A DNA stretch of 64,000 nucleotides from Gemmatimonadota bacterium (GCA_036679605.1 JAZDCZ010000386.1:123359-187358), one strand, 5' to 3'. Counted from the stretch's first letter, positions 1 to 64,000 are shown. Notes: a model not told the origin generated them from the letters alone. Program-made: numbers and translations.

Positions 1-660
1 CTCGCCGACTACTTCGGCTGCATCCACCTACTAGAGGATCTGATCGAAGGCGGCCGCGCGTTCGCCGACGCTCACCATTTGCTTGGGTTGGCGTTTCAGA
101 TGATCGGCCGACCTGAGCGTGCTCTCGAGTCACTGGATCATGCCTTGGAACTCAATCCCCGGTACGTGGAGGCCCATATCCATCGCGGGATTGTGCTGGG
201 CGAATTGGGAAGACCGGCCGAAGCCGAAGATTCGTTTGCGGCGGCGCGAGACTACGGTGGCGGAGAAAGAGGCGGGGTTCCTGCGCACCATGCATCCGAA
301 CTCGCCAACCTCCATGCCGCGCTTGGTGAGGCCTATGTCGAAGCTGGAGCCCTGAGCCAGGCGATTGACCAATACGAAGCGGCGTTGCGCTTCGGACCTG
401 AGTTTCACGACCTCCGCTATCGGCTGGGGAGGCTACTGCTCGAGGCCGGCCGCTCCCTGGAAGCTCGTGAGGCACTCAAGCAGGTGGCCGACGCCAGGCC
501 TGGATCAAATGACGTCAGATCGACCTTCGGGATGGCCTGCTATGTGTCGGGTGATGCGGGCACTGCGAGAGAAGTATGGGAGGAGCTGCTGGAGCGGGAC
601 CCAGACGATACGAGAGCAATCACTTATCTTACCATGCTAGATCGTGGGGCGGACGCCTAA
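1..660 (+). CDS. TPR-repeat protein, 5'-truncated by the window edge
   Basis: Frame is open from base 1; repeated TPR helices (ALELNPRYVEAHIHRG, HAALGEAY..AIDQYEAAL). Confidence 0.8.
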   Translation, partial: LADYFGCIHLLEDLIEGGRAFADAHHLLGLAFQMIGRPERALESLDHALELNPRYVEAHIHRGIVLGELGRPAEAEDSFAAARDYGGGERGGVPAHHASELANLHAALGEAYVEAGALSQAIDQYEAALRFGPEFHDLRYRLGRLLLEAGRSLEAREALKQVADARPGSNDVRSTFGMACYVSGDAGTAREVWEELLERDPDDTRAITYLTMLDRGADA

Positions 661-661
661 G

Positions 662-1570
662 TTGCCGTGTCGATTTGGGCCGATCGTCGCAGTGTTCTTA
701 TTCGCTGGGTGTGTCGGATCTGCAACTGAGCACGAAGTGCTGGGTGACCAGGCGTACGCAGACGGCAGATTTAGGGATGCCTTGGTAGAGTACCGACTGG
801 CTCTCCTCCAGCGCAGTGATCCCGAACTACATGCCAAGACGGCTGCTGCTGCCTTCCACACCGGTGAGCTTACGAGTGCTGCCGAGCAGTATGTTGCTGT
901 GGCAGAGTCGGGTGGTGAATCCGGCGTTTCCGAAGGGGCGGATGGTCTGGCGCGGGTTGCCCGGGCGGCGTTGGCGGGCCGGGATCGGATCGCGTTGACG
1001 ACCGCCCTTGTCGGCTTGCAGCAGATCGCACCTGGGCGCGCGCTGGGCTCGTTTTCTCGCGAGATTGCCAGCCAGGTAGGTGACGCACCGCCGTCGGAGG
1101 AAGTGTTGTCCGTGCTGGAGTTGGCTGCCGCCGGGGCACCGGATGCTCGATTACAGGATTCACTTGTCTACAAGTACTCAGTAGTGCTCCGACGATTGGA
1201 GCGGTGCGAGGAGGCCCTGCCGGTGCTCGAAAGCCTCTTGAGGCGGCAGCGCGAACCGGCGGTGTTGGATAGTGCGCGGCAGGATCTTGGGTTTTGCGCC
1301 CTGAGGCTCGGCCGGGAGTCGTTGGACCAGGGACTGCCGCTGTCCGCCGAAGCATGGTTCCAGCGGGCGGTGGCTGGCTCTGGTACGACGCGATATGGGC
1401 GGATGGCGTATGTAGGATTGGGTGATGTGCTGTTTGCCAGAGCTGATTTTGCGGGTGCGGCAGCGGCCTATGAGAGTGCGTTCGTGGGCGGTACACCTGA
1501 CGATTCAATTTCGGTGGCTGCGGCGGCACGCCTCAGGATAGTTGAAGCAGCTGGAACGGGGACTCCATAA
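662..1570 (+). CDS. Putative TPR-like lipoprotein
   Basis: Lipobox-like LFAGC after a hydrophobic stretch; helical TPR-like repeats. Start codon uncertain (644 or 662). Confidence 0.6.
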   Translation: MPCRFGPIVAVFLFAGCVGSATEHEVLGDQAYADGRFRDALVEYRLALLQRSDPELHAKTAAAAFHTGELTSAAEQYVAVAESGGESGVSEGADGLARVARAALAGRDRIALTTALVGLQQIAPGRALGSFSREIASQVGDAPPSEEVLSVLELAAAGAPDARLQDSLVYKYSVVLRRLERCEEALPVLESLLRRQREPAVLDSARQDLGFCALRLGRESLDQGLPLSAEAWFQRAVAGSGTTRYGRMAYVGLGDVLFARADFAGAAAAYESAFVGGTPDDSISVAAAARLRIVEAAGTGTP

Positions 1571-1654
1571 TGGTGTTAAATCGAGGTGGCTTGGCTGAAC
1601 GGCGGTCTCTTAAGACAATGGACATGGGAATTGACAAATGGTGGAGTTTAGGCA

Positions 1655-2455
1655 GTGACATCATGTAGTTGGCCACAGCACCACCGTTCTGCAACTCCAC
1701 CGTCGTTCCCAGTCAAGCCATCATCGTGGCTGGTGCTGTTGCTGACAGTCGGAGTTCTCGCATGTGGACGTGGCCTGAATCTTTCGCAGTATCCAACTCC
1801 CGAAGCGCTACTGGAGGTTTCACTTCTGAAGTTTGCGGAAGGGAATTGCGGAGCGGCGGAGACAGGGTTCGAAAGCCTCACCTTGGTGCTGTCCTCCAGA
1901 GATCCGCGGCAGGCCATCGCGCGCTTCTTCATAGCCGAGTGCAGTTTTAAGCGTAAGCGCTATCTGCAGGCAACGCGCGACTACCGGCGCGTGACAAACG
2001 AGCATCCCCAAGATTCGCTGGCACCCAGGGCACTGTTGAGAGCCGGCGAAGCATATGGAAAGCTGTGGAGACGATCGGAGCTGGATGCAACCAACGGGCT
2101 GAGTGCGCTCACCACCTACAGCGAATTGCTGAACCGGTACCCATCTAGCCCTGAAGTGTTGCAGGCTCGCGAGCGTATTACCGTCTTGAACGAGAAGTTC
2201 GCGAAGAAGGAATACGACTCTGGGATCTTCTACCTGCGTCTCAAGGCGTTCGATTCAGCGATAACATATTTTAAGACCGTTGTAGCCGATTACCCGCAAT
2301 CGATCTTCGCACCGGAAGCTCTGCTGAAACTGGTTGAAGCCTTTGACAAAATCGGCTACAACGAAGACAAGAACGATATGTGCACACAGTTGCAACGATT
2401 CTATCCGGAGGTACTCGATCGGGCCGAGTCATGTCCGGCTCGGAACGCCCCGTAG
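1655..2455 (+). CDS. bamD: Outer membrane protein assembly factor BamD
   Basis: Lipobox VLAC; motifs LLNRYPSS and LAKKEY-like..GIFYLR..A..SAI.YF..VV..YP. Start uncertain. Confidence 0.8.
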   Translation: MTSCSWPQHHRSATPPSFPVKPSSWLVLLLTVGVLACGRGLNLSQYPTPEALLEVSLLKFAEGNCGAAETGFESLTLVLSSRDPRQAIARFFIAECSFKRKRYLQATRDYRRVTNEHPQDSLAPRALLRAGEAYGKLWRRSELDATNGLSALTTYSELLNRYPSSPEVLQARERITVLNEKFAKKEYDSGIFYLRLKAFDSAITYFKTVVADYPQSIFAPEALLKLVEAFDKIGYNEDKNDMCTQLQRFYPEVLDRAESCPARNAP

Positions 2456-2462
2456 GCAGAAC

Positions 2463-3038
2463 TTGCGGATCGGAATCTTTGGTGGGTCGTTCGACCCGCC
2501 ACACATAGCGCACGTTGCGGTGGCGTCAGCGGCAGCAGACATGCTTTCGCTCGACCGCGTTCATTTCGTCCCGACGTTCATGCAACCGCTGAAGCCCGGA
2601 CCGCACGTTGGTTCTCCGCAGGAGCGTCTGGAAATGGTGAGGGCGGTCGTGGCGGAAGACCCTCGGTTCGTTGCCGATGCGAGGGAGATAGAGCGGGCGG
2701 GCACTTCCTATACAATCGATACACTGCGCAGCCTGCGGCGCGATTTTCCCAATTCTGAGCTATCTTTATTGATTGGGGCAGATACGGTCCAAGACCTTCC
2801 TCGGTGGCACGAGTGGGAGGAACTGCCCCGATTGGCGAGCATAGTGGTGCTTTCACGGCCAGGTGCCAAGCCCGCGGTCAGCGCAGCGGTGGCCAGCTAC
2901 CTCGAGGTGCCGGAGATCGACATCTCCGCCACTCGGATACGCGAGACGATTCGCGATGGTCGACCGTTTCGGGAGCTGCTACCCGCTTCCGTCGCCGATT
3001 ACATAGAAACGCACGGTCTCTACGGTTTAGGGAACTGA
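2463..3038 (+). CDS. nadD: Nicotinate-nucleotide adenylyltransferase
   Basis: [28 protein letters not shown] and ISATRIR motifs; TTG start chosen. Confidence 0.93.
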
Positions 3039-6000
3039 TGATCAAAGACTTAGTGAACAAGGTGATCGGCACACGCTTCGAGAGAGAACTGAAGCGGATC
3101 CAGCCGATTATAGATCAGATAAAAGAACACGAGCAGCGTCTCGCATCATACTCTGAGGCCGAGATTCAGCAGCAGACTACCAAGCTTCGTGGCATGGTCA
3201 AGGAGCGTATCGGCGCACTGGAAGGCGAGGTGGCCAAGAAGAAAGAGGCAAAACGTAGCTGCAGTGACCCCGGCGAGCGGGATGCAATCGGCAAAGAACT
3301 ACATGACTTGGAGGACCAACTCCACACTACTACGGCCGAGGCCCTCGATGAAGTCCTTCCCGAGGCATTCGCAACGGTTCGAGAGGCTTGCCGCCGACTG
3401 ATCGGAACCAAAGTCGTAGTGACGGCATACGAGCTGACGTGGGACATGGTGCCCTACGATGTTCAGTTGATCGGGGGGTTAGTTCTTCACCAGGGCAAGA
3501 TCGCCGAGATGGCGACGGGTGAAGGCAAAACGTTGGTCGCGACGTTACCGCTCTATTTGAACGCCCTAACAGGGCGGGGTGCTCACCTGGTAACGGTCAA
3601 TGACTATCTAGCCCGCCGAGACTCAGAGTGGATGGGCCATCTGTTCAGTTTTCTCGGGCTATCCGTCGGATGCCTTGACAAGACCGAACCATCCACGCCG
3701 GAGCGGCGCGCCGCTTACAACTGCGATGTTACCTACGGCACGAACAACGAATTCGGCTTCGATTATTTGCGCGACAATATGGTGTTCTCTTTCGACCAGA
3801 GAGTGCAGCGCGAACACGTCTACGCGATCATCGACGAAGTCGACAGCATCTTGATCGACGAGGCAAGAACGCCGCTCATCATCTCTGGTCCCGTCGGCAA
3901 CGAGGGTGATGTAGAGTACGCGCAGCACAACTCACAGGTGCTGCGGTTGGTCCGTAAACAGACAAAAATCGTGAACGAACTCGTCGCCGCAGGTGAGCCG
4001 CTCCTGGACGATGAGGGCACCGAATACGAAGCCGCAGTCAAGTTATTCAAGGCCCAGCTCGGCATGCCGAAACATAAGCGGCTCATGAAGTTACTGCAGA
4101 AATCCGGGATCAAGCAGCTAGTGCAGCGAGTGGATCTGGATCGCATAGCAGACAGGAAGCTGCCGTCCCAGCAGCAAAGATTCCGTGACATTGAGGAAGA
4201 GCTTTACTTCGTGCTGGATGAACGTGGGCACTCTGTACACCTGACCGAACTGGGTGTCGAAGAGATGAGTCCGAGCGATCCGACGCTGTTCGTCGTGCCG
4301 GATATTTCGGAGGAGATGGGACGCCTCGAACATGACGAGGATATGCCGGCAGAGGAAAAACTGCGGCGCAAGACCGAACTCGAAGCGGAGTATGCGTCAA
4401 AGAGCGAAGAACTCCACATCATACACAAGCTGCTTCAGGCTCACGCACTCTACGAAAAAGACGTCGAGTACGTCGTGCAAGATGGTCAGGTGTACATCGT
4501 GGACGAATTCACCGGCCGCATAATGGCCGGGCGGCGCTGGTCGGACGGACTACATCAGGCGATCGAGGCCAAGGAAGGTGTGACGGTGCGAGGCGAGACT
4601 CAAACGCTCGCCACGATCACGATCCAGAATTACTTCCGGATGTTCGAGAAACTCTCCGGTATGACGGGGACGGCGGAGACCGAAGAGACGGAATTCTTCG
4701 AGATATATAAGCTAGACGTAATGGTGATCCCGACCAACCGTCCGGTGCGGCGGGTCGATGGTCACGATCTCATTTACAAGACCAGGCGTGAGAAATACAA
4801 CTCTATCGTCGATGAGGTCGAACGCCATCGCGAAAGAGGGCTGCCGGTTCTGGTGGGTACCGCGACGGTCGAGGTATCGGAGACACTGTCGCGGTTGTTC
4901 AAACGCCGGGGTATCAAGCACGAAGTTCTCAACGCGAAGCAGCATCAGCGAGAGGCCGAAATCGTGAGGAACGCCGGTCGTGCCGGGTCGGTAACCATTG
5001 CGACCAACATGGCGGGCCGGGGTACCGACATCAAGTTGGGGCCGGGAGTCAAGAGCTGTGAGGTCTGTGGGATCAAATCGAAACTGGCGCCATTCGGGCA
5101 GCAGGTGGAGCAGCCCGATCTCGATGGGGACGAGATGAAGAAGCGGGGCTGCAATGACGATCCTCCGTGTGGATTGGTGATTGTCGGCACCGAGAGGCAC
5201 GAGTCCCGTCGCATAGACAGACAGCTCCGCGGCCGCTCCGGCCGACAGGGAGATCCGGGGCAGAGCACATTCTTCCTGTCGTTGGAAGACGATCTCATGC
5301 GGCTTTTTGGATCCGAGAGGATTGCCAAGATCATGGACCGCAGTGGTGCGGAGGAAGGTGAGGTGATTACCCACCCGCTTGTTACGCGAGCCATTGGGAA
5401 CGCCCAGAAGAGAGTGGAGCTGCAGAACTTCGATGCACGCAAGCGATTGCTGGAGTATGACGATGTCATGAACCAGCAACGTGAGGTGATCTACTCGCTA
5501 CGGCTGTTCGCGCTGGAGGGTGGAGAGGAACTCAAGGCTGAGGCGATCCGCACTATTGACGGGGCCTTGACTCGGTTTGCAGAGGAGGAATTGGACGGGT
5601 CGGAGGACTGGGACCGTGAACTCGTCTCCACCGCCTTGCTGCAGCGGTTCTTGCTTTCTGCTCCAGACATCCAGGATGCGGACAAGGTACCGGACCTCGG
5701 TTCGCTCGCCTCGCTGCTTCACGCAGCAGGTCGGACCGCATTTGAAACCAAACTGGTCACGTGGGATGAACTGGGGTCTCGTCACGGGATCGAGCAGCTC
5801 GGCGAGAAAGTACTGTCGCATCTCTTCCTACGGGTGCTGGACGAAAAGTGGAAGGACCACCTGTTCGAGCTAGACCATCTGAGGAGCGGGATCTACTATC
5901 GGTCGCTCGGTCAGAAGGACCCGTTGGTGGAGTACAAGAGGGAAGCATTCGACATGTTCGTGGATCTCATGCACGACATCCGATCCACGTTCACCGAAAC

Positions 6001-6286
6001 CTTCTTCAAGCATCAATTGCAGGTCAACGCTGGTCCGCCCGCCCAAAGACCTGCTGGTCCGCGAGTTGAGCAGCGTTCTGAGCCGGTTTCCGAGACCGAT
6101 TTGATGGTGCCGGGAGCTGCCAGAACCCGCTCCCGAACGGACGGTATCGTGACATCTCATGGCGAGCGGCCCTCAGCCGGCGGTGCAGCGGTTGGACAGC
6201 AGACCATGCCTAAGGTGGGCCGGAACGACCCCTGCCCTTGCGGAAGCGGGAGAAAGTACAAGAAATGCCACGGGGCCAAGGCCTGA
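3038..6286 (+). CDS. secA: Preprotein translocase ATPase SecA
   Basis: [39 protein letters not shown]-terminal [19 protein letters not shown]. Confidence 0.98.
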
Positions 6287-6379
6287 TATGACGCGCAAAG
6301 GGTCCGATGTCGTAGACTACGGGTACGTCTTGCGCTGATTCGTTTATGTTTTTCTCTCCGAAGTGCACATCTTCGGGGG

Positions 6380-7066
6380 ATGGACAGCCTTCGACTTTCC
6401 GAAACCCGAGTTGCAGACAGACCCCGCGAGCGGCTATTCACGCTCGGTGTGGCCTCGTTGACGACCACTGAACTCCTCGCCATTCTGATAAGTACGGGAA
6501 CTGCGCGCCGCGACGCACTTGAGGTGGCAGGTGGACTCCTGCGGATTGGGACGGGCTCCCTGCGCGAACTGGCTCGCCGCCCGCCGGGAGAACTGGCCGG
6601 TGTGTCCGGGGTAGGTAAGGCCAAGGCCGCAAGAGTGGCCGCGGCCTTAGAACTGGCGCAGCGATTGGCAGGAGAGGGGCGGGAAGAGCCGTTTGGCATA
6701 CGGAGTCCAGCTGATGTTCACCGCTGGTGCGGGCCGCGCATGCGTGACTTGGCGGTAGAGGAATTTCATCTGTTGGCGCTTGATACACAGAACAGGATCC
6801 GGCGCGATCTACTGATAACGCGGGGCATCCTCGACAGCTCGTTGGTTCATCCACGGGAGGTGTTTAGGGCAGCCATTGCGGAGGCTGCAGCCGGCGTCAT
6901 CGTGGTGCATAACCACCCGAGCGGTAACCCCACGCCTTCGGCCGACGACCGAGCGGTAACCAGGCAGCTGAGCGACGCGGGGAAGCTACTCGACATTCCG
7001 CTCTACGATCACGTTGTGGTGGGTGGAGATAGATACTTCAGCTTTGCGGAGGCAGGTCTTTTGTGA
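6380..7066 (+). CDS. radC: RadC/JAB-domain protein
   Basis: RPRERL, ELLAILI, VHPREVF, HNHPSG.P.PS..D, YDHVVVG. Confidence 0.93.
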   Translation: MDSLRLSETRVADRPRERLFTLGVASLTTTELLAILISTGTARRDALEVAGGLLRIGTGSLRELARRPPGELAGVSGVGKAKAARVAAALELAQRLAGEGREEPFGIRSPADVHRWCGPRMRDLAVEEFHLLALDTQNRIRRDLLITRGILDSSLVHPREVFRAAIAEAAAGVIVVHNHPSGNPTPSADDRAVTRQLSDAGKLLDIPLYDHVVVGGDRYFSFAEAGLL

Positions 7067-9243
7067 CGGTTGCGTTGGCGAAGGTCGATTCTGCATTTGC
7101 AGCAGTCCTAGCTGAGCGGAAAGATAGGCTGGACTTGCCGTTGGTCGAGCGTGCGTTCGAATTCAGCGCCGCCGCCCACCGGGGGCAGAAGCGCCTTTCG
7201 GGCGAAGACTTTATCTACCACGCGATCGAGGTCGCCAAGATCCTCGTAGAGCAGCATCTCGATTCCATTACTATCGCCGCTGCATTGCTCCACGACGTCG
7301 TGGAAGATGCCGAGGTCGAGCTAGACGAAATCAAGGAGCTGTTTGGGGAAGAAGTAGCGGGGATGGTAGACGGACTTACCAAGATCTCGAGCTTGACCTT
7401 CCAGTCGGCAGCAGAAGAACAATCTGAGAACTACCGCAAGTTGCTGCTTTCGATCGCACGGGATGCGCGAGTGATCGTAGTCAAGTTGGCGGATCGCCTA
7501 CACAATATGCGCACGCTCGAACACCTGCCGGCGGAGAGTCGTCGCCGGATCGCGCTGGAAACCCGAGAGATCTACGCACCCCTGGCGCATCGCTTTGGAA
7601 TGGCTGGTGTCAAGGCCGAACTCGAAGATCTGGCGTTCAAGTTCCTGGAGCCGGACGATTACGAGCAGCTCGTTTCCACCATCCAGGCGACGGCCGCTGA
7701 ACGCGATCAGATGATAGAAGGTCTGCGCCGGCCGTTAGAGGCAGCCCTACGGCAGGCCGAAATACAAAATTTTGAGATCACGGGACGGCCCAAGCACCTC
7801 TGGTCGATCTACAAGAAGATGACGCAGAGAGACCACCCGTTCGAGGAGATTTACGATCTGATGGCCGTCAGAGTACTCGTCGATAGCGTGCCTGATTGTT
7901 ACCATGTTCTGGGTGTAATCCACCACAAGTGGACTCCGTTGCAGGAACGAATCAAAGATTATATCGCGTCGCCCAAGTCGAATGCCTATCAGTCTCTCCA
8001 CACAACCATCTTCGGTCCCGTAGGCAGTCTCTATGAGATCCAAATAAGAACTCGCGAAATGCACCGGACCGCCGAATACGGTATCGCGGCTCACTGGGTG
8101 TACAAGGAAAAAGGGAAACGTGACGAGCTGGACGATCAGTTCGTTTGGTTCAGGCAGTTGCTCGAACTGCAACAGGACGAGCACAGCCCCGAGGAATTTC
8201 TCGAATTTCTGAAAATCGATCTGTTTCAGGATGAGATATTTGTTTTCACGCCCAAGGGTGACGTAAAGCGCTTGCCGAAAGGTGCGACGGTAATCGACTT
8301 CGCGTTCGCCGTGCATACTGAGGTTGGTCTGAAGACGCAGGGGGCAAAGGTAAACGGGAGGATCACACCGCTCCACCGGTCGCTCAAGAACGGTGATACC
8401 GTGACGGTACTCAGCGGTCCGCACGCGCGACCAAGCAAGGATTGGCTCAGCCATGTTCGAACAGCCCGCGCACGCCACAAGATCCGTCAGTGGCTAAAAC
8501 TCGAGGAACGCGATACCAGCATCGGACTGGGCAAGGAAATACTCGCGCGCGAACTGCGCCGCCGAAAGCTCGGCGCTGTGAAACCAAAGCAGACCGCGCA
8601 GGCCGCCGATCGCCTGTCCGTCGGATCGGCCGACGGACTCTACCACGTTTTGGGTCGCGGTGACGTGCCGATAGGGCAAGTCATCAAGGCCCTATTCCCC
8701 GATCACAAGACGGAGGCTCTGGAGGCGCCCAAGCCGACCATGTTCGGCAGGGTGCTGGACCGCATCCGTCTGGGTCGTGGTGTCCGCATTCACGGTGTAG
8801 ACGGTCTAGTGGTACGATATGCACAGTGCTGCCAGCCGGTACCGGGAGATCCAGTGGTAGGATATGTGACTAAAGGGCGGGGGATCTCCATCCATAGGGC
8901 CGACTGCGCCAACCTCCTAACGATGTCATCCGATGCCGATCGCCGGGTGGAAATCGACTGGCAGAGCATGCAGGATGAAGTCTTCGTGGTCTGTCTCGGG
9001 GTCTCCGGTGAGGATCGGAGAGGTCTCTACGCTGACCTAATGGATGCGGTATCCCGGACGGGGACCAACATCAGAAGCGCGGAACTCTCGAGCAAAGACG
9101 CTGCAATGTTTGGTTCAGTTCTAGTGGAGGTCGAAAACCAGGCGCAACTTGCCAAGGTGATGCGAGTGATGCGGCGGGTCAAAGGCATCACGTCGGTCGA
9201 TCGGAGGGAACCTACCTCCGCAGTCGATTCAGAATCGAGCTGA
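7063..9243 (+). CDS. rel: Long RelA/SpoT (p)ppGpp synthetase/hydrolase
   Basis: HD motif [35 protein letters not shown] and ACT regions. Confidence 0.95.
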
Positions 9244-9265
9244 GGGTCCGACTGCTGCGGCTTCC

Positions 9266-11305
9266 GTGAGCGTTTTTGAATTGGAGATGCCGTTCGTGCT
9301 GGCTGGTGATCAGCCGCGCGCGATTGCCGAGTTGAGCAAGGGCCTCGACCGGGGCGAGCGATATCAGACGCTGCTGGGTGTAACCGGCTCGGGCAAGACC
9401 GTGACCATCGCCAACGTAATCGCCGCCCTTGGTCGTCCGGCCCTTGTCCTGTCGCACAACAAGACTCTCGCGGCCCAGCTTTACGGCGAATTCAAATCGT
9501 TCCTACCACGGAACGCCGTTGAATATTTCATCTCGTACTACGACTACTATCAGCCCGAAGCCTACGTGCCGGCTACTGACACCTACATAGAGAAGGATGC
9601 GTCGATAAACGACGATATAGACATGCTCCGGCTACGAACGACATCGAGCCTCATGGAGCGTCAAGATGTAGTGATCGTTGCGACCGTTAGCGCCATATAT
9701 GGATTGGGTGACCCCGCCGCATACCGTCAACTCATGCTGACGCTAAGCGAAGGTGAGGAGCGCTCTCGCGATGCGATATTCGAGGACCTGGTGCGGATAA
9801 GGTACGAGCGAAACGATATCGGGTTCGAGCGTGGAAAGTTCAGGGCCAGAGGTGACACGCTGGAGATCTTTCCGGCATACGAGGAACAGGCGGTACGGGT
9901 GGAATTATGGGGCGACACCGTGGAGAGGATCTCCAAAATAGATCCGCTCACGGGCAACGTCATCACACGGCTGGATCGCTGCGCTATCTATCCGGCAACC
10001 CACTTCGTAGTTCGCCGTCCGACCATCGAACGGGCGGTTACCCTGATCCGACAGGAACTGCGTGAGCGATTGGCGGAGCTGCGCGTGGCCGGCAAGTTGC
10101 TGGAGGCGCAACGGTTGGAATCGCGCACCCACTTCGACATCGACATGTTGCTAGAGGTGGGAGCATGTGCCGGCATTGAGAACTACAGCAGACATCTCAC
10201 TGGGCGCGGCGCCGGCGAGCGACCCGCATGCCTGCTCGACTATCTGCCCGACAACTATCTGACGATCATAGACGAATCACATGTTACCCTGCCTCAGATA
10301 GGCGGTATGTTCGAGGGGGACAAGTCTCGTAAGACAACTCTGGTGGAGTATGGCTTTCGACTCCCGTCGGCCCTGGACAACCGCCCCCTCAACATTACCG
10401 AATTCATGGATCTCACTCCGCGCACGCTGTTTGTGTCGGCGACCCCGGGCGCTACCGAGCTGGAGTTGAGCGGCGGAGTCGTAGTGGAGCAGATCATACG
10501 GCCGACCGGGCTGATCGATCCGCGAGTCGAGGTTCGGCCTGTCAAGGGCCAGGTCGATGACCTGCTGGCGGAGATCCGCGAGTGTGCGGCCAAGGGAGAT
10601 CGTGTCCTGGTTACGACACTTACCAAGCGCATGGCGGAGGATCTCACCGACTACCTTCTGCAGACCGGCGTCCGCGTCCGCTACATGCACTCAGACATCG
10701 ATACGATTGAGAGAATGGAAATTGTCCGCGGCCTCCGACTGGGGGAGTTCGATGTTCTTGTTGGTATCAACCTCCTAAGAGAGGGTTTGGATCTTCCTGA
10801 GGTGGCATTGGTCGCAATCCTCGATGCCGATCAAGAGGGTTTCTTGCGTTCGGATCGCTCAATAATTCAAACGGTTGGCCGCGGAGCGCGACACGTGAAT
10901 GGCCGGGCTATCCTGTACGCCGACCGGATTACGGGCTCGATGCAACGCGCCCTCGATGAGATGGACCGGCGAAGGGAAATCCAGCAATCCCACAATGAGG
11001 CACACGGCATTACTCCGCGATCGATTCATAAGTCCGTCGAGCAGGTACGTCTTGTCACCAGAGTTGCAGATGCGCGTCTAACAAAGATGCCGCAACCCGA
11101 ACCACTGAATCGTAGTGAACGATTGGACAGAGAGAGTCTCATCGTTTTGTTGGAGAAACAGATGAGGGAAGCGGCAGCAGAACTCGATTTCGAACTCGCG
11201 GCGCAGTTGAGGGACCAGGTCTTCGAGCTGAAGGCCGAAGGCGATCCGGTTCGAAGGAGCCCTCGAGGCGCACGCATGGGCCGGTCGGGTAAGCGTGGTA
11301 GCTGA
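9266..11305 (+). CDS. uvrB: Excinuclease ABC subunit B
   Basis: [40 protein letters not shown]-terminal UVR domain. Confidence 0.98.
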
Positions 11306-11729
11306 GCCACTGCGCGGGACGGAGAGACTCTTGTCACTCGATGCGATGCAGGCCGAAGCTGAAGTTCTTGCAACCGCAATCGAGGCCGGGGCAGTCGTCT
11401 GGCTTTCGGGTGAAGTCGGGTCCGGTAAGACCACCTTTGTTCAGGGATTCGCGAGAGCGATGGGGGTAGACTACGTGCGAAGTCCCACTTTTTCTCTCGT
11501 AAATGAATACCGGGCCCGTGACAAGACTCTGATCCACGTCGACTGCTATCGTTTGAGATCACCCGCCGAGGCTCTGGATCTCGATTTTCCGGACCTGGAG
11601 CGACGAGCTACAGTGCTGATAGTCGAGTGGCCCGAACAAGGAGGCGAGTTCGTGCCGGCCCCGGACGTTCATATCGTCTTGAGGCACGGGGACGATCCGT
11701 CCGTACGGCTCTTGGAGCGTGTCAGGTGA
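11295..11729 (+). CDS. tsaE: tRNA threonylcarbamoyladenosine ATPase TsaE
   Basis: [32 protein letters not shown]. Confidence 0.92.
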
Positions 11730-12487
11730 GCTTGAGTCTGGCTCTGGATACGACAACCGCTATGGGGAGTGTAGCTGTCGGGGAACCCGGATCCATGCAG
11801 GCCGAAATTGTCATTGCCAACAGGCGACACGCGACCTCACTAGTACCGGCCATCGGAGAGGTGTTGCGCCTGGCAGGTGCGGACTACGGTGACTTGAGCG
11901 GCATTGTGGTGGCGGATGGGCCGGGCAGCTTCACCGGCCTCCGCATTGCCTTTGCGACGGTGAAGGGCCTCTTGATGGAGCATGACGACCTGACCCTCTC
12001 CACTGCCCCGTCTCTGCTAGCTGCTGCCTGGAGTGGACTTCAGATCGATCCGGCCCCGGTGGCCGCGCTATATGACGCACTCCGGGGCGAGGTCTTTGGG
12101 GGAGTTTACAGTCTTGCCGGCAATGAGATCCAAGTTGAGCTGCCACCGACTCTGGCTACTGTCGAGGCGCTTGAGCTACAGTCTCCGGTGCGGCCATGGC
12201 TGGCGGTCGGAGACGGCGCTGTGAGTCATTCGCAAGCTGTCCAGAAATGGACGGGACGACGACCGGTTGGCCCGCCGACAGGGGCACCGAGGGCCGGTGC
12301 ACTAATAGAGCTGCTCGCTGTTGGGAAGGCGACGACGTGCGTAAGGGATCCCGCCTCGTTTGAGCCGAATTACGGCCGTCAGGCCGAAGCACAGGTCCGT
12401 TGGGAGCGCGAACATGGGGTGCCTTTGGGGGCCGGACATGAGCCTCGGCACGACCCCGAAGTCAAGCCGAAACAGGGCTCGCAATAA
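11726..12487 (+). CDS. tsaB: tRNA threonylcarbamoyladenosine protein TsaB
   Basis: LALDTT, GPGSFTGLRI, EPNYGR; GTG start overlaps the tsaE stop. Confidence 0.9.
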   Translation: MSLSLALDTTTAMGSVAVGEPGSMQAEIVIANRRHATSLVPAIGEVLRLAGADYGDLSGIVVADGPGSFTGLRIAFATVKGLLMEHDDLTLSTAPSLLAAAWSGLQIDPAPVAALYDALRGEVFGGVYSLAGNEIQVELPPTLATVEALELQSPVRPWLAVGDGAVSHSQAVQKWTGRRPVGPPTGAPRAGALIELLAVGKATTCVRDPASFEPNYGRQAEAQVRWEREHGVPLGAGHEPRHDPEVKPKQGSQ

Positions 12488-12512
12488 ATCGCGCCAAGTC
12501 GCGTATCTTCGG

Positions 12513-12541
12513 TTGACAAAAGGACTTAAAGCTCCTATAGT
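12513..12541 (+). promoter_or_regulatory. Sigma70-type promoter for ssb
   Basis: TTGACA-17 nt-TATAGT upstream of a GGAGG RBS. Confidence 0.7.
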
Positions 12542-12584
12542 TTGTCCCCGTCCGGGTCCCACCCCGCGAACTTCGGAGGTAATT

Positions 12585-13040
12585 TTGAGTCGCAGTCTGA
12601 ACAAGGTGATGCTCATCGGCAATCTGGGCAATGATCCAGAGGTGCGGAGCACCGCCAACGGGACCCGTGTGGCCACCCTGTCGGTGGCCACGAGCCGCCA
12701 GTGGAACAATCAGGCGGGAGAGCGTCAGGAGAAGACCGAATGGCACCGTGTTGTGCTGTGGAACAACAAGTCTTCCGGCCTGGCCGATGTGGCAGAGAAG
12801 TACATGAAGAAGGGTGATAGGATCTACGTCGAGGGGCGGATCGAATACCGAACTTGGGAAGACCGAGAGGGAAAGACTCGCTACAGCACGGAGATCAATG
12901 CGCGGGAAGTGATCATGCTAGGGTCTCGCGCATCTGGTGTCGAAGCGGGTGCGCCCGTGAAGGCACCGGCCGGTGGGGGTGAGTCGTACGACGACTTTCC
13001 GGAGGCGCTAGATGAGGAAGACGACGATCTTCCGTTTTAG
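12585..13040 (+). CDS. ssb: Single-stranded DNA-binding protein
   Basis: SLNKVMLIGNLG.DPE, TEWHRVV, C-terminal DDDLPF; TTG start after GGAGGT. Confidence 0.96.
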   Translation: MSRSLNKVMLIGNLGNDPEVRSTANGTRVATLSVATSRQWNNQAGERQEKTEWHRVVLWNNKSSGLADVAEKYMKKGDRIYVEGRIEYRTWEDREGKTRYSTEINAREVIMLGSRASGVEAGAPVKAPAGGGESYDDFPEALDEEDDDLPF

Positions 13041-14187
13041 TTCTGCGGTGGCGGCCGCCGGCCTTATGGCCTCGGCGGTCGCCTTGCAGGCGCAGGAGCA
13101 AGCCGGGGGCGCCGCGCAGCGGCCCACGGTGCATGTCGTAGTCGATGGAGAAACTCTCTGGGACATTGCAGAGCGATACTTTGGTGATCCGTTTCTGTGG
13201 CCCCAGATCTATCGAATTAACACCATGGTGGTTGAGGATCCTCACTGGATATTCCCGGGCGAAGAACTCCGGCTGGTGCCGGCTGAACCGGTGCGAGTAG
13301 TCAGTGCCGAGCCTTCCGACGTCGATACTACCGAGTCGCGAGCAGTCGTCCCGCCACCCGAGGTGGTGACGATCGAAGAGCCGCCGCCGGCTCCTGTTGC
13401 ACCGCCACCGCCTCCGAGCGAGACAACGCCAACGATCTTCAACCGTCCCGAAGGGGCGGCGGCTATGCTCGTCGGACGGGCTGGATCACCGGCTTTTCGC
13501 TATCGTCCCGTTCGCCGAGGCGAGTTCTATGCCGCCGGATTCCTGACTGAGGGAGATGACCTTCCTTGGGCACATATGGTGTCGGCCGTCGGACGGCCGA
13601 CCATTAGGAACTTGCCAGGTTCTTCGTCGGCGCGGATCTACGGCGAGGTGAATATCGAGGCCCCGGAGTCGGCCACCTACCAGGTGGGTGATTCTCTCTT
13701 GATGGTAGACTTGACCCGCGAGGTCAGGGGATGGGGCCATGTGGTTGTGCCGACGGGAATCGTGCGAGTTTTGCACGTATCCGGCTCACAAGTCCGGGCC
13801 GAAGTGGTGACTCAGTTCGGACGGGTTGCCGACAGGCAGATGGCGCTCCCGCTCGAGACGTTCGACGACCCAGGTCTGGTGTCGCCGGTCCCGATAGAGA
13901 ATGGAGCGATGGGTCTGATCGTGGCGCCGCGAGATATCCATACCGTGCCGGGCCAGCAGGATGTCGTTTTCATCGATCTCGGTCGCGAGGATGGTGTTGC
14001 CCTCGGTGATCTTTTCGAGGTCTTGAAGCCCAGCAGCGATGCAGGGTCGGTTCCGGCTACGAGCGTGGCAGTCCTGCAAATCGTACACGTGCGTAACGGT
14101 TCGGCGTCCGGTTTCGTGATCAGCATCAGAGATCTAGGAATTGCTGAAGGTGCTCCAGTGCGTCTCGTTCGCAAGATGCCGTCATAG
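13012..14187 (+). CDS. Secreted LysM peptidoglycan-binding protein
   Basis: Signal peptide; HVVVDGETLWDIAERYFGDPFLWPQIY..N...DPHWIFPGEEL is a LysM domain. Confidence 0.85.
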   Translation: MRKTTIFRFSSAVAAAGLMASAVALQAQEQAGGAAQRPTVHVVVDGETLWDIAERYFGDPFLWPQIYRINTMVVEDPHWIFPGEELRLVPAEPVRVVSAEPSDVDTTESRAVVPPPEVVTIEEPPPAPVAPPPPPSETTPTIFNRPEGAAAMLVGRAGSPAFRYRPVRRGEFYAAGFLTEGDDLPWAHMVSAVGRPTIRNLPGSSSARIYGEVNIEAPESATYQVGDSLLMVDLTREVRGWGHVVVPTGIVRVLHVSGSQVRAEVVTQFGRVADRQMALPLETFDDPGLVSPVPIENGAMGLIVAPRDIHTVPGQQDVVFIDLGREDGVALGDLFEVLKPSSDAGSVPATSVAVLQIVHVRNGSASGFVISIRDLGIAEGAPVRLVRKMPS

Positions 14188-14306
14188 GTGGTGAGGAGCC
14201 CAGGGTGATCGGGTCCAGACTTGCCGCTGTATTGTGAGAGCGTGCTCTATCGCACTCACTTTGTAGATTCCGTCCTTGTTTAGATTCCTTCGCGTTACAA
14301 ATTCAT

Positions 14307-14333
14307 CGGCCGTCCACGGACGGCCGGTTGTTT
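14307..14333 (+). terminator. GC-rich hairpin with T-rich tail, possible terminator or attenuator
   Basis: cggccgtcc-ac-ggacggccg followed by gttgttt, intergenic. Confidence 0.35.
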
Positions 14334-14379
14334 ATGCGGTGTGTGCGGTTACTGACATACAGCATTTGAGAGGAGATTC

Positions 14380-15330
14380 ATGGCCAAGAAGGTGCTTGTG
14401 ACCGGTGGTGCTGGATTCATCGGCTCGCACGTTTCTGACCTTTACGTGAAGGACGGCTACGAGGTCACGATCATCGATAATCTGTCGAGCGGTCGTCGTG
14501 AGAACGTTCCGCCCAAAGCAACGTTTGTACAGTGTGATATCGGCTCGCCGGAGGCTCGCGAGCTGCTCGAGAGCAACCGGTTTGACGTGCTGAACCATCA
14601 CGCGGCGCAGATGGATGTCCGAGTCTCGGTGGCCGACCCTGAATTCGATGCCAGAACCAATATCTTGGGGTTTCTCAACCTTCTGGAGGGCGCTCGGGCC
14701 GGCGGTACTGGGCGCGTTGTGTTTGCATCGTCCGGTGGGGTTGTGTACGGCGAGAGCGACGCACTGCCGCACAAGGAGGATGCCCGCAAGCTGCCCATAT
14801 CACCATATGGAGTGAGCAAGCTCACCTCGGAGTTCTATCTCGCTGCCTACTCTCTGCTGCATGGCATTGAGGTCATCTCGTTGCGCTACGGCAACGTCTA
14901 TGGGCCGCGTCAAAACCCTCATGGTGAGGCTGGTGTCGTCGCGATATTCTGCAGCCGGATCAGCGCGGGTGCTCCAATCGAGATTTTTGGCGATGGCGAG
15001 CAAACACGCGATTACGTATTCGTCACGGACGTTGCGCGCGCGAACCTAGCCGTTACCAGTTGCCCCGTCGAGAGCATCGACACCATTGACGTGGCCGCAT
15101 TCAATGTCGGCACCGGAACCGAAACGAGTGTTAACACGCTTGCACAGACACTGATCGCTGCTACCGGAACCAACACGCAGATAGAGCACCTGCCTCCCCG
15201 ATCGGGAGAACTTCAAAGGAGCGCAGTGGACATAGGCCGGATACAGCGCGAACTCGATTGGGAGCCGCAGGTTCCATTACAAGAGGGACTGCAAGCTACC
15301 TATCAGTGGATTACGGAGAACGCCACGTGA
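14380..15330 (+). CDS. NAD-dependent epimerase/dehydratase (UDP-glucose 4-epimerase-like)
   Basis: VTGGAGFIGSH, YGVSK, RYGNVYGPRQ, DGEQTRDY. Confidence 0.9.
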   Translation: MAKKVLVTGGAGFIGSHVSDLYVKDGYEVTIIDNLSSGRRENVPPKATFVQCDIGSPEARELLESNRFDVLNHHAAQMDVRVSVADPEFDARTNILGFLNLLEGARAGGTGRVVFASSGGVVYGESDALPHKEDARKLPISPYGVSKLTSEFYLAAYSLLHGIEVISLRYGNVYGPRQNPHGEAGVVAIFCSRISAGAPIEIFGDGEQTRDYVFVTDVARANLAVTSCPVESIDTIDVAAFNVGTGTETSVNTLAQTLIAATGTNTQIEHLPPRSGELQRSAVDIGRIQRELDWEPQVPLQEGLQATYQWITENAT

Positions 15331-16043
15331 TCTTACAAGTGGGCGGAGCGCTGCCGACGAGCCCGTGGGAACTCATCACCGCATCGAGTGTCGCCACCAA
15401 GATCGTCCTTCTCATTCTCGTAGTTTTCTCAATGGTCTGCTGGTCTCTGATTCTACTTAAGTGGGTCCAGTTTAGGCGCGTGAGAAAGCTGGGTGACCGG
15501 TTCTTCGACGAGTTGGAACGCACGTCGCGCCTGGAGGATGCATACCACGCAGTGATGAAACTGCCGCCGTCTCCGTTCGGCCGCCTGTTGCGGGAAGGTC
15601 TGAACTTCTTTTCCGAAATCCGCCCGGGTGCGCTCAAGGAGAGAGGGGAGCAACCGCAGAACGACACCCTTTCATCCACGCAGCTCGAAGTGCTGCGGAT
15701 GCAGCTGGCAAAGGAGATAGGTGCGGAACGCGACCTGATGGCGCGGTTTATACCATGGTTGGCGACTATCGGCTCGGTGAGTCCGCTGATGGGGCTTTTG
15801 GGCACGGTACTCGGTGTCATGGATTCATTTCTCGGCATCGCATCCGGCGGGTCGGGAAATATTTCGGCGGTCGCACCCGGAGTGGCTGAAGCGCTCGTGA
15901 CTACCGTCGTGGGCCTGGCGGTCGCGATTCCGGCGGTAATCGCATATAACCTTCTCGCGAATCGGCTCGGGGTGTTCGTCGGTGAATTGGAAGGTTTCGC
16001 TCAGGAGATCATCGGCTCAATGGCGCGAGAAGGAAAAATTTAG
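15327..16043 (+). CDS. tolQ: MotA/TolQ/ExbB proton channel protein
   Basis: LATIGSVSPLMGLLGTVLG, VAPGVAEALVTT; first gene of a tol-pal cluster. Confidence 0.88.
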   Translation: MILQVGGALPTSPWELITASSVATKIVLLILVVFSMVCWSLILLKWVQFRRVRKLGDRFFDELERTSRLEDAYHAVMKLPPSPFGRLLREGLNFFSEIRPGALKERGEQPQNDTLSSTQLEVLRMQLAKEIGAERDLMARFIPWLATIGSVSPLMGLLGTVLGVMDSFLGIASGGSGNISAVAPGVAEALVTTVVGLAVAIPAVIAYNLLANRLGVFVGELEGFAQEIIGSMAREGKI

Positions 16044-16045
16044 CA

Positions 16046-16474
16046 GTGCCGAATCGAGGATTTGGGAACAGAGGCGACTTGCCACTCAGCGCGGACATCA
16101 ACGTGACGTCGTTGGTCGATGTCGCATTCGTCCTGCTGATCATCTTCATGATCACTGCGCCCATCATGCAGGGGGGGGTGGACGTCGAGCTGCCGCGAGG
16201 CGAGGCCCGTCCGATCCAGCCCAAGGACGGGCTCAACGTCACCGTGAACCGGGAGGGCCGGATCTTTGTGGGAGACGACAAGACTTCCCTCTCGTATCAA
16301 GAGTTTCGTACCACGTTCAAGGCGCTGGTCGATCGGCGGAAGCCCAACGGCGTTTACCTTCATGGCGATAAGCGTGCCGACTACGGTGATGTGGTGCGCG
16401 TATTGGCAGTGATTCAGGCGGCGGGGATCGAAGGGGTGGGAATAGTCTTGCAAGACGAGGTAATACGTCGGTGA
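16046..16474 (+). CDS. tolR: TolR/ExbD family protein
   Basis: DINVTSLVDVAFVLLIIFMITAP, GD...YG.VV.VL. Confidence 0.88.
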   Translation: MPNRGFGNRGDLPLSADINVTSLVDVAFVLLIIFMITAPIMQGGVDVELPRGEARPIQPKDGLNVTVNREGRIFVGDDKTSLSYQEFRTTFKALVDRRKPNGVYLHGDKRADYGDVVRVLAVIQAAGIEGVGIVLQDEVIRR

Positions 16475-17172
16475 GAGGATTGGGCCGGCCGGGTGTGACC
16501 AGCGCAACTGGAACCCGCGCAAGAACCGGCGGAGCAGTGGCAGGTAGTCTTGCCTTTCACATTCTCGCGGGTGCGTTGGTGTTGGTACCGGCCGGGGTGC
16601 AGCGAGCCATGCCGCCGGTCTACCGTGTGGAACTAGTCGCGGCCCCGAAAACAACTCGACAGACCCGCCGCGCTCCGGAGGTTGTGCAACGGCCGGCCGA
16701 GCGGACGGTGCCTACGCGTCAAGAACGTCGTACGTCTGTCGCAGAAGCGCCCCCTCCTCCCAAGCAAGATCGCGAACACGAGCAGGAGCCGGCGGCACGG
16801 ACGAATCCCGACACGTTGGTCGCGGATGCAGAGCCCTCGACCGGGAGCGATCCCGCGACGGTAAACACCAGCGGCGTAGATTTCCCGTACCCTGCCTACC
16901 TGCAAAATATCGTGGTACAGGTGTATCGCAGGTGGAGCCGTCCCAAGGGCAACCGGTCGCTCAAGGCCGAAGTGATATTTTTCATTCACCGGGACGGTGC
17001 GGTCACTAATTTTCAGTTTGTGCAACGCTCGGGGAGTTTCGGATTTGACACGGAGGCTCAGGGAGCCATAGAGGCGGCCGCCAATGCGGTCGCGTTTGGC
17101 CCGCTGCCTGATGGTTATCCGGCCGACGTTCTTCCGGTGAGCTTCTTCTTCGATCCCAAGTCGGCGAGATGA
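16471..17172 (+). CDS. TolA/TonB C-terminal domain protein
   Basis: N-terminal TM with SLAFH, Pro/Glu linker, TonB_2-like C-terminus; lies between tolR and tolB. Confidence 0.75.
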   Translation: MRGLGRPGVTSATGTRARTGGAVAGSLAFHILAGALVLVPAGVQRAMPPVYRVELVAAPKTTRQTRRAPEVVQRPAERTVPTRQERRTSVAEAPPPPKQDREHEQEPAARTNPDTLVADAEPSTGSDPATVNTSGVDFPYPAYLQNIVVQVYRRWSRPKGNRSLKAEVIFFIHRDGAVTNFQFVQRSGSFGFDTEAQGAIEAAANAVAFGPLPDGYPADVLPVSFFFDPKSAR

Positions 17173-18548
17173 CGGAGGGTTTGCGCAAGCGGATGCTCGG
17201 GGCGAAGACGCTGCGGGTTCTGCAGTTCTTGTTAGCGCCGGCGTTGGCAGCCAGTGCGGTGTCGGCCCAGGACACCATCCCGCCGGTTGAGCAAGGAGTC
17301 CGACTGGGTATCACTTACACCCCGGGAATGCGGCCGGGCATGCTCGTGTTGGGAGGACCGCATCGAGAAGTGCTCGATTCCGCCCGCACAATCTTGCGGC
17401 GAGATCTGGATTTCAGCGATCGCTTTGAGATGATTTTCCTGCCGGGTGGAGACAGTCTGGTTCTGGGTGTGAGCACGACCGAAGACAACGGGACGACCTC
17501 CGGGGTCTTCGTCAATTATTCGCTATATGCTGCTCTCGGGGCCGATTTCGCGGTCAGCGTGTTGGAGACCCCAGATTCCTCTCTCAGCGTGAACGTTTAT
17601 GACGTGAGGGGTGAGGCGGTGGCCAAGAGCGCAGTGCTGGCCGAATCCGATCCTCACTCGCCAGAGTTTAGGATGGAGGTACACCGGGCGGCGGACGAAG
17701 TGGTTCGCGTGGCGACCGGCGAGGTTGGGTTTGCGGCCAGCCGCGTCACATTCGTCAGCCGGGGTCGACTCTATACAATCGACTCTGACGGACGTGGGCG
17801 CAGGCCCCTGTCTCCCGATGGTGTGTCCGCCTTTTCTCCTGCCTGGTCTCCCGATGGTTGGATGCTGGCCTATACCGATTTCAGGCAGGGGAGCATCAGG
17901 CTCCATGACCTGAGATCGGATACGGAATCGACGATTGCGGTCACTTCCCAATATATGAACTACAGTCCGATATTCTCTCCGGACGGACGGGCATTGGCGT
18001 TCAGTCGGAGCTGGGAACAGGGCACTGACCTCTTCTCATATAACCTTGCGCAGGACTGTTGTTTACAACGCTTGACGGTGGGTCGGTTTTCCGATAACCT
18101 TTCACCAGCATTTAGCCCAGACGGGCGTCGAATCGCGTTCGAGTCAACTAGATCGGGCCTTGCTCAGATCTACGTGATGGCGTCAGATGGCACCGACCAG
18201 GAGCTGTTCGCACCATTTGATTATGGGGTAACGGGCGACTCGCATAGTCCGACTTGGTCTCCCGATGGGTTGTGGTTGGCGTTTCATCGAACGGTGGCCG
18301 GAAGTCCGCAGGTTTTCTTGATGGATTCGCGGACCAGAAGTGTCCGGCAGTTGACGAGCTTTGGCCGTAATGAAGATCCATCGTGGGGGCCCGACAGTCG
18401 GCACCTTGTGTTCAAGTCGAGCCGCACGGGATCGGAGCAGGTCTGGGTGATGGATACCGACACCGGACGCGTTCGCCAGCTGACTAGAATTGGTGGTACG
18501 AGGTTTCCCAAGTGGTCTCTTCGTATAGAGAGACCTGACGAAAACTGA
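17169..18548 (+). CDS. tolB: Tol-Pal beta-propeller protein TolB
   Basis: Repeated P.WSPDG motifs; DLDFSDRF in the N-terminal domain. Confidence 0.88.
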   Translation: MTEGLRKRMLGAKTLRVLQFLLAPALAASAVSAQDTIPPVEQGVRLGITYTPGMRPGMLVLGGPHREVLDSARTILRRDLDFSDRFEMIFLPGGDSLVLGVSTTEDNGTTSGVFVNYSLYAALGADFAVSVLETPDSSLSVNVYDVRGEAVAKSAVLAESDPHSPEFRMEVHRAADEVVRVATGEVGFAASRVTFVSRGRLYTIDSDGRGRRPLSPDGVSAFSPAWSPDGWMLAYTDFRQGSIRLHDLRSDTESTIAVTSQYMNYSPIFSPDGRALAFSRSWEQGTDLFSYNLAQDCCLQRLTVGRFSDNLSPAFSPDGRRIAFESTRSGLAQIYVMASDGTDQELFAPFDYGVTGDSHSPTWSPDGLWLAFHRTVAGSPQVFLMDSRTRSVRQLTSFGRNEDPSWGPDSRHLVFKSSRTGSEQVWVMDTDTGRVRQLTRIGGTRFPKWSLRIERPDEN

Positions 18549-18581
18549 ACTTGACTCAACGAACCTGATCTTGGAGTTACA

Positions 18582-19211
18582 ATGCGCCTTTCCCTAGCCA
18601 CTACATTGGGCATTTCTGCCATCCTGATCGCCAGCGCCTGCGGCGGCAATCCACCACCGCCGGTCACACCCCAGCCCGATCCGGATTCCATTGCACGGGC
18701 GAACGCCCAGCGAGACTCAATTGCGCGCGAGACGGCCCGTGCAGACAGCTTGAGGCGCGTGAGGGAACGCGAGGAGCGCGTCCGCCGCCAGCGGACTACC
18801 GATTCCCTGGCGACAATCCGCCGGGAGACAGATGCCGTCCGCGCGATGATTGCCCGAAGAGTCCACTTCGATTTCGATAAATCTGCAGTCCGTGTGGGTG
18901 AGGACACCGATGTGTTGAATGAGAAGCTGGCGGTCTTGCAGGCCAATCCCGGATTGAGTATCGAGATCACCGGACACTGCGATGAGCGCGGAACCGATCA
19001 GTATAATGTTGCCCTGGGCAATAGGAGAGCGATTTCAGCCCGGAAATTCCTGACCGACCGGGGCATAGATGCATCGCGCATTACTGTCGAGTCGAGGGGT
19101 GAGGAGCAGCCGGCCGACGCGGGCCACACTGAGAGCGCCTGGGCTATGAACCGACGGTCCGAATTCACAATTACGGGTGGTGGTTCGGTTCTCAAGCGTC
19201 CTGGGATGTGA
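18582..19211 (+). CDS. pal: Peptidoglycan-associated lipoprotein Pal (OmpA family)
   Basis: Lipobox ASAC, VHFDFDKS, GHCDERGTDQYNVALGNRRA, NRR. Confidence 0.93.
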   Translation: MRLSLATTLGISAILIASACGGNPPPPVTPQPDPDSIARANAQRDSIARETARADSLRRVREREERVRRQRTTDSLATIRRETDAVRAMIARRVHFDFDKSAVRVGEDTDVLNEKLAVLQANPGLSIEITGHCDERGTDQYNVALGNRRAISARKFLTDRGIDASRITVESRGEEQPADAGHTESAWAMNRRSEFTITGGGSVLKRPGM

Positions 19212-19996
19212 GGTCGTTTGGTGCATTTGTAGTAGCGTCCGTCGCCTTGAGCGCTTGTGCGCTCAAGGGCGATGTTCGTCGCGTTGAGAACGAAGTACAG
19301 CAACTCCGTGCTGAAATGGCCCGCGCAGATTCTGCGCGGGCCGATTTTTTTGATGTCACATTCCAACAGATAATCACGCTCCAGCAACGCCTTACGGACT
19401 CTGTTAGGCTCCAGAGTCAGCGGTTGGTGGCGTTTCAGGGCACGGTCCGAACCGACATGACAGAGGTCTTGCGGCTGCTGGTTCAAACTCAAGAACTCAC
19501 TGGCCAGAGCCAACAGCGACTCTCCGAGTTACAGGACAGGCTGGAGGAACGCGAAAGGGTCCCGGTCGTCCAGGGAGCGGTCGCCGGAGATACGTCGGGT
19601 GCGGCGATCTCTGCGGGGGATGTGCCACCTGCCTCCGAGATATACAACGTCTCGATCCAGCAACTGCGCCGCGGCAGCGTTCAGACGGCGCGCCAGGGTT
19701 TCAGATTTCTGCTGAGCAATTATCCCGACGACGAGCGGGCTGGAGATGCACTGTTTCATATCGGCGAATCATGGGAGCGCTCGGATCCCGATTCAGCTGC
19801 TGTCGCCTATGAGCTTGTTGCACAGCGCTATCAAGACTCGCCAAGAGCCCCCACGGCGCTGTACCGTCTTGGTCTTCTTGCCGAGCAACGGGGGGACCTA
19901 GAAGCAGCACAGGTGTATTACAATCGGGTTGTCAGCGGATGGCCCAGGTCGGACGCTGCTGAACTCGCCCGGGCCAAACTGAATCCGGGCCGCTAG
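19208..19996 (+). CDS. cpoB: Tol-Pal system protein YbgF/CpoB
   Basis: Lipobox, coiled coil and C-terminal TPRs; follows pal. Confidence 0.75.
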   Translation: MRSFGAFVVASVALSACALKGDVRRVENEVQQLRAEMARADSARADFFDVTFQQIITLQQRLTDSVRLQSQRLVAFQGTVRTDMTEVLRLLVQTQELTGQSQQRLSELQDRLEERERVPVVQGAVAGDTSGAAISAGDVPPASEIYNVSIQQLRRGSVQTARQGFRFLLSNYPDDERAGDALFHIGESWERSDPDSAAVAYELVAQRYQDSPRAPTALYRLGLLAEQRGDLEAAQVYYNRVVSGWPRSDAAELARAKLNPGR

Positions 19997-20024
19997 CTAA
20001 ACCGGTGCGTCCGGCGCACTCCAA

Positions 20025-23000
20025 ATGACTAGGAAACATCACAAGGGCGAAATGCCCTTTCTCGATCATCTCGAGGAACTGAGATGGCACATCCTGTGGA
20101 GTCTTGCCGCCCTCGTAGTAGGCTCGGCGATAGGCTTCTACACGGTGCAGCACTTCGACGTGCTGGCGTTGCTCAAGGCTCCGATCGCGCCATTCCTTCC
20201 CGAGGGCAAGCTGTTCGTCACGCGGCCCACCGAAGCATTTTTTATCACCCTCAAGCTTGCCCTGCTCGTCGGAGTCGTGCTCGCCGCACCGATCATTGCA
20301 TGGCGAGCGTGGTCGTTCCTGTCGCCGGCAATGTATGAACACGAAAAGAAGCATGTAACACCGGCCCTGATTGCAGGGATAGGACTGTTCCTGGCAGGGG
20401 CATTGATGGCATACCTGTGGGTGCTGCCGGCCGCTCTCAAGATCTTCTTCTCGTTCCAGCGGGAGGATCTCGAGTTCATCATCACAGCAAACGAGTATTT
20501 CAGTCTGGCCACCCAGATCATACTCGCGTTTGGAATCATGTTCGAACTTCCGGTTCTCATGGTGTTCCTCGCGACGATCGGGCTCGTTGGCCCCTCGGCA
20601 TTTGCCAAGAACCGGCCGTTCGCACTTGTGGTAGCAGCCGTTCTTGCCGCCATGCTCACGCCACCCGATGTGGTGTCGATGCTGATGTTGATGGCGCCGA
20701 TCGTGTTGCTTTACGAAGTCGGTATCATGATTTCGCGGGTCGTATGGAAGAAACGAGTCAACAATACAATTGCTGGCGCGGTGCTCATCCTATGCCTTTT
20801 GGGCGGTGCCACGTCCGTCAGTGCCCAAGGCGGGCAGCCACCGCCGCCGCCCCAGGGGCAGGCTGGTGTCCTGCAGGATACTGTTCCCCAGCCGATCGAC
20901 ACCGCTGCTGCGCGACTACTTGGCCTTCCCACTCAACCATCCCGCTCCTTCCCATCCGCAGACTCACTTCTTACGGCCCTGGCGGCGCTGACTGGATATG
21001 GAGTGACACGTTACGCCGCCGACAATCTGTCGCTGTTGACTCAGACGAGCGCCATCACGCTGAACGGACGTGCCTTGGTCGAGCGCGAGGGAAGTTTACT
21101 GGAGGCCGACTCTGTGCTGTTCTTGCAGAGCGAATGTAGAATGTTGGCGACTGGAGATCCCAAGCTCTTTGACAGGGAGACGATTTTAGTGGGCGAGGGA
21201 ATGTCATATGATACCTGTCTCAGGCGCGGAATCATCGCCAAAGGCTTTACGAGATTCAACCAACAGGGGGTAGATTGGTTCCTGAAGGGTGAGTTGGCGG
21301 TAGATTCTGCGTCCACCCGCATGTACTCGTATGAAAGCGACGTTACCTCGTGCGATCTCCCAACTCCGCACTATCACTTCGCGGCGCATAACGTCAAGTG
21401 GGTTTCCAACAACCTCATGGTAGCACGGCCCGCGGTGCTCTATGTGCGAGATGTGCCGGTATTGTGGCTTCCGTTCATGTTTCAGGACATGCGCATCGGT
21501 AGGAGAAGTGGCATCCTGGTCCCACGGTTTGGAATCAATGATCTGGTTCGTCCGAGTAGTGGCTACAAGCGCCATATAACCAATACGGGATACTACTTCG
21601 CCATCAACGATTACATGGATTTCCAGACTTCTATCGATTGGTTCTCGGAGAATTTTGTGGCGCTGAACGGTCAGTTCAGGTATCGGTGGCTCAACCAATT
21701 CGTGACTGGAAATCTTGCCCTGTCACGAATCTTCGAGTCGGGAGTGGACGGGGTGGGGGGCGCCAAATCTATGCGACTACAGTGGACGCACCAACAGAGT
21801 TTTGATCAACGCACCCGTTTGAACGCCAGCGTCGACTATGCGACGAGTGCTCGCGTTGTGGAGCGAAATTCGGTCGATCCACTCCTTCAGACGGCCACAT
21901 TGGGCAGCAGGATCAACTTCAACAAGCAGTATGACTGGGGAACGGTGACGGTTGGCGGGAGCCGCACGCAAGATCTGAGCAACAATACGGTGAGCCAGAC
22001 GCTCCCCAATCTGAGTATCTCCCCTGTCCCGATCAACTTGAGCGAGAACATCACTTGGTCTCCGTCGTTCTCATTGACGAGGGTGCAGCGACTGAGCCAA
22101 CGACCAGGCATCCCATTGCTATCGGCGCCGATAGGTGGGGTCGAGAGCGTAGACTCTCTATTTCCCGATCAGCGGACTCTGTCCGTTAGAGTCAATACCC
22201 CGCTTAGAGTCGGTCGGTGGAATCTGCAGAACGATTTCAGCTTCAGCGACTTCACGACGGACCGTCCGCCGCCGCCGCTCACAATCATCGATCCCGACGA
22301 CTCAAGCCAGGTCACGACCCGGTTTTTCGGAGAGGACTTCAACTCGAGCCTTGACTGGAATACGGGGATCAATCTGCCGATCCTGCTGTCGAGTACATGG
22401 AAGCTACAGCCAACACTGGGCATCCAGAACAAGACATCGGGCCCGTTCATGATACGAAACCGTTTTTCCGGTGGTAATTGGGTTAGCCAGGGGAAGAGGC
22501 TGTCGTTTGGTGCCAGCATCTCGCCGACGCTGTTCGGTTTCCTCCCCGGCGTGGCCGGGTTATCCCGCATCAGACATGCAGTATCTCCGCGGGTCAGCTG
22601 GAATCTCAGGCCATCGGCAACGGTGCCTGAGGACTTTGCCAGGGCCCTTGCCGGCCCTTCTGCTACTCTGCAGTTGAAGAGTCCTACGGTTCATACCGTC
22701 AGCTTCGGTCTGTCGCAGACGTTTGAAGGAAAACTCAAGCCCCCACCAGACGACACGACGTCGGATATCCGTAACTTGCCCAAGGTCAAAGTGCTGCGTA
22801 TTCAGACATCGTCGATCCAGTATGATTTCGAGCAAGCGAAGAAACCCGGAAGGAATGGCTGGCGCACGCAGTCGTTGCGGAACAGCTTGACTAGCGATCT
22901 ACTGCGTGGTTTTACGCTTTCGGCGTCCCACGATCTGTGGGATGGCCCCGTGGGTTTTGACAGTTCGTCTTTTAGTCCCTTTCTCACATCGGTGTCGGCG

Positions 23001-23540
23001 CGCTTCAGCCTAACTGGACCGACGATCACCAACGTCTTGGCCATGCTGACGGGCGGAAACACCAAGCCCGAACCGGAAGAGGAGTTCGATGACGAAGACG
23101 ACTTGCTGCAGCCTCAGGGCACGGCGACTGGTCCTCCGCGTGGACTCGATCCGGCCATCGACCGACTCGGTGCGCGCCGTCTGCCCGGGCGCGGTTTTCG
23201 TGCCGGCATCACCTACGACGACAAACGCAGGCGTCCGCGTCGTACTTCGGATTCGACTGTCATCGAGACACCGGCTGAGCGCACTGTTGGGTTGCAGGTT
23301 GGTTTCTCTCCCACCGCAGCTTGGTCGGTATCGTGGAACACGCAGTACAACGCAACGACAAAGGACTTCGGACAGCACATAGTTAGGATGGACCGCGAGA
23401 TGCATCGATGGCGGGCGACCTTCTCATTTGTGAAGGCCCCCAACGGCAACTTTGCCTTTAACTTTTTCATCACTCTCACCGACCAGCCGGAACTGAAGTT
23501 CCAGTACGATCAACGCACTGTCAGGCAGGGACGGCGCTAG
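20025..23540 (+). CDS. tatC-lptD: TatC fused in frame to an LptD-like LPS-assembly protein
   Basis: Residues ~1-243 are TatC (MPFLDHLEELR, FELP, LTPPD, LYEVGI). A signal-like segment follows, then LptD-like motifs (TSCDLPTPHYHF, VLYVRDVPVLWLPF, RRSGILVP, HRWRATFSF). Confidence 0.8.
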   Translation: MTRKHHKGEMPFLDHLEELRWHILWSLAALVVGSAIGFYTVQHFDVLALLKAPIAPFLPEGKLFVTRPTEAFFITLKLALLVGVVLAAPIIAWRAWSFLSPAMYEHEKKHVTPALIAGIGLFLAGALMAYLWVLPAALKIFFSFQREDLEFIITANEYFSLATQIILAFGIMFELPVLMVFLATIGLVGPSAFAKNRPFALVVAAVLAAMLTPPDVVSMLMLMAPIVLLYEVGIMISRVVWKKRVNNTIAGAVLILCLLGGATSVSAQGGQPPPPPQGQAGVLQDTVPQPIDTAAARLLGLPTQPSRSFPSADSLLTALAALTGYGVTRYAADNLSLLTQTSAITLNGRALVEREGSLLEADSVLFLQSECRMLATGDPKLFDRETILVGEGMSYDTCLRRGIIAKGFTRFNQQGVDWFLKGELAVDSASTRMYSYESDVTSCDLPTPHYHFAAHNVKWVSNNLMVARPAVLYVRDVPVLWLPFMFQDMRIGRRSGILVPRFGINDLVRPSSGYKRHITNTGYYFAINDYMDFQTSIDWFSENFVALNGQFRYRWLNQFVTGNLALSRIFESGVDGVGGAKSMRLQWTHQQSFDQRTRLNASVDYATSARVVERNSVDPLLQTATLGSRINFNKQYDWGTVTVGGSRTQDLSNNTVSQTLPNLSISPVPINLSENITWSPSFSLTRVQRLSQRPGIPLLSAPIGGVESVDSLFPDQRTLSVRVNTPLRVGRWNLQNDFSFSDFTTDRPPPPLTIIDPDDSSQVTTRFFGEDFNSSLDWNTGINLPILLSSTWKLQPTLGIQNKTSGPFMIRNRFSGGNWVSQGKRLSFGASISPTLFGFLPGVAGLSRIRHAVSPRVSWNLRPSATVPEDFARALAGPSATLQLKSPTVHTVSFGLSQTFEGKLKPPPDDTTSDIRNLPKVKVLRIQTSSIQYDFEQAKKPGRNGWRTQSLRNSLTSDLLRGFTLSASHDLWDGPVGFDSSSFSPFLTSVSARFSLTGPTITNVLAMLTGGNTKPEPEEEFDDEDDLLQPQGTATGPPRGLDPAIDRLGARRLPGRGFRAGITYDDKRRRPRRTSDSTVIETPAERTVGLQVGFSPTAAWSVSWNTQYNATTKDFGQHIVRMDREMHRWRATFSFVKAPNGNFAFNFFITLTDQPELKFQYDQRTVRQGRR

Positions 23541-23686
23541 GCGATCCCTGTCCCAAATGCAGGACATTTATTTCCCAAGGCCTAGTGGGTAATTACTTGT
23601 AAAACAATAGGTTACGAGTTCATAGCTGGTTGGCACGCGATCTGCCTCCGTTAGCGACAGAACGGTCAGAGACTGGGAGGCTTGAG

Positions 23687-24583
23687 ATGCGACGAGTACT
23701 GCTCGTGCCATTGGTCGGGATTCTTGCAGCTGCCTGCGGCAATGATTCAGTCAACGACATTGTCGTAACTGAGTTGGAACCGCCGGCGTCACTAACCACT
23801 ACGAGTCTCAACGGCGCGATCCATTTGGCGTGGACCGACAATTCCTTTGCCAATGCGCCGGCCGACCTGTTTCTGCAGTACAGGGTGTACAGCACTGGTT
23901 TCGATATCGACATCGACGGCGGGCTGTGTGACCAGACCTGGGATCAGGAAGGATCAACCATCGCACCGGAGTTCTTGGTCGGCGCGCTGACCAACGGAGT
24001 TCCGCGGTGCTACGGCATAACCGCGGAGAGTCTGGATGGGGGAGAGAGCGATTTCTCGCCGATCTGGGGGGATACTCCACGGCCGGATGCTCGTAACGTC
24101 TTGATCTTTGCGATACAGAGCGGCCCCACACAGAGCGGGTTTCGCTTCTTCCAAGACGTGGACGGCAACGGGCAGGTGAGCGCATTGGAACTAGGTGCGG
24201 TAGCAGACGGAAACCGTACGGATATCGATTTTTGGGTCGACCGCGACTCGAACGGCGATTTTTTCATGGTTCCGGAGCGCGCAGGTACTGAACTCGCACT
24301 CTATGATCCAGACCCGATAGCGGACTTGACTTCGATCAACTTTGCCCCAGTGGGTGGCTACGGTCGCAACGCGATCCAAGCGCTGCCGCAGTTTGGTTAC
24401 GTGTTCCAGATGGATGAGGGCGATGGATTCCCGCGGTTTGGGGCAGTTCGGGTGACTCACGTCGGGGCCGACTACATGTTGTTCGACTGGAGCTACCAGA
24501 CGGACCCAGGCAACCCAGAGCTGTCAGTGCATGGGGGTGCCGGAATCGCCGGTGACGAAAGCTTGGTAGTGCCGAGCCGGTAA
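23687..24583 (+). CDS. Hypothetical lipoprotein
   Basis: MRRVLLVPLVGILAAAC lipobox after a GGAGG RBS; beta-rich body. Confidence 0.7.
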   Translation: MRRVLLVPLVGILAAACGNDSVNDIVVTELEPPASLTTTSLNGAIHLAWTDNSFANAPADLFLQYRVYSTGFDIDIDGGLCDQTWDQEGSTIAPEFLVGALTNGVPRCYGITAESLDGGESDFSPIWGDTPRPDARNVLIFAIQSGPTQSGFRFFQDVDGNGQVSALELGAVADGNRTDIDFWVDRDSNGDFFMVPERAGTELALYDPDPIADLTSINFAPVGGYGRNAIQALPQFGYVFQMDEGDGFPRFGAVRVTHVGADYMLFDWSYQTDPGNPELSVHGGAGIAGDESLVVPSR

Positions 24584-24672
24584 GGCGCGCCCGATTGGCG
24601 AACGGACTTCTGACACACTGGCACTGCGGCATTTTCTGACTCTCAGGGCCCAACCGCCCTATATTCTTGGGC

Positions 24673-26175
24673 ATGTCAAACGAGGTCATGATTGACGGGG
24701 AGTCGCTCTCCGTTGCAGACGTGGTAGCGGTTGCACGTGACCGCGCCCGAGTAACGATTTCCGACAAAGCGAAAACTGCGGCCGATCGCTCGCGCAACGC
24801 GGTCGAGAAGTTCATCGACGGCGGAGCGTCGCTGTACGGGGTCAATACCGGTTTCGGCAAACTGGCCGACACGAAGATCGCCAGTGACCAGTTAATCCAG
24901 TTGCAACGCAACCTGATTCGGAGTCACGTAGCCGGCGTGGGTTCGCCGCTACCTACCGAACTGGTCAGAGCCCTCATGCTGCTGCGTGCTAACGTCCTGC
25001 TGAAAGAAACCAGCGGTGTGCGCTCACTGCTTGCCGTGCGTTTGGCGGACCTGCTGAACGGTGGTATCCATCCGGTTGTGCCCGAGCAGGGTAGTGTCGG
25101 TGCGAGCGGCGACTTGGCTCCGCTGGCCCACGTGGCGCATGCGCTCATGGGCGAGGGTGAGGTAGACGTGGATGACGGGAGGCGGGTCCCGGCCTCGGAA
25201 GCCTTCACGGATGCGGGAATCGAGGCCGTCGAGTTCCAGGCCAAGGAGGGTCTCTCGTTCATCAACGGCACCCAGGCGCAATCGGGCATCCTTGCGCTCA
25301 TGGTGCACGACGCGCGGAACTTGTGGCGTACCGCGCACGGTGCGGCGGCGATGAGTCTCGAGGCATTGAGAGGTACACCGGTGCCGTTCGATGCACGGAT
25401 TCACCGCGTAAGACCCCACAAAGGCCAATCCGAGTCGGCCGAGATCATGCGCGAGTTGTTGGTGAACAGTGAGATCCGCGAGTCGCATAGAGAGAACGAT
25501 TCTCGCGTTCAGGATGCCTACAGCCTGCGCTGTACGCCGCAGATTCTGGGGCCGGTCAAGGACGCGATCGAGTTTGCGGCTGGTGTAATAGAGGTCGAAC
25601 TCAATGCCGCAACGGACAATCCTTTGGTCTTTGGTGACGAAATCTTGTCCGGCGGCAACTTCCACGGCCAACCGGTCGCTATGGCACTCGATTTCTTGGG
25701 AATCTCGCTCACTACTCTCGCGGGCCTATCCGAGCGACGTATTGACCGCATGCTGAATACCGAAACGTCGCACGGGCTTCCCGCATTTCTCACTCACGAT
25801 CCGGGTCTCCAGTCCGGGTTCATGATGGTACAAGTTACCGCTGCGGCCCTAGTGGCAGAATCACGGACTCTCTGCACTCCGGCGAGCGTCCAGTCGATTC
25901 CCACTGATGGTAATCAAGAGGATTATGTGCCGATGGGGATGGCTGCAGCGTTCAAGGCGCGCCGGATCTTGGCCAACGCCACTCGGGTGGTTGCTTGCGA
26001 ACTGCTGGCTGGGGCGCAAGGTCTCGAGTTCTTGAAGCCCCTGCGCCCCGGCGACGGTGTCCGTCGAGTCTACGGGCGGGTGAGAAAGTTGGTATCGGCG
26101 CTGGAAGAAGATCGTCCGTTCACTCCAGACATCGAGTGCATGAGCGAACTCATAGGGCGGGAGTCGCTGATATGA
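24673..26175 (+). CDS. hutH: Histidine ammonia-lyase
   Basis: [11 protein letters not shown] motif [29 protein letters not shown]. Confidence 0.96.
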
Positions 26176-27839
26176 CTTTTACGGGCGCCCGGACGGTTCG
26201 AGCACCGCGAGGTTGCGACATTTCATGCCGTGGTTGGGTCCAGGAAGCGGCCCTCCGAATGTTGATGAACAATCTCGATCCGGAGGTCGCCGAACGCCCC
26301 GATGATCTGGTCGTTTATGGCGGAACCGGACGTGCGGCGCGCAGTTGGAAAGCCTTCGAGGCAATCTGTTCCAGCCTCAGGTCACTGGGCAACGATGAGA
26401 CCTTGCTGATCCAGTCCGGGAAGCCCGTGGGAGTGTTCACCACCCATGAGGACGCTCCGAGAGTTCTCATAGCCAACGCCAACCTGGTTGGTCGCTGGGC
26501 TACGTGGGAGAACTTCCGGGAGTTGGAACGCCAAGGGCTCATCATGTACGGCCAGATGACAGCCGGCAGCTGGATCTATATCGGAACACAGGGAATTCTC
26601 CAGGGGACCTACGAGACACTCGGGGCGCTGGCCGAACGGCACTTCGACGGGTCACTCAAGGGTAAGATCGTGCTTACCGGGGGGCTGGGTGGTATGGGTG
26701 GGGCCCAGCCGCTGGCGGCCACGATGAACGGCGCCGCGTTTCTCGGCATTGACGTCGACCCGTCACGCATCGAGCGACGAGTCGAGACGCGCTACATCGA
26801 CGCCATAACCGATTCGCTCGACGACGCCTGGCGCATGGTGACGGAAGCCCGCGATCGCGGCGAACCGCTATCCGTGGGACTGGTGGGCAACTGCGCCGAG
26901 CTACTGCCCGAAATCGAGAGCCGGGATTGGGTGCCGGACGTCCTTACCGATCAGACGTCGGCGCACGATCCGCTAAACGGATACGTACCGGCGGGACTGT
27001 CGCTGGACCAGGCGGCCCAACTGAGGACATCCGATCCCGATGAATACGTGGATCGCGCACGCGATTCCATTGCACGTCACGTTCGATCGATGTTGGCGCT
27101 CAAGAAACGCGGCGCGATCACATTCGACTACGGCAACAACATCCGGACTGAGGCATTCGATCGCGGGGTTTCGGATGCATTCGACATTCCCGGCTTCGTG
27201 CCCGAGTACATTCGTCCTCTGTTCTGTCGCGGACAAGGCCCGTTTCGGTGGGTCGCCTTGTCGGGAGACCCCCAGGATATCTACCGGAGCGACGAGCTGG
27301 TGCTGGAGTTGTTTCCCAATAACGATCACCTCGTTCGGTGGATGCGTCTCGCACGCGAAAAGGTCGCGTTTCAGGGACTGCCTGCAAGGATCTGCTGGCT
27401 GGGCCAGGGTGAGCGAGCACGCCTCGGACTCGCGATAAACGATCTGGTCAAGAGTGGTGAGATAACCGCACCCATAGTTATTGGAAGAGATCATCTGGAC
27501 ACCGGTTCGGTGGCCTCACCGTTCCGGGAGACGGAGGGGATGAAGGACGGGTCGGATGCCATCGCCGACTGGGCCATTCTAAATGCACTGCTCAACACCG
27601 CGTCCGGCGCATCATGGGTTTCATTCCATCACGGCGGTGGAGTCGGCATCGGCAACAGCCTTCACGCCGGGCAAGTGATCGTTGCCGATGGGACCGAGGC
27701 CGCCGCCCGCAGACTCAACCGCGTACTCACCAATGATCCTGGCATCGGCGTCGCACGGCACGCGGACGCCGGCTATTCCGAAGCGATCGAGGCAGCTCAA
27801 CGACACGGGATTTCGATTCCGATGCGGGAGATTGAGTGA
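26172..27839 (+). CDS. hutU: Urocanate hydratase
   Basis: [39 protein letters not shown]. Confidence 0.97.
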
Positions 27840-29101
27840 GCGTTCTCCTTGAGGGGGCGAGCCAGGTGGTCACGTGCCGCGGACCGGCGCGGGCTCGGCG
27901 CGGAAACGAGATGGCCCAACTCGACGTCATCGATCGGGGCGTGGTTGTTCTGGATGGTGACCGTATCGCTGCTGTTGGGACCTATCAGGATCTAAGACGC
28001 GAGCATCCCGATGCGGAAGTCCTCGAAGTCGAGGGAGTTCTTTTTCCCGGTTTTGTGGACTGTCACACCCACTCCGTTTTCGGAGCGGCCCGACTGGAAG
28101 ACCACGAGCGGCGCGCACGAGGAATCGGGTACAAGGACATAGCCGCGGCCGGTGGTGGAATACTAGCGTCGGTGCGCGACGTTAGATCTCGAACGGTAGA
28201 GCAGTTGGCCCAACTGCTCGGAACGCGCCTGGATCGGCTGGTGGCTTGTGGTACCACGACGGTTGAGGTGAAAAGCGGCTATGGCCTCACGTTGGAGTCG
28301 GAACTCGCCCAACTCGAGGCTATCAAACGCGTGTCCCTCAACTCCGGTCCGTCTCTGATAGCTACGTTTCTGGGAGCACACGAAGTACCTCCCGAATTCC
28401 GCGGTCACACCGACGAATATGTTGAAGCGGTGGTAAGCGAGATGCTGCCGGCGGTGGAGCGGCAGGGCGTGGCGCGGTTTTGTGATGTATTCTGTGAGCC
28501 TGGCGTATTTACTGTCGCACAATCTCGCCAAGTGTTGAGTGCGGCTCGCAGCCATGGACTCGGCCTCAAGCTCCACGCTGATGAGTTGGACGGGTCTGGT
28601 GGCGCCGAGTTGGCCGTTGAACTCGCTGCGGTTAGTGCCGACCATCTGGCTGCCATATCCGACGCAGGTATCGCGGGGCTCGGAGCGTCGGATACGGTCG
28701 CGGCGCTGCTTCCTGGTACCATGCTGTTCCTTGGCAGTCGCAGGCAGGCGCCCGCCCGGCGATTGATTGAAGGGGGAGCCTCAGTTGCCTTGGCGACCGA
28801 CTTCAATCCGGGAAGCTCTCCCGGAGTGAGCCTCCCGCTGATGGCTACGCTCGGCGTGTCTCAGCTGGGTATGATCCCTGCTGAATCCGTGATAGCCATT
28901 ACAGTGAACGGAGCCGCCGCGGTGGGAACCGCCGATTCTCGCGGGCAGATTGCGCCGGGAATGAGGGCAGATCTGGCGTTAGCCAGCGTGCGAGACTGGC
29001 GAGAGCTACCTTATTGGTACGGTGTCAACTTGATCAGTGAAGTGTGGATTGGAGGAGTGGCTTGTCACCCGCTGGAGTGCCCCATAGTTTCGTTAGGCTA
29101 G
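27836..29101 (+). CDS. hutI: Imidazolonepropionase
   Basis: [30 protein letters not shown]. Confidence 0.95.
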
Positions 29102-29141
29102 GGCCGGTTCATACCAAATTTCGTAGCGTCCGAGGTTTATC

Positions 29142-31601
29142 CTGAATATCGATAAGGCAAAAGAAAAAGCCCGCAAACTCGAACTCAAAGGTCAGACCGA
29201 CAAGGCCATAGACCTTTACGCCAAGATCCTCCAAGAGTTAGAGGGCACTCCGGAGTTATCCAGCGAGCTCGGGCTCTACAACAAGCTTGGCGACCTTTAC
29301 GTTAAGGCGGGTGAGGTTCAAGCTGGCGTTGAGCGGTATGAGGCCGCAGTAGGATACTACGCCGACCAGGGCTTACCCAACAACGCAATTGCCTTGTGCA
29401 ACAAAGTGCTGCGCAATGCTCCGGGCAGGACTCACATGTATCTCAAGCTTGCAAAGTTGATGATGCAGCGCGGTTTCATAGCTGAGGCGAAGCAGAATCT
29501 GCTCGAGTATGCCGAGCGGATGCAAAAGGACGGACAGGTGGAGGAGGCGTTTCGGGCACTAAAAGAATTTGCCGATCTGTCACCCGCAAGCGAAGAGATC
29601 CGCCTCATGCTGGCCGAGCAGCTCAAGAATGCCGCTCGCACAGACGAGGCGAGAGAGCAACTCGCCAAGCTCTACCACGAAATCGAGTCGAGCAAGGACT
29701 CTCCTCGGAAGCGCTCGACCGTCGAGCGCATGAGGGCCATAGACCCAGAGTACGACCTCGACAGCGCCCCAGCGCCAAAGCGGAAGGGGAAAAAGCAGGA
29801 GAAGACTTCGGACATCGTCTTTCTCGACTTGAACGAAGAAGCTTCGGTGGTTTCGGGAGAAGTGTCTGAGCCCGTTGACGTGGAGCCGGAGCCGTTGGAC
29901 ATAGAACGCACGGCGCTGGACGAGGGTGACGAGGTCTTGGAGGTCGCCGATCCGCCGACCGATCTGCATGTGGAGCGTGCTTCGGTGGAGATCACTGCGA
30001 GCGACATCAACGCGGCGATGACGGATGCGGAAGACGTAGATGGCCTCGAAATGGAGGAACCATTTGAGGCACCGGACATGTCGACGGGAAGTGGCTTGGA
30101 GGTCGAAAGTACGGCCTTGGTGGACTCGATCGAGACTCCCGAGGTGGAGGCACTGGAAACGGAAGCGATGGTTGCCGGAGGTGATGAGCAGCTGGCAGAC
30201 GATATCGCGGAGTTACCAGATCTCGAGGGGGTAGCTGACACCGAGGATGAGCCCCCCGAAGGCGGCGATCTCCCATTGCTGGAAATTCCGGAGAGCGCAG
30301 AGGCGCCAGCAGGTGAGACCATCGATTTCTCCGAAGACATCGACTTGGGCGACATCGATGACGATGCGGGAATCGAGGTGCCTGAGCTGGATATGGACTT
30401 TGGCGTGGCCGACCTGCCCCTGCTGGATTCGGACGAAGCCCCGGAGGTGGAGCCAGAACCAGTAGCTGCAACGGATGACGCACTGATTCTCGCGGACACC
30501 GAATTTGGTCCGGCGCCGGAAACGGGCCCGCCGGATATCGATGCCCTCGAGTCCAGTGTGTTGGACGATCCCGACGCGCCCGGACCTCACCGCGATCTGG
30601 CCGAAGCGCTGATCGAGTTGGGCGAGCGCGACCGCGGGCTCCAGGAATTGGACATAGCCCTCGCGCAGTACCAGGAATCGGGCGACCGGGCCTCTGCGGA
30701 CTCGATCAACGAGGAGATACTCAGGCTCGAACCCAACAGCATCGCACACCATCGTAGGAGGGTGGAGTATGTGGTCGGCGGTGGTGACGCCTCGAAAGTG
30801 ATCAGCGCCCACGTAGAACTCGCCGACGCGCTGGTGCGGTCGGGAATGCTCGACGATGCGCTGAAGGTCTATGAGGCTATTCTCGAGCAGGATGCAGAGA
30901 ACGAACGTGCCAAAGCCGCCATAGATACGCTCAAGCCGTTTGAGGAGATCGAAGTTCCCGCAGATGTTGTCAGCACGGACGATCGGCCGGAGGTCGCGGA
31001 GGCGGAAGTCGCGGAGGTTGAGGAGGTTGAGGAGGTTGAACCGGCTGTCGAAGAGCCGGTCGCTGACGCAAGCGGTTTCGTTGATCTGGGTGCCTTGATC
31101 CTCGAGGACGAGGGCGTCAAAGATACGCGCATGCGCATCGATCACGCCGTGTCAGATCCTAATGAGCAGCAAGACTTCCAGGATATGCTCTCGGAGTTCA
31201 AGAAGGGCATCGATGCGAACGTGGAACTCGACGACTCGCAGGCTCATTATGATTTGGGAGTGGCTTTCAAGGAGATGGGCTTGCTGGATGAAGCGATATC
31301 TGAGTTCCAGAAGGCGCTGCGTGGTGCAGACGGGCGCCTCAGGACATCAGAGGCTCTAGGAATGTGTTTTCACGAAAAAGGCCAGTTCGCCGTGGCGGTC
31401 ACGGTGCTCAGACGTGCCATAGAGGCGGAGCCCGGAGCCGATGATGAGAAAATCGGATTGCTCTATTGGCTGGCCCGAAGCGAGGAGGAACAAGGTCATG
31501 CAGAGCCGGCCCTGTCATATTATCAGCGGGTCTTCTCCATAGACATTGCGTTCCAGGACGTAAACGAGCGCGTCAAGGCTCTGACCGAGGCGGGCAGCTA
31601 G
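29142..31601 (+). CDS. TPR protein with a long acidic linker; probable CTG start
   Basis: The frame is open from an in-frame TAG at 29124-29126. GAGG RBS precedes CTG at 29142. TPRs at both ends (HYDLGVAFKEMGLLDEAISEFQKAL). Confidence 0.75.
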   Translation: MNIDKAKEKARKLELKGQTDKAIDLYAKILQELEGTPELSSELGLYNKLGDLYVKAGEVQAGVERYEAAVGYYADQGLPNNAIALCNKVLRNAPGRTHMYLKLAKLMMQRGFIAEAKQNLLEYAERMQKDGQVEEAFRALKEFADLSPASEEIRLMLAEQLKNAARTDEAREQLAKLYHEIESSKDSPRKRSTVERMRAIDPEYDLDSAPAPKRKGKKQEKTSDIVFLDLNEEASVVSGEVSEPVDVEPEPLDIERTALDEGDEVLEVADPPTDLHVERASVEITASDINAAMTDAEDVDGLEMEEPFEAPDMSTGSGLEVESTALVDSIETPEVEALETEAMVAGGDEQLADDIAELPDLEGVADTEDEPPEGGDLPLLEIPESAEAPAGETIDFSEDIDLGDIDDDAGIEVPELDMDFGVADLPLLDSDEAPEVEPEPVAATDDALILADTEFGPAPETGPPDIDALESSVLDDPDAPGPHRDLAEALIELGERDRGLQELDIALAQYQESGDRASADSINEEILRLEPNSIAHHRRRVEYVVGGGDASKVISAHVELADALVRSGMLDDALKVYEAILEQDAENERAKAAIDTLKPFEEIEVPADVVSTDDRPEVAEAEVAEVEEVEEVEPAVEEPVADASGFVDLGALILEDEGVKDTRMRIDHAVSDPNEQQDFQDMLSEFKKGIDANVELDDSQAHYDLGVAFKEMGLLDEAISEFQKALRGADGRLRTSEALGMCFHEKGQFAVAVTVLRRAIEAEPGADDEKIGLLYWLARSEEEQGHAEPALSYYQRVFSIDIAFQDVNERVKALTEAGS

Positions 31602-31605
31602 CTGA

Positions 31606-32604
31606 ATGGGAACTCCGCTTACTGCGGTTCAGCGCCTCAGCTTGGCGGCTATTCTAGAGCCGGTGCAGAGCGAACTCGATGATGTATTCGAGGAACTCCG
31701 GCGGATAGTGAAGTCAGATCTTGACCTGATCGATGGTGTCAACCACTACCTGCTCAAGATCAAGGGTAAGATGTTTCGGCCGGCCCTGGTTCTGCTAGCG
31801 GCGAAGAGCGTGGGAACGGTCTCCAGGCGTGAGATCACCCTTGCAGCGGTCGTAGAGCTGATCCACCTAGCCACCCTGATCCATGACGATTCAGTCGACC
31901 ATTCGGTCCTGAGGCGCGGTCAGCCGACCGTTAACTCGCACTTCAGCCATGAGATCGCGGTGATTATGGGAGATTACCTCTATTCCCGCGCAATCGAAGT
32001 ATTGGTGCGATTGGACTCACTTGAGCCCCTGCGCATCATGAGTCGCGTCACCAATGAACTCACTGTGGGAGAGATGCGCGAGGTCGTAGCGCAGAAGTCG
32101 CTCAGTTTCTCAGAGACCGATTATGAGGCTCTAATCAAGGCCAAGACGGCATCTCTCATGGCCGGGGCGTGTGAGGTAGGATCGTTGGTGGGAGATCCCA
32201 CCTACAGACAGCCGCTCAAACGCTATGGCCTTCACCTGGGAATGGCGTTTCAGATCGTCGACGACGTGCTCGACTACGCCGAGAGTGAAGTTGTAACAGG
32301 CAAACCCAATTGGCAGGATCTACGGGAGCACAAGATCACACTGCCACTAATCGTAGCGCTTCCGCTAATGAGCGCCTCGGAGCGGAGCCAGGTGGAGGAG
32401 CTGATGGCCGATCCCGACCCATCGGACGAAATAATTGGATCTGTCGTCAGTGTGGTCGATGGACATGGCGGAATTGAGCTAAGTCGGGAGCGTGCGCGGC
32501 AACTGGTCCGGAGGGCCGAAGCGGAACTTGCCGTCCTGCCGGCGGGGTGCGCCCGCGACGCGCTACTCGAATGCGTGATCTATTCGGTGGAGAGGAGACA
32601 CTAG
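31606..32604 (+). CDS. Polyprenyl diphosphate synthase
   Basis: GKMFRP, LIHDDSVD..RRG, FQIVDDVLD. Confidence 0.92.
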   Translation: MGTPLTAVQRLSLAAILEPVQSELDDVFEELRRIVKSDLDLIDGVNHYLLKIKGKMFRPALVLLAAKSVGTVSRREITLAAVVELIHLATLIHDDSVDHSVLRRGQPTVNSHFSHEIAVIMGDYLYSRAIEVLVRLDSLEPLRIMSRVTNELTVGEMREVVAQKSLSFSETDYEALIKAKTASLMAGACEVGSLVGDPTYRQPLKRYGLHLGMAFQIVDDVLDYAESEVVTGKPNWQDLREHKITLPLIVALPLMSASERSQVEELMADPDPSDEIIGSVVSVVDGHGGIELSRERARQLVRRAEAELAVLPAGCARDALLECVIYSVERRH

Positions 32605-32607
32605 ACA

Positions 32608-32880
32608 GTGGCGTTGGGACCCCGTAAGCCGTTATTTTACATGGGCGTCCTGTCTCTCGGGTTTGTCTTCGGCGGCTTCCTGTCGGCATTGCTCGACTGG
32701 TTTCTGCCGGAGAGCCCTGCGAAGCAGTTTTTTACCTGGACGGTGACGCCGTCGATCGGCCCGCTGCATGCAGATTTCTTGATCTTCAGTGCGACGGTAG
32801 GGCCGGTCGCGTTGCGCGTGTCGCTATTGGGCCTGGTCGGAATAGTCCTGGCCTACATGCTGGCGCGGTCTCTTTTCTAG
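32608..32880 (+). CDS. Small membrane protein (DUF4321-like)
   Basis: 90 aa, two hydrophobic segments, packed in an operon. Confidence 0.55.
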
Positions 32881-32890
32881 CGAGGCTGTT

Positions 32891-33130
32891 ATGCTGCCAA
32901 ACATCGGAATACCAGAACTCTTAATTATTCTGGTCGTGGTGCTACTAGTCTTCGGCGCCAAACGGCTGCCCGAGATGGGGTCGGCCATGGGGAAGGGCAT
33001 CAGGGAGTTCAAGCGCGGCATCAAAGATGTGACGAAGAGCATCGATGAGAGTGTCGACGATATCCCAACTCCCCGGAACATCGACGCGTCGATGTCCTCC
33101 GATGGAGAACCCAAGAAACTGAGTGAATAA
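32891..33130 (+). CDS. tatA: Twin-arginine translocase TatA/TatE
   Basis: [33 protein letters not shown]. Confidence 0.93.
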
Positions 33131-33131
33131 G

Positions 33132-33158
33132 CCGACGGGGTCTTGAAGCCCCCGTCGG
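33132..33158. terminator. Hairpin between convergent genes, probable bidirectional terminator
   Basis: ccgacgggg...ccccgtcgg between the tatA stop and the stop of the convergent gene. Confidence 0.6.
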
Positions 33159-33165
33159 ATTCCTG

Positions 33166-35037
33166 CTAGAATCCCCGGGTGTTGGGCGCGGGACTTTGCC
33201 CGAAGGGCAGGGCCGGTTGCGCCCGCTGTGCCCGCGCTAACTCCTTGCGATTATCCTTCACCTTGGCGTCGTCCCGGAGGGCGGCCACCAGAAGCTGCAC
33301 TCTTATCTGTCGAGCCTGCTGTAGGATCTGATTTCTGAAGTCATCCAGGCCTTCGACGAACGCCGTGCTGTCTGCCCTGTGTCTCCCGGTCGGCTGGATG
33401 AAAAATATTGCCTGGTCGGTTTTTATCGGGCCGCTGATTTGGTCAACCGCCACCCCAAAAGCGACCCCCACGGCTTCGGGAGCTGCCCCCAGCGCGGGAC
33501 TTGGCTGGCCACGAGTGAACGACTTCAGGGCGGTAGGTGCCAGACCGTACTTGATCGCGACATTGACCAATGCCATGCCGCCCTTGAGGTCCGAATCAAC
33601 CTGCCGGGCGAGTTCTTCGGCCTTGACCCATTTCTTGGCCGCCTTGGCCTCTGCCGTAACACGGTCCCTTATATCGTTCAGCGGGGCTACTCCCGCCGAT
33701 TCCAACGAATCGAGGCGAAATACGTAGAAGGCGTGGTCCGTTTCGATCACTGGAGAAGTCTCGTCTTCGATCGCTTCAAATGCCCAAATACCCACGTCTG
33801 ATACAGGATAACGGCCGATTCGCATCTGAGACCGTTCCATCACCGGCGGGGCCTGGGAAACGGGGACACCCAGTCTGTCTGCTGTATCGTCGAGTGCGGT
33901 TGGATCGTCCTGCTCAGCCGCGTAGAGATCCATCGTGTCTCCGCGCGACTCCACGATCCGGAGGTGCTCACCCTCGAGTTCTATCGGGATCAGAATGTGG
34001 CGTGCATGGTACTCGTCCGTGCCCTTTGACTCCAACCGGATCAGGTGATAGCCAAATTGGGTTAACACCGGGTCGGATATCTCGCCGGGTTTGAGTGCCA
34101 TTGCGGCGTCGGAAAACGGAGAGACGTGGGTGCCCACGGGCGTCTGGCCCAAGTCGCCGCCGTCTTGACGGCTACCAGAATCCGCCGACTCGCGCGCCGC
34201 AATCTCGGCAAAGTCGCCGCCGGCCGCGAGTTCGTTCAAGATGTCGCGAGCCCGAGCTGAGGCCACCGCTGTATCGGGGGCATTGGGCTCACGGGAGACT
34301 TGAATAAAACTCGTATACGCGATTGCCGGACGCTGGTAGTCGTCGCTGTGGCTGCGGTAATACGCTTTCAGCTCTTGGTCGGTGACTTCGATCTCGTCGT
34401 CGGTGGCCGTCAGTTGCGGCAGGATAGTGATCACTCTGGCCGCCACCGAATCGTTCAGATCTTGGTAGATCTTCCACAACTTTGAGTCGGGCACATAGAT
34501 GTCTGCCGTGATCCGCTGGAATAACTTGGCTCTCGGCAGCTCGTCTCGGTAGCGGGATTCCAGCGCGAAAAGAAACGCAGGGTCGGTCTGTGACTGTAGG
34601 TAGCGCTGGTATTTGGCCATGTCGAATTGGCCATCTGTCTGGAACGACGGGATACCAAACATCTCAGGAGGCGGTGATGTCATTGCAGCGTCCCGGATCT
34701 CGTCGTCGGTCACCGTAATGCCACGGCGCTCGTACTCATCATCCAACGCTATCTGCTGCACCATGCTCTCCAGGACCTGGTCTTCCAGCGCGCGCTGCTC
34801 GTCCAGGGTATAGAGCGGGGTTCCTTGCTGGCGGTATTGGTCTTGGGCGTTTCTAACTGCCCCGTAAAACGTCTGGACATCGATTTTGCGGCCGTTGATA
34901 CTGGCTACCGCGTCGGTCACGCTAGGACCGCTTGACCCCGTCAGGTCCATTCCAACCTGGAAGACCATCCAGCCGACGAAACTCACGGCAACGATGCCCA
35001 TGATCCATTTCGCACTGGCACGCATTGTTCGCATCAT
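33166..35037 (-). CDS. PpiD/SurA-like membrane-anchored parvulin PPIase
   Basis: N-terminal TM, SurA N-domain, rotamase motifs (F..IA..ES.D..S...GGDLG, TQFGYHLI). Confidence 0.85.
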   Translation of the reverse strand: MMRTMRASAKWIMGIVAVSFVGWMVFQVGMDLTGSSGPSVTDAVASINGRKIDVQTFYGAVRNAQDQYRQQGTPLYTLDEQRALEDQVLESMVQQIALDDEYERRGITVTDDEIRDAAMTSPPPEMFGIPSFQTDGQFDMAKYQRYLQSQTDPAFLFALESRYRDELPRAKLFQRITADIYVPDSKLWKIYQDLNDSVAARVITILPQLTATDDEIEVTDQELKAYYRSHSDDYQRPAIAYTSFIQVSREPNAPDTAVASARARDILNELAAGGDFAEIAARESADSGSRQDGGDLGQTPVGTHVSPFSDAAMALKPGEISDPVLTQFGYHLIRLESKGTDEYHARHILIPIELEGEHLRIVESRGDTMDLYAAEQDDPTALDDTADRLGVPVSQAPPVMERSQMRIGRYPVSDVGIWAFEAIEDETSPVIETDHAFYVFRLDSLESAGVAPLNDIRDRVTAEAKAAKKWVKAEELARQVDSDLKGGMALVNVAIKYGLAPTALKSFTRGQPSPALGAAPEAVGVAFGVAVDQISGPIKTDQAIFFIQPTGRHRADSTAFVEGLDDFRNQILQQARQIRVQLLVAALRDDAKVKDNRKELARAQRAQPALPFGQSPAPNTRGF

Positions 35038-35133
35038 AGGCTTGTCATCCCTCGCACGAGTTCATTCTCCCAAAGAGCGGGTAAGTCTAAGTGAGATAAG
35101 GGGCAAACTCAAGTTAGATACACCTGTTTCAGG

Positions 35134-35162
35134 TTGAAGTTTTCCCCCGTAGAGACTAAGTT
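35134..35162 (+). promoter_or_regulatory. Possible sigma70 promoter
   Basis: TTGAAG-17 nt-TAAGTT in the divergent intergenic region. Confidence 0.4.
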
Positions 35163-35202
35163 CGGAGGCGATTCCTCCCTCTGACCCAGTACCGGCGGCT
35201 AG

Positions 35203-37047
35203 ATGGCTTATCAGAGCGAAATAGAGAAGCTGGAACAGCGCTACGAAGAGAACCGCAAGCAGTGGTTCGCCGCGTTGGCTGACTCGTACCGCAAGGCCGG
35301 CGACGTCGATCTAGCGCTGGACGTGGTGCGCGGTGGCTTGGAGGAGCGGCCCGACTATGCGAGCGCGCACATAGTGCTAGGCCGCTGCCTGCTGGCGAAA
35401 GAGGACGATCCCGGGGCCGGCGGCGCCTTTGAGCGGGTGTTGGACCTCGATCCCGAGAACATCATTGCCCTCAAATCTCTCTCTGATATCTCCGAGCGAA
35501 GTGGAGATACCGATGGGCTGAGGTCCTGGCTCGCACGCCTGCTGGACGTCGATCCCATGAACCAGGAGGCTCAGGAAAAGCTCAAGGTGCTTGATGCGCC
35601 GCCCGCGACAGAGATGCCACCAGAACCTCCGGTGGTCGCAGAGCCCGAGCCCGTAGCAGAGCCGGAGCCGGTCGCAGAGGTAGAGCCCGAGCCGGGGTTA
35701 GAGGTGAGGGTAGAGCCAGGGGCGGCCTGGGCGGCTGAAGCAATGGCCGACATGGCAGCGGCGGGGTCGACAATAGAAGAGCCGGCAGTGGATCCCCAAT
35801 TGCTGGAGGTGGCGGCGGCAGATACGGCGCCGGTGCCGGCTGTCGATATCGACGCTGCTGCTGATCCGATCGAGGTCGCAGGTGGCCTGGATGAGATAGG
35901 GCTGATCGAGGAGCCAGGCGAGCCTCCGGTGGTCGAGGAATTGGCGATCGAACCGACGTCGTTGGGTGGTGGCGTGCACGACGGCAATACCCTCGAGGTG
36001 GAGAGTCTCGATATTGGGTTCGGCCAGCCTGACGAAGCCGAACCGCCCCAAGAGTCCCAAGAGGCGTCCGCAGTGGGCGAGATCGAGCAGCCGGCGGAGT
36101 GGACGGACGTTGAGGAAGAGCCGGCGGCGGATCCAGGCGCCGATGAAGGTGAGATCACCGCTTTTGGCGATACAGCCGATTTTGGAGGGGACGAGCCGGA
36201 GGGTGCTGCTGACGAGGACCCGGAGCTAGCCAGGAGTGAGAGCACGGCTGATTTGGCGGGGTCAATGGAGTTCATTGACATGGTGGAGCAGGCTGAACCA
36301 GAGCCTGCAGCCGTAGAACCGAGTCTTGAAGCCGCGAGCACCGACGAAGCTGAGGTCGAGACAGAGGAAGAGGAAGAACTGCACTTAATAACGCCCGAGG
36401 AGGCGGAGGCGGATGCGGAGGCGGATGCGGGGGTGGAGCCGGGGCCGTTAGTAACCGAAACGATGGCAGAGGTATATGCCCAGCAGGGCCTGTATGACCA
36501 GGCCTGCGGCATCTATAGCCAGCTGCTGGAGCACCGCCCGGGCGATCAGGGCATTATCGACCGGCTTGCCGAGCTGACCGAACAGGCCCGCAGCCCTGTC
36601 GCTGCGGATGAAGCGGAACAGAGTCGGGCGGTCCGGTTTTCGATCGCTCACACCGGAGGCCAATCGGCAGTGGAGTTCTTACGAGCGGTGTTCACGGGAG
36701 GCATCGTCGAAGAGGTCGAGCCAATAGCCGACGCTCCGCCCACTCAAGAGGCTTCGCCCTTGGAATCAGCCTTCGGATTGGGCCCGGAGGTCCCGGGTTC
36801 GCCGACTGTTCCCGCCACTGATGAAGTCTCGTTGTCGTCCGTTTTTGGTGCGCCGAGTGTCCCACCCAAGCCCGAGGCCCCGAGTACAGATTCCGACTCC
36901 GAGGAAACAGACGTCTCCTACGACCAATTCTTCGGAGGCGAAGATGGGTCTGATGCTGGCGGTTCAGATGCGTCCGGCTCCGGCCCAGGGGAAGACGACG
37001 ATCCTGACAGCGATTTTCGCGATTGGCTCGAGGGCCTAAAGACCTAG
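35203..37047 (+). CDS. TPR protein with an acidic low-complexity linker
   Basis: N-terminal TPRs (FAALADSYRKAG), VTETMAEVYAQQG motif, C-terminal FRDWLEGLK. Confidence 0.75.
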   Translation: MAYQSEIEKLEQRYEENRKQWFAALADSYRKAGDVDLALDVVRGGLEERPDYASAHIVLGRCLLAKEDDPGAGGAFERVLDLDPENIIALKSLSDISERSGDTDGLRSWLARLLDVDPMNQEAQEKLKVLDAPPATEMPPEPPVVAEPEPVAEPEPVAEVEPEPGLEVRVEPGAAWAAEAMADMAAAGSTIEEPAVDPQLLEVAAADTAPVPAVDIDAAADPIEVAGGLDEIGLIEEPGEPPVVEELAIEPTSLGGGVHDGNTLEVESLDIGFGQPDEAEPPQESQEASAVGEIEQPAEWTDVEEEPAADPGADEGEITAFGDTADFGGDEPEGAADEDPELARSESTADLAGSMEFIDMVEQAEPEPAAVEPSLEAASTDEAEVETEEEEELHLITPEEAEADAEADAGVEPGPLVTETMAEVYAQQGLYDQACGIYSQLLEHRPGDQGIIDRLAELTEQARSPVAADEAEQSRAVRFSIAHTGGQSAVEFLRAVFTGGIVEEVEPIADAPPTQEASPLESAFGLGPEVPGSPTVPATDEVSLSSVFGAPSVPPKPEAPSTDSDSEETDVSYDQFFGGEDGSDAGGSDASGSGPGEDDDPDSDFRDWLEGLKT

Positions 37048-37512
37048 GTGCGAATCTCCGTTCTCAACGGACCCAACCTCAATCTCCTCGGTACGCGGGA
37101 GCCCGATGTTTACGGAGAGGACCGGCTGCAGGACATAGAGCAGGCCCTTCGGGCACACGCGAAATCCAATCATATTGAGATCTCCTGGTCGCAGACCAAC
37201 CACGAGGGCGAATTGATCGAGCTGATTCAGGGACTCCCTGGATCGGCAGACGGCGCCTTGATCAACGCCGCAGCGCTGACCCACACGTCCATTGGTATCA
37301 GAGATGCTCTGTTGGCGGTGCAGGTCCCGTTCGTAGAGGTGCATCTGTCCAATATTTTCGCCCGCGATGAACCGAGACGGCATTCGATGATCGCCGATTT
37401 GGCCGTAGGAGTTGTTGCGGGTTTCGGAGGGCAGAGTTACCTACTGGGCCTAGACGCTCTGGTGGGCTGTCTCGAGAACAGTGACAGCGAGACGCCTCTC
37501 AGAACGCCGTGA
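37048..37512 (+). CDS. aroQ: Type II 3-dehydroquinate dehydratase
   Basis: LNGPNLNLLGTREP.VYG, EVHLSNIFAR. Confidence 0.95.
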   Translation: MRISVLNGPNLNLLGTREPDVYGEDRLQDIEQALRAHAKSNHIEISWSQTNHEGELIELIQGLPGSADGALINAAALTHTSIGIRDALLAVQVPFVEVHLSNIFARDEPRRHSMIADLAVGVVAGFGGQSYLLGLDALVGCLENSDSETPLRTP

Positions 37513-38575
37513 GGCTCTGTTGCAGGCGGTTGACGGGGAGGGACTCGACGGGCTTGTCGTAACCCATCTTCCGAACATCCGCTACCTGACCGGATTCTCC
37601 GGGTCGGCTGGAGTGGTGGTGGTGCTTCCGAACGAGACTATTCTGCTCTCCGATTTTCGATATCGCGAGCAGGCGCAGCAAGAGGTTGGGGACACGGCCC
37701 GGATCGAGATTGTGCAGAGTGATATCTGGTCCGGACTGTGGAAGTTGCTCGAGGGATACCGCGAGATAGAGCAGTTGGGATTCGAGAGCCATGCGGTGAC
37801 GGTGGCTCAGGCGCAGCGATTCCAGAAGGATGGTGTACCGGTGAGCATGCAGCCGGTCACGTCTCTGGTTGAGCGGCAACGTGCGAGCAAGGACGGCCAG
37901 GAAGTTGAGGCTGTCCGTAGCGCCGCGGCACTGGCAATGTCTGCCCTGGATGCTACGCTCGAGACCGTTCGAGTGGGCCAGCGGGAGCAAGATGTCGCCG
38001 CGACACTGGAGCGGGAACTTCGGGTGCGTGACAGCGAGTGGCATCCGTTCGAGACGATCGTGGCCTCGGGCCCGCGCAGCGCTTTGCCGCACGCTTCAAC
38101 CAGCACGCGAGAGATCGAGCCGGGTGATTGGTTACTCCTTGACTTTGGCGCGCAGGTGGATGGATACTGCGCGGACATTACTCGGACCGTCGTGGTGGGT
38201 CGGCCAGCTGACGAACGCCAGCGCACCATGTACGAACTGGTACGCGACGCTCAGATGAAGGCGCGACAAGAGGTGCGCGCCGGAATGACCGGGCGCGAGG
38301 CAGACGCGCTTGCACGTTCTTTGATTGAGGATCAAGGCTTTGGCGACGCCTTCGGACACTCGTTGGGCCACGGTCTGGGGCTCGAGGTACATGAGGAACC
38401 GCGGCTCAGTGCGAGGAATGAAGAGGAGCTTCCCTGCCACGCGGTGGTTACGATAGAACCAGGAGTCTATTTTCCCGGTTGGGGTGGTGTGCGGATCGAA
38501 GATGATGTTTACTTGGGTCCCGAGGGAGCGGAATTACTCTCGGATGGAAAGACACAATTGTTGGAGTTGAGCTGA
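37481..38575 (+). CDS. Xaa-Pro aminopeptidase (M24)
   Basis: NIRYLTGFSGS, YCADITRT, HSLGHGLGLEVHE, TIEPGVY, GVRIED. Confidence 0.93.
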   Translation: MTARRLSERREALLQAVDGEGLDGLVVTHLPNIRYLTGFSGSAGVVVVLPNETILLSDFRYREQAQQEVGDTARIEIVQSDIWSGLWKLLEGYREIEQLGFESHAVTVAQAQRFQKDGVPVSMQPVTSLVERQRASKDGQEVEAVRSAAALAMSALDATLETVRVGQREQDVAATLERELRVRDSEWHPFETIVASGPRSALPHASTSTREIEPGDWLLLDFGAQVDGYCADITRTVVVGRPADERQRTMYELVRDAQMKARQEVRAGMTGREADALARSLIEDQGFGDAFGHSLGHGLGLEVHEEPRLSARNEEELPCHAVVTIEPGVYFPGWGGVRIEDDVYLGPEGAELLSDGKTQLLELS

Positions 38576-38581
38576 GGATAA

Positions 38582-39142
38582 ATGGCGAGTACGGCAGATT
38601 TTCGAAACGGAATGGTGCTCGATATCGACGGGCAGTTATTTCAGATCGCGTATTTTCAGCATGTGAAGCCTGGTAAGGGCGGTGCTTTCGTAAGGAGCAA
38701 GCTCAAGAACGTGAAAACCGGCGCGGTGCTGGACAAGACATGGAACGCCGGCGAGAAGGTCAAGGAAGTGCGCTTGGAGCGCAGGGCCGTGCAGTACTCC
38801 TACAGCGACGGAGCTCACCTCCATTTCATGGACATGGGTACCTACGACGATATTCCGCTCAACGATGAGATCGTCGGCAAGGACCAGCTCAGGTACCTCA
38901 AGGAGGGCATGGAGTGCTCGGGCCTCGTCCATGATGGCACTGTGATCATCATCGAGTTACCGTTCTTCATGGAGTTGGAGGTCGTAGAAACCGACCCCGG
39001 CGTCAGGGGGGACACGGCCTCCGGTGGGACCAAGCCGGCCAAGTTGGAGACAGGGGCTGTAGTGCAGGTTCCCCTCTTCGTCGAACAGGGCCAAGTTATC
39101 AAGGTCGATCGGCGGGAGGACAAGTACCTGGAACGCGTATGA
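38582..39142 (+). CDS. efp: Elongation factor P
   Basis: HVKPGKGGAFVR, PGVRGDT, KPAKLETG, VPLFV. Confidence 0.97.
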   Translation: MASTADFRNGMVLDIDGQLFQIAYFQHVKPGKGGAFVRSKLKNVKTGAVLDKTWNAGEKVKEVRLERRAVQYSYSDGAHLHFMDMGTYDDIPLNDEIVGKDQLRYLKEGMECSGLVHDGTVIIIELPFFMELEVVETDPGVRGDTASGGTKPAKLETGAVVQVPLFVEQGQVIKVDRREDKYLERV

Positions 39143-39600
39143 TCGATCTCAAATTCGTTGAGAAATTGCTCGATCTTTTGAGCCGATCCGACGCCGACAC
39201 TATTGAGATTCGGAAGTGGTCCACGACAGTTCGCGTCTCGAAGAGTGCTGGTGTACATCTGTCGGGTTCCGGTGCGCAGGCTGCCTCGGTTTCAAAGGTG
39301 GCCTCCGTCGGCAAAGAGGCCGCGCAGCCCGCAGCCACGGACGATTCGGCGGCTCGGTTGACGGAGATAAAATCTCCGATGGTGGGGACGTTCTATGCGC
39401 AGCCCGAGCCTGGTGCGGAACCCTACGTAAAAGTGGGTGGTCATATTAGTGTCGGGCAAACGTTGTGCATTATCGAGGCAATGAAAATCATGAACCCGCT
39501 CGACGCCGAAGTGTCTGGCGTCGTCAAAGAGATAACAGCGCAAGACGCGCAACCTGTCGAATACGGACAGGTGTTGTTCAGGGTGGATCCAAATGGCTGA
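39139..39600 (+). CDS. accB: Acetyl-CoA carboxylase biotin carboxyl carrier protein
   Basis: SPMVGTFY, biotinylation site IIEAMKIMN. Confidence 0.95.
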   Translation: MIDLKFVEKLLDLLSRSDADTIEIRKWSTTVRVSKSAGVHLSGSGAQAASVSKVASVGKEAAQPAATDDSAARLTEIKSPMVGTFYAQPEPGAEPYVKVGGHISVGQTLCIIEAMKIMNPLDAEVSGVVKEITAQDAQPVEYGQVLFRVDPNG

Positions 39601-40771
39601 ATCAAACGAAGAAGCGACCTTTAGTTTCAAACAAGCGATCACCGACATGGTGCAGAGGGGTGGGTCTGATCTGCACTTGAAGGTTGGCAGAGCGCCCACC
39701 ATTCGAGTAGCGGGTGAATTGGAGCAGCTGAAGCAGCAGCCGCTCAAGCCGGAAGAACTCAAAGCCCTAGCGGAACAGATTATGACCTCTAGGCAAGTCA
39801 AGGAGTTCGCCGAGCACAAGGAGGCAGACTTCGCAATCGGTGTTCCGGGCGTCGGAAGATTCCGCACCAACGTCTTTCAGCAGCGCGGTACGCTTGCCTT
39901 CGTTTTCCGGGCGATTCCGTACGAAGTGAAGACGGTGGAACAGTTGAAGCTTCCGAAGGTGCTGGAGACTATTTCGCTCAAGCCGCGTGGCCTGGTGCTG
40001 GTAACAGGGGTAACCGGTTCGGGTAAGTCGACAACGCTGGCCGCGATGATTCAGCACGTTAACACAACGCGTAGTTGCAATATCATCACCATCGAAGATC
40101 CCATCGAGTTCTTGCACCGCGACGGCAAGGCGAATCTGTCGCAGCGCGAGGTTGGATCCGATACGCTGTCGTTCGACTCGGCATTGCGCCACGTGTTGCG
40201 TCAGGATCCTGATGTCATCTTGATTGGTGAGATTCGAGATAAGCAGACGCTCGACACGGCCATGAAGGCTGCCGATACGGGGCATCTGGTATTCTCGACG
40301 CTCCACACGACTGATGCGACGCAGACAATCAACCGTATCATCTCGTTCTTCCCGCCGTACGAACACGATGCCGTGCGTAATCTGCTGTCGACCGCGCTCG
40401 AAGCTGTTGTGTCTTTGCGCTTGGTGCCGACCAAGGATGGAAACGGCCGCGTTCCCGCGTGTGAGATTCTGATCAACACGGCCGCCGTGAAGGGCAACAT
40501 CAGAGATGCAGAGAAATCCCTCAATATTCCAGATCTGATCAAGGAGGGAACGGTTCAGTATGGCATGCAGTCCTTCGATCAGTCTCTCATGGAATGGTAT
40601 CAGAACGGGGTGATCAGCTATGAGAGTGCGCTGTTTGCCTCATCGAACCCCAGCGAGTTTGCTCTGCGCATCAGTGGCATCGAGGGCACGTCGGACCGGA
40701 CGTTCTCGGATCAACTGGGCGGCGATACTGATATAGGCGTGCCGGAACTGGGCGACGGCTTTACTCAGTAA
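39593..40771 (+). CDS. pilT: PilT/PilU family type IV pilus retraction ATPase
   Basis: [56 protein letters not shown]. Confidence 0.92.
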   Translation: MAESNEEATFSFKQAITDMVQRGGSDLHLKVGRAPTIRVAGELEQLKQQPLKPEELKALAEQIMTSRQVKEFAEHKEADFAIGVPGVGRFRTNVFQQRGTLAFVFRAIPYEVKTVEQLKLPKVLETISLKPRGLVLVTGVTGSGKSTTLAAMIQHVNTTRSCNIITIEDPIEFLHRDGKANLSQREVGSDTLSFDSALRHVLRQDPDVILIGEIRDKQTLDTAMKAADTGHLVFSTLHTTDATQTINRIISFFPPYEHDAVRNLLSTALEAVVSLRLVPTKDGNGRVPACEILINTAAVKGNIRDAEKSLNIPDLIKEGTVQYGMQSFDQSLMEWYQNGVISYESALFASSNPSEFALRISGIEGTSDRTFSDQLGGDTDIGVPELGDGFTQ

Positions 40772-40774
40772 CAT

Positions 40775-42130
40775 ATGTTCAAAAAAATATTGATTGCCAA
40801 CCGCGGTGAGATAGCGCTGAGGGTGATCAGAGCCTGTCGCGAGCTGGGAATCGAGACGGTAGCTGTCTATAGCGAGGCCGATCGCGAGTCCCTCCACGTT
40901 CGTTTTGCCGACGACGACGTGTGCATCGGTCCGCCGCCGAGTAGGCTTTCCTATCTGAGGATCCCGGGCATCATAGCAGCGGCGGAGATAACCGGCGCAG
41001 ACGCGATTCACCCCGGCTATGGATTCTTGGCCGAAAGCGCCGAGTTTGCCGAAACCTGCGCGGCCTCCAATGTCGTGTTCATCGGGCCGACGCCGAAGCA
41101 GATCCAACTCATGGGCGACAAGGCCAGCGCGCGGAAGTTGGCACAGGAATTAGACGTGCCTGTCGTTCCGGGGTCGACGGACTCATTAGAGGATCCCAGC
41201 AAGGCGCTCGACATCGCCACAGGGATCGGATTCCCGGTCATCATCAAAGCGGCGGCCGGTGGGGGTGGCAAGGGAATGAGGGTGGCCGACTCGGCCGACG
41301 CGTTTGTCCAGGCCTTTCAGTTGGCGCGCAACGAGTCGTTGGCGGCATTCGGCAATGCGGAAGTCTACATAGAAAAATTCCTGGACCGTCCAAGACATGT
41401 GGAAATCCAAATCATGGGTGATCGCTCGGGCAACGTTATGCATGTGGGTGAGCGCGATTGCTCTGTGCAGCGCCGGCACCAAAAACTAATCGAGGAAGCG
41501 CCGAGTCCGGGTATCTGCCCGGAGATGCGGGACGCTATGGGAAAAGTCGCTGTGAAGTTGGCTCATCACATCAGCTACGTTGGGGCCGGCACGGTTGAGT
41601 TCTTGGTCGCAGATTCCAAGTTCTATTTCATGGAGATGAATACGAGAATCCAGGTCGAGCATCCGGTGACAGAAATGGTCACAAACTTCGACTTGGTGAA
41701 GGAACAGATTCGTGTGGCGTGGGGTGAGCCACTTGGCTTGACCCTGCACGGGAATTGTCTGCGGGGCCATGCAATAGAGTGTCGTGTGAACGCGGAAGAC
41801 CCATTCCGTAACTTCCAACCCTGTCCGGGCACAATTACAGCGTTTCATCCTCCCGGAGGGCCGGGCGTTCGCGTCGATACGCACATTTACTCGGGTTATA
41901 CGGTACCACCGTACTATGATTCGCTGATCGCGAAGGTCATTGTACAGGGCGCATCGAGAGATGAGGCTCTTTCCCGCATGAGCCAGGCGCTCGATTCGTT
42001 TATTATCGAAGGCGTGACAACGACGATCCCCTTCCTGCAGCGTGTAATTCGCCATCCGGACTTCGTATCGGGCGCGGTGGACACCAAGCTTCTAGAGCGC
42101 GAGCCCGATCTTCTCAAACCGGCAGCATGA
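40775..42130 (+). CDS. accC: Biotin carboxylase
   Basis: [41 protein letters not shown]. Confidence 0.96.
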
Positions 42131-42870
42131 AACTCTCGATCTACTTCACACCACTCGGCGTCACTGACCAAGCGATCGCCGGGAGACCGGTTGTCGTAAT
42201 CGATGTTCTGAGGACCACCACCTCGATGGTCGCCGCCCTGGCCAACGGTGCACGTGCAATCTTGCCTGCTGCCAGCACTGAGGAGGCCCTGCGCCTCGCA
42301 CAAAACCTGGAGCGCGACGACATTCTGCTGGTGGGTGAACGTGGGTCCAATCGCGTGGAAGGCTTCGCTCTGGGTAACTCGCCGCTCGAAATGACGGCAG
42401 AAGCCGTCAGTGGAAAGACGTTGGTGATGGCCACGACCAACGGCACGCCCGCACTCGTCGCCGCGGAGGGGGGCGACCCAGTGCTGATCGCTGCGGTCAC
42501 GAATTTCTCAGCTGTCGCCGCACGGGCCCGCAAGGAATTCGACCGCTGCGGTGAACTCAGTATGCTGTGTTCCGGGCGCGAGGGAATGTTCGCCCTCGAG
42601 GACGCGTACTGCGCCGGAAGGATCGCCCAGCTACTCGTGCCGGGTCGCGATCGCCGTGGCGCGGAGCTGAACGACGGTGCCATCGCCGCATTGCAGCTCG
42701 TCCGTCGCTACGGCGAGAAGTGGAAGCGCGGTGTGGGCGCTAGTGCTGCGGCTCGCAACCTCAAGAAGCTGGGATTCAAAGACGATCTGAGTCTTGCTAC
42801 GGGCGCGGACACACACGATATCGTGCCGATCTATTCGAATAGACACGTCACGGTAGTGGCCGAAACCTAG
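42127..42870 (+). CDS. 2-phosphosulfolactate phosphatase family protein
   Basis: [29 protein letters not shown]. Confidence 0.88.
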
Positions 42871-42872
42871 CC

Positions 42873-45116
42873 ATGCCGTTTGCACCCCGCCGCAAGCGCG
42901 AACTCATTGCGATAATCTCTTTCTTGGCGGGAGTCTTCACAGGGCTCGCGCTCTTGCCATGGGATATTACGGGGCCGATCGGGCGCGGCGTGGGACGGAG
43001 TCTCTGGGAATATTTGGGGCTGGGTGGAGCCTTGATTCCGATCCTGGGCATAGTTACCGGTCTCGCCGGTTTCGGACGGTTCCGAGAACTAGGACTCCGC
43101 CGCTCTGCCGTGCTTCTGGCTGGCCTGGTACCACTGGTGCCGTTCGCAGTCGCGCTCATCACAGGTATCCGAGTCTCCGACGATTTACCGGCGAGCTACG
43201 GAGACTGGACCGTTGTCCAGCAACTGGTTGGTGTGATACCTGCGTTCGTTGCAGTCTCGGTCATTTCGATCATAGGAATGGCAGGCGCGGTGATTCTCGG
43301 AGTGATTTCGCTCTCGGGCCTCACGCTCTATACGGTGGATTGGCACCCGTTTCGGAAACTGGCGCCGGGAGAACGAAAGGCGAAGGAAGAGCAGCGCGTG
43401 ATTTCAGCTGCGCGTCCCGCTGCTCCTTCCCCTGAAGTGCCCGACGATCCACCGGTGGCAAAGCGGCCGCCACGAATCAAACGAAAAGCGGCAAAGCCTG
43501 AAGAGGCGCTCGACGAACTTCCGCCCATCGACCTACTCGATGGCAGTGTCGTGGACAGTGGTGCGGTAGATGATGACGCGTTGGAGGAACTCGGAGAGGT
43601 GTTGATCGAAACGCTCGGCACCTTCAAGGTCGAGGGGAAGATAGTGGGGCGCACCACCGGTCCCGTTGTAACGCAATTCGAGATCAAACCTGCACCGGGA
43701 GTCAAGGTTGGAAAGATCGCCGCGCTGGCGGACGACCTTGCCCTCGCGATGCGCGCCAAGTCTATCCGCATCGTGGCACCAATCCCGGGGAAGGCGGCAG
43801 TCGGGGTTGAGGTCCCCAATCCCACCGCGCAAATGGTACCGCTGCGCGAACTGTTGGAGACGCCGGAGTGGGATACGAGTCGGTCGGTGCTGCCCGTCGT
43901 TCTGGGGAAAGACCTGGAGGGGAAACCGCGCATAGCAGATCTGGCCAAGATGCCGCACTTGCTGATCGCCGGTGCCACGGGCTCGGGTAAGTCGGTTTGC
44001 ATCAACACGATCATTACCAGCCTGGTCTACCGCTACACTCCGCGCGAACTGCGCATGCTCATGATCGACCCCAAGATGGTCGAGTTGTCGATGTACAATA
44101 CGCTGCCACATCTGCGACATCCCGTGGTCACTGACAACAAACAGGCAGCGCAGACATTGAAGTGGGCCATGCGTGAGATGGAACTGCGGTACAAGTTATT
44201 TCACGCAAACACCGCGCGGAACATGAACGATTTCAATCGTAAGGTCATGAGTGGGAAGGAGATGTTTCAGCCAGGGGAGTCGGGAGTAGGGAGTGGGACC
44301 GGTCATGGTAAGGGAAGTGTCGGTGCAGCGGAGAGCGAACGAACACCACTCCCCACTCCCAACTCTCCACTTCCCTATGAGGACGGCGCCCTACCATACA
44401 TCGTAATCATAGTAGACGAGCTTGCCGATCTCATGATGACCGTGCAGGGCGAAGTAGAGAAGCCGCTCGCCATCCTGGCGCAGAAGGCGCGTGCTACCGG
44501 CATACACCTCATACTCGCGACACAACGTCCGAGTGTTAATGTCATCACCGGTCTCATCAAGGCAAACTTTCCCAGCAGGATCGCTTTTCGGGTGGCGTCC
44601 AAGGTAGACAGCCGCACCATTCTCGATCAAAACGGTGCCGAAAGTTTGCTGGGCAACGGCGACATGCTGTTCCTTCCACCTGGAAAGAGCGAACCCATCC
44701 GAGTGCAAGGCGCGTTCATAAGAACGGAAGAGACTGAGGAGGTCATGGCCTGGTACAGCGAGCGCAAGGCCGAACGCGATGCAGAACTCGAGCGCAAGGG
44801 TCTCATGCCTCCGGAGTCGGGCGAGCAGGATATTCTCCAGGTGATAGCGGCCTTGGAGGCCGAAGAGGCGGGAGGGGGTACCGAAGGGGGCGGAAGCGGC
44901 GATTGGGATGTGCTGTTTAGAGAGGCCGCCGAGACGTGTATCAGTAACCAGCTTGGGTCGACGTCGTTGCTGCAGCGCAAACTCCGGATCGGCTACGGTC
45001 GCGCCGCCAGGATCATCGATCAACTATACGAGGCGGGAATCCTCGGCCCGCCCGACGGATCCAAGGCCCGCGAGGTGTTGATTGGGATGGGCGAGATTGA
45101 TGAGTACTGTGACTAG
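42873..45116 (+). CDS. ftsK: DNA translocase FtsK/SpoIIIE, with an in-frame repeat insert
   Basis: N-terminal TMs, HLLIAGATGSGKS, DELADLM, ATQRPSV, gamma domain LQRKLRIGYGRAAR. Confidence 0.96.
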   Translation: MPFAPRRKRELIAIISFLAGVFTGLALLPWDITGPIGRGVGRSLWEYLGLGGALIPILGIVTGLAGFGRFRELGLRRSAVLLAGLVPLVPFAVALITGIRVSDDLPASYGDWTVVQQLVGVIPAFVAVSVISIIGMAGAVILGVISLSGLTLYTVDWHPFRKLAPGERKAKEEQRVISAARPAAPSPEVPDDPPVAKRPPRIKRKAAKPEEALDELPPIDLLDGSVVDSGAVDDDALEELGEVLIETLGTFKVEGKIVGRTTGPVVTQFEIKPAPGVKVGKIAALADDLALAMRAKSIRIVAPIPGKAAVGVEVPNPTAQMVPLRELLETPEWDTSRSVLPVVLGKDLEGKPRIADLAKMPHLLIAGATGSGKSVCINTIITSLVYRYTPRELRMLMIDPKMVELSMYNTLPHLRHPVVTDNKQAAQTLKWAMREMELRYKLFHANTARNMNDFNRKVMSGKEMFQPGESGVGSGTGHGKGSVGAAESERTPLPTPNSPLPYEDGALPYIVIIVDELADLMMTVQGEVEKPLAILAQKARATGIHLILATQRPSVNVITGLIKANFPSRIAFRVASKVDSRTILDQNGAESLLGNGDMLFLPPGKSEPIRVQGAFIRTEETEEVMAWYSERKAERDAELERKGLMPPESGEQDILQVIAALEAEEAGGGTEGGGSGDWDVLFREAAETCISNQLGSTSLLQRKLRIGYGRAARIIDQLYEAGILGPPDGSKAREVLIGMGEIDEYCD
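44274..44375. repeat. Inverted heptamer arrays inside ftsK
   Basis: ggggagt cgggagt agggagt ggg at 44274-44297 and ccactcc ccactcc caactct ccacttcc at 44346-44375. Confidence 0.85.
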
Positions 45117-45184
45117 GGAGTGGGGAGTGGGGAGTGGGGAGTGGGACCTTCCCAAGTTAGGACAACTCCCTACTCCCCACTCTC
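45115..45184. repeat. Inverted GGGAGTN heptamer arrays directly after ftsK
   Basis: agggagt(ggggagt)3ggg, a short loop, then actccct actcccc actctct. Confidence 0.9.
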
Positions 45185-45264
45185 TGTCTTTCCCATGCCC
45201 ATTTTCGTACCACCTTGCGTTGATTTGGTTATTCTCTCGGGACGCCGCCGTGTTATCGTCTCCC

Positions 45265-45663
45265 ATGTCAATCAAGTCCGATCCTGCCAACTGGACCGAC
45301 CCGCGTCACAGGTGTGGCTACGACGGTGAAGAAACCGCAAAGGGTTTCCTAGCGGCCGAGGGGTGGGAGATCCTGGCGCACCGCTTCAGGCTGGGGCGCA
45401 TCGAGATTGACCTGATCGCTCGCAGGGGATCACTCATCGCGTTCGTTGAGGTCAAAACCCGAAAGAGCACCGCGTTCGGGAGCCCGCTAGAGGCCATTAC
45501 CTGGTCCAAGAAGCGCGATATTGTGCGAGTAGCGCGGGGTTGGATGGACCGCCATGGCCGCCCCGACTACGTGTATCGCTTTGATGTGATTGGAGTTACG
45601 CTTTCGCGCGGCGGTATGCAGATCGAACACGTCGAGGACGCATTCAGGCCCGGCTGGCGGTGA
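45265..45663 (+). CDS. yraN: YraN family protein (UPF0102)
   Basis: GEE.A..FL, EIDLIA, FVEVKTR, RFDVI, HVEDAF. Confidence 0.9.
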   Translation: MSIKSDPANWTDPRHRCGYDGEETAKGFLAAEGWEILAHRFRLGRIEIDLIARRGSLIAFVEVKTRKSTAFGSPLEAITWSKKRDIVRVARGWMDRHGRPDYVYRFDVIGVTLSRGGMQIEHVEDAFRPGWR

Positions 45664-45693
45664 GACTGGTTTCGGGATATATTCGGTAATGAT

Positions 45694-45852
45694 AGGGAGT
45701 AGGGAGAATCGAATGTCCAATGTCCAATGTCGAACAAGGAACGTCGAACAATCGAATATCAAAGTGGGGAAGTGGGAATCGGGAGTAGGGAGTCGTGGGA
45801 GTGGTAGCAATGGCATCGGCAGAGAAGGTCCACTCCCCACCCCCTACTCCCC
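45694..45852. repeat. Compound heptamer array upstream of recA
   Basis: agggagt; tcgaatg tccaatg tccaatg tcgaaca aggaacg tcgaaca; gggagt units; closing arm ccactcc ccacccc ctactcc. Confidence 0.85.
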
Positions 45853-45906
45853 AATAGCTTCAAGACTTGAGGAGTACCCAAGAAACTTAGAAGGAGTATC
45901 TAGAGA

Positions 45907-47004
45907 ATGACAACAAGACAGTCCGACAGTGAGCCGGGGACGGGGCTCCCAGAAAACCGCCGCAAGGCTTTGAACCTGGCCATAGCGCAAATAGAAAAGA
46001 ACATCGGTAAGGGCTCGATCATGCGGATGGGTGAGGAGAGAGCCCGGGTGAGGATCGGTTCTATCTCCACGGGCGCAATGAACCTAGATGCCGCGATCGG
46101 GATCGGGGGTATCCCACGTGGTCGAATCACCGAGATCTACGGCCCCGAGTCGAGTGGCAAGACTACACTCGCCCTGCATATCGCTGCGAACGCCCAAGCA
46201 GCCGGTGGTGTCGCCGCCTTTATCGATGCAGAGCACGCATTGGACGTCGAATACGCCATGAAGCTGGGTGTCGACCTCGAAAACCTGCTCGTGTCGCAGC
46301 CCGACACCGGCGAGGACGCTCTGGAGATCGCCGAGATATTGGTGCGGTCCGGCGCTGTAGATGTAGTCGTCGTCGACTCGGTTGCTGCGTTGGTGCCCAA
46401 GGCCGAAATCGAAGGCGACATGGGCGATTCGCACATGGGTCTCCAGGCGCGTCTCATGTCGCAGGCCTTACGCAAGCTCGCCGGAAGTATCAATCGATCG
46501 CGCACTTCAGTGGTCTTTATCAACCAGCTGCGCGAAAAAATCGGCGTCATGTTTGGTAACCCGGAGACAACCACCGGTGGTCGTGCACTCAAGTTCTATG
46601 CGTCGGTGCGGCTCGACGTTCGGAGAATCGGTTCGGTGAAGGAACGTGACGAGATCACTGGCAGCAAGGTTCGGGTGAAGGTGGTGAAGAACAAGGTGGC
46701 TCCGCCGTTCAAGCAGGCCGAGTTCGACATCATGTTCAACGAAGGCATAAGCCACGTCTCGCTGTTGGTCGATATCGGGGTCGAGGCCGGCGTGATAGAT
46801 AAGAGTGGTGCCTGGTACTCCTATGGTAAGGAGCGCATCGGCCAGGGTCGCGAGAACGCAAAACTGTTCCTCAAGGACCATCCGGAGATGGCGGCCGCAG
46901 TCGACGTGAGAGTGAAAGAGTTTCTGGGGATCGGCGAAAGGGCCGTAGACGAAACGGAGTCCGGCGAGAGAGTGGAAGAGACAGTAGAGGCCGACTCAGA
47001 GTAA
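45907..47004 (+). CDS. recA: Recombinase RecA
   Basis: [42 protein letters not shown]. Confidence 0.99.
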
Positions 47005-47035
47005 CATCGGAACCAACGAACTGTTGAACCGAGCA

Positions 47036-47674
47036 ATGCACATAACAAAGATCCGTACCGACAAACGGGCTCCGGGCAACATCATTGTAGAGGTGGACGG
47101 AGCCCGTTTCGCGAGTGTGCCGGCGGAAGCGGTCTCGGAGCTTCGGCTCCACCCTGGGCAAGAGCTAAAGGACGAACTACGCCAGCGGCTCTCGCACCTG
47201 GGCAACGTCGAGGCGGCCTATCATGTCGCGCTGCGTATGCTTGCCAGCCGCTCGCGCGCGGTCAATGAGTTACTACAGAGATTGCGGCGGCGCGGTCACG
47301 ATCCGGCCGCCGCGTCGCAGGCGGTCGGTCGACTCGAGTCCAGAGGCATGCTGGACGACGTACGATTCTCAGGCCATTTCGCGCGCGTGCGATTGTCCCG
47401 CGGGCACGGACCGCCGCGTGTCCTGTCCGACCTGCTTGCTTGCGGCGTCGATCGCAACATTGCCTCCCGTGCAATCGAAGAGACCCTCGATGCAGAGGGC
47501 ATCGATCCAGTCCGCGACGCCAGGGCAATAGCGGAGAAACGATCCGGCCAACTCGGCGAACTGCCACCGCAGACGAAGAAACGGCGACTGCTGGCGTATC
47601 TGCGGCGGCGGGGATACAGCGGGTACGAGGTGAGCGAGATGGTTGGGGAGGTTATGGCTAAAAACAGGGAGTAG
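47036..47674 (+). CDS. recX: Regulatory protein RecX
   Basis: Follows recA; AL.ML..RSR...EL..RL, G.LDD.RF, YLRRRGY. Start 47024 or 47036. Confidence 0.88.
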   Translation: MHITKIRTDKRAPGNIIVEVDGARFASVPAEAVSELRLHPGQELKDELRQRLSHLGNVEAAYHVALRMLASRSRAVNELLQRLRRRGHDPAAASQAVGRLESRGMLDDVRFSGHFARVRLSRGHGPPRVLSDLLACGVDRNIASRAIEETLDAEGIDPVRDARAIAEKRSGQLGELPPQTKKRRLLAYLRRRGYSGYEVSEMVGEVMAKNRE

Positions 47675-47686
47675 GGAGTGGGGAGT
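47666..47686. repeat. Left heptamer arm of the four-helix-bundle gene
   Basis: agggagt agggagt ggggagt; contains the recX TAG stop. Confidence 0.9.
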
Positions 47687-47688
47687 AG

Positions 47689-48048
47689 GTGAACAAGTAC
47701 AAATCTCTTATTGCATGGCAGAAGGCTCATGAGGCGGCAGCACTCACGCTGATCACCACCGACAAGGCGTACCATCCCCGGCACTTCTGTGTGTTCGACC
47801 AGATCCGACGAGCCGGCGTGTCTATCGAAGCAAACGTGGTAGAAGGTTACGCGCTGGGCACCACGCCACTATTCCAGAGGCATCTGAGGATCGCCATCGG
47901 ATCGGCAGCAGAGGCCGAGAGTCTAGTCAGGCTTGCGGGGCGGGTTGGATATCTAGATCGGGCGGACGTAGAGGCGCTCGTGGCCCTTTATGGCGACGCT
48001 ATGAGGGCTGTCCGGGGACTGCAGAAGAAGCTGCGCTTGAAGAAATAG
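47689..48048 (+). CDS. Four-helix-bundle protein (23S rRNA IVP / TIGR02436-like)
   Basis: YKSLIAWQKAHE, DQIRRAGVSIEANVVEG, F..HL.IA.GSAAE are typical family motifs; 119 aa. Confidence 0.9.
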   Translation: MNKYKSLIAWQKAHEAAALTLITTDKAYHPRHFCVFDQIRRAGVSIEANVVEGYALGTTPLFQRHLRIAIGSAAEAESLVRLAGRVGYLDRADVEALVALYGDAMRAVRGLQKKLRLKK

Positions 48049-48059
48049 CTTGATTTTCC

Positions 48060-48087
48060 ACTCCCCACTCCCCACTCCCTACTCTCC
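48060..48087. repeat. Right (inverted) heptamer arm of the four-helix-bundle gene
   Basis: actcccc actcccc actccct actctcc. Confidence 0.9.
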
Positions 48088-48127
48088 GAGCGTGTATTAC
48101 CTTTCCCCCAATGAAATCCGGTCCCCC

Positions 48128-50782
48128 ATGAAATCCGCCCAAATCCGCCAATCGTTCATCGATTATTTTGCCAGTCGTGGGCACACGCATGTCGCGTCGT
48201 CCTCGCTGGTGCCGGCGGGCGATCCTACTCTGCTGTTTACCAACGCGGGGATGGTCCAGTTCAAGGGCGTATTCCAGGGTCTGGAGATGCGTGACTACCG
48301 TCGGGCTGTGACGGCGCAGAAGTGTGTGAGGGCCGGCGGCAAGCACAATGATCTGGAACAGGTGGGACACACTGCTCGGCATCACACGTTCTTCGAGATG
48401 CTGGGGAATTTCTCGTTCGGCGAATACTTCAAGCGCGAGGCGATCGAGTACGGCTGGGAGTGGGTCACGAGTGAAGACTACCTCGGCATTCATCCGGACA
48501 GAATCTACGTCTCGGTACACCACACCGATGATGATGCGCGCAGGTTGTGGACCGAAGTAACTGGGATCAGCGATTCGCGCATCTACGGTATGGGTGATAA
48601 GGACAACTTCTGGCAGATGGGTGATACTGGGCCGTGCGGTCCGTGCTCCGAGCTTTTTGTAGATATCCGACCGCCGGCACAACGGTCCACCAACGCCCTG
48701 GACACCGAACAGTTCATAGACTTGAACGAAGCGGGCGAGCTGTTGGAGATCTGGAACCTGGTCTTTATGCAGTTCGACCAGGCACCGAACGGAACGCGTA
48801 CGCCTCTGCCGGCGCCCGCGGTAGATACGGGTGCCGGACTGGAGCGAATCGCGGCGGTCATGCAAGACGTCCCGTCGAATTTCGACACGGATTCCTTTAC
48901 CGAGATCATCCGTTGTGGCGAAGAGGTCGTCGGACAGCAGTACGACCGTGGCGCCGATGGTGCAAGCTTCCGCGTTTTGGCGGATCATGCGCGCGCCGTA
49001 GCATTCTTGCTGGCCGACGGTGTGTATCCCTCGAACGAGGGACGGGGCTATGTGTTACGACGTATTCTGCGGCGCGGAGTGCGGCACTCGTATCTCATGG
49101 GGCGCTCTGAGCCGACGCTCGTGCACCTGACCGATGTAGTGGTAAACCAGATGGCAGAGTTCTACCCTGAACTCGACGAGAAGCGATCGCACATCGAGAG
49201 CGTGACGCGAGCCGAGGAAGAACGATTCTTGGAGACTATCGAAGACGGCCTCAAACGATTGGATGAAATCACAACCGCTTCAACCGGGACGATCGCGGGG
49301 TCCGATGCGTTCAAGCTGTACGACACATACGGCTTCCCGATCGATCTGACACAGATCATCGCAGCAGAGCGCGGCTGGAAAGTGGACCAAGCGGGCTTCG
49401 AGGTGGAACTCGAGCAGCAACGCCAACGCTCGCGCAGTGCGCGTGCCGGCGGCACGACGGTCGGTCAGCCGAACCACTCCCCACTCCCCGGGGTGGTGGG
49501 GAAGGGCGGGGCAAAGTTCACGCGTGTGAAACCGAGAGTGCGACAGAAGTTTGTCGGCTACGAGACGACTCGGGCCGATACGGAGGTGATCGCGTTTCGT
49601 CAGTCGAACGATCAGCTTGAGTTGATTCTGCGCGAAAATCCATTCTATGCAGAGTCCGGCGGTCAGGTGAGTGACACCGGTATAGTGAAGGGTGACGGCT
49701 GGGAACTGCCCGTCACCGATGTCCGTAAGGAAAAAGAAAAGCAAGTGGTCGTGGGACCGTTTACCGGACAGTGGGAACCGACCGATGTGGAGGCGATAGT
49801 AGAAGAGCCTCGTAGACGAGATATCGAGCGCAACCATACGGCGACACACTTGGCGCACGCAGCGCTCCGCAACGTGCTTGGCACGCATGTTCGTCAGGCC
49901 GGGTCGGTTGTCTCGCCGGGTCGCCTCAGATTCGACTTCTCGCACCACGCGCCCGTCACGCAGGAACAGCTGGCGCAGATTGAAGAAGATGTGAACCGTG
50001 GCATCTGGGCGAACGTCGCGGTCGAGACCCATCAGATGAGGTACCCTGATGCGCTTGCAATAGGAGCGATGGCGCTGTTCGGTGAGAAGTACGGTGATGT
50101 AGTGCGAGTGGTAGACGTTCCCGAAATCTCAGTCGAGTTATGTGGCGGCACGCATGTAAGGAGCACCGGTCAGATCGGACTGTTCCACTTTACAGCCGAG
50201 ACGGGAGTAGCGGCAGGAGTGCGTCGTATCGAGGCAGTTACCGGCCCGGGCGCATACGGACGCGTCAAGCAATTGGACGACCGCGTGGAACAGGCCGCCG
50301 AAGCACTGCGCACCAGCCCGGAGCATGTAGCGCGAAAGATCGAGTCGCTGCTTGCTGAAAAGAAGAGATTGGAAAAACAGGTGGAAGAATTGCTCAAGGG
50401 AACAGGGAGTAGGGAGCTGGGAGTGGGGAGTGAACATCACTTGGGCAATGTTGTGCTAACGGTCGAGGATTCAACGATCGCGGATCGTAACCAGATTGGC
50501 CTCATGATGGATGCGTTCCGGCAGCAGAGTAGCAACGCCATTCGCGTCATCTTCACTACCGGCGATCGGGCGGGAATCCACGTGGCGGTTACCGATGATC
50601 TCATCTCGCAGGGAGTAACCGCAAGCGATCTCGTCAAGCGTATTGCCGCCGTTACGAGTGGAAGCGGCGGGGGCCGGCCGCACTTCGCGTCGGGCGGTGT
50701 CGGTGATCCGACGAAGCTGGATGAAGCGCGCAGTAAGACACCCGGAATCGTTGCAGAGCTACTCGGCGTGGAGGGCAGCTGA
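48128..50782 (+). CDS. alaS: Alanine--tRNA ligase
   Basis: DPTLLFTNAGM, RHHTFFEMLGNFSFG, NHTATHL, ELCGGTHV, GGGRP. Confidence 0.98.
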   Translation: MKSAQIRQSFIDYFASRGHTHVASSSLVPAGDPTLLFTNAGMVQFKGVFQGLEMRDYRRAVTAQKCVRAGGKHNDLEQVGHTARHHTFFEMLGNFSFGEYFKREAIEYGWEWVTSEDYLGIHPDRIYVSVHHTDDDARRLWTEVTGISDSRIYGMGDKDNFWQMGDTGPCGPCSELFVDIRPPAQRSTNALDTEQFIDLNEAGELLEIWNLVFMQFDQAPNGTRTPLPAPAVDTGAGLERIAAVMQDVPSNFDTDSFTEIIRCGEEVVGQQYDRGADGASFRVLADHARAVAFLLADGVYPSNEGRGYVLRRILRRGVRHSYLMGRSEPTLVHLTDVVVNQMAEFYPELDEKRSHIESVTRAEEERFLETIEDGLKRLDEITTASTGTIAGSDAFKLYDTYGFPIDLTQIIAAERGWKVDQAGFEVELEQQRQRSRSARAGGTTVGQPNHSPLPGVVGKGGAKFTRVKPRVRQKFVGYETTRADTEVIAFRQSNDQLELILRENPFYAESGGQVSDTGIVKGDGWELPVTDVRKEKEKQVVVGPFTGQWEPTDVEAIVEEPRRRDIERNHTATHLAHAALRNVLGTHVRQAGSVVSPGRLRFDFSHHAPVTQEQLAQIEEDVNRGIWANVAVETHQMRYPDALAIGAMALFGEKYGDVVRVVDVPEISVELCGGTHVRSTGQIGLFHFTAETGVAAGVRRIEAVTGPGAYGRVKQLDDRVEQAAEALRTSPEHVARKIESLLAEKKRLEKQVEELLKGTGSRELGVGSEHHLGNVVLTVEDSTIADRNQIGLMMDAFRQQSSNAIRVIFTTGDRAGIHVAVTDDLISQGVTASDLVKRIAAVTSGSGGGRPHFASGGVGDPTKLDEARSKTPGIVAELLGVEGS

Positions 50783-50787
50783 CCGAC

Positions 50788-51075
50788 GTGGAGAGTTGGC
50801 TTAGGCCGCGACTGCAACAAGCACCAGAATCACTTCGTAGCCGGATTTTGGAAGCGGTCGGTAACACTACTCCCAACTCCACACTCCCCGACAAAGACGA
50901 GGAAGGATTAGCGTCCCTTCTCCAACACATTGCCGAGGGCCTACTAGAGATCGCGAAAGCCGGCGCACCCACACGCGAGACCGCCGTGACTCTGTTAGCC
51001 GCCGACGCGCTGATCACGTTTTCATGTGAGGCGGAGGCGGAAGTGGGGGTGCACAAGTTGGAAGACCTAAGATGA
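50788..51075 (+). CDS. Hypothetical protein
   Basis: 95-aa ORF just after alaS with helical LLAADALIT; contains three heptamer units at 50867-50887. Confidence 0.55.
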   Translation: MESWLRPRLQQAPESLRSRILEAVGNTTPNSTLPDKDEEGLASLLQHIAEGLLEIAKAGAPTRETAVTLLAADALITFSCEAEAEVGVHKLEDLR

Positions 51076-51076
51076 G

Positions 51077-51268
51077 CGGGAAAAGGGAAGCGGCGTAGAA
51101 TATCGAATATTGAACAAGGAATTCTGAATGTCGAAGTGGGGCGAGTACGAGACGAGCATCGAGAAAACGGAAGAAGGGGGTGCACCTTCGATGTTCGAAG
51201 TTCCATGTTCGAGGTTCGATCTTCGATACTCCCCACTCCCCACTCCCCACTCCCCACTCTCTACTCTC
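51077..51268. repeat. Compound heptamer element with a 35-bp imperfect stem and a (ccactcc)n tail
   Basis: 51102-51136 pairs with 51186-51220; followed by about five actcccc-type units. Confidence 0.88.
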
Positions 51269-51291
51269 AATCCTCTTACTTTGTTCTCATA

Positions 51292-52056
51292 TTGATCGAC
51301 ATCCACTCGCACCTCCTTCCGGCAATTGACGACGGCTCACGCTCGGTCGAGCAATCGTTGCAGGTGCTCGAGTGGTTTGCGACGGAGGGTGTAACGGACG
51401 TCATACTCACACCGCATGTGCGAGCGAGTGAATTGGCTCACGACCCTGACGATTCGTTGGAGCGGAGAGCGATTGCCTTCGATGCACTCAAGGCGCATGC
51501 ACCAGATTCTCCGAAGTTGCACCTCGGCTTCGAGATCATGCTGGATCAACCGTTGCCGACTCTTGTCATGGGAGATCGGCGGTTCTCTCTTGCGGGATCG
51601 CGCTACTATCTCGTGGAGTTCCATTGGTCTATCGCGATACAGTCCGCCGAGGCGGCGCTGCGAAAGATTTCACAGGCGGGTGCAATTCCCGTGGTGGCGC
51701 ATCCAGAACGTTATGACTCATGCGGCCCGCAAGCGGCAACAGCATGGTGTGCGGCAGGTGCCAGAATGCAGGTCGATGCTACGACGCTTGTCCGGTCGAG
51801 TCTGCGCGGGCGAAGAGCAAGGCAACTCGTGGCGCACGGATTGGCTAGCGTGGTCGCGGCCGATAACCACGGCGGCGACCGCTGCATCAGCACCGCCGTT
51901 CGGTTTCTCGAGGAACGCGGCGCACCGGAGGCGGCGCACTGGCTCTCCACAAAGAACACCGCTGCAATGTTGCAAGATCGCGATGTCACGGACGTTCCAG
52001 CTATCTCGTTGCGTGAAGACGTGTGGAACCGCATCAAGCACATCATGGGACGGTGA
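51292..52056 (+). CDS. CpsB/CapC family PHP-type tyrosine-protein phosphatase
   Basis: IDIHSHLLP.IDDGS, LTPH, YYLVEF, VAHPERY, DNH; TTG start chosen. Confidence 0.88.
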   Translation: MIDIHSHLLPAIDDGSRSVEQSLQVLEWFATEGVTDVILTPHVRASELAHDPDDSLERRAIAFDALKAHAPDSPKLHLGFEIMLDQPLPTLVMGDRRFSLAGSRYYLVEFHWSIAIQSAEAALRKISQAGAIPVVAHPERYDSCGPQAATAWCAAGARMQVDATTLVRSSLRGRRARQLVAHGLASVVAADNHGGDRCISTAVRFLEERGAPEAAHWLSTKNTAAMLQDRDVTDVPAISLREDVWNRIKHIMGR

Positions 52057-52069
52057 TCGATGGAGGTGG

Positions 52070-52921
52070 ATGATGACAATTGATCTGTCGGGTAAAGTGG
52101 CGCTCGTTACCGGTGGCTCGCGCGGAGTCGGGGCGGCGACAGCCGCGATCCTCTCACAAACGGGCGCACAGGTGGCAATCACGTACCGGGAGAGAAAGAC
52201 GGACGCCGAGGCTGTGCTGCGCGGGATCGAGAGAAATGTGAAAAGTGAAAAGGGGATCATAATTCAAGCCGATCTCTCGCGGGCCGAGGATTGCTCAAGG
52301 GCAGTGCAAGAGACGGTTGAGGCATTTGGCGGGCTCGACATTTTCGTTGCTAATGCCGGCATTTGGCCCGTCGACGACATTCCGGTACAAGAGATGGATG
52401 AGGAGAGATGGAGACGCACGCTAGGTGTTAATCTCGACTCTGTGTTCTTTGGGTGCAGGGCGGCGGTTAGGGCGATGAAAGGTGGACAGGGAAAAGGGAA
52501 AAGGGAAAAGGACGATGAAAAGGGAAAAGGTGATGTAGGGAGTAGGGAGTTGGGAGTGGGGAGTGCCAAGATTGTAATCGTATCGAGCACCGCGGCTCAG
52601 CGTGGCGAGTCGTTTCATGCCGATTACGCAGCGTCGAAGGGTGCGATCAATTCGTTTGTGAAGTCACTGGCGATCGAGGTAGCGCCTGAGATCAACGTCA
52701 ACGCGGTGGCACCGGGTTGGATCGACACCGAGATGTCGAGGGTTCCTTACGAGCGGGAAGCGGGAAATGGGAAGCGGGAAATCGAGCAGGCGGTACCGCT
52801 CAAGCGCATTGCGAGTGCAGAAGACGTTGCAGGGCCGATTCTGTTTCTTTGCTCGGATTTGGCGCGACACATTACCGGCGAGATTCTCAATATTAACGGT
52901 GGAGCGGTGTTGTGCGGATGA
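52070..52921 (+). CDS. SDR family oxidoreductase (FabG-like) with repeat inserts
   Basis: TGGSRGVG, NAG, YAASK, NAVAPGWIDT; GGAGG RBS. Confidence 0.9.
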   Translation: MMTIDLSGKVALVTGGSRGVGAATAAILSQTGAQVAITYRERKTDAEAVLRGIERNVKSEKGIIIQADLSRAEDCSRAVQETVEAFGGLDIFVANAGIWPVDDIPVQEMDEERWRRTLGVNLDSVFFGCRAAVRAMKGGQGKGKREKDDEKGKGDVGSRELGVGSAKIVIVSSTAAQRGESFHADYAASKGAINSFVKSLAIEVAPEINVNAVAPGWIDTEMSRVPYEREAGNGKREIEQAVPLKRIASAEDVAGPILFLCSDLARHITGEILNINGGAVLCG

Positions 52922-54204
52922 CTGAAGAAGTGAAGTTTCCCTCCAGTCTCCCGATCCCCGACGAAGTTCTTAGCATCTCGCAGACGCTCGAGGGCGCGGG
53001 GCATGAGACCTGGTGTGTCGGCGGAGCCGTGCGCGACAACCTGCTCAAGCATCCCAACAAGGACTTCGACCTCGCGACGGCGGCGACACCCGAACAGGTG
53101 CAGGGGCTGTTTCGCCGCACGATCCCTGTGGGAATCGACCACGGTACCGTCGGTGTGCTGGACAGTGACAACCAACTCCATGAGGTCACAACGTTCCGCC
53201 GCGATATCCGGACCGATGGGCGGCATGCGGTGGTCGAGTTCGGTGTATCGCTGGATGAGGATCTGGCCCGCAGGGATTTCACCATCAACGCCATTGCCTA
53301 CCATCCCCTCAAACACGAATGGCGTGATCCGTTTGACGGTGCACGCGACCTCGAGGCGGGTGTTATCCGCGCCGTGGGGGATCCGGCTCAGCGATTCAGG
53401 GAGGACTATCTCCGTATCCTACGGGCACTTAGGTTCGCGGCTCGGTTCCGCTTCACCATCGAGGACGCCACTTGGACCGCCGCCACAGCTACTGTTGCAC
53501 GGCTGCAACACCTATCCGCTGAGCGGGTGCGGGACGAGTGGTTCAAGGGGTTGGAGACGGCGCAGCGCGCCAGCGATCTCGTGAGATTGTGGGAGGTTGT
53601 GGGGGCGATGGGGGTTTGGATGCCCGACGTGGTGAAAAGTGAAAAGACAAGAGGTGAAGTAGGGAGTGGGGAGTGGGGAGTGGGGAGTGGGCATGCAGTC
53701 GTTGACAATCTTCCCTGTGATCCCGTTCTGATCACCAGTTATCTGTCGCGGGATCCGGCCGCCACCTTATCACGGCTTAGGTGCTCCAACGCCGAGGTGG
53801 AGCGGGGGAGGCGCATCGGCCAGTATCGTGATGACTTGCCTGATGCGAGCTCGGATCTGGCCGTACGCAAGTGGATGGCGACGCTCGGGAAATCCGTGGA
53901 CGACATCGTCGCAATTGCCGCTCTGGAGCAGCCAGAGTGCGGTCTGCACGATGCCGTTGAGCGGATGAGGCAGTCAGGCGCACCGCTCCAAATAGGGGAG
54001 CTGGCCATTACCGGGCGGGATCTAATGGACATTGGGGTGCCCGAAGGACCTGCCATCGGAGAGATACTACGAGATCTCATGGAGTTCGTGCTGCTGGATC
54101 CATCTAGGAATACCAAGGAGGATCTGCTGAATCGTGCTCGCACTAGTTCGACTTTTCCCTTTTCCCCTTTCCCTGGGGGTAGTGGGGGTGGGGAGGGCTC
54201 ATGA
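52918..54204 (+). CDS. cca: CCA tRNA nucleotidyltransferase / poly(A) polymerase family
   Basis: VGGAVRD, DFDLAT, DLARRDFTINA, RFREDYLRILRALRF, SAERVRDE. Confidence 0.9.
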   Translation: MTEEVKFPSSLPIPDEVLSISQTLEGAGHETWCVGGAVRDNLLKHPNKDFDLATAATPEQVQGLFRRTIPVGIDHGTVGVLDSDNQLHEVTTFRRDIRTDGRHAVVEFGVSLDEDLARRDFTINAIAYHPLKHEWRDPFDGARDLEAGVIRAVGDPAQRFREDYLRILRALRFAARFRFTIEDATWTAATATVARLQHLSAERVRDEWFKGLETAQRASDLVRLWEVVGAMGVWMPDVVKSEKTRGEVGSGEWGVGSGHAVVDNLPCDPVLITSYLSRDPAATLSRLRCSNAEVERGRRIGQYRDDLPDASSDLAVRKWMATLGKSVDDIVAIAALEQPECGLHDAVERMRQSGAPLQIGELAITGRDLMDIGVPEGPAIGEILRDLMEFVLLDPSRNTKEDLLNRARTSSTFPFSPFPGGSGGGEGS

Positions 54205-54920
54205 CCGCTCTCCTCTACGCCCTAGTCGCCGCCGCCGGCAATGTCGTGGGCGGGATCGCGGTCGCCAAGGGTGCCAACCTAGGTCTCAAGCTCATATCCG
54301 GCTGCGTCGCGTTTGGGGCGGGGTTCATGTTGTCCGTAGCAATCGGCGAGGCGTTACCCGAAGCCCTCGCACGTGGCGGCAGCAACGCGGCGATGTTCGT
54401 GCTGCTGGGGTATTTGCTGGTCCACCTGTCGCAACACACCGCGACCGAACACTTCCACTTCGGCGAGGAGACACACGAGGTAACGAGAATGGCCGGTGTG
54501 AGTGCGCTGGTCGGCCTGTTGCTTCACACCTTCTTCGACGGCGTGGCAATCGCTAGCGGGTTCGCCGTGAGCCAGGAGTTGGGCATCCTGCTGTTTCTGG
54601 CGATCTTGCTGCACAAACTCCCCGAGGGCGTGACGATCGCGAGCTTGCAGATCGCTGGCGGTACCAAACCCGGCCGCGCGGTCGCCAGCACCGCTCTCCT
54701 GGGCCTCGCCACGATAGCCGGTGTTATCCTAACCAACACCCTTGGCTTCCTCGTGGTTCACGGGTTGGCATTGTCGGCCGGCGTCACGATCTACGTTGCC
54801 GCGTCCAACCTCGTGCCGGAGTTCCAAGGCAAGAAAGGCTGGGGACTGCCGGTGGCGTTCTTTGCGGGTGCTGGAGGGTTTTTTGCCGTGAAAGGGTTAT
54901 TGCAGATGGCGGGAATTTAG
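54201..54920 (+). CDS. ZIP family metal transporter
   Basis: Multiple TMs; HFHFGEETH, LHTFFDG, LHKLPEG. Confidence 0.88.
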   Translation: MTALLYALVAAAGNVVGGIAVAKGANLGLKLISGCVAFGAGFMLSVAIGEALPEALARGGSNAAMFVLLGYLLVHLSQHTATEHFHFGEETHEVTRMAGVSALVGLLLHTFFDGVAIASGFAVSQELGILLFLAILLHKLPEGVTIASLQIAGGTKPGRAVASTALLGLATIAGVILTNTLGFLVVHGLALSAGVTIYVAASNLVPEFQGKKGWGLPVAFFAGAGGFFAVKGLLQMAGI

Positions 54921-54921
54921 G

Positions 54922-55019
54922 ATGTGAAAGGTGAAAGTCTAGCCTCAGACGCAAGCCTGGCACTCCCGCCGCTGCGCGGGCCCGGTCCTTTTTCACATTT
55001 CACTCTTCACATTTCACAT
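54922..55019. repeat. Short (empty) form of the palindromic element between GTGAAA/TTTCAC arms
   Basis: Flanks match those of the full copies but join at a single gctgcgc (54971-54977). Confidence 0.7.
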
Positions 55020-55020
55020 A

Positions 55021-56379
55021 ATGTCTGAACCCTCTCTTTTTTCCGGATCCCAATCCCGCCCTCTCGCGGACCTCATGCGGCCTGCCACTCTTGATGATTT
55101 CCTCGGTCAAGAACACATCTTGGGCGAGGGCAAGCCGCTGCGCGAGGCGATCCTGAAGGGCGAGGTAACCTCCATGGTTTTCTGGGGGCCGCCGGGTTCC
55201 GGCAAGACCACCCTCGCTCGTATCGTCGCCCACTACACCGACCGTCATTTCGAGGCGTTCAGTGCGGTGACAGAGGGAATCCCGCGGGTACGAGAGATCA
55301 TTAAGGAAGCGAAGCAGCGCCTGGAGTACGAGGGTCGCGGCACCATCCTGTTTTGCGACGAGATCCACCGCTTCAACAAGGCGCAGCAGGATGCGTTTCT
55401 CCCCTGGGTAGAGCAGGGGATCGTGACTCTCATAGGCGCGACGACGGAGAATCCGAGCTTCGAGCTCAATGCTGCACTGTTGTCGCGGCTGCAGGTCTTC
55501 GTGTTGGAGCCGCTGGCGGAAGGACAGATCAGACAGATCGTCCAGCGCGCACTGAGTGAAACGAGAAATGTGAAAAGTGAAATGACTGAGGTTCAGCTGG
55601 GCGATGAGGCCTTGGCGCTGCTGGTAAGGTGGGCCGATGGTGACGCCAGGCGGGCCCTAAACGCGTTGGAAGCCATTATCTCCCACGTATGCTCCGACAT
55701 TTCACATTTCACTTTTCCCATTTCACACGACGTAGTCGAATCCGTCCTCGCCAAACGCCTCCCCGTGTACGACAAGTCCGGCGAGTCCCACTACAACATC
55801 ATCTCGGCGCTGCACAAGGCGGTGCGCGGGTCGGATGTGGAGGGCGCGTTGTACTGGCTGGCGCGGATGATAAGTGCGGGCGAAGATCCGCTCTTTATCG
55901 CCAGGCGTGTGGTGCGGATGGCGAGTGAGGACATCGGCCTGGCCGATCCGCGTGCGCTCTCGATCGCGCTGGCGGCGAAGGATGCATTTCACTTTCTCGG
56001 ATCGCCGGAAGGGGAACTCGCGATCGCCGAGGCGGTGATCTATTTGGCCACGGCACCCAAGTCGAATCGTGTGTACGAGGCTTGGAGTAAGGCGATGAGT
56101 GCCGCAGAAGCACACCCCAACGAGCCTGTCCCCCTGCATATCCGGAACGCACCGACCGGTCTCATGAAAGAACTAGGCTACGGCAAGGGCTACCGTTACG
56201 ACCACGCGGAAGACTCAGGACTGGCGGCCGGTCAGGAGTATCTGCCCGATGCGCTCCGGGACGCCAAGTGGTACGAGCCGACGGAGTTTGGGTTTGAGCG
56301 AGATATCGCGAAGCGAATGGAATGGTGGGAGGAGTTGAAACAAAGGGCGGGAGAAAAGGGCGGTCAAGAAGGGCGGTAG
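55021..56379 (+). CDS. rarA: Replication-associated recombination protein A (MgsA)
   Basis: WGPPGSGKTTLA, DEIHRFNKAQQD, GATTENPSF, ISALHKAVRGSD, ASEDIGLADP. Confidence 0.96.
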   Translation: MSEPSLFSGSQSRPLADLMRPATLDDFLGQEHILGEGKPLREAILKGEVTSMVFWGPPGSGKTTLARIVAHYTDRHFEAFSAVTEGIPRVREIIKEAKQRLEYEGRGTILFCDEIHRFNKAQQDAFLPWVEQGIVTLIGATTENPSFELNAALLSRLQVFVLEPLAEGQIRQIVQRALSETRNVKSEMTEVQLGDEALALLVRWADGDARRALNALEAIISHVCSDISHFTFPISHDVVESVLAKRLPVYDKSGESHYNIISALHKAVRGSDVEGALYWLARMISAGEDPLFIARRVVRMASEDIGLADPRALSIALAAKDAFHFLGSPEGELAIAEAVIYLATAPKSNRVYEAWSKAMSAAEAHPNEPVPLHIRNAPTGLMKELGYGKGYRYDHAEDSGLAAGQEYLPDALRDAKWYEPTEFGFERDIAKRMEWWEELKQRAGEKGGQEGR

Positions 56380-56448
56380 AACTGGGCGGTAGAATTCGAC
56401 AGCGGGAAAAGGGAAAAGGTGTCAACTGTGAAATGTGAAGCTCCCCAC

Positions 56449-56564
56449 GCTGCGCATGCTCGGCACTGTCCCTCCGTGCGCTGTGGTTCGCGAGCAAGGC
56501 TGACATCCCAAGTGCTCTCGGCAGCGTCCCTCCGTGCGCTCCGGAACACCGCGGCATGCTGCGC
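56449..56564. repeat. ~117-bp palindromic element, copy A
   Basis: gctgcgcatgctcggcactgtccctccg...ccggaacaccgcggcatgctgcgc. Confidence 0.9.
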
Positions 56565-56806
56565 GAGGGTGGCCTCGATCCAACCCAATTGATCCGAGTA
56601 TCGGAGAATGTCGGTCGATCTACGGCATATTTGCGGTCACAATCCGGTATATTACCCGAGCAAAATGAGTGTTATGGGAGTGCTGGTGGGGAGTGGAGAC
56701 GATTCCGGCCTGAGGTCGGAGCGGCAGATTGGTGGTGTGTTCTGACGATTCCTAAACTGAACGCAAGGGTCTGGAGACATCCGACGAGTCACGAGGAAAG
56801 GAGAAT

Positions 56807-56950
56807 ATGTACATAGGACCAGAAACTCTGATGCCTCTCGCGTCTGTACTTGCAGCCATCACGGGCATCGTTCTGATGTTTTGGCGTAAGGTAGCGGGAT
56901 TCGTGCGCAACACCGTGCAATACATCGGTACGAAGGCGTTCAAACGATAG
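56807..56950 (+). CDS. 47-aa small membrane protein, below the ORF-track cutoff
   Basis: AAAGGAGA RBS; MYIGPETLMPLASVLAAITGIVLMFWRKVAGFVRNTVQYIGTKAFKR, one TM and a basic tail. Confidence 0.75.
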   Translation: MYIGPETLMPLASVLAAITGIVLMFWRKVAGFVRNTVQYIGTKAFKR

Positions 56951-57005
56951 CCGACCGGTCCCGTACGTTTCGAAGAAAGCGGTGGACCTGCAGAAGTAGT
57001 TCAAT

Positions 57006-58859
57006 GTGACTGCTGTGAATCGTGTGATAGTCATCGGACTCGACGGGCTGGAGCCCACCATCGTAGATCCCATGCTGGGCTCCGGCCAGCTCCCGAATCT
57101 GGCCCAAATTCAATCGGCAGGCGCGTACTCCAGAATTGCCACTACATACCCGGCCCAAACACCGGTCGCATGGTCGACTTTCGCGACCGGGCGGGACCCC
57201 GGTGGACACGGCATCTTCGACTTCATATATCGTGATCCGGAAACGTATCTGCCCGACCTGTCGCTCAGCAGATACGAGCAATCACGCGGGTTTCTTCCTC
57301 CTAAGGCGGTAAATCGGCGTGGCGGGGTGCCGGTCTGGAATGTCCTCTCTGCGGCGGGTGTGCCGTCCACGGTACTGCGCTGCCCTTGTACCTATCCCCC
57401 TGACGACCTCCGCGGCAGAATGCTCTCCGGTATGGGGGTCCCGGATATTCGAGGTGGACTGGGAACTGCGACGTTCTATTCGTCGGCTGATGACGTCACA
57501 GCGGGCGAGAGCGAAAACGCGATCACTGTCGCATACGAAGGTCAGGATCGCATCTCCACTCACTTGATCGGCCCGCGCAATCCCAAGACCGGTGAGGACG
57601 TCCGGTTGCCCATTGGAATCGACGTGGACCGCGACAATCATAGAGTGGTGGTAAGGAGCGCCGGAGATCCCAAAGCGCTAGCCGTGGATGAGGGCGAGTG
57701 GAGCGATTGGCTGCGGGTGAAGTTCAAGGTGGGGATGTTGCAGTCCGTATGGGGCCGCGTGCGGTTCCATCTGGTCAGTGTAGCTCCGACCTTCGAACTC
57801 TATGCCTCGCCGATAAACTTCGATGCCAACACTCCCATGTTTCCAATTAGTTCGCCCTGGGAATATGCAGGCGAGCTTGCTCGTAAGTTGGGTCCATTCT
57901 ATACGACAGGAATGGTCGAGGATCATACTGGTTTGACCAATGGACGTTTCGGTGAGGAGGCGTTTCTCGATCAATGCAACCAGGTCCTCGATGAACGCGA
58001 GCGGATGATGACCTACGAGTTGGAGCGGTTCGATCGTGGACTGTTCTACTGTCTCTTCGACACTCCCGATCGAGTTCAGCACATGTTTTGGCGATTCCGG
58101 GAGCCGGACCACCCGGCGAACATCAATGGCGTCAACGATGCGATGGCCGGCGTCATCGAGAATCATTATCGTAAATGCGACGCGATTGTAGGAAGGGCGC
58201 TGGAGTTTGCCGACGACAGTACATTGGTGATGGTGTTGAGCGATCATGGGTTCAACAGTTTCCGACGTGGGTTCAACATTAATACGTGGCTCCATGACAA
58301 CGGATTCCTAGCACTGAAAGACGGCGCTGTGCCTGGTGATGACGCGGGGGAGTTGTTTCACAACGTGGATTGGGGTAGAACCAAGGCCTATGCCCTCGGG
58401 CTTGGAGGCATATACCTGAACCTCAGGGGGCGGGAGAGTGAGGGCACAGTGGCTGACTCTGACGTGCCCGATGTGTCCAGTGATATCGTAGCGCGGCTGA
58501 CGGAACTGGAAGATCATGAACGGAGTACCGTTGCCATCCGCGGAGTCTCCCGCCGCGCGGAGATTTATAGCGGCGCCTATGTCGAAAACGCGCCGGATCT
58601 AGTGGTCAACTTCGCCGCAGGTTATAGGGCGTCGTGGGGTACTGCGTTGGGTGGCATTCCTGCGGGTCACTTTGAGGATAACACTAGGCGGTGGAGCGGA
58701 GATCATATCATCGATCCGACTCTGGTGCCCGGTGTGCTCTTCATGAATCGGCCGTTTGCTGACAGCGGCGCGCGGCTGTTGGACATGGCTCCGACCATAC
58801 TGCACGCGCTCGGAGTTGAAAAAGGCGCCGAGATGGGGGGAGAGTCGTTGCTGCAATGA
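57006..58859 (+). CDS. Alkaline phosphatase superfamily protein (nucleotide pyrophosphatase/phosphodiesterase type)
   Basis: VIGLDG, TPVAWSTFATG.DPG.HGIFDF, DRVQHMFW, VLSDHGF, SGDH. Confidence 0.88.
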   Translation: MTAVNRVIVIGLDGLEPTIVDPMLGSGQLPNLAQIQSAGAYSRIATTYPAQTPVAWSTFATGRDPGGHGIFDFIYRDPETYLPDLSLSRYEQSRGFLPPKAVNRRGGVPVWNVLSAAGVPSTVLRCPCTYPPDDLRGRMLSGMGVPDIRGGLGTATFYSSADDVTAGESENAITVAYEGQDRISTHLIGPRNPKTGEDVRLPIGIDVDRDNHRVVVRSAGDPKALAVDEGEWSDWLRVKFKVGMLQSVWGRVRFHLVSVAPTFELYASPINFDANTPMFPISSPWEYAGELARKLGPFYTTGMVEDHTGLTNGRFGEEAFLDQCNQVLDERERMMTYELERFDRGLFYCLFDTPDRVQHMFWRFREPDHPANINGVNDAMAGVIENHYRKCDAIVGRALEFADDSTLVMVLSDHGFNSFRRGFNINTWLHDNGFLALKDGAVPGDDAGELFHNVDWGRTKAYALGLGGIYLNLRGRESEGTVADSDVPDVSSDIVARLTELEDHERSTVAIRGVSRRAEIYSGAYVENAPDLVVNFAAGYRASWGTALGGIPAGHFEDNTRRWSGDHIIDPTLVPGVLFMNRPFADSGARLLDMAPTILHALGVEKGAEMGGESLLQ

Positions 58860-60322
58860 AGACACTGATCATAGGGCTCGACTGCGCTGCCCCGGAGATT
58901 CTCTTGGGTGACGAGAGTTTGACAAACTTTCGGCACTTAATGGGCGCAGGGTGCTACGGGCGTCTGGAAAGTGTTGTGCCGCCGATCACGGTGCCGGCGT
59001 GGATGTGCATGTCCACCAGTCAGGACCCGGGCTCACTCGGTGTATACGGGTTCCGCAATCGAGCCGACCACACCTATTCGGGGCTCGAGATAGTAAATTC
59101 GCGTTCAATTCGTGCCTTGTCGATTTGGGATCAGGTGGCCATGGAGGGGGGACGCTCGGTTGTGATTGGTGTTCCGCCGTCGTTCCCACCCAGGAAGGTC
59201 AACGGTATATGTGTTGGTTGCTTCATGACGCCCGATACCTCGACCGACGATTACACGCACCCGGCGAGTGTGAAGGATGAGATCGCGGCACTTGTAGGGG
59301 AGTACCCGGTCGACGTCAAAGGCTTTAGGACCGATGACAAGGATTGGCTGCGGGACCATATCTTTGAGATGAGTCGCACTCAGTTCAAGGTGATAAGGCA
59401 CTATCTGGAAAGCGCCGAATGGGATCACTTTCAGTTCGTGGATATTGGACTCGACAGAGTGCATCACGGCTTCTGGAAATACCACGATCCCGAGCACCGG
59501 CACTACGAGGCCGGCAATCAATATGAGAATGTGATCCGCGAATACTACCGGCATCTCGACGTGGAAGTCGGGCGACTGCTGGGCATGCTGACGGATGATA
59601 CCGTGGTGCTGGTCGTCTCGGACCATGGCGCGCGCGCGCTCGACGGCGGCTTCTGTGTCAACGAATGGCTCGTGAAGGAAAAGTTACTGGTGCTCAACCG
59701 CTATCCCGACGCAGTGACACCGTTCAGTGAACTGGATGTGGATTGGAGCAAGACGAAAGTCTGGAGTGAAGGCGGATACTACGCGCGCGTATTTCTCAAC
59801 GTCAAGGGGAGAGAACCGCAGGGCACGATCGATCCATCCGATTACGAGGCGGTGCGAGATGAGGTCAAGGCGTTGTTCGAGGCTACGGTAGACGACGAAG
59901 GCGAACAGATGGGAACACTCGTCTTCAAGCCCGAAGAGCTCTATGCGATGGTCAAGAATGTAGCTCCGGATCTCATCGTTCACTTCGGCGCCCTCGCCTG
60001 GCGTTCGATCGGAGGTGTCGGTTACGACACCATTCACGTGCAGGAGAACGACACCGGTCCGGATGACTGTAACCACGCGCAGTTCGGTGCCTTCATCCTG
60101 GCATCCGGTAACAATCCGCTGAGCGGGGAGCTTGAAGGCACGCGTCTCCTCGACATGGTACCCACGGTGCTCGAACTCGGCGGCCATGACATCCCCGACT
60201 CCATGCAAGGTCGATCCCTGGTACACGGTGTCTCAAGCGACGGTGACACACCTCCCGTAATGCCCGAGGATCGTGAGGCGCTCATCCGCGAAAGGCTGAA
60301 AGGCCTCGGCTATATCTCCTGA
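58856..60322 (+). CDS. Alkaline phosphatase superfamily protein (nucleotide pyrophosphatase/phosphodiesterase type)
   Basis: IIGLDCA, PITVPAW, DRVHHGFW, VSDHGA, C-terminal RLKGLGYI. Confidence 0.88.
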   Translation: MKTLIIGLDCAAPEILLGDESLTNFRHLMGAGCYGRLESVVPPITVPAWMCMSTSQDPGSLGVYGFRNRADHTYSGLEIVNSRSIRALSIWDQVAMEGGRSVVIGVPPSFPPRKVNGICVGCFMTPDTSTDDYTHPASVKDEIAALVGEYPVDVKGFRTDDKDWLRDHIFEMSRTQFKVIRHYLESAEWDHFQFVDIGLDRVHHGFWKYHDPEHRHYEAGNQYENVIREYYRHLDVEVGRLLGMLTDDTVVLVVSDHGARALDGGFCVNEWLVKEKLLVLNRYPDAVTPFSELDVDWSKTKVWSEGGYYARVFLNVKGREPQGTIDPSDYEAVRDEVKALFEATVDDEGEQMGTLVFKPEELYAMVKNVAPDLIVHFGALAWRSIGGVGYDTIHVQENDTGPDDCNHAQFGAFILASGNNPLSGELEGTRLLDMVPTVLELGGHDIPDSMQGRSLVHGVSSDGDTPPVMPEDREALIRERLKGLGYIS

Positions 60323-60409
60323 CCACTGCGGCGTCTTTGCGCGGACCTTTCGGGGGCAGATTAGGGAAAAGGACGTCAGCTGTGAAAAGTGAAATGTGAA
60401 GCTCCCCAC

Positions 60410-60525
60410 GCCTCGCATGCTCGGCACTGTCCCTCCGTGCGCTGTGGTTCGCGAGCAAGGCTGGACATCCTAAGGCTCTGGGCCGCGAACCAACGCGCGC
60501 TCCGGAACACCGCGGCATGCTGCGC
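60410..60525. repeat. ~117-bp palindromic element, copy B
   Basis: Close to copy A in its first half; gtgaaa arm on the left, tttcac arm on the right. Confidence 0.9.
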
Positions 60526-60588
60526 GGGCCCAGGCCTTTTTCACGTGTCACATTTCACATTTCACGTCTCAAGGCTGGCACTCCCGTC

Positions 60589-60728
60589 GCTGCGCATGCT
60601 CGGCACTCTCACCGCTCCGCATGCCGGCACTGTCCCTCCGTGCGCTGCGGTTCGCTTGCAAGATCGGAGATCCCAAGTAGTTCTGCCGCTCACCAACGCG
60701 CGCTCCGGAACACCGCGGCATGCTGCGC
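60589..60728. repeat. Palindromic element, copy C, with a short internal duplication
   Basis: Same termini; the gctNcgcatgc..cggcact start occurs twice. Confidence 0.88.
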
Positions 60729-60751
60729 GGCCAGCATTGATCCCAACGCAA

Positions 60752-60780
60752 TTGACACAGAGTATCTGAGAATGTAGCTT
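60752..60780 (+). promoter_or_regulatory. Possible sigma70 promoter followed by an inverted repeat
   Basis: TTGACA-17 nt-TAGCTT, then atttaccgc-N6-gcggtaaat at 60782-60805. Confidence 0.5.
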
Positions 60781-60893
60781 GATTTACCGCGTATTAGCGG
60801 TAAATATCCGGTAGATTAACCGGTAAAATGAGTGTTATGAGGGGAATTGTGTGGCATGGTGGCAACTTCCGCGAAGAGCTACGAGGTGGACTG

Positions 60894-61250
60894 ATGCGAA
60901 TCGAAACAACTTTGACGGACGAGCTGGAGCTGAAACAACTGGAATGGGTGCGCAGCACACTCGGCGTGAAGAAAAACGCCGCGGTGCTTCGGGATGCGTT
61001 GGTACTGCTCGCGTGGGCTGTCAGAGAGATAATGGAGGGTCGCCGGATTGCCAGCATAGATCGCCAAGGGTCCAGCCTGCGCGAGTTCAGCAGCCCACTG
61101 TTGGATAGGGCTACATGGTTGCAGCGTGACACAATCGAGTTGACCCCAGACGGATTCGCACGGGTTGCCGAGCTTGTCAGTACTCCGCCGGCACCCACCG
61201 GAGAGTTGCGAGAACTGTTGAGGGAAAAGGATGTGAAGAGTGAAAGGTGA
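60894..61250 (+). CDS. Antitoxin-like protein (RHH-like N-terminus, DUF1778-like C-terminus)
   Basis: C-terminal IELTPDGFARVAELVSTPPAPTGELRELL resembles DUF1778/TacA; GAGG RBS. Confidence 0.5.
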   Translation: MRIETTLTDELELKQLEWVRSTLGVKKNAAVLRDALVLLAWAVREIMEGRRIASIDRQGSSLREFSSPLLDRATWLQRDTIELTPDGFARVAELVSTPPAPTGELRELLREKDVKSER

Positions 61251-61286
61251 AACTCTAACCCCAGGCGCAAGACTCCAGCTTCCGTC

Positions 61287-61403
61287 GCTCCGCATGCTCG
61301 GGACTGTCCCTCCGCGCCCTGCAGTTCGCTAGCCAGGGCCAGAGATCCAACTCAGTTCTGCCGCTCACCGACGCGCTCTCCGGGACACCCCGGCACGCTG
61401 CGC
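61287..61403. repeat. ~117-bp palindromic element, copy D
   Basis: gctccgcatgctcggg...gggacaccccggcacgctgcgc inside heptamer arms. Confidence 0.9.
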
Positions 61404-61454
61404 GTCGGCTCTTTTCACCTTTCACATTTCACATCTCAAGCCTGGGGCTCACCT

Positions 61455-62003
61455 TCAGATCGGTCGGAACAACTCTGACAACTCGAGTGTGAACGGCTTC
61501 ACGGCGTCCGCCGGGCTCCAGGCTACAGATTGCGCCTTAACTGTAGGGAAGGTGTCGGCCGGGGTCCACACCTCGACCAATTGCTGGTCGGGATCCACGA
61601 TCCAATACACCGGCACTCCCACTTCCTGATATAACCTGCGCTTGGTGAACCGATCGTACCGAGCCGTCGTTTGGCTGAGGACCTCGATGGCGAGTAGTAA
61701 GGTCTGGACGTTCTCCCATTCGTCGGTCCGGATTTCGTCCAGATCGGCAACGAACACGTCGGGTTGCACCAGAGTGTCGGCTCCCCAGGAGATGTCGGCC
61801 GGCGAAGTCAGCACTGAACCGACACTGCATTCCTCGAGGTAGTTCGCAATCGCTGCGGTAAGTCCCCCAACAACTAGCTGATGCAGGATGCTGGGGATCG
61901 GTGTCACCAACAACTCCCCGTGTACGGTCTCGTAGCGCTTCCCGTCGTCGGGTAGCGCACGGACCATTTCGGCCGAGTAATAGATTGGAGCGGCCATACC
62001 CAT
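61455..62003 (-). CDS. Uma2 family (DUF820) endonuclease, copy 1
   Basis: LPDDGKRYE..GEL.V.P...HQ, VQPDVFV, LAIEVLS, DRFTKRRLY...GVP.YWIVDP; 182 aa. Confidence 0.9.
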   Translation of the reverse strand: MGMAAPIYYSAEMVRALPDDGKRYETVHGELLVTPIPSILHQLVVGGLTAAIANYLEECSVGSVLTSPADISWGADTLVQPDVFVADLDEIRTDEWENVQTLLLAIEVLSQTTARYDRFTKRRLYQEVGVPVYWIVDPDQQLVEVWTPADTFPTVKAQSVAWSPADAVKPFTLELSELFRPI

Positions 62004-62127
62004 AAGGTCGCCTCGGCTGTGCGTGGGAGCAAGCACACGGCCTCCCTTCAGGGTCGTCCAGCGCGAAGCGGGAAAAGCCAGTGGAATGTGAAACTCTAAC
62101 CCCAGGAGCAAGACTCCGGCTTCCGTC

Positions 62128-62244
62128 GCTCCGCATGCTCGGCACTGTCCCTCCGCGCACTGCGGTTCGCTCCCAAGGGCCAGAGATCCAACTCAGTTCT
62201 GCCGCTCACCGACGCGCTCTCCGGGACACACCGGCATGCTGCGC
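62128..62244. repeat. ~117-bp palindromic element, copy E
   Basis: Nearly identical to D and F; outer ctaaccccagg/cctggggttag inverted repeat. Confidence 0.9.
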
Positions 62245-62314
62245 TGACCCGGACCATTTCACGTTTCACATTTCACATAATTTCACATCTCAAGCCGCCT
62301 GGGGTTAGCCCGTC

Positions 62315-62863
62315 CTAGATCGGCCGGAACAACTCCGACAACTCCAGTGTGAACGGCTTCGCGGCGCCGGCCGGGCTCCAGGTTACGACTTGCGGCTCAA
62401 CCGTCGGGAACGTGTCGTGTGGTGTCCACACCTCGACCAATTGCTGGTCGGGATCCACGATCCAATAAACCGGCACTCCCACTTCCTGATAGAGTCGCCG
62501 CTTGGTGAAGCGATCGTAGCGAGTTGTGCTCGGACTCAGAACCTCGACGGCCAGTAGCAAGGTCTGGATGTTCTTCCACTCGCCTGTCCGCAACTCGTCG
62601 AGGTCGACGACGCAGACGTCGGGTTGGACCAGAATGCCTGTCCCCCACGATATATCCGCGGGCGAACTTAGCACAAACCCGGCACCGCATTCCTCGAGGT
62701 AATTCCCAACGGCCATGATTAGTCGCGTGACGACTTGTTGGTGCGAAGTACGGGGCGCCGGTGTCACCAACAACTCCCCGTGCACGGTCTCGTAGCGCTT
62801 CCCGTCGTCGGGTAGCGCACGGACCATTTCAGCCGAGTAATAGATTGGAGCGGCCATACCCAT
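62315..62863 (-). CDS. Uma2 family (DUF820) endonuclease, copy 2
   Basis: Paralog of 61455-62003, same length, offset by 860 bp. Confidence 0.9.
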   Translation of the reverse strand: MGMAAPIYYSAEMVRALPDDGKRYETVHGELLVTPAPRTSHQQVVTRLIMAVGNYLEECGAGFVLSSPADISWGTGILVQPDVCVVDLDELRTGEWKNIQTLLLAVEVLSPSTTRYDRFTKRRLYQEVGVPVYWIVDPDQQLVEVWTPHDTFPTVEPQVVTWSPAGAAKPFTLELSELFRPI

Positions 62864-63080
62864 AAGGTCACCTCGGCTGTGCGTCGGAGCAAGAGCATTG
62901 CATGGGTTAGAGTAATGCCGCCACCCACGAGATCCGGTACCATTCCAGCGCAGCGAGGTGCGAAAAATCGGTATAAGAAGGGCGGTAGGACTGGGCGGTA
63001 GAATTCGACAGCGGGAAAAGGAAAAAGGGAAAGGGGAAGCGGCCGCTTTCACATCTCACATCTCAATCCCGGCTCCCGTC

Positions 63081-63197
63081 GCTCCGCATGCTCGGCACTG
63101 TCCCTCCGCGCCCTGCGGTTCGCTAGCAAGGGCCAGAGATCCAACTCAGTTCTGCCGCTCACCGACGCGCGCTTCGGGACACACCGGCATGCTGCGC
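63081..63197. repeat. ~117-bp palindromic element, copy F
   Basis: Nearly identical to D and E. Confidence 0.9.
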
Positions 63198-63249
63198 TGA
63201 GCAGGGCCCTTTCACGTTTCACCAATATGGTGTAGCGCCCACGCCGCTC

Positions 63250-63278
63250 TTGCACCCCGTGGGTACCAGCACCATAAT
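63250..63278 (+). promoter_or_regulatory. Possible sigma70 promoter
   Basis: TTGCAC-17 nt-CATAAT. Confidence 0.5.
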
Positions 63279-63427
63279 CACGAGCACAAGGCTCGGTTTT
63301 TGCCAGTGACGCAGGCAGGCCCGGCCGCCTGACAGACGCCGGTGTAGGACGCCATGCCCCGACGACCAGAGCGTTGAGCTACCGGCGGCGAAAGCCGCAT
63401 TAGAGAGCCGTTTTTCTCGGGGGTCTC

Positions 63428-64000
63428 ATTAAGCACTCTCGCAGTGCGAAGCATTTCATCGCGGCGAAGAGATCGATTCGCGCAACCGCCACCGCCCTGG
63501 TGGTGTCGGTGGGATGGCTCGTTGCATACGCCTGTGGTGGCGAGAGCCCGACCGAACCCAAGCCCAATCCCCAACCCCAAACGAAGACCGTCTCCTCGGT
63601 GGTCGTGACCCCGACTGCCGACACCTTGGTCTCGTTGGGCGAGACCAGCACGCTCACTGCGAGCGCACGGGCGTCCGACGGGAGCACCATTACCGGTCAA
63701 ACGTTCACCTGGGCCTCGTCCGCCAACGGCGTCGCCACGGTTTCGGCTGGTGTGGTCACGGCGGTCACGAACGGTTCGGCGATGATCCGTGCCACCACCG
63801 CCGGCGTCACTGGCAGCGCCACCATCACCGTGGCACAGGTCGTCACCTCGGTCGATGTCACGCCAACCGCGCTAACCCTGTCGGCGATAGGCGCGCAGGG
63901 GACGCTCACCGCGACTGCGCAGGACGCGCTGGGATCCGATGTAGCCGGTGCGGCGATCGCGTACGCGTCGGCGGACACAGCGACGGCGACGGTCGACACG
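63428..64000 (+). CDS. Lipoprotein with tandem bacterial Ig-like (Big_2-like) domains, 3'-truncated by the window edge
   Basis: My translation: ...ALVVSVGWLVAYACGGESPTEP...VSSVVVTP...FTWASSANGVATVSAGVVTAVTNGSA... Start uncertain; no canonical start codon precedes the signal peptide. Confidence 0.75.
   Translation, partial: MKHSRSAKHFIAAKRSIRATATALVVSVGWLVAYACGGESPTEPKPNPQPQTKTVSSVVVTPTADTLVSLGETSTLTASARASDGSTITGQTFTWASSANGVATVSAGVVTAVTNGSAMIRATTAGVTGSATITVAQVVTSVDVTPTALTLSAIGAQGTLTATAQDALGSDVAGAAIAYASADTATATVDT

Follow-up and report, generated by a model that had tools for sequence, protein, structure and literature searches.

Arrays and genes of the locus

The window, the whole stretch of 64,000 nucleotides of a Gemmatimonadota genome that was analysed here (contig C319), carries between recX and alaS a four-helix-bundle gene of the PF05635/TIGR02436 family (47689..48048, plus strand, 119 aa). 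Scores of 72.7 bits for PF05635 and 71.2 bits for TIGR02436, both above the cut-offs, confirmed the identity proposed in a preceding sequence-only reading. The nearest solved structures were 2GSC (XCC0516) and 2RLD, with five chains each, while a single-sequence fold of the protein (mean pLDDT 49, low) was left unused. A 5' arm of GGGAGT[AG] in 3.4 copies (47666..47689, plus strand) begins at the recX stop codon, and its complement, detected by both the repeat finder and the fold, forms the 3' arm (48058..48086, minus strand); the two are predicted to pair into a stem enclosing the gene (z −2.9). Our best reading is that the gene and its two complementary repeat arms make up an exchangeable cassette of rRNA-IVS design set between ordinary genes, an interpretation that, as a whole, has about an even chance of being correct.

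The localized burst of heptamer arrays claimed by the sequence-only reading was borne out. A sequence-agnostic period-7 scan of the window returned 0 arrays in 1-44000 and 23 in 44000-64000, Tandem Repeats Finder reported a dense run of period-7 arrays at 44275-63065 but none in 1-44 kb, and a family-motif scan gave 39 tracts after 44 kb and 1 short, chance-level match before. The repeat finder and the motif scan also recovered the named units and the compound tracts at 45694-45805, 52488-52564 and 53632-53691. The constant period of 7 holds in the window, but in relatives it can be 8 to 11. The purine-rich arm comes first, as claimed, throughout the genome: among same-family neighbours at most 600 nt apart, +/- arrangements outnumber -/+ by 11 to 1 for GGGAGT and by 7 to 1 for GTGAAA. 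Manual reading of the motif-scan output gave about 12 inverted pairs and about 7 unpaired tracts in the window, and an Rfam search of window 44-64 kb returned nothing near the gathering score and no rRNA match.

Genome-wide, 60 arrays of at least three units were counted, versus 0, 0 and 0 in three codon-shuffled genomes. Of the 615 10-kb bins, 535 held none (variance 1.71 versus mean 0.28), and the richest bin was window 46.6-56.6 kb with 18 arrays. The burst is thus real and localized, but it is not unique in the genome: contig C217 is equally dense without a four-helix gene, having 11 of the genome's 47 GGGAGT arrays in 22 kb, with arms nested around other cargo. A custom profile (E up to 10) found no four-helix gene, intact or decayed, on C217, C154 or C254. 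Since synteny in G161, G045 and G058 places C217 genes 11-63 kb from rarA, C217 may belong to the same region as the window, but array density does not fall steadily with distance; a search for direct contig joins showed the contig ends of array clusters meeting in repeats only.

In the first part of the burst, a GGGAGT hairpin lies in frame inside ftsK (44275..44375), in a loop that exceeds that of most relatives by 8-15 aa, and a GGGAGTG hairpin directly 3' of the ftsK stop codon (45116..45190) corresponds in G059 to one of the same size at the same site with GTGAAA arms. Compound hairpins are found between yraN and recA (45695..45860; GGGAGT, AATGTCC, TCGAA and GGGAAG units) and ahead of a PHP-family gene (51078..51261; GGGAAAA, TCGAA and GGGAGTG units). 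In alaS, a lone GGGAGT array is in frame in a loop (49474..49489, minus strand) and a second in-frame array (50397..50432, plus strand) occupies a loop that has equal length and other units in relatives; a further GGGAGT array lies within a 95-aa ORF 3' of alaS (50866..50890, minus strand). The SDR gene holds three in-frame arrays, all on the plus strand: a GTGAAA array also present in G059 (52231..52252), a compound insert of GGGAAAA followed by GGGAGT (52488..52564; +26 aa versus outgroups, +16 aa versus G059), and a GGGAAGC array that leaves net length unchanged (52752..52782). A loop of cca (53632..53691, plus strand) combines an older GTGAAA block, common to G059 and G058, with a GGGAGT block (+12 aa) confined to the window genome, and a GGGAAAA-type array lies at the cca end (54152..54200).

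Further downstream, rarA contains two in-frame GTGAAA arrays (55556-55584, plus strand, and 55697-55727, minus strand; span 55556..55727), followed 3' of the gene by a compound tract of GGGCGGTAGAA (13-14 nt), GGGAAAA and GTGAAA (56342..56440, plus strand). In G059, another four-helix gene has arms built from this 13-14-nt unit. The reading frames of ftsK, alaS, SDR, cca and rarA are all open despite the in-frame arrays; most of these consist of one arm of about 28 nt, their units vary, and they often add no length. GTGAAA hairpins then surround REP-like palindromes (17 genome-wide, of which 6 lie in the window) at 60382..60565 (palindrome of 125 nt), 61233..61438 and 62081..62288 (reference copy 62111-62245), and a compound tract of GGGCGGTAGAA, GGGAAAA and GTGAAA (62980..63222) encloses a further copy. 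Two Uma2-family (PF05685) genes on the minus strand (61455..61997 and 62315..62857) each lie between two hairpins; we regard the first as probable cargo.

The zip-rarA site and the family-wide survey

Between zip and rarA, GTGAAA arms close a hairpin around a short REP-like loop (54924..55019). At the same site a four-helix gene is present in G059 and G058 with GTGAAA arms and in G001 with GGGATT arms, and the filled and empty alleles share an identical 3' boundary. Judged from these alleles, a four-helix gene once stood at zip-rarA and has since been lost from the window genome. Own-unit orphan arrays are in excess near the respective cassette site (hand-merged counts), with 9 of 46 for GTGAAA in the window genome, 8 of 21 in G058, 7 of 35 in G059, 4 of 28 in G170 and 2 of 27 in G001. 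G023, G052, G161, G025 and G049 carry the same operon free of arrays.

The two main units segregate in the window, although the arrays within each set are not independent: 15 GGGAGT[AG] arrays span 44275-53662 with a median of 47667, inside the four-helix gene's own arm, and 15 GTGAAAN arrays span 52231-63210 with a median of 60382. Within 7 kb of the window gene, its own unit GGGAGT is about 110-fold enriched (11 of 47 orphan arrays, expected 0.1, hand-merged counts). We read the burst as two overlapping halos, one of GGGAGT around the present four-helix gene and one of GTGAAA around the vacated zip-rarA site. A single partner gene for the whole burst is not supported as proposed: its GTGAAA half matches not the arms of this gene but those of the second cassette that is present at zip-rarA in relatives.

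In relatives, the unit in the rarA or cca loop equals the cassette arm unit in G059 and G058 (GTGAAA), G001 (GGGATT), L173 and L174 (GGGAAAC) and L176 (GGGATGC), with only a partial match in L170. At matching sites both hairpin arms and the adjacent enzyme loops change unit together, often at constant length. Mismatches in the arms are not biased towards either strand (G-T 115, A-C 124), which fits homogenisation at the DNA level.

Across the family, inverted arms were found at 127 of 164 genes, versus 3 of 236 control windows. Unit and period track the protein lineage, not the host genome: none of 15 same-genome paralog pairs shared a unit (unit similarity 0.42 versus 0.43 at random), nearest homologs in other genomes reached a unit similarity of 0.64 and had the same period in 79% versus 52%, and one period-8/9 protein clade spans four genomes. 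Of 40 purine arms, 21 begin at most 20 nt from a stop codon, versus 4 of 40 for starts. Few cassettes (3 of 162) have reading frames nested across them, L001 being the one inspected. At least ten GNGA x4 matches occur in 62 of 97 genomes with the gene and 6 of 52 without it, and, among genomes of the family, in 47 of 61 versus 3 of 10. The six array-rich genomes lacking the gene gave no PF05635 match, and the five of them searched with TIGR02436 gave none either.

Only a minority of the genes had a halo, with at least three own-unit orphans within 6 kb at 5 of 105 genes and none at 79. Paired near/far windows (20 versus 20) contained 9 versus 9 arrays of period 7 and 35 versus 16 of periods 7 and 8 (p 0.12), one far-control window (L128) holding the rarA locus, which slightly weakens the contrast; the unit-matched comparison gave 12 versus 3.8 over 13 genes (p 0.31). 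These tests, together with the 79 genes without a halo, rule out a uniform halo around every four-helix gene, and the strong halos are not independent, since most represent one orthologous locus. Own-unit arrays are genome-wide in G169, G170 and Xanthomonas, and also in G068 among the matches listed; around XCC0516 of Xanthomonas the enrichment is no more than 5-fold, with higher densities at other operons. Of what the sequence-only reading had supposed about the process, its tie to the four-helix gene is supported by arms, genome co-occurrence and own-unit enrichment but not by the C217 cluster, the enrichment with proximity to such genes applies to the own unit here but not to the near/far comparison, and a purely local action is contradicted by the genome-wide cases.

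Possible origin of the arrays

We favour cassette-seeded local copying of the arm unit, a reading whose chances we consider evenly balanced. Each cassette lineage has its own arm unit and period; on arrival of a cassette, the unit would be copied nearby as blocks of about four units, which are in fact seen at tolerant places just 3' of stop codons and in glycine-rich enzyme loops. Copying could add sequence or overwrite an older array, so that the arms of an existing hairpin and the loops beside it switch unit together, as is observed between genomes. Frames containing stops would be purged by selection. Once the gene is lost, the halo stays and its hairpin loops become occupied by REP palindromes and by small genes of the toxin-antitoxin or Uma2 kind, and over time the unit may spread genome-wide. 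The copying step would most likely be short-patch template switching by the host replication/repair machinery, working best over a few kb; a pentameric four-helix protein, putatively bound to single-stranded nucleic acid at its arm unit, would determine which unit is propagated. The unit-matched spread into nearby genes and gene gaps points to an undescribed bacterial rewriting of short stretches of own DNA. A bolder generalization, which we hold only tentatively and think rather doubtful, would make four-helix (IVP/Avd-like) proteins the specificity factors of an undescribed DNA-writing system, in which each protein lineage causes its own 7-11-nt unit, about four copies at a time, to replace or enter neighbouring chromosomal DNA, with neither a transposase nor a reverse transcriptase belonging to the system. 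Bacterial heptamer repeats at large (STRR, Xanthomonas GGGAATC) and lineage-specific loops in essential enzymes would then both derive from it.

Candidate partner enzymes were largely rejected. The genome has 12 reverse transcriptase matches, none of them on the window's contig, and the array-rich genomes G068 (100% complete) and G108 yielded none, which argues against this enzyme as a required partner. The same applies to the Y1 transposase, as 22 of 41 genomes with a four-helix gene and no Y1 match are still array-rich, compared with 1 of 6 with Y1 only and 39 of 47 with both; the higher share with both genes means that Y1 may act as a helper. The two GxxExxY genes of the genome are on other contigs and were discarded. 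A residue-to-base code among 69 dereplicated proteins was not convincing (best mutual information 0.339 versus a null 95th percentile of 0.333).

The strongest alternative, unlikely in our view but a serious one, is that the repeats evolve independently of the protein. As for STRR, slippage and the correction of palindromes would expand heptamer arrays in regions of high turnover that tolerate them, and four-helix genes would simply settle in hairpin loops already present, as REP palindromes and toxin-antitoxin genes do, and thereby inherit the local unit. The C217 cluster with its other cargo, the non-significant near/far tests and the array-rich genomes without the gene agree with this, as does the finding that 9 of the 11 REP-like core copies outside the window have no arms, from which it follows that cargo moves into hairpins; slippage is also cited in the discussion of Rehm 2015 (PMC4692102). 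It accounts poorly, however, for arms at most family genes and hardly any controls, for paralogs that differ in unit within a genome while homologs across genomes are similar, and for two units segregating around two cassette sites in the window, and slippage alone cannot switch both arms and nearby loops to a new unit.

TRAP wraps its repeats, and by analogy the pentamer might wrap 7-nt RNA repeats, the nearby arrays then being selected sites of an operon-level regulon for termination, processing or translation. This we consider improbable. The position of arrays at stop codons and operon junctions, seen also in Rehm 2015 (PMC4692102), would suit it, as would the roughly four units per array beside five chains in 2GSC and a report that heptamer repeats of Nostoc, with an unidentified partner, influence how recF and recO are expressed (bioRxiv 2022.06.06.494920). 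Yet arrays overwrite enzyme loops, outlast gene loss and change unit wholesale between genera, five relatives have the same operon array-free, and Rehm 2015 (PMC4692102), in the part covered, found no regulatory role.

Equally improbable, if not slightly more so, is RNA-templated writing, in which the transcript would be cut at the stem as in an rRNA IVS, an Avd-like pentamer would hold the RNA and arm RNA would template short nearby DNA replacements as in DGR retrohoming: replacement at constant length, the resemblance of PF05635 to the Avd family (PMC10053308), the RNase III cleavage of the heptamer-bearing Coxiella IVS stem (PMC4990558) and the purine arms close to stop codons speak for it, but no reverse transcriptase was found in the two array-rich genomes or on the contig named above, and the RNA sense strand of the arms has no G-U bias.

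Relation to known repeat systems

Heptamer arrays and genes within hairpins have each been described already; what appears to be new is the link between both through unit-matched halos. To our knowledge, there is no explanation for the abundance of heptamer repeats in bacteria, nor any function assigned to the very large PF05635 family. By naming, for a given protein, the unit it is expected to bind or spread, the locus ties the two together in a testable manner. The locus also presents one site in both its filled and its empty form and displays loops of essential enzymes rewritten in step with a neighbouring cassette. Cassette-seeded copying, if true, would amount to a source of mutation by which protein loops are edited and small mobile genes gain places to land. 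A literature search, covering openly accessible work and the Rehm 2015 repeat table in part, found no published link between PF05635 and heptamer arrays.

The STRR of cyanobacteria are heptamer repeats. The Xanthomonas GGGAATC and Nostoc GGGGA(C/T)T repeats have period 7, about four units and inverted pairs beside stop codons, some in frame, and in the part covered are described as genome-wide, with one consensus and no partner gene; repeat 15, overlapping the start of XCC0516 (the 2GSC four-helix protein), is listed there as 'conserved' only (Rehm 2015, PMC4692102). The window resembles these and STRR in its tandem 7-nt units of few copies and inverted pairs near stop codons, but differs from the Xanthomonas and Nostoc heptamers in having several clustered unit families, each tied to a four-helix lineage. 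Genome-wide dispersal, typical of heptamer SSRs, is absent from the largely empty bins of the window genome and present in G068 and G169.

In the 23S rRNA IVS of Coxiella burnetii, an S23p (PF05635) ORF lies in a terminal-inverted-repeat stem with heptamer repeats 5' of the start codon (PMC4990558). The window cassette shares with such ORF-bearing IVSs a PF05635 gene in an inverted-repeat stem loop; unlike them, it sits between the protein genes recX and alaS, with no rRNA match in 44-64 kb, and is ringed by orphan copies of its arm unit. With DGRs, whose template and variable repeats differ at adenines, and their Avd it has in common a related four-helix pentamer family and a short DNA patch that is replaced, not inserted (PMC10053308). 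It differs from them in that no reverse transcriptase lies beside the gene and the copied material is a tandem unit.

REP/REPINs with RAYT and Rickettsia palindromic elements (RPE) occur as short hairpins 3' of stop codons and, in frame, within housekeeping genes, with an autonomous gene flanked by the repeat that it would spread, and RPE-like coding palindromes are one conserved palindromic element inserted whole. The window hairpins 3' of stop codons and in frame in ftsK, alaS, SDR, cca and rarA are similar in placement, and the four-helix gene is likewise flanked by the repeat it may spread. Unlike RPE, however, the in-frame copies are mostly single arms with changing units, and unlike REP/REPIN, the arms are periodic arrays with unit turnover, the partner protein has no known catalytic site, and the arrays do not require Y1. 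The genome's RAYT (contig C154) has palindromes of its own, which differ from the arrays and are located inside heptamer hairpins.

Array burst and gene setting

The source genome (G000; 6.7 Mb in 434 contigs, 96.5% complete, 6.3% contamination) contributes the window as the end of contig C319. Gene order from 42.9 kb reads ftsK, yraN, recA, recX, a four-helix gene of the PF05635/TIGR02436 family (47689-48048, + strand, 119 aa, closest homologs in Gemmatimonadota), alaS, a 95-aa ORF, a PHP-family gene, an SDR gene, cca, a ZIP transporter gene (zip), rarA, two phosphodiesterase genes and two Uma2 genes. The burst of heptamer arrays described by the sequence-only reading was confirmed: a sequence-agnostic scan placed all 23 of its period-7 arrays past 44 kb and none in the stretch before, a family-motif scan of the window yielded 39 tracts beyond 44 kb, and arrays of at least three units numbered 60 genome-wide versus 0 in three shuffled genomes. 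The arrays are clustered (535 of 615 bins without any), most lying in the window, on contig C217 and at the ends of C254 and C154. The leading position of the purine-rich arm was likewise upheld among neighbouring same-family arrays of this genome (11 to 1 for GGGAGT, 7 to 1 for GTGAAA). Based on genes called by a custom script, the stop codon of an upstream gene lay within 20 nt of the purine-arm start in 21 of 40 cases, whereas genes started there in 4 of 40.

A repeat unit belonging to the four-helix gene

The two arms flanking the window gene, with which it forms a cassette, are predicted to pair around it. Complementary periodic arms were detected at 127 of the 164 distinct four-helix genes whose flanks were long enough (one from the unpublished genome G056, on which no conclusion rests), compared with 3 of 236 shifted control windows; the period is 7 or 14 in 90, 8 in 15 and 9-13 in the rest, and the 5' arm is purine-rich in 117 of the 127. 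At the level of sequence comparison, the repeat unit was shown to belong to the gene. Paralogs within one genome had no unit in common in any of 15 pairs, their unit similarity being 0.42 versus 0.43 for random pairs, while nearest homologs in other genomes reached 0.64 and shared the period in 79% versus 52%. Unit similarity rose with protein identity, and a quick tree of 126 genes contained a period-8/9 protein clade found across four genomes. The second and only other four-helix gene of the source genome, on contig C210, carries arms with a different unit. Across 149 phylum genomes other than G000 and G056, at least 10 matches, each of four in-register GNGA units, occurred in 62 of 97 genomes with the gene versus 6 of 52 without, and in 47 of 61 versus 3 of 10 of a family-level subset, counts in which kin are non-independent and some units are overlooked by the pattern.

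On C210, which may be contamination, a 1339-aa open frame resembling a type III DNA methyltransferase (locus L001, 3630-7649) stays open across an insert that resembles a Y1 transposase and has REP-like ends, and across the second four-helix gene, nested in another frame with ATAGTGA-type arms. Cyanobacterial-clade four-helix genes at four loci (L210, L214, L223, L239) have GGGAGT[AG] arms, the unit of the window gene, with proteins in a different clade.

Halos, rewriting and the limits of locality

The window burst consists of two halos, clusters of orphan arrays outside the arms of a nearby cassette, one per unit. GGGAGT[AG] arrays span 44275-53662, their median falling on the own arm of the window gene, and GTGAAAN arrays span 52231-63210. 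The latter set is attributed to the zip-rarA hairpin (54924-55019), because this is a cassette site in relatives; its loop holds a short REP-like piece in place of the four-helix gene. The gene is present there with GTGAAA arms in the same-genus genomes G059 and G058 and with GGGATT arms in G001. In G059 the 3' arm ends at the same base before rarA as in the window hairpin, and the 5' junction is inferred because a contig break lies inside the 5' arm. The local link with the window gene proposed by the sequence-only reading is supported in part, for the GGGAGT arrays centred on it; the GTGAAA arrays match the cassette arms that relatives carry at the vacated site. Other G059 cassettes use GCAGAGT and GGGCGGTAGAA units, and GGGCGGTAGAA orphans also occur in the window. 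Within 7 kb, own-unit orphans were enriched 110-fold (GGGAGT) and 94-fold (GTGAAA) in G000, 74-fold in G058, 49-fold in G059, 27-fold in G170 and 13-fold in G001 (2 arrays); more than 10 period-8 arrays form a halo around a period-8 cassette in G068, and 1 of 15 GCAGAGT orphans in G059 lay within 7 kb of its cassette.

Comparisons between genomes show that arrays are rewritten as well as inserted. After the ftsK stop, G000 and G059 have hairpins matching in position and size, with GGGAGTG arms in the former and GTGAAA arms in the latter. In 15 of 16 aligned genomes the alaS loop at 50397 is 40-41 residues long, with units differing among G000/G059, G062/G108, G041 and G001, and the cca loop (47-51 residues) carries GTGAAA, GGGATGC, GGGAAAC or GGGAGRC units, a 12-residue GGGAGT block having been added to an older GTGAAA block in G000. 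Switches are concerted: in 6 of the 7 genomes with a cassette at zip-rarA, the loop of rarA or cca repeats the unit of that cassette, and in the seventh it does so in part. In coding GTGAAA arrays, the unit otherwise reading TGA shows AGA or GGA, a sign of probable selection against stops. True insertion was also seen (SDR gene, +26 aa).

In G062, in which no PF05635 match was found, the yraN-recA-recX segment between ftsK and alaS has the opposite orientation, and arrays lie at one of the breakpoints (L091, 9558-11702). In G058, recA (L250, 3445-4460, contig C6) and rarA (L162, 6454-7819, contig C4) are apparently frameshifted in the assembly, recA being flanked by two GTGAAAA hairpins on a contig separate from alaS-rarA.

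Several results argue against a purely local model. The expected enrichment by distance to four-helix genes appeared as a unit-matched excess near some cassettes, but 79 of 105 genes had no own-unit orphan within 6 kb, only 5 had three or more, and the excess in this survey (57 vs 2.9) shows unit match, not locality. For 20 gene-centred versus 20 far windows of six genomes, counts were 9 vs 9 at period 7 and 35 vs 16 at periods 7 and 8 (p 0.12). C217, a capsule locus on which no four-helix gene was found, holds 11 of the 47 GGGAGT arrays of G000, with many toxin-antitoxin, Fic, Uma2 and DUF4143 genes within and between nested arms; its genes lie 11-63 kb from rarA in relatives. Genome-wide own-unit matches reached 243 in G068 and 201 in G169. 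Among the ftsK-rarA stretches of 16 relatives, at least four arrays occurred in 8, one or two in 3 and none in 5, and six of the 8 lacked a four-helix gene in the part of the stretch examined. Strong halos come mostly from this one orthologous region. In C217 (L073 and L074, 1-22 kb), a capsule and sulfate-activation locus, nested GTGAAA/GGGAGT arms surround a transporter gene of 1.8 kb and, in a block of 4.3 kb, small genes of the toxin-antitoxin, Fic, Uma2 and DUF4143 kinds.

Candidate mechanism and related elements

Neither a reverse transcriptase nor a Y1 transposase seems to be required for the copying. Searches of G068 and G108 returned no reverse transcriptase, 22 of the 41 genomes that have a four-helix gene but lack a Y1 match are rich in arrays, the RAYT (Y1-type transposase of REP elements) of G000 has its own palindromes, nested inside GTGAAA hairpins, and arm mismatches are strand-symmetric; we therefore favour DNA-level short-patch template switching, a proximity-dependent process. 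Cassette arms would seed the copying, and the pentameric four-helix protein would be the factor tying the unit to the gene lineage. The comparisons show the tie, the halos and the concerted switches; that cassettes give rise to the arrays, how the copying proceeds chemically and any binding by the protein are what we infer, and no recognition code between four-helix residues and unit bases was detected. A categorically new writing process seems rather unlikely.

The cassette works like an IVS-type cassette (the 23S rRNA intervening sequence with a PF05635 ORF) with REP-like satellites, and is a member of neither class. As described in PMC4990558, the Coxiella IVS resembles it in having a stem around the gene and heptamers ahead of the start codon, with RNase III cleavage. 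In Xanthomonas campestris, 186 GGGAATC arrays of no known function, 70 as inverted pairs, lie close to stop codons, and a supplement table lists one overlapping the start of XCC0516, a link to the four-helix family being absent from the examined text (Rehm 2015, PMC4692102). The four-helix protein XCC0516, whose structure is PDB 2GSC, is the best solved relative of the window protein; 4 GGGAATC arrays lie near it where 0.7 would be expected, with higher densities at other operons. Our literature searches found no paper joining the PF05635 family to heptamer arrays.

A REP-like palindromic element of 120-135 nt has 17 copies in G000, six of them in the window (56440-56564, 60401-60525, 60613-60728, 61270-61403, 62111-62245, 63069-63198); no matching transposase was identified and Rfam gave no match. 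Two tandem Uma2-family paralogs (61455-62857) with near-identical upstream regions and the same hairpin element after each represent a local duplication. Twelve reverse transcriptase matches occur in G000 (C405, C184, C251, C418, C357, C308, C130), seven being full-length, in frames of 450-800 aa near contig ends. On C154 (L075, 8400-9600), a RAYT-like Y1 transposase gene has several REP palindromes, some in GTGAAA hairpins; a long tandem repeat with a 10-nt unit comes next. On C162 (L081, 501-10279), a purine-rich heptamer arm comes after each of three tandem kinase-TPR paralogs of ~1050 aa.
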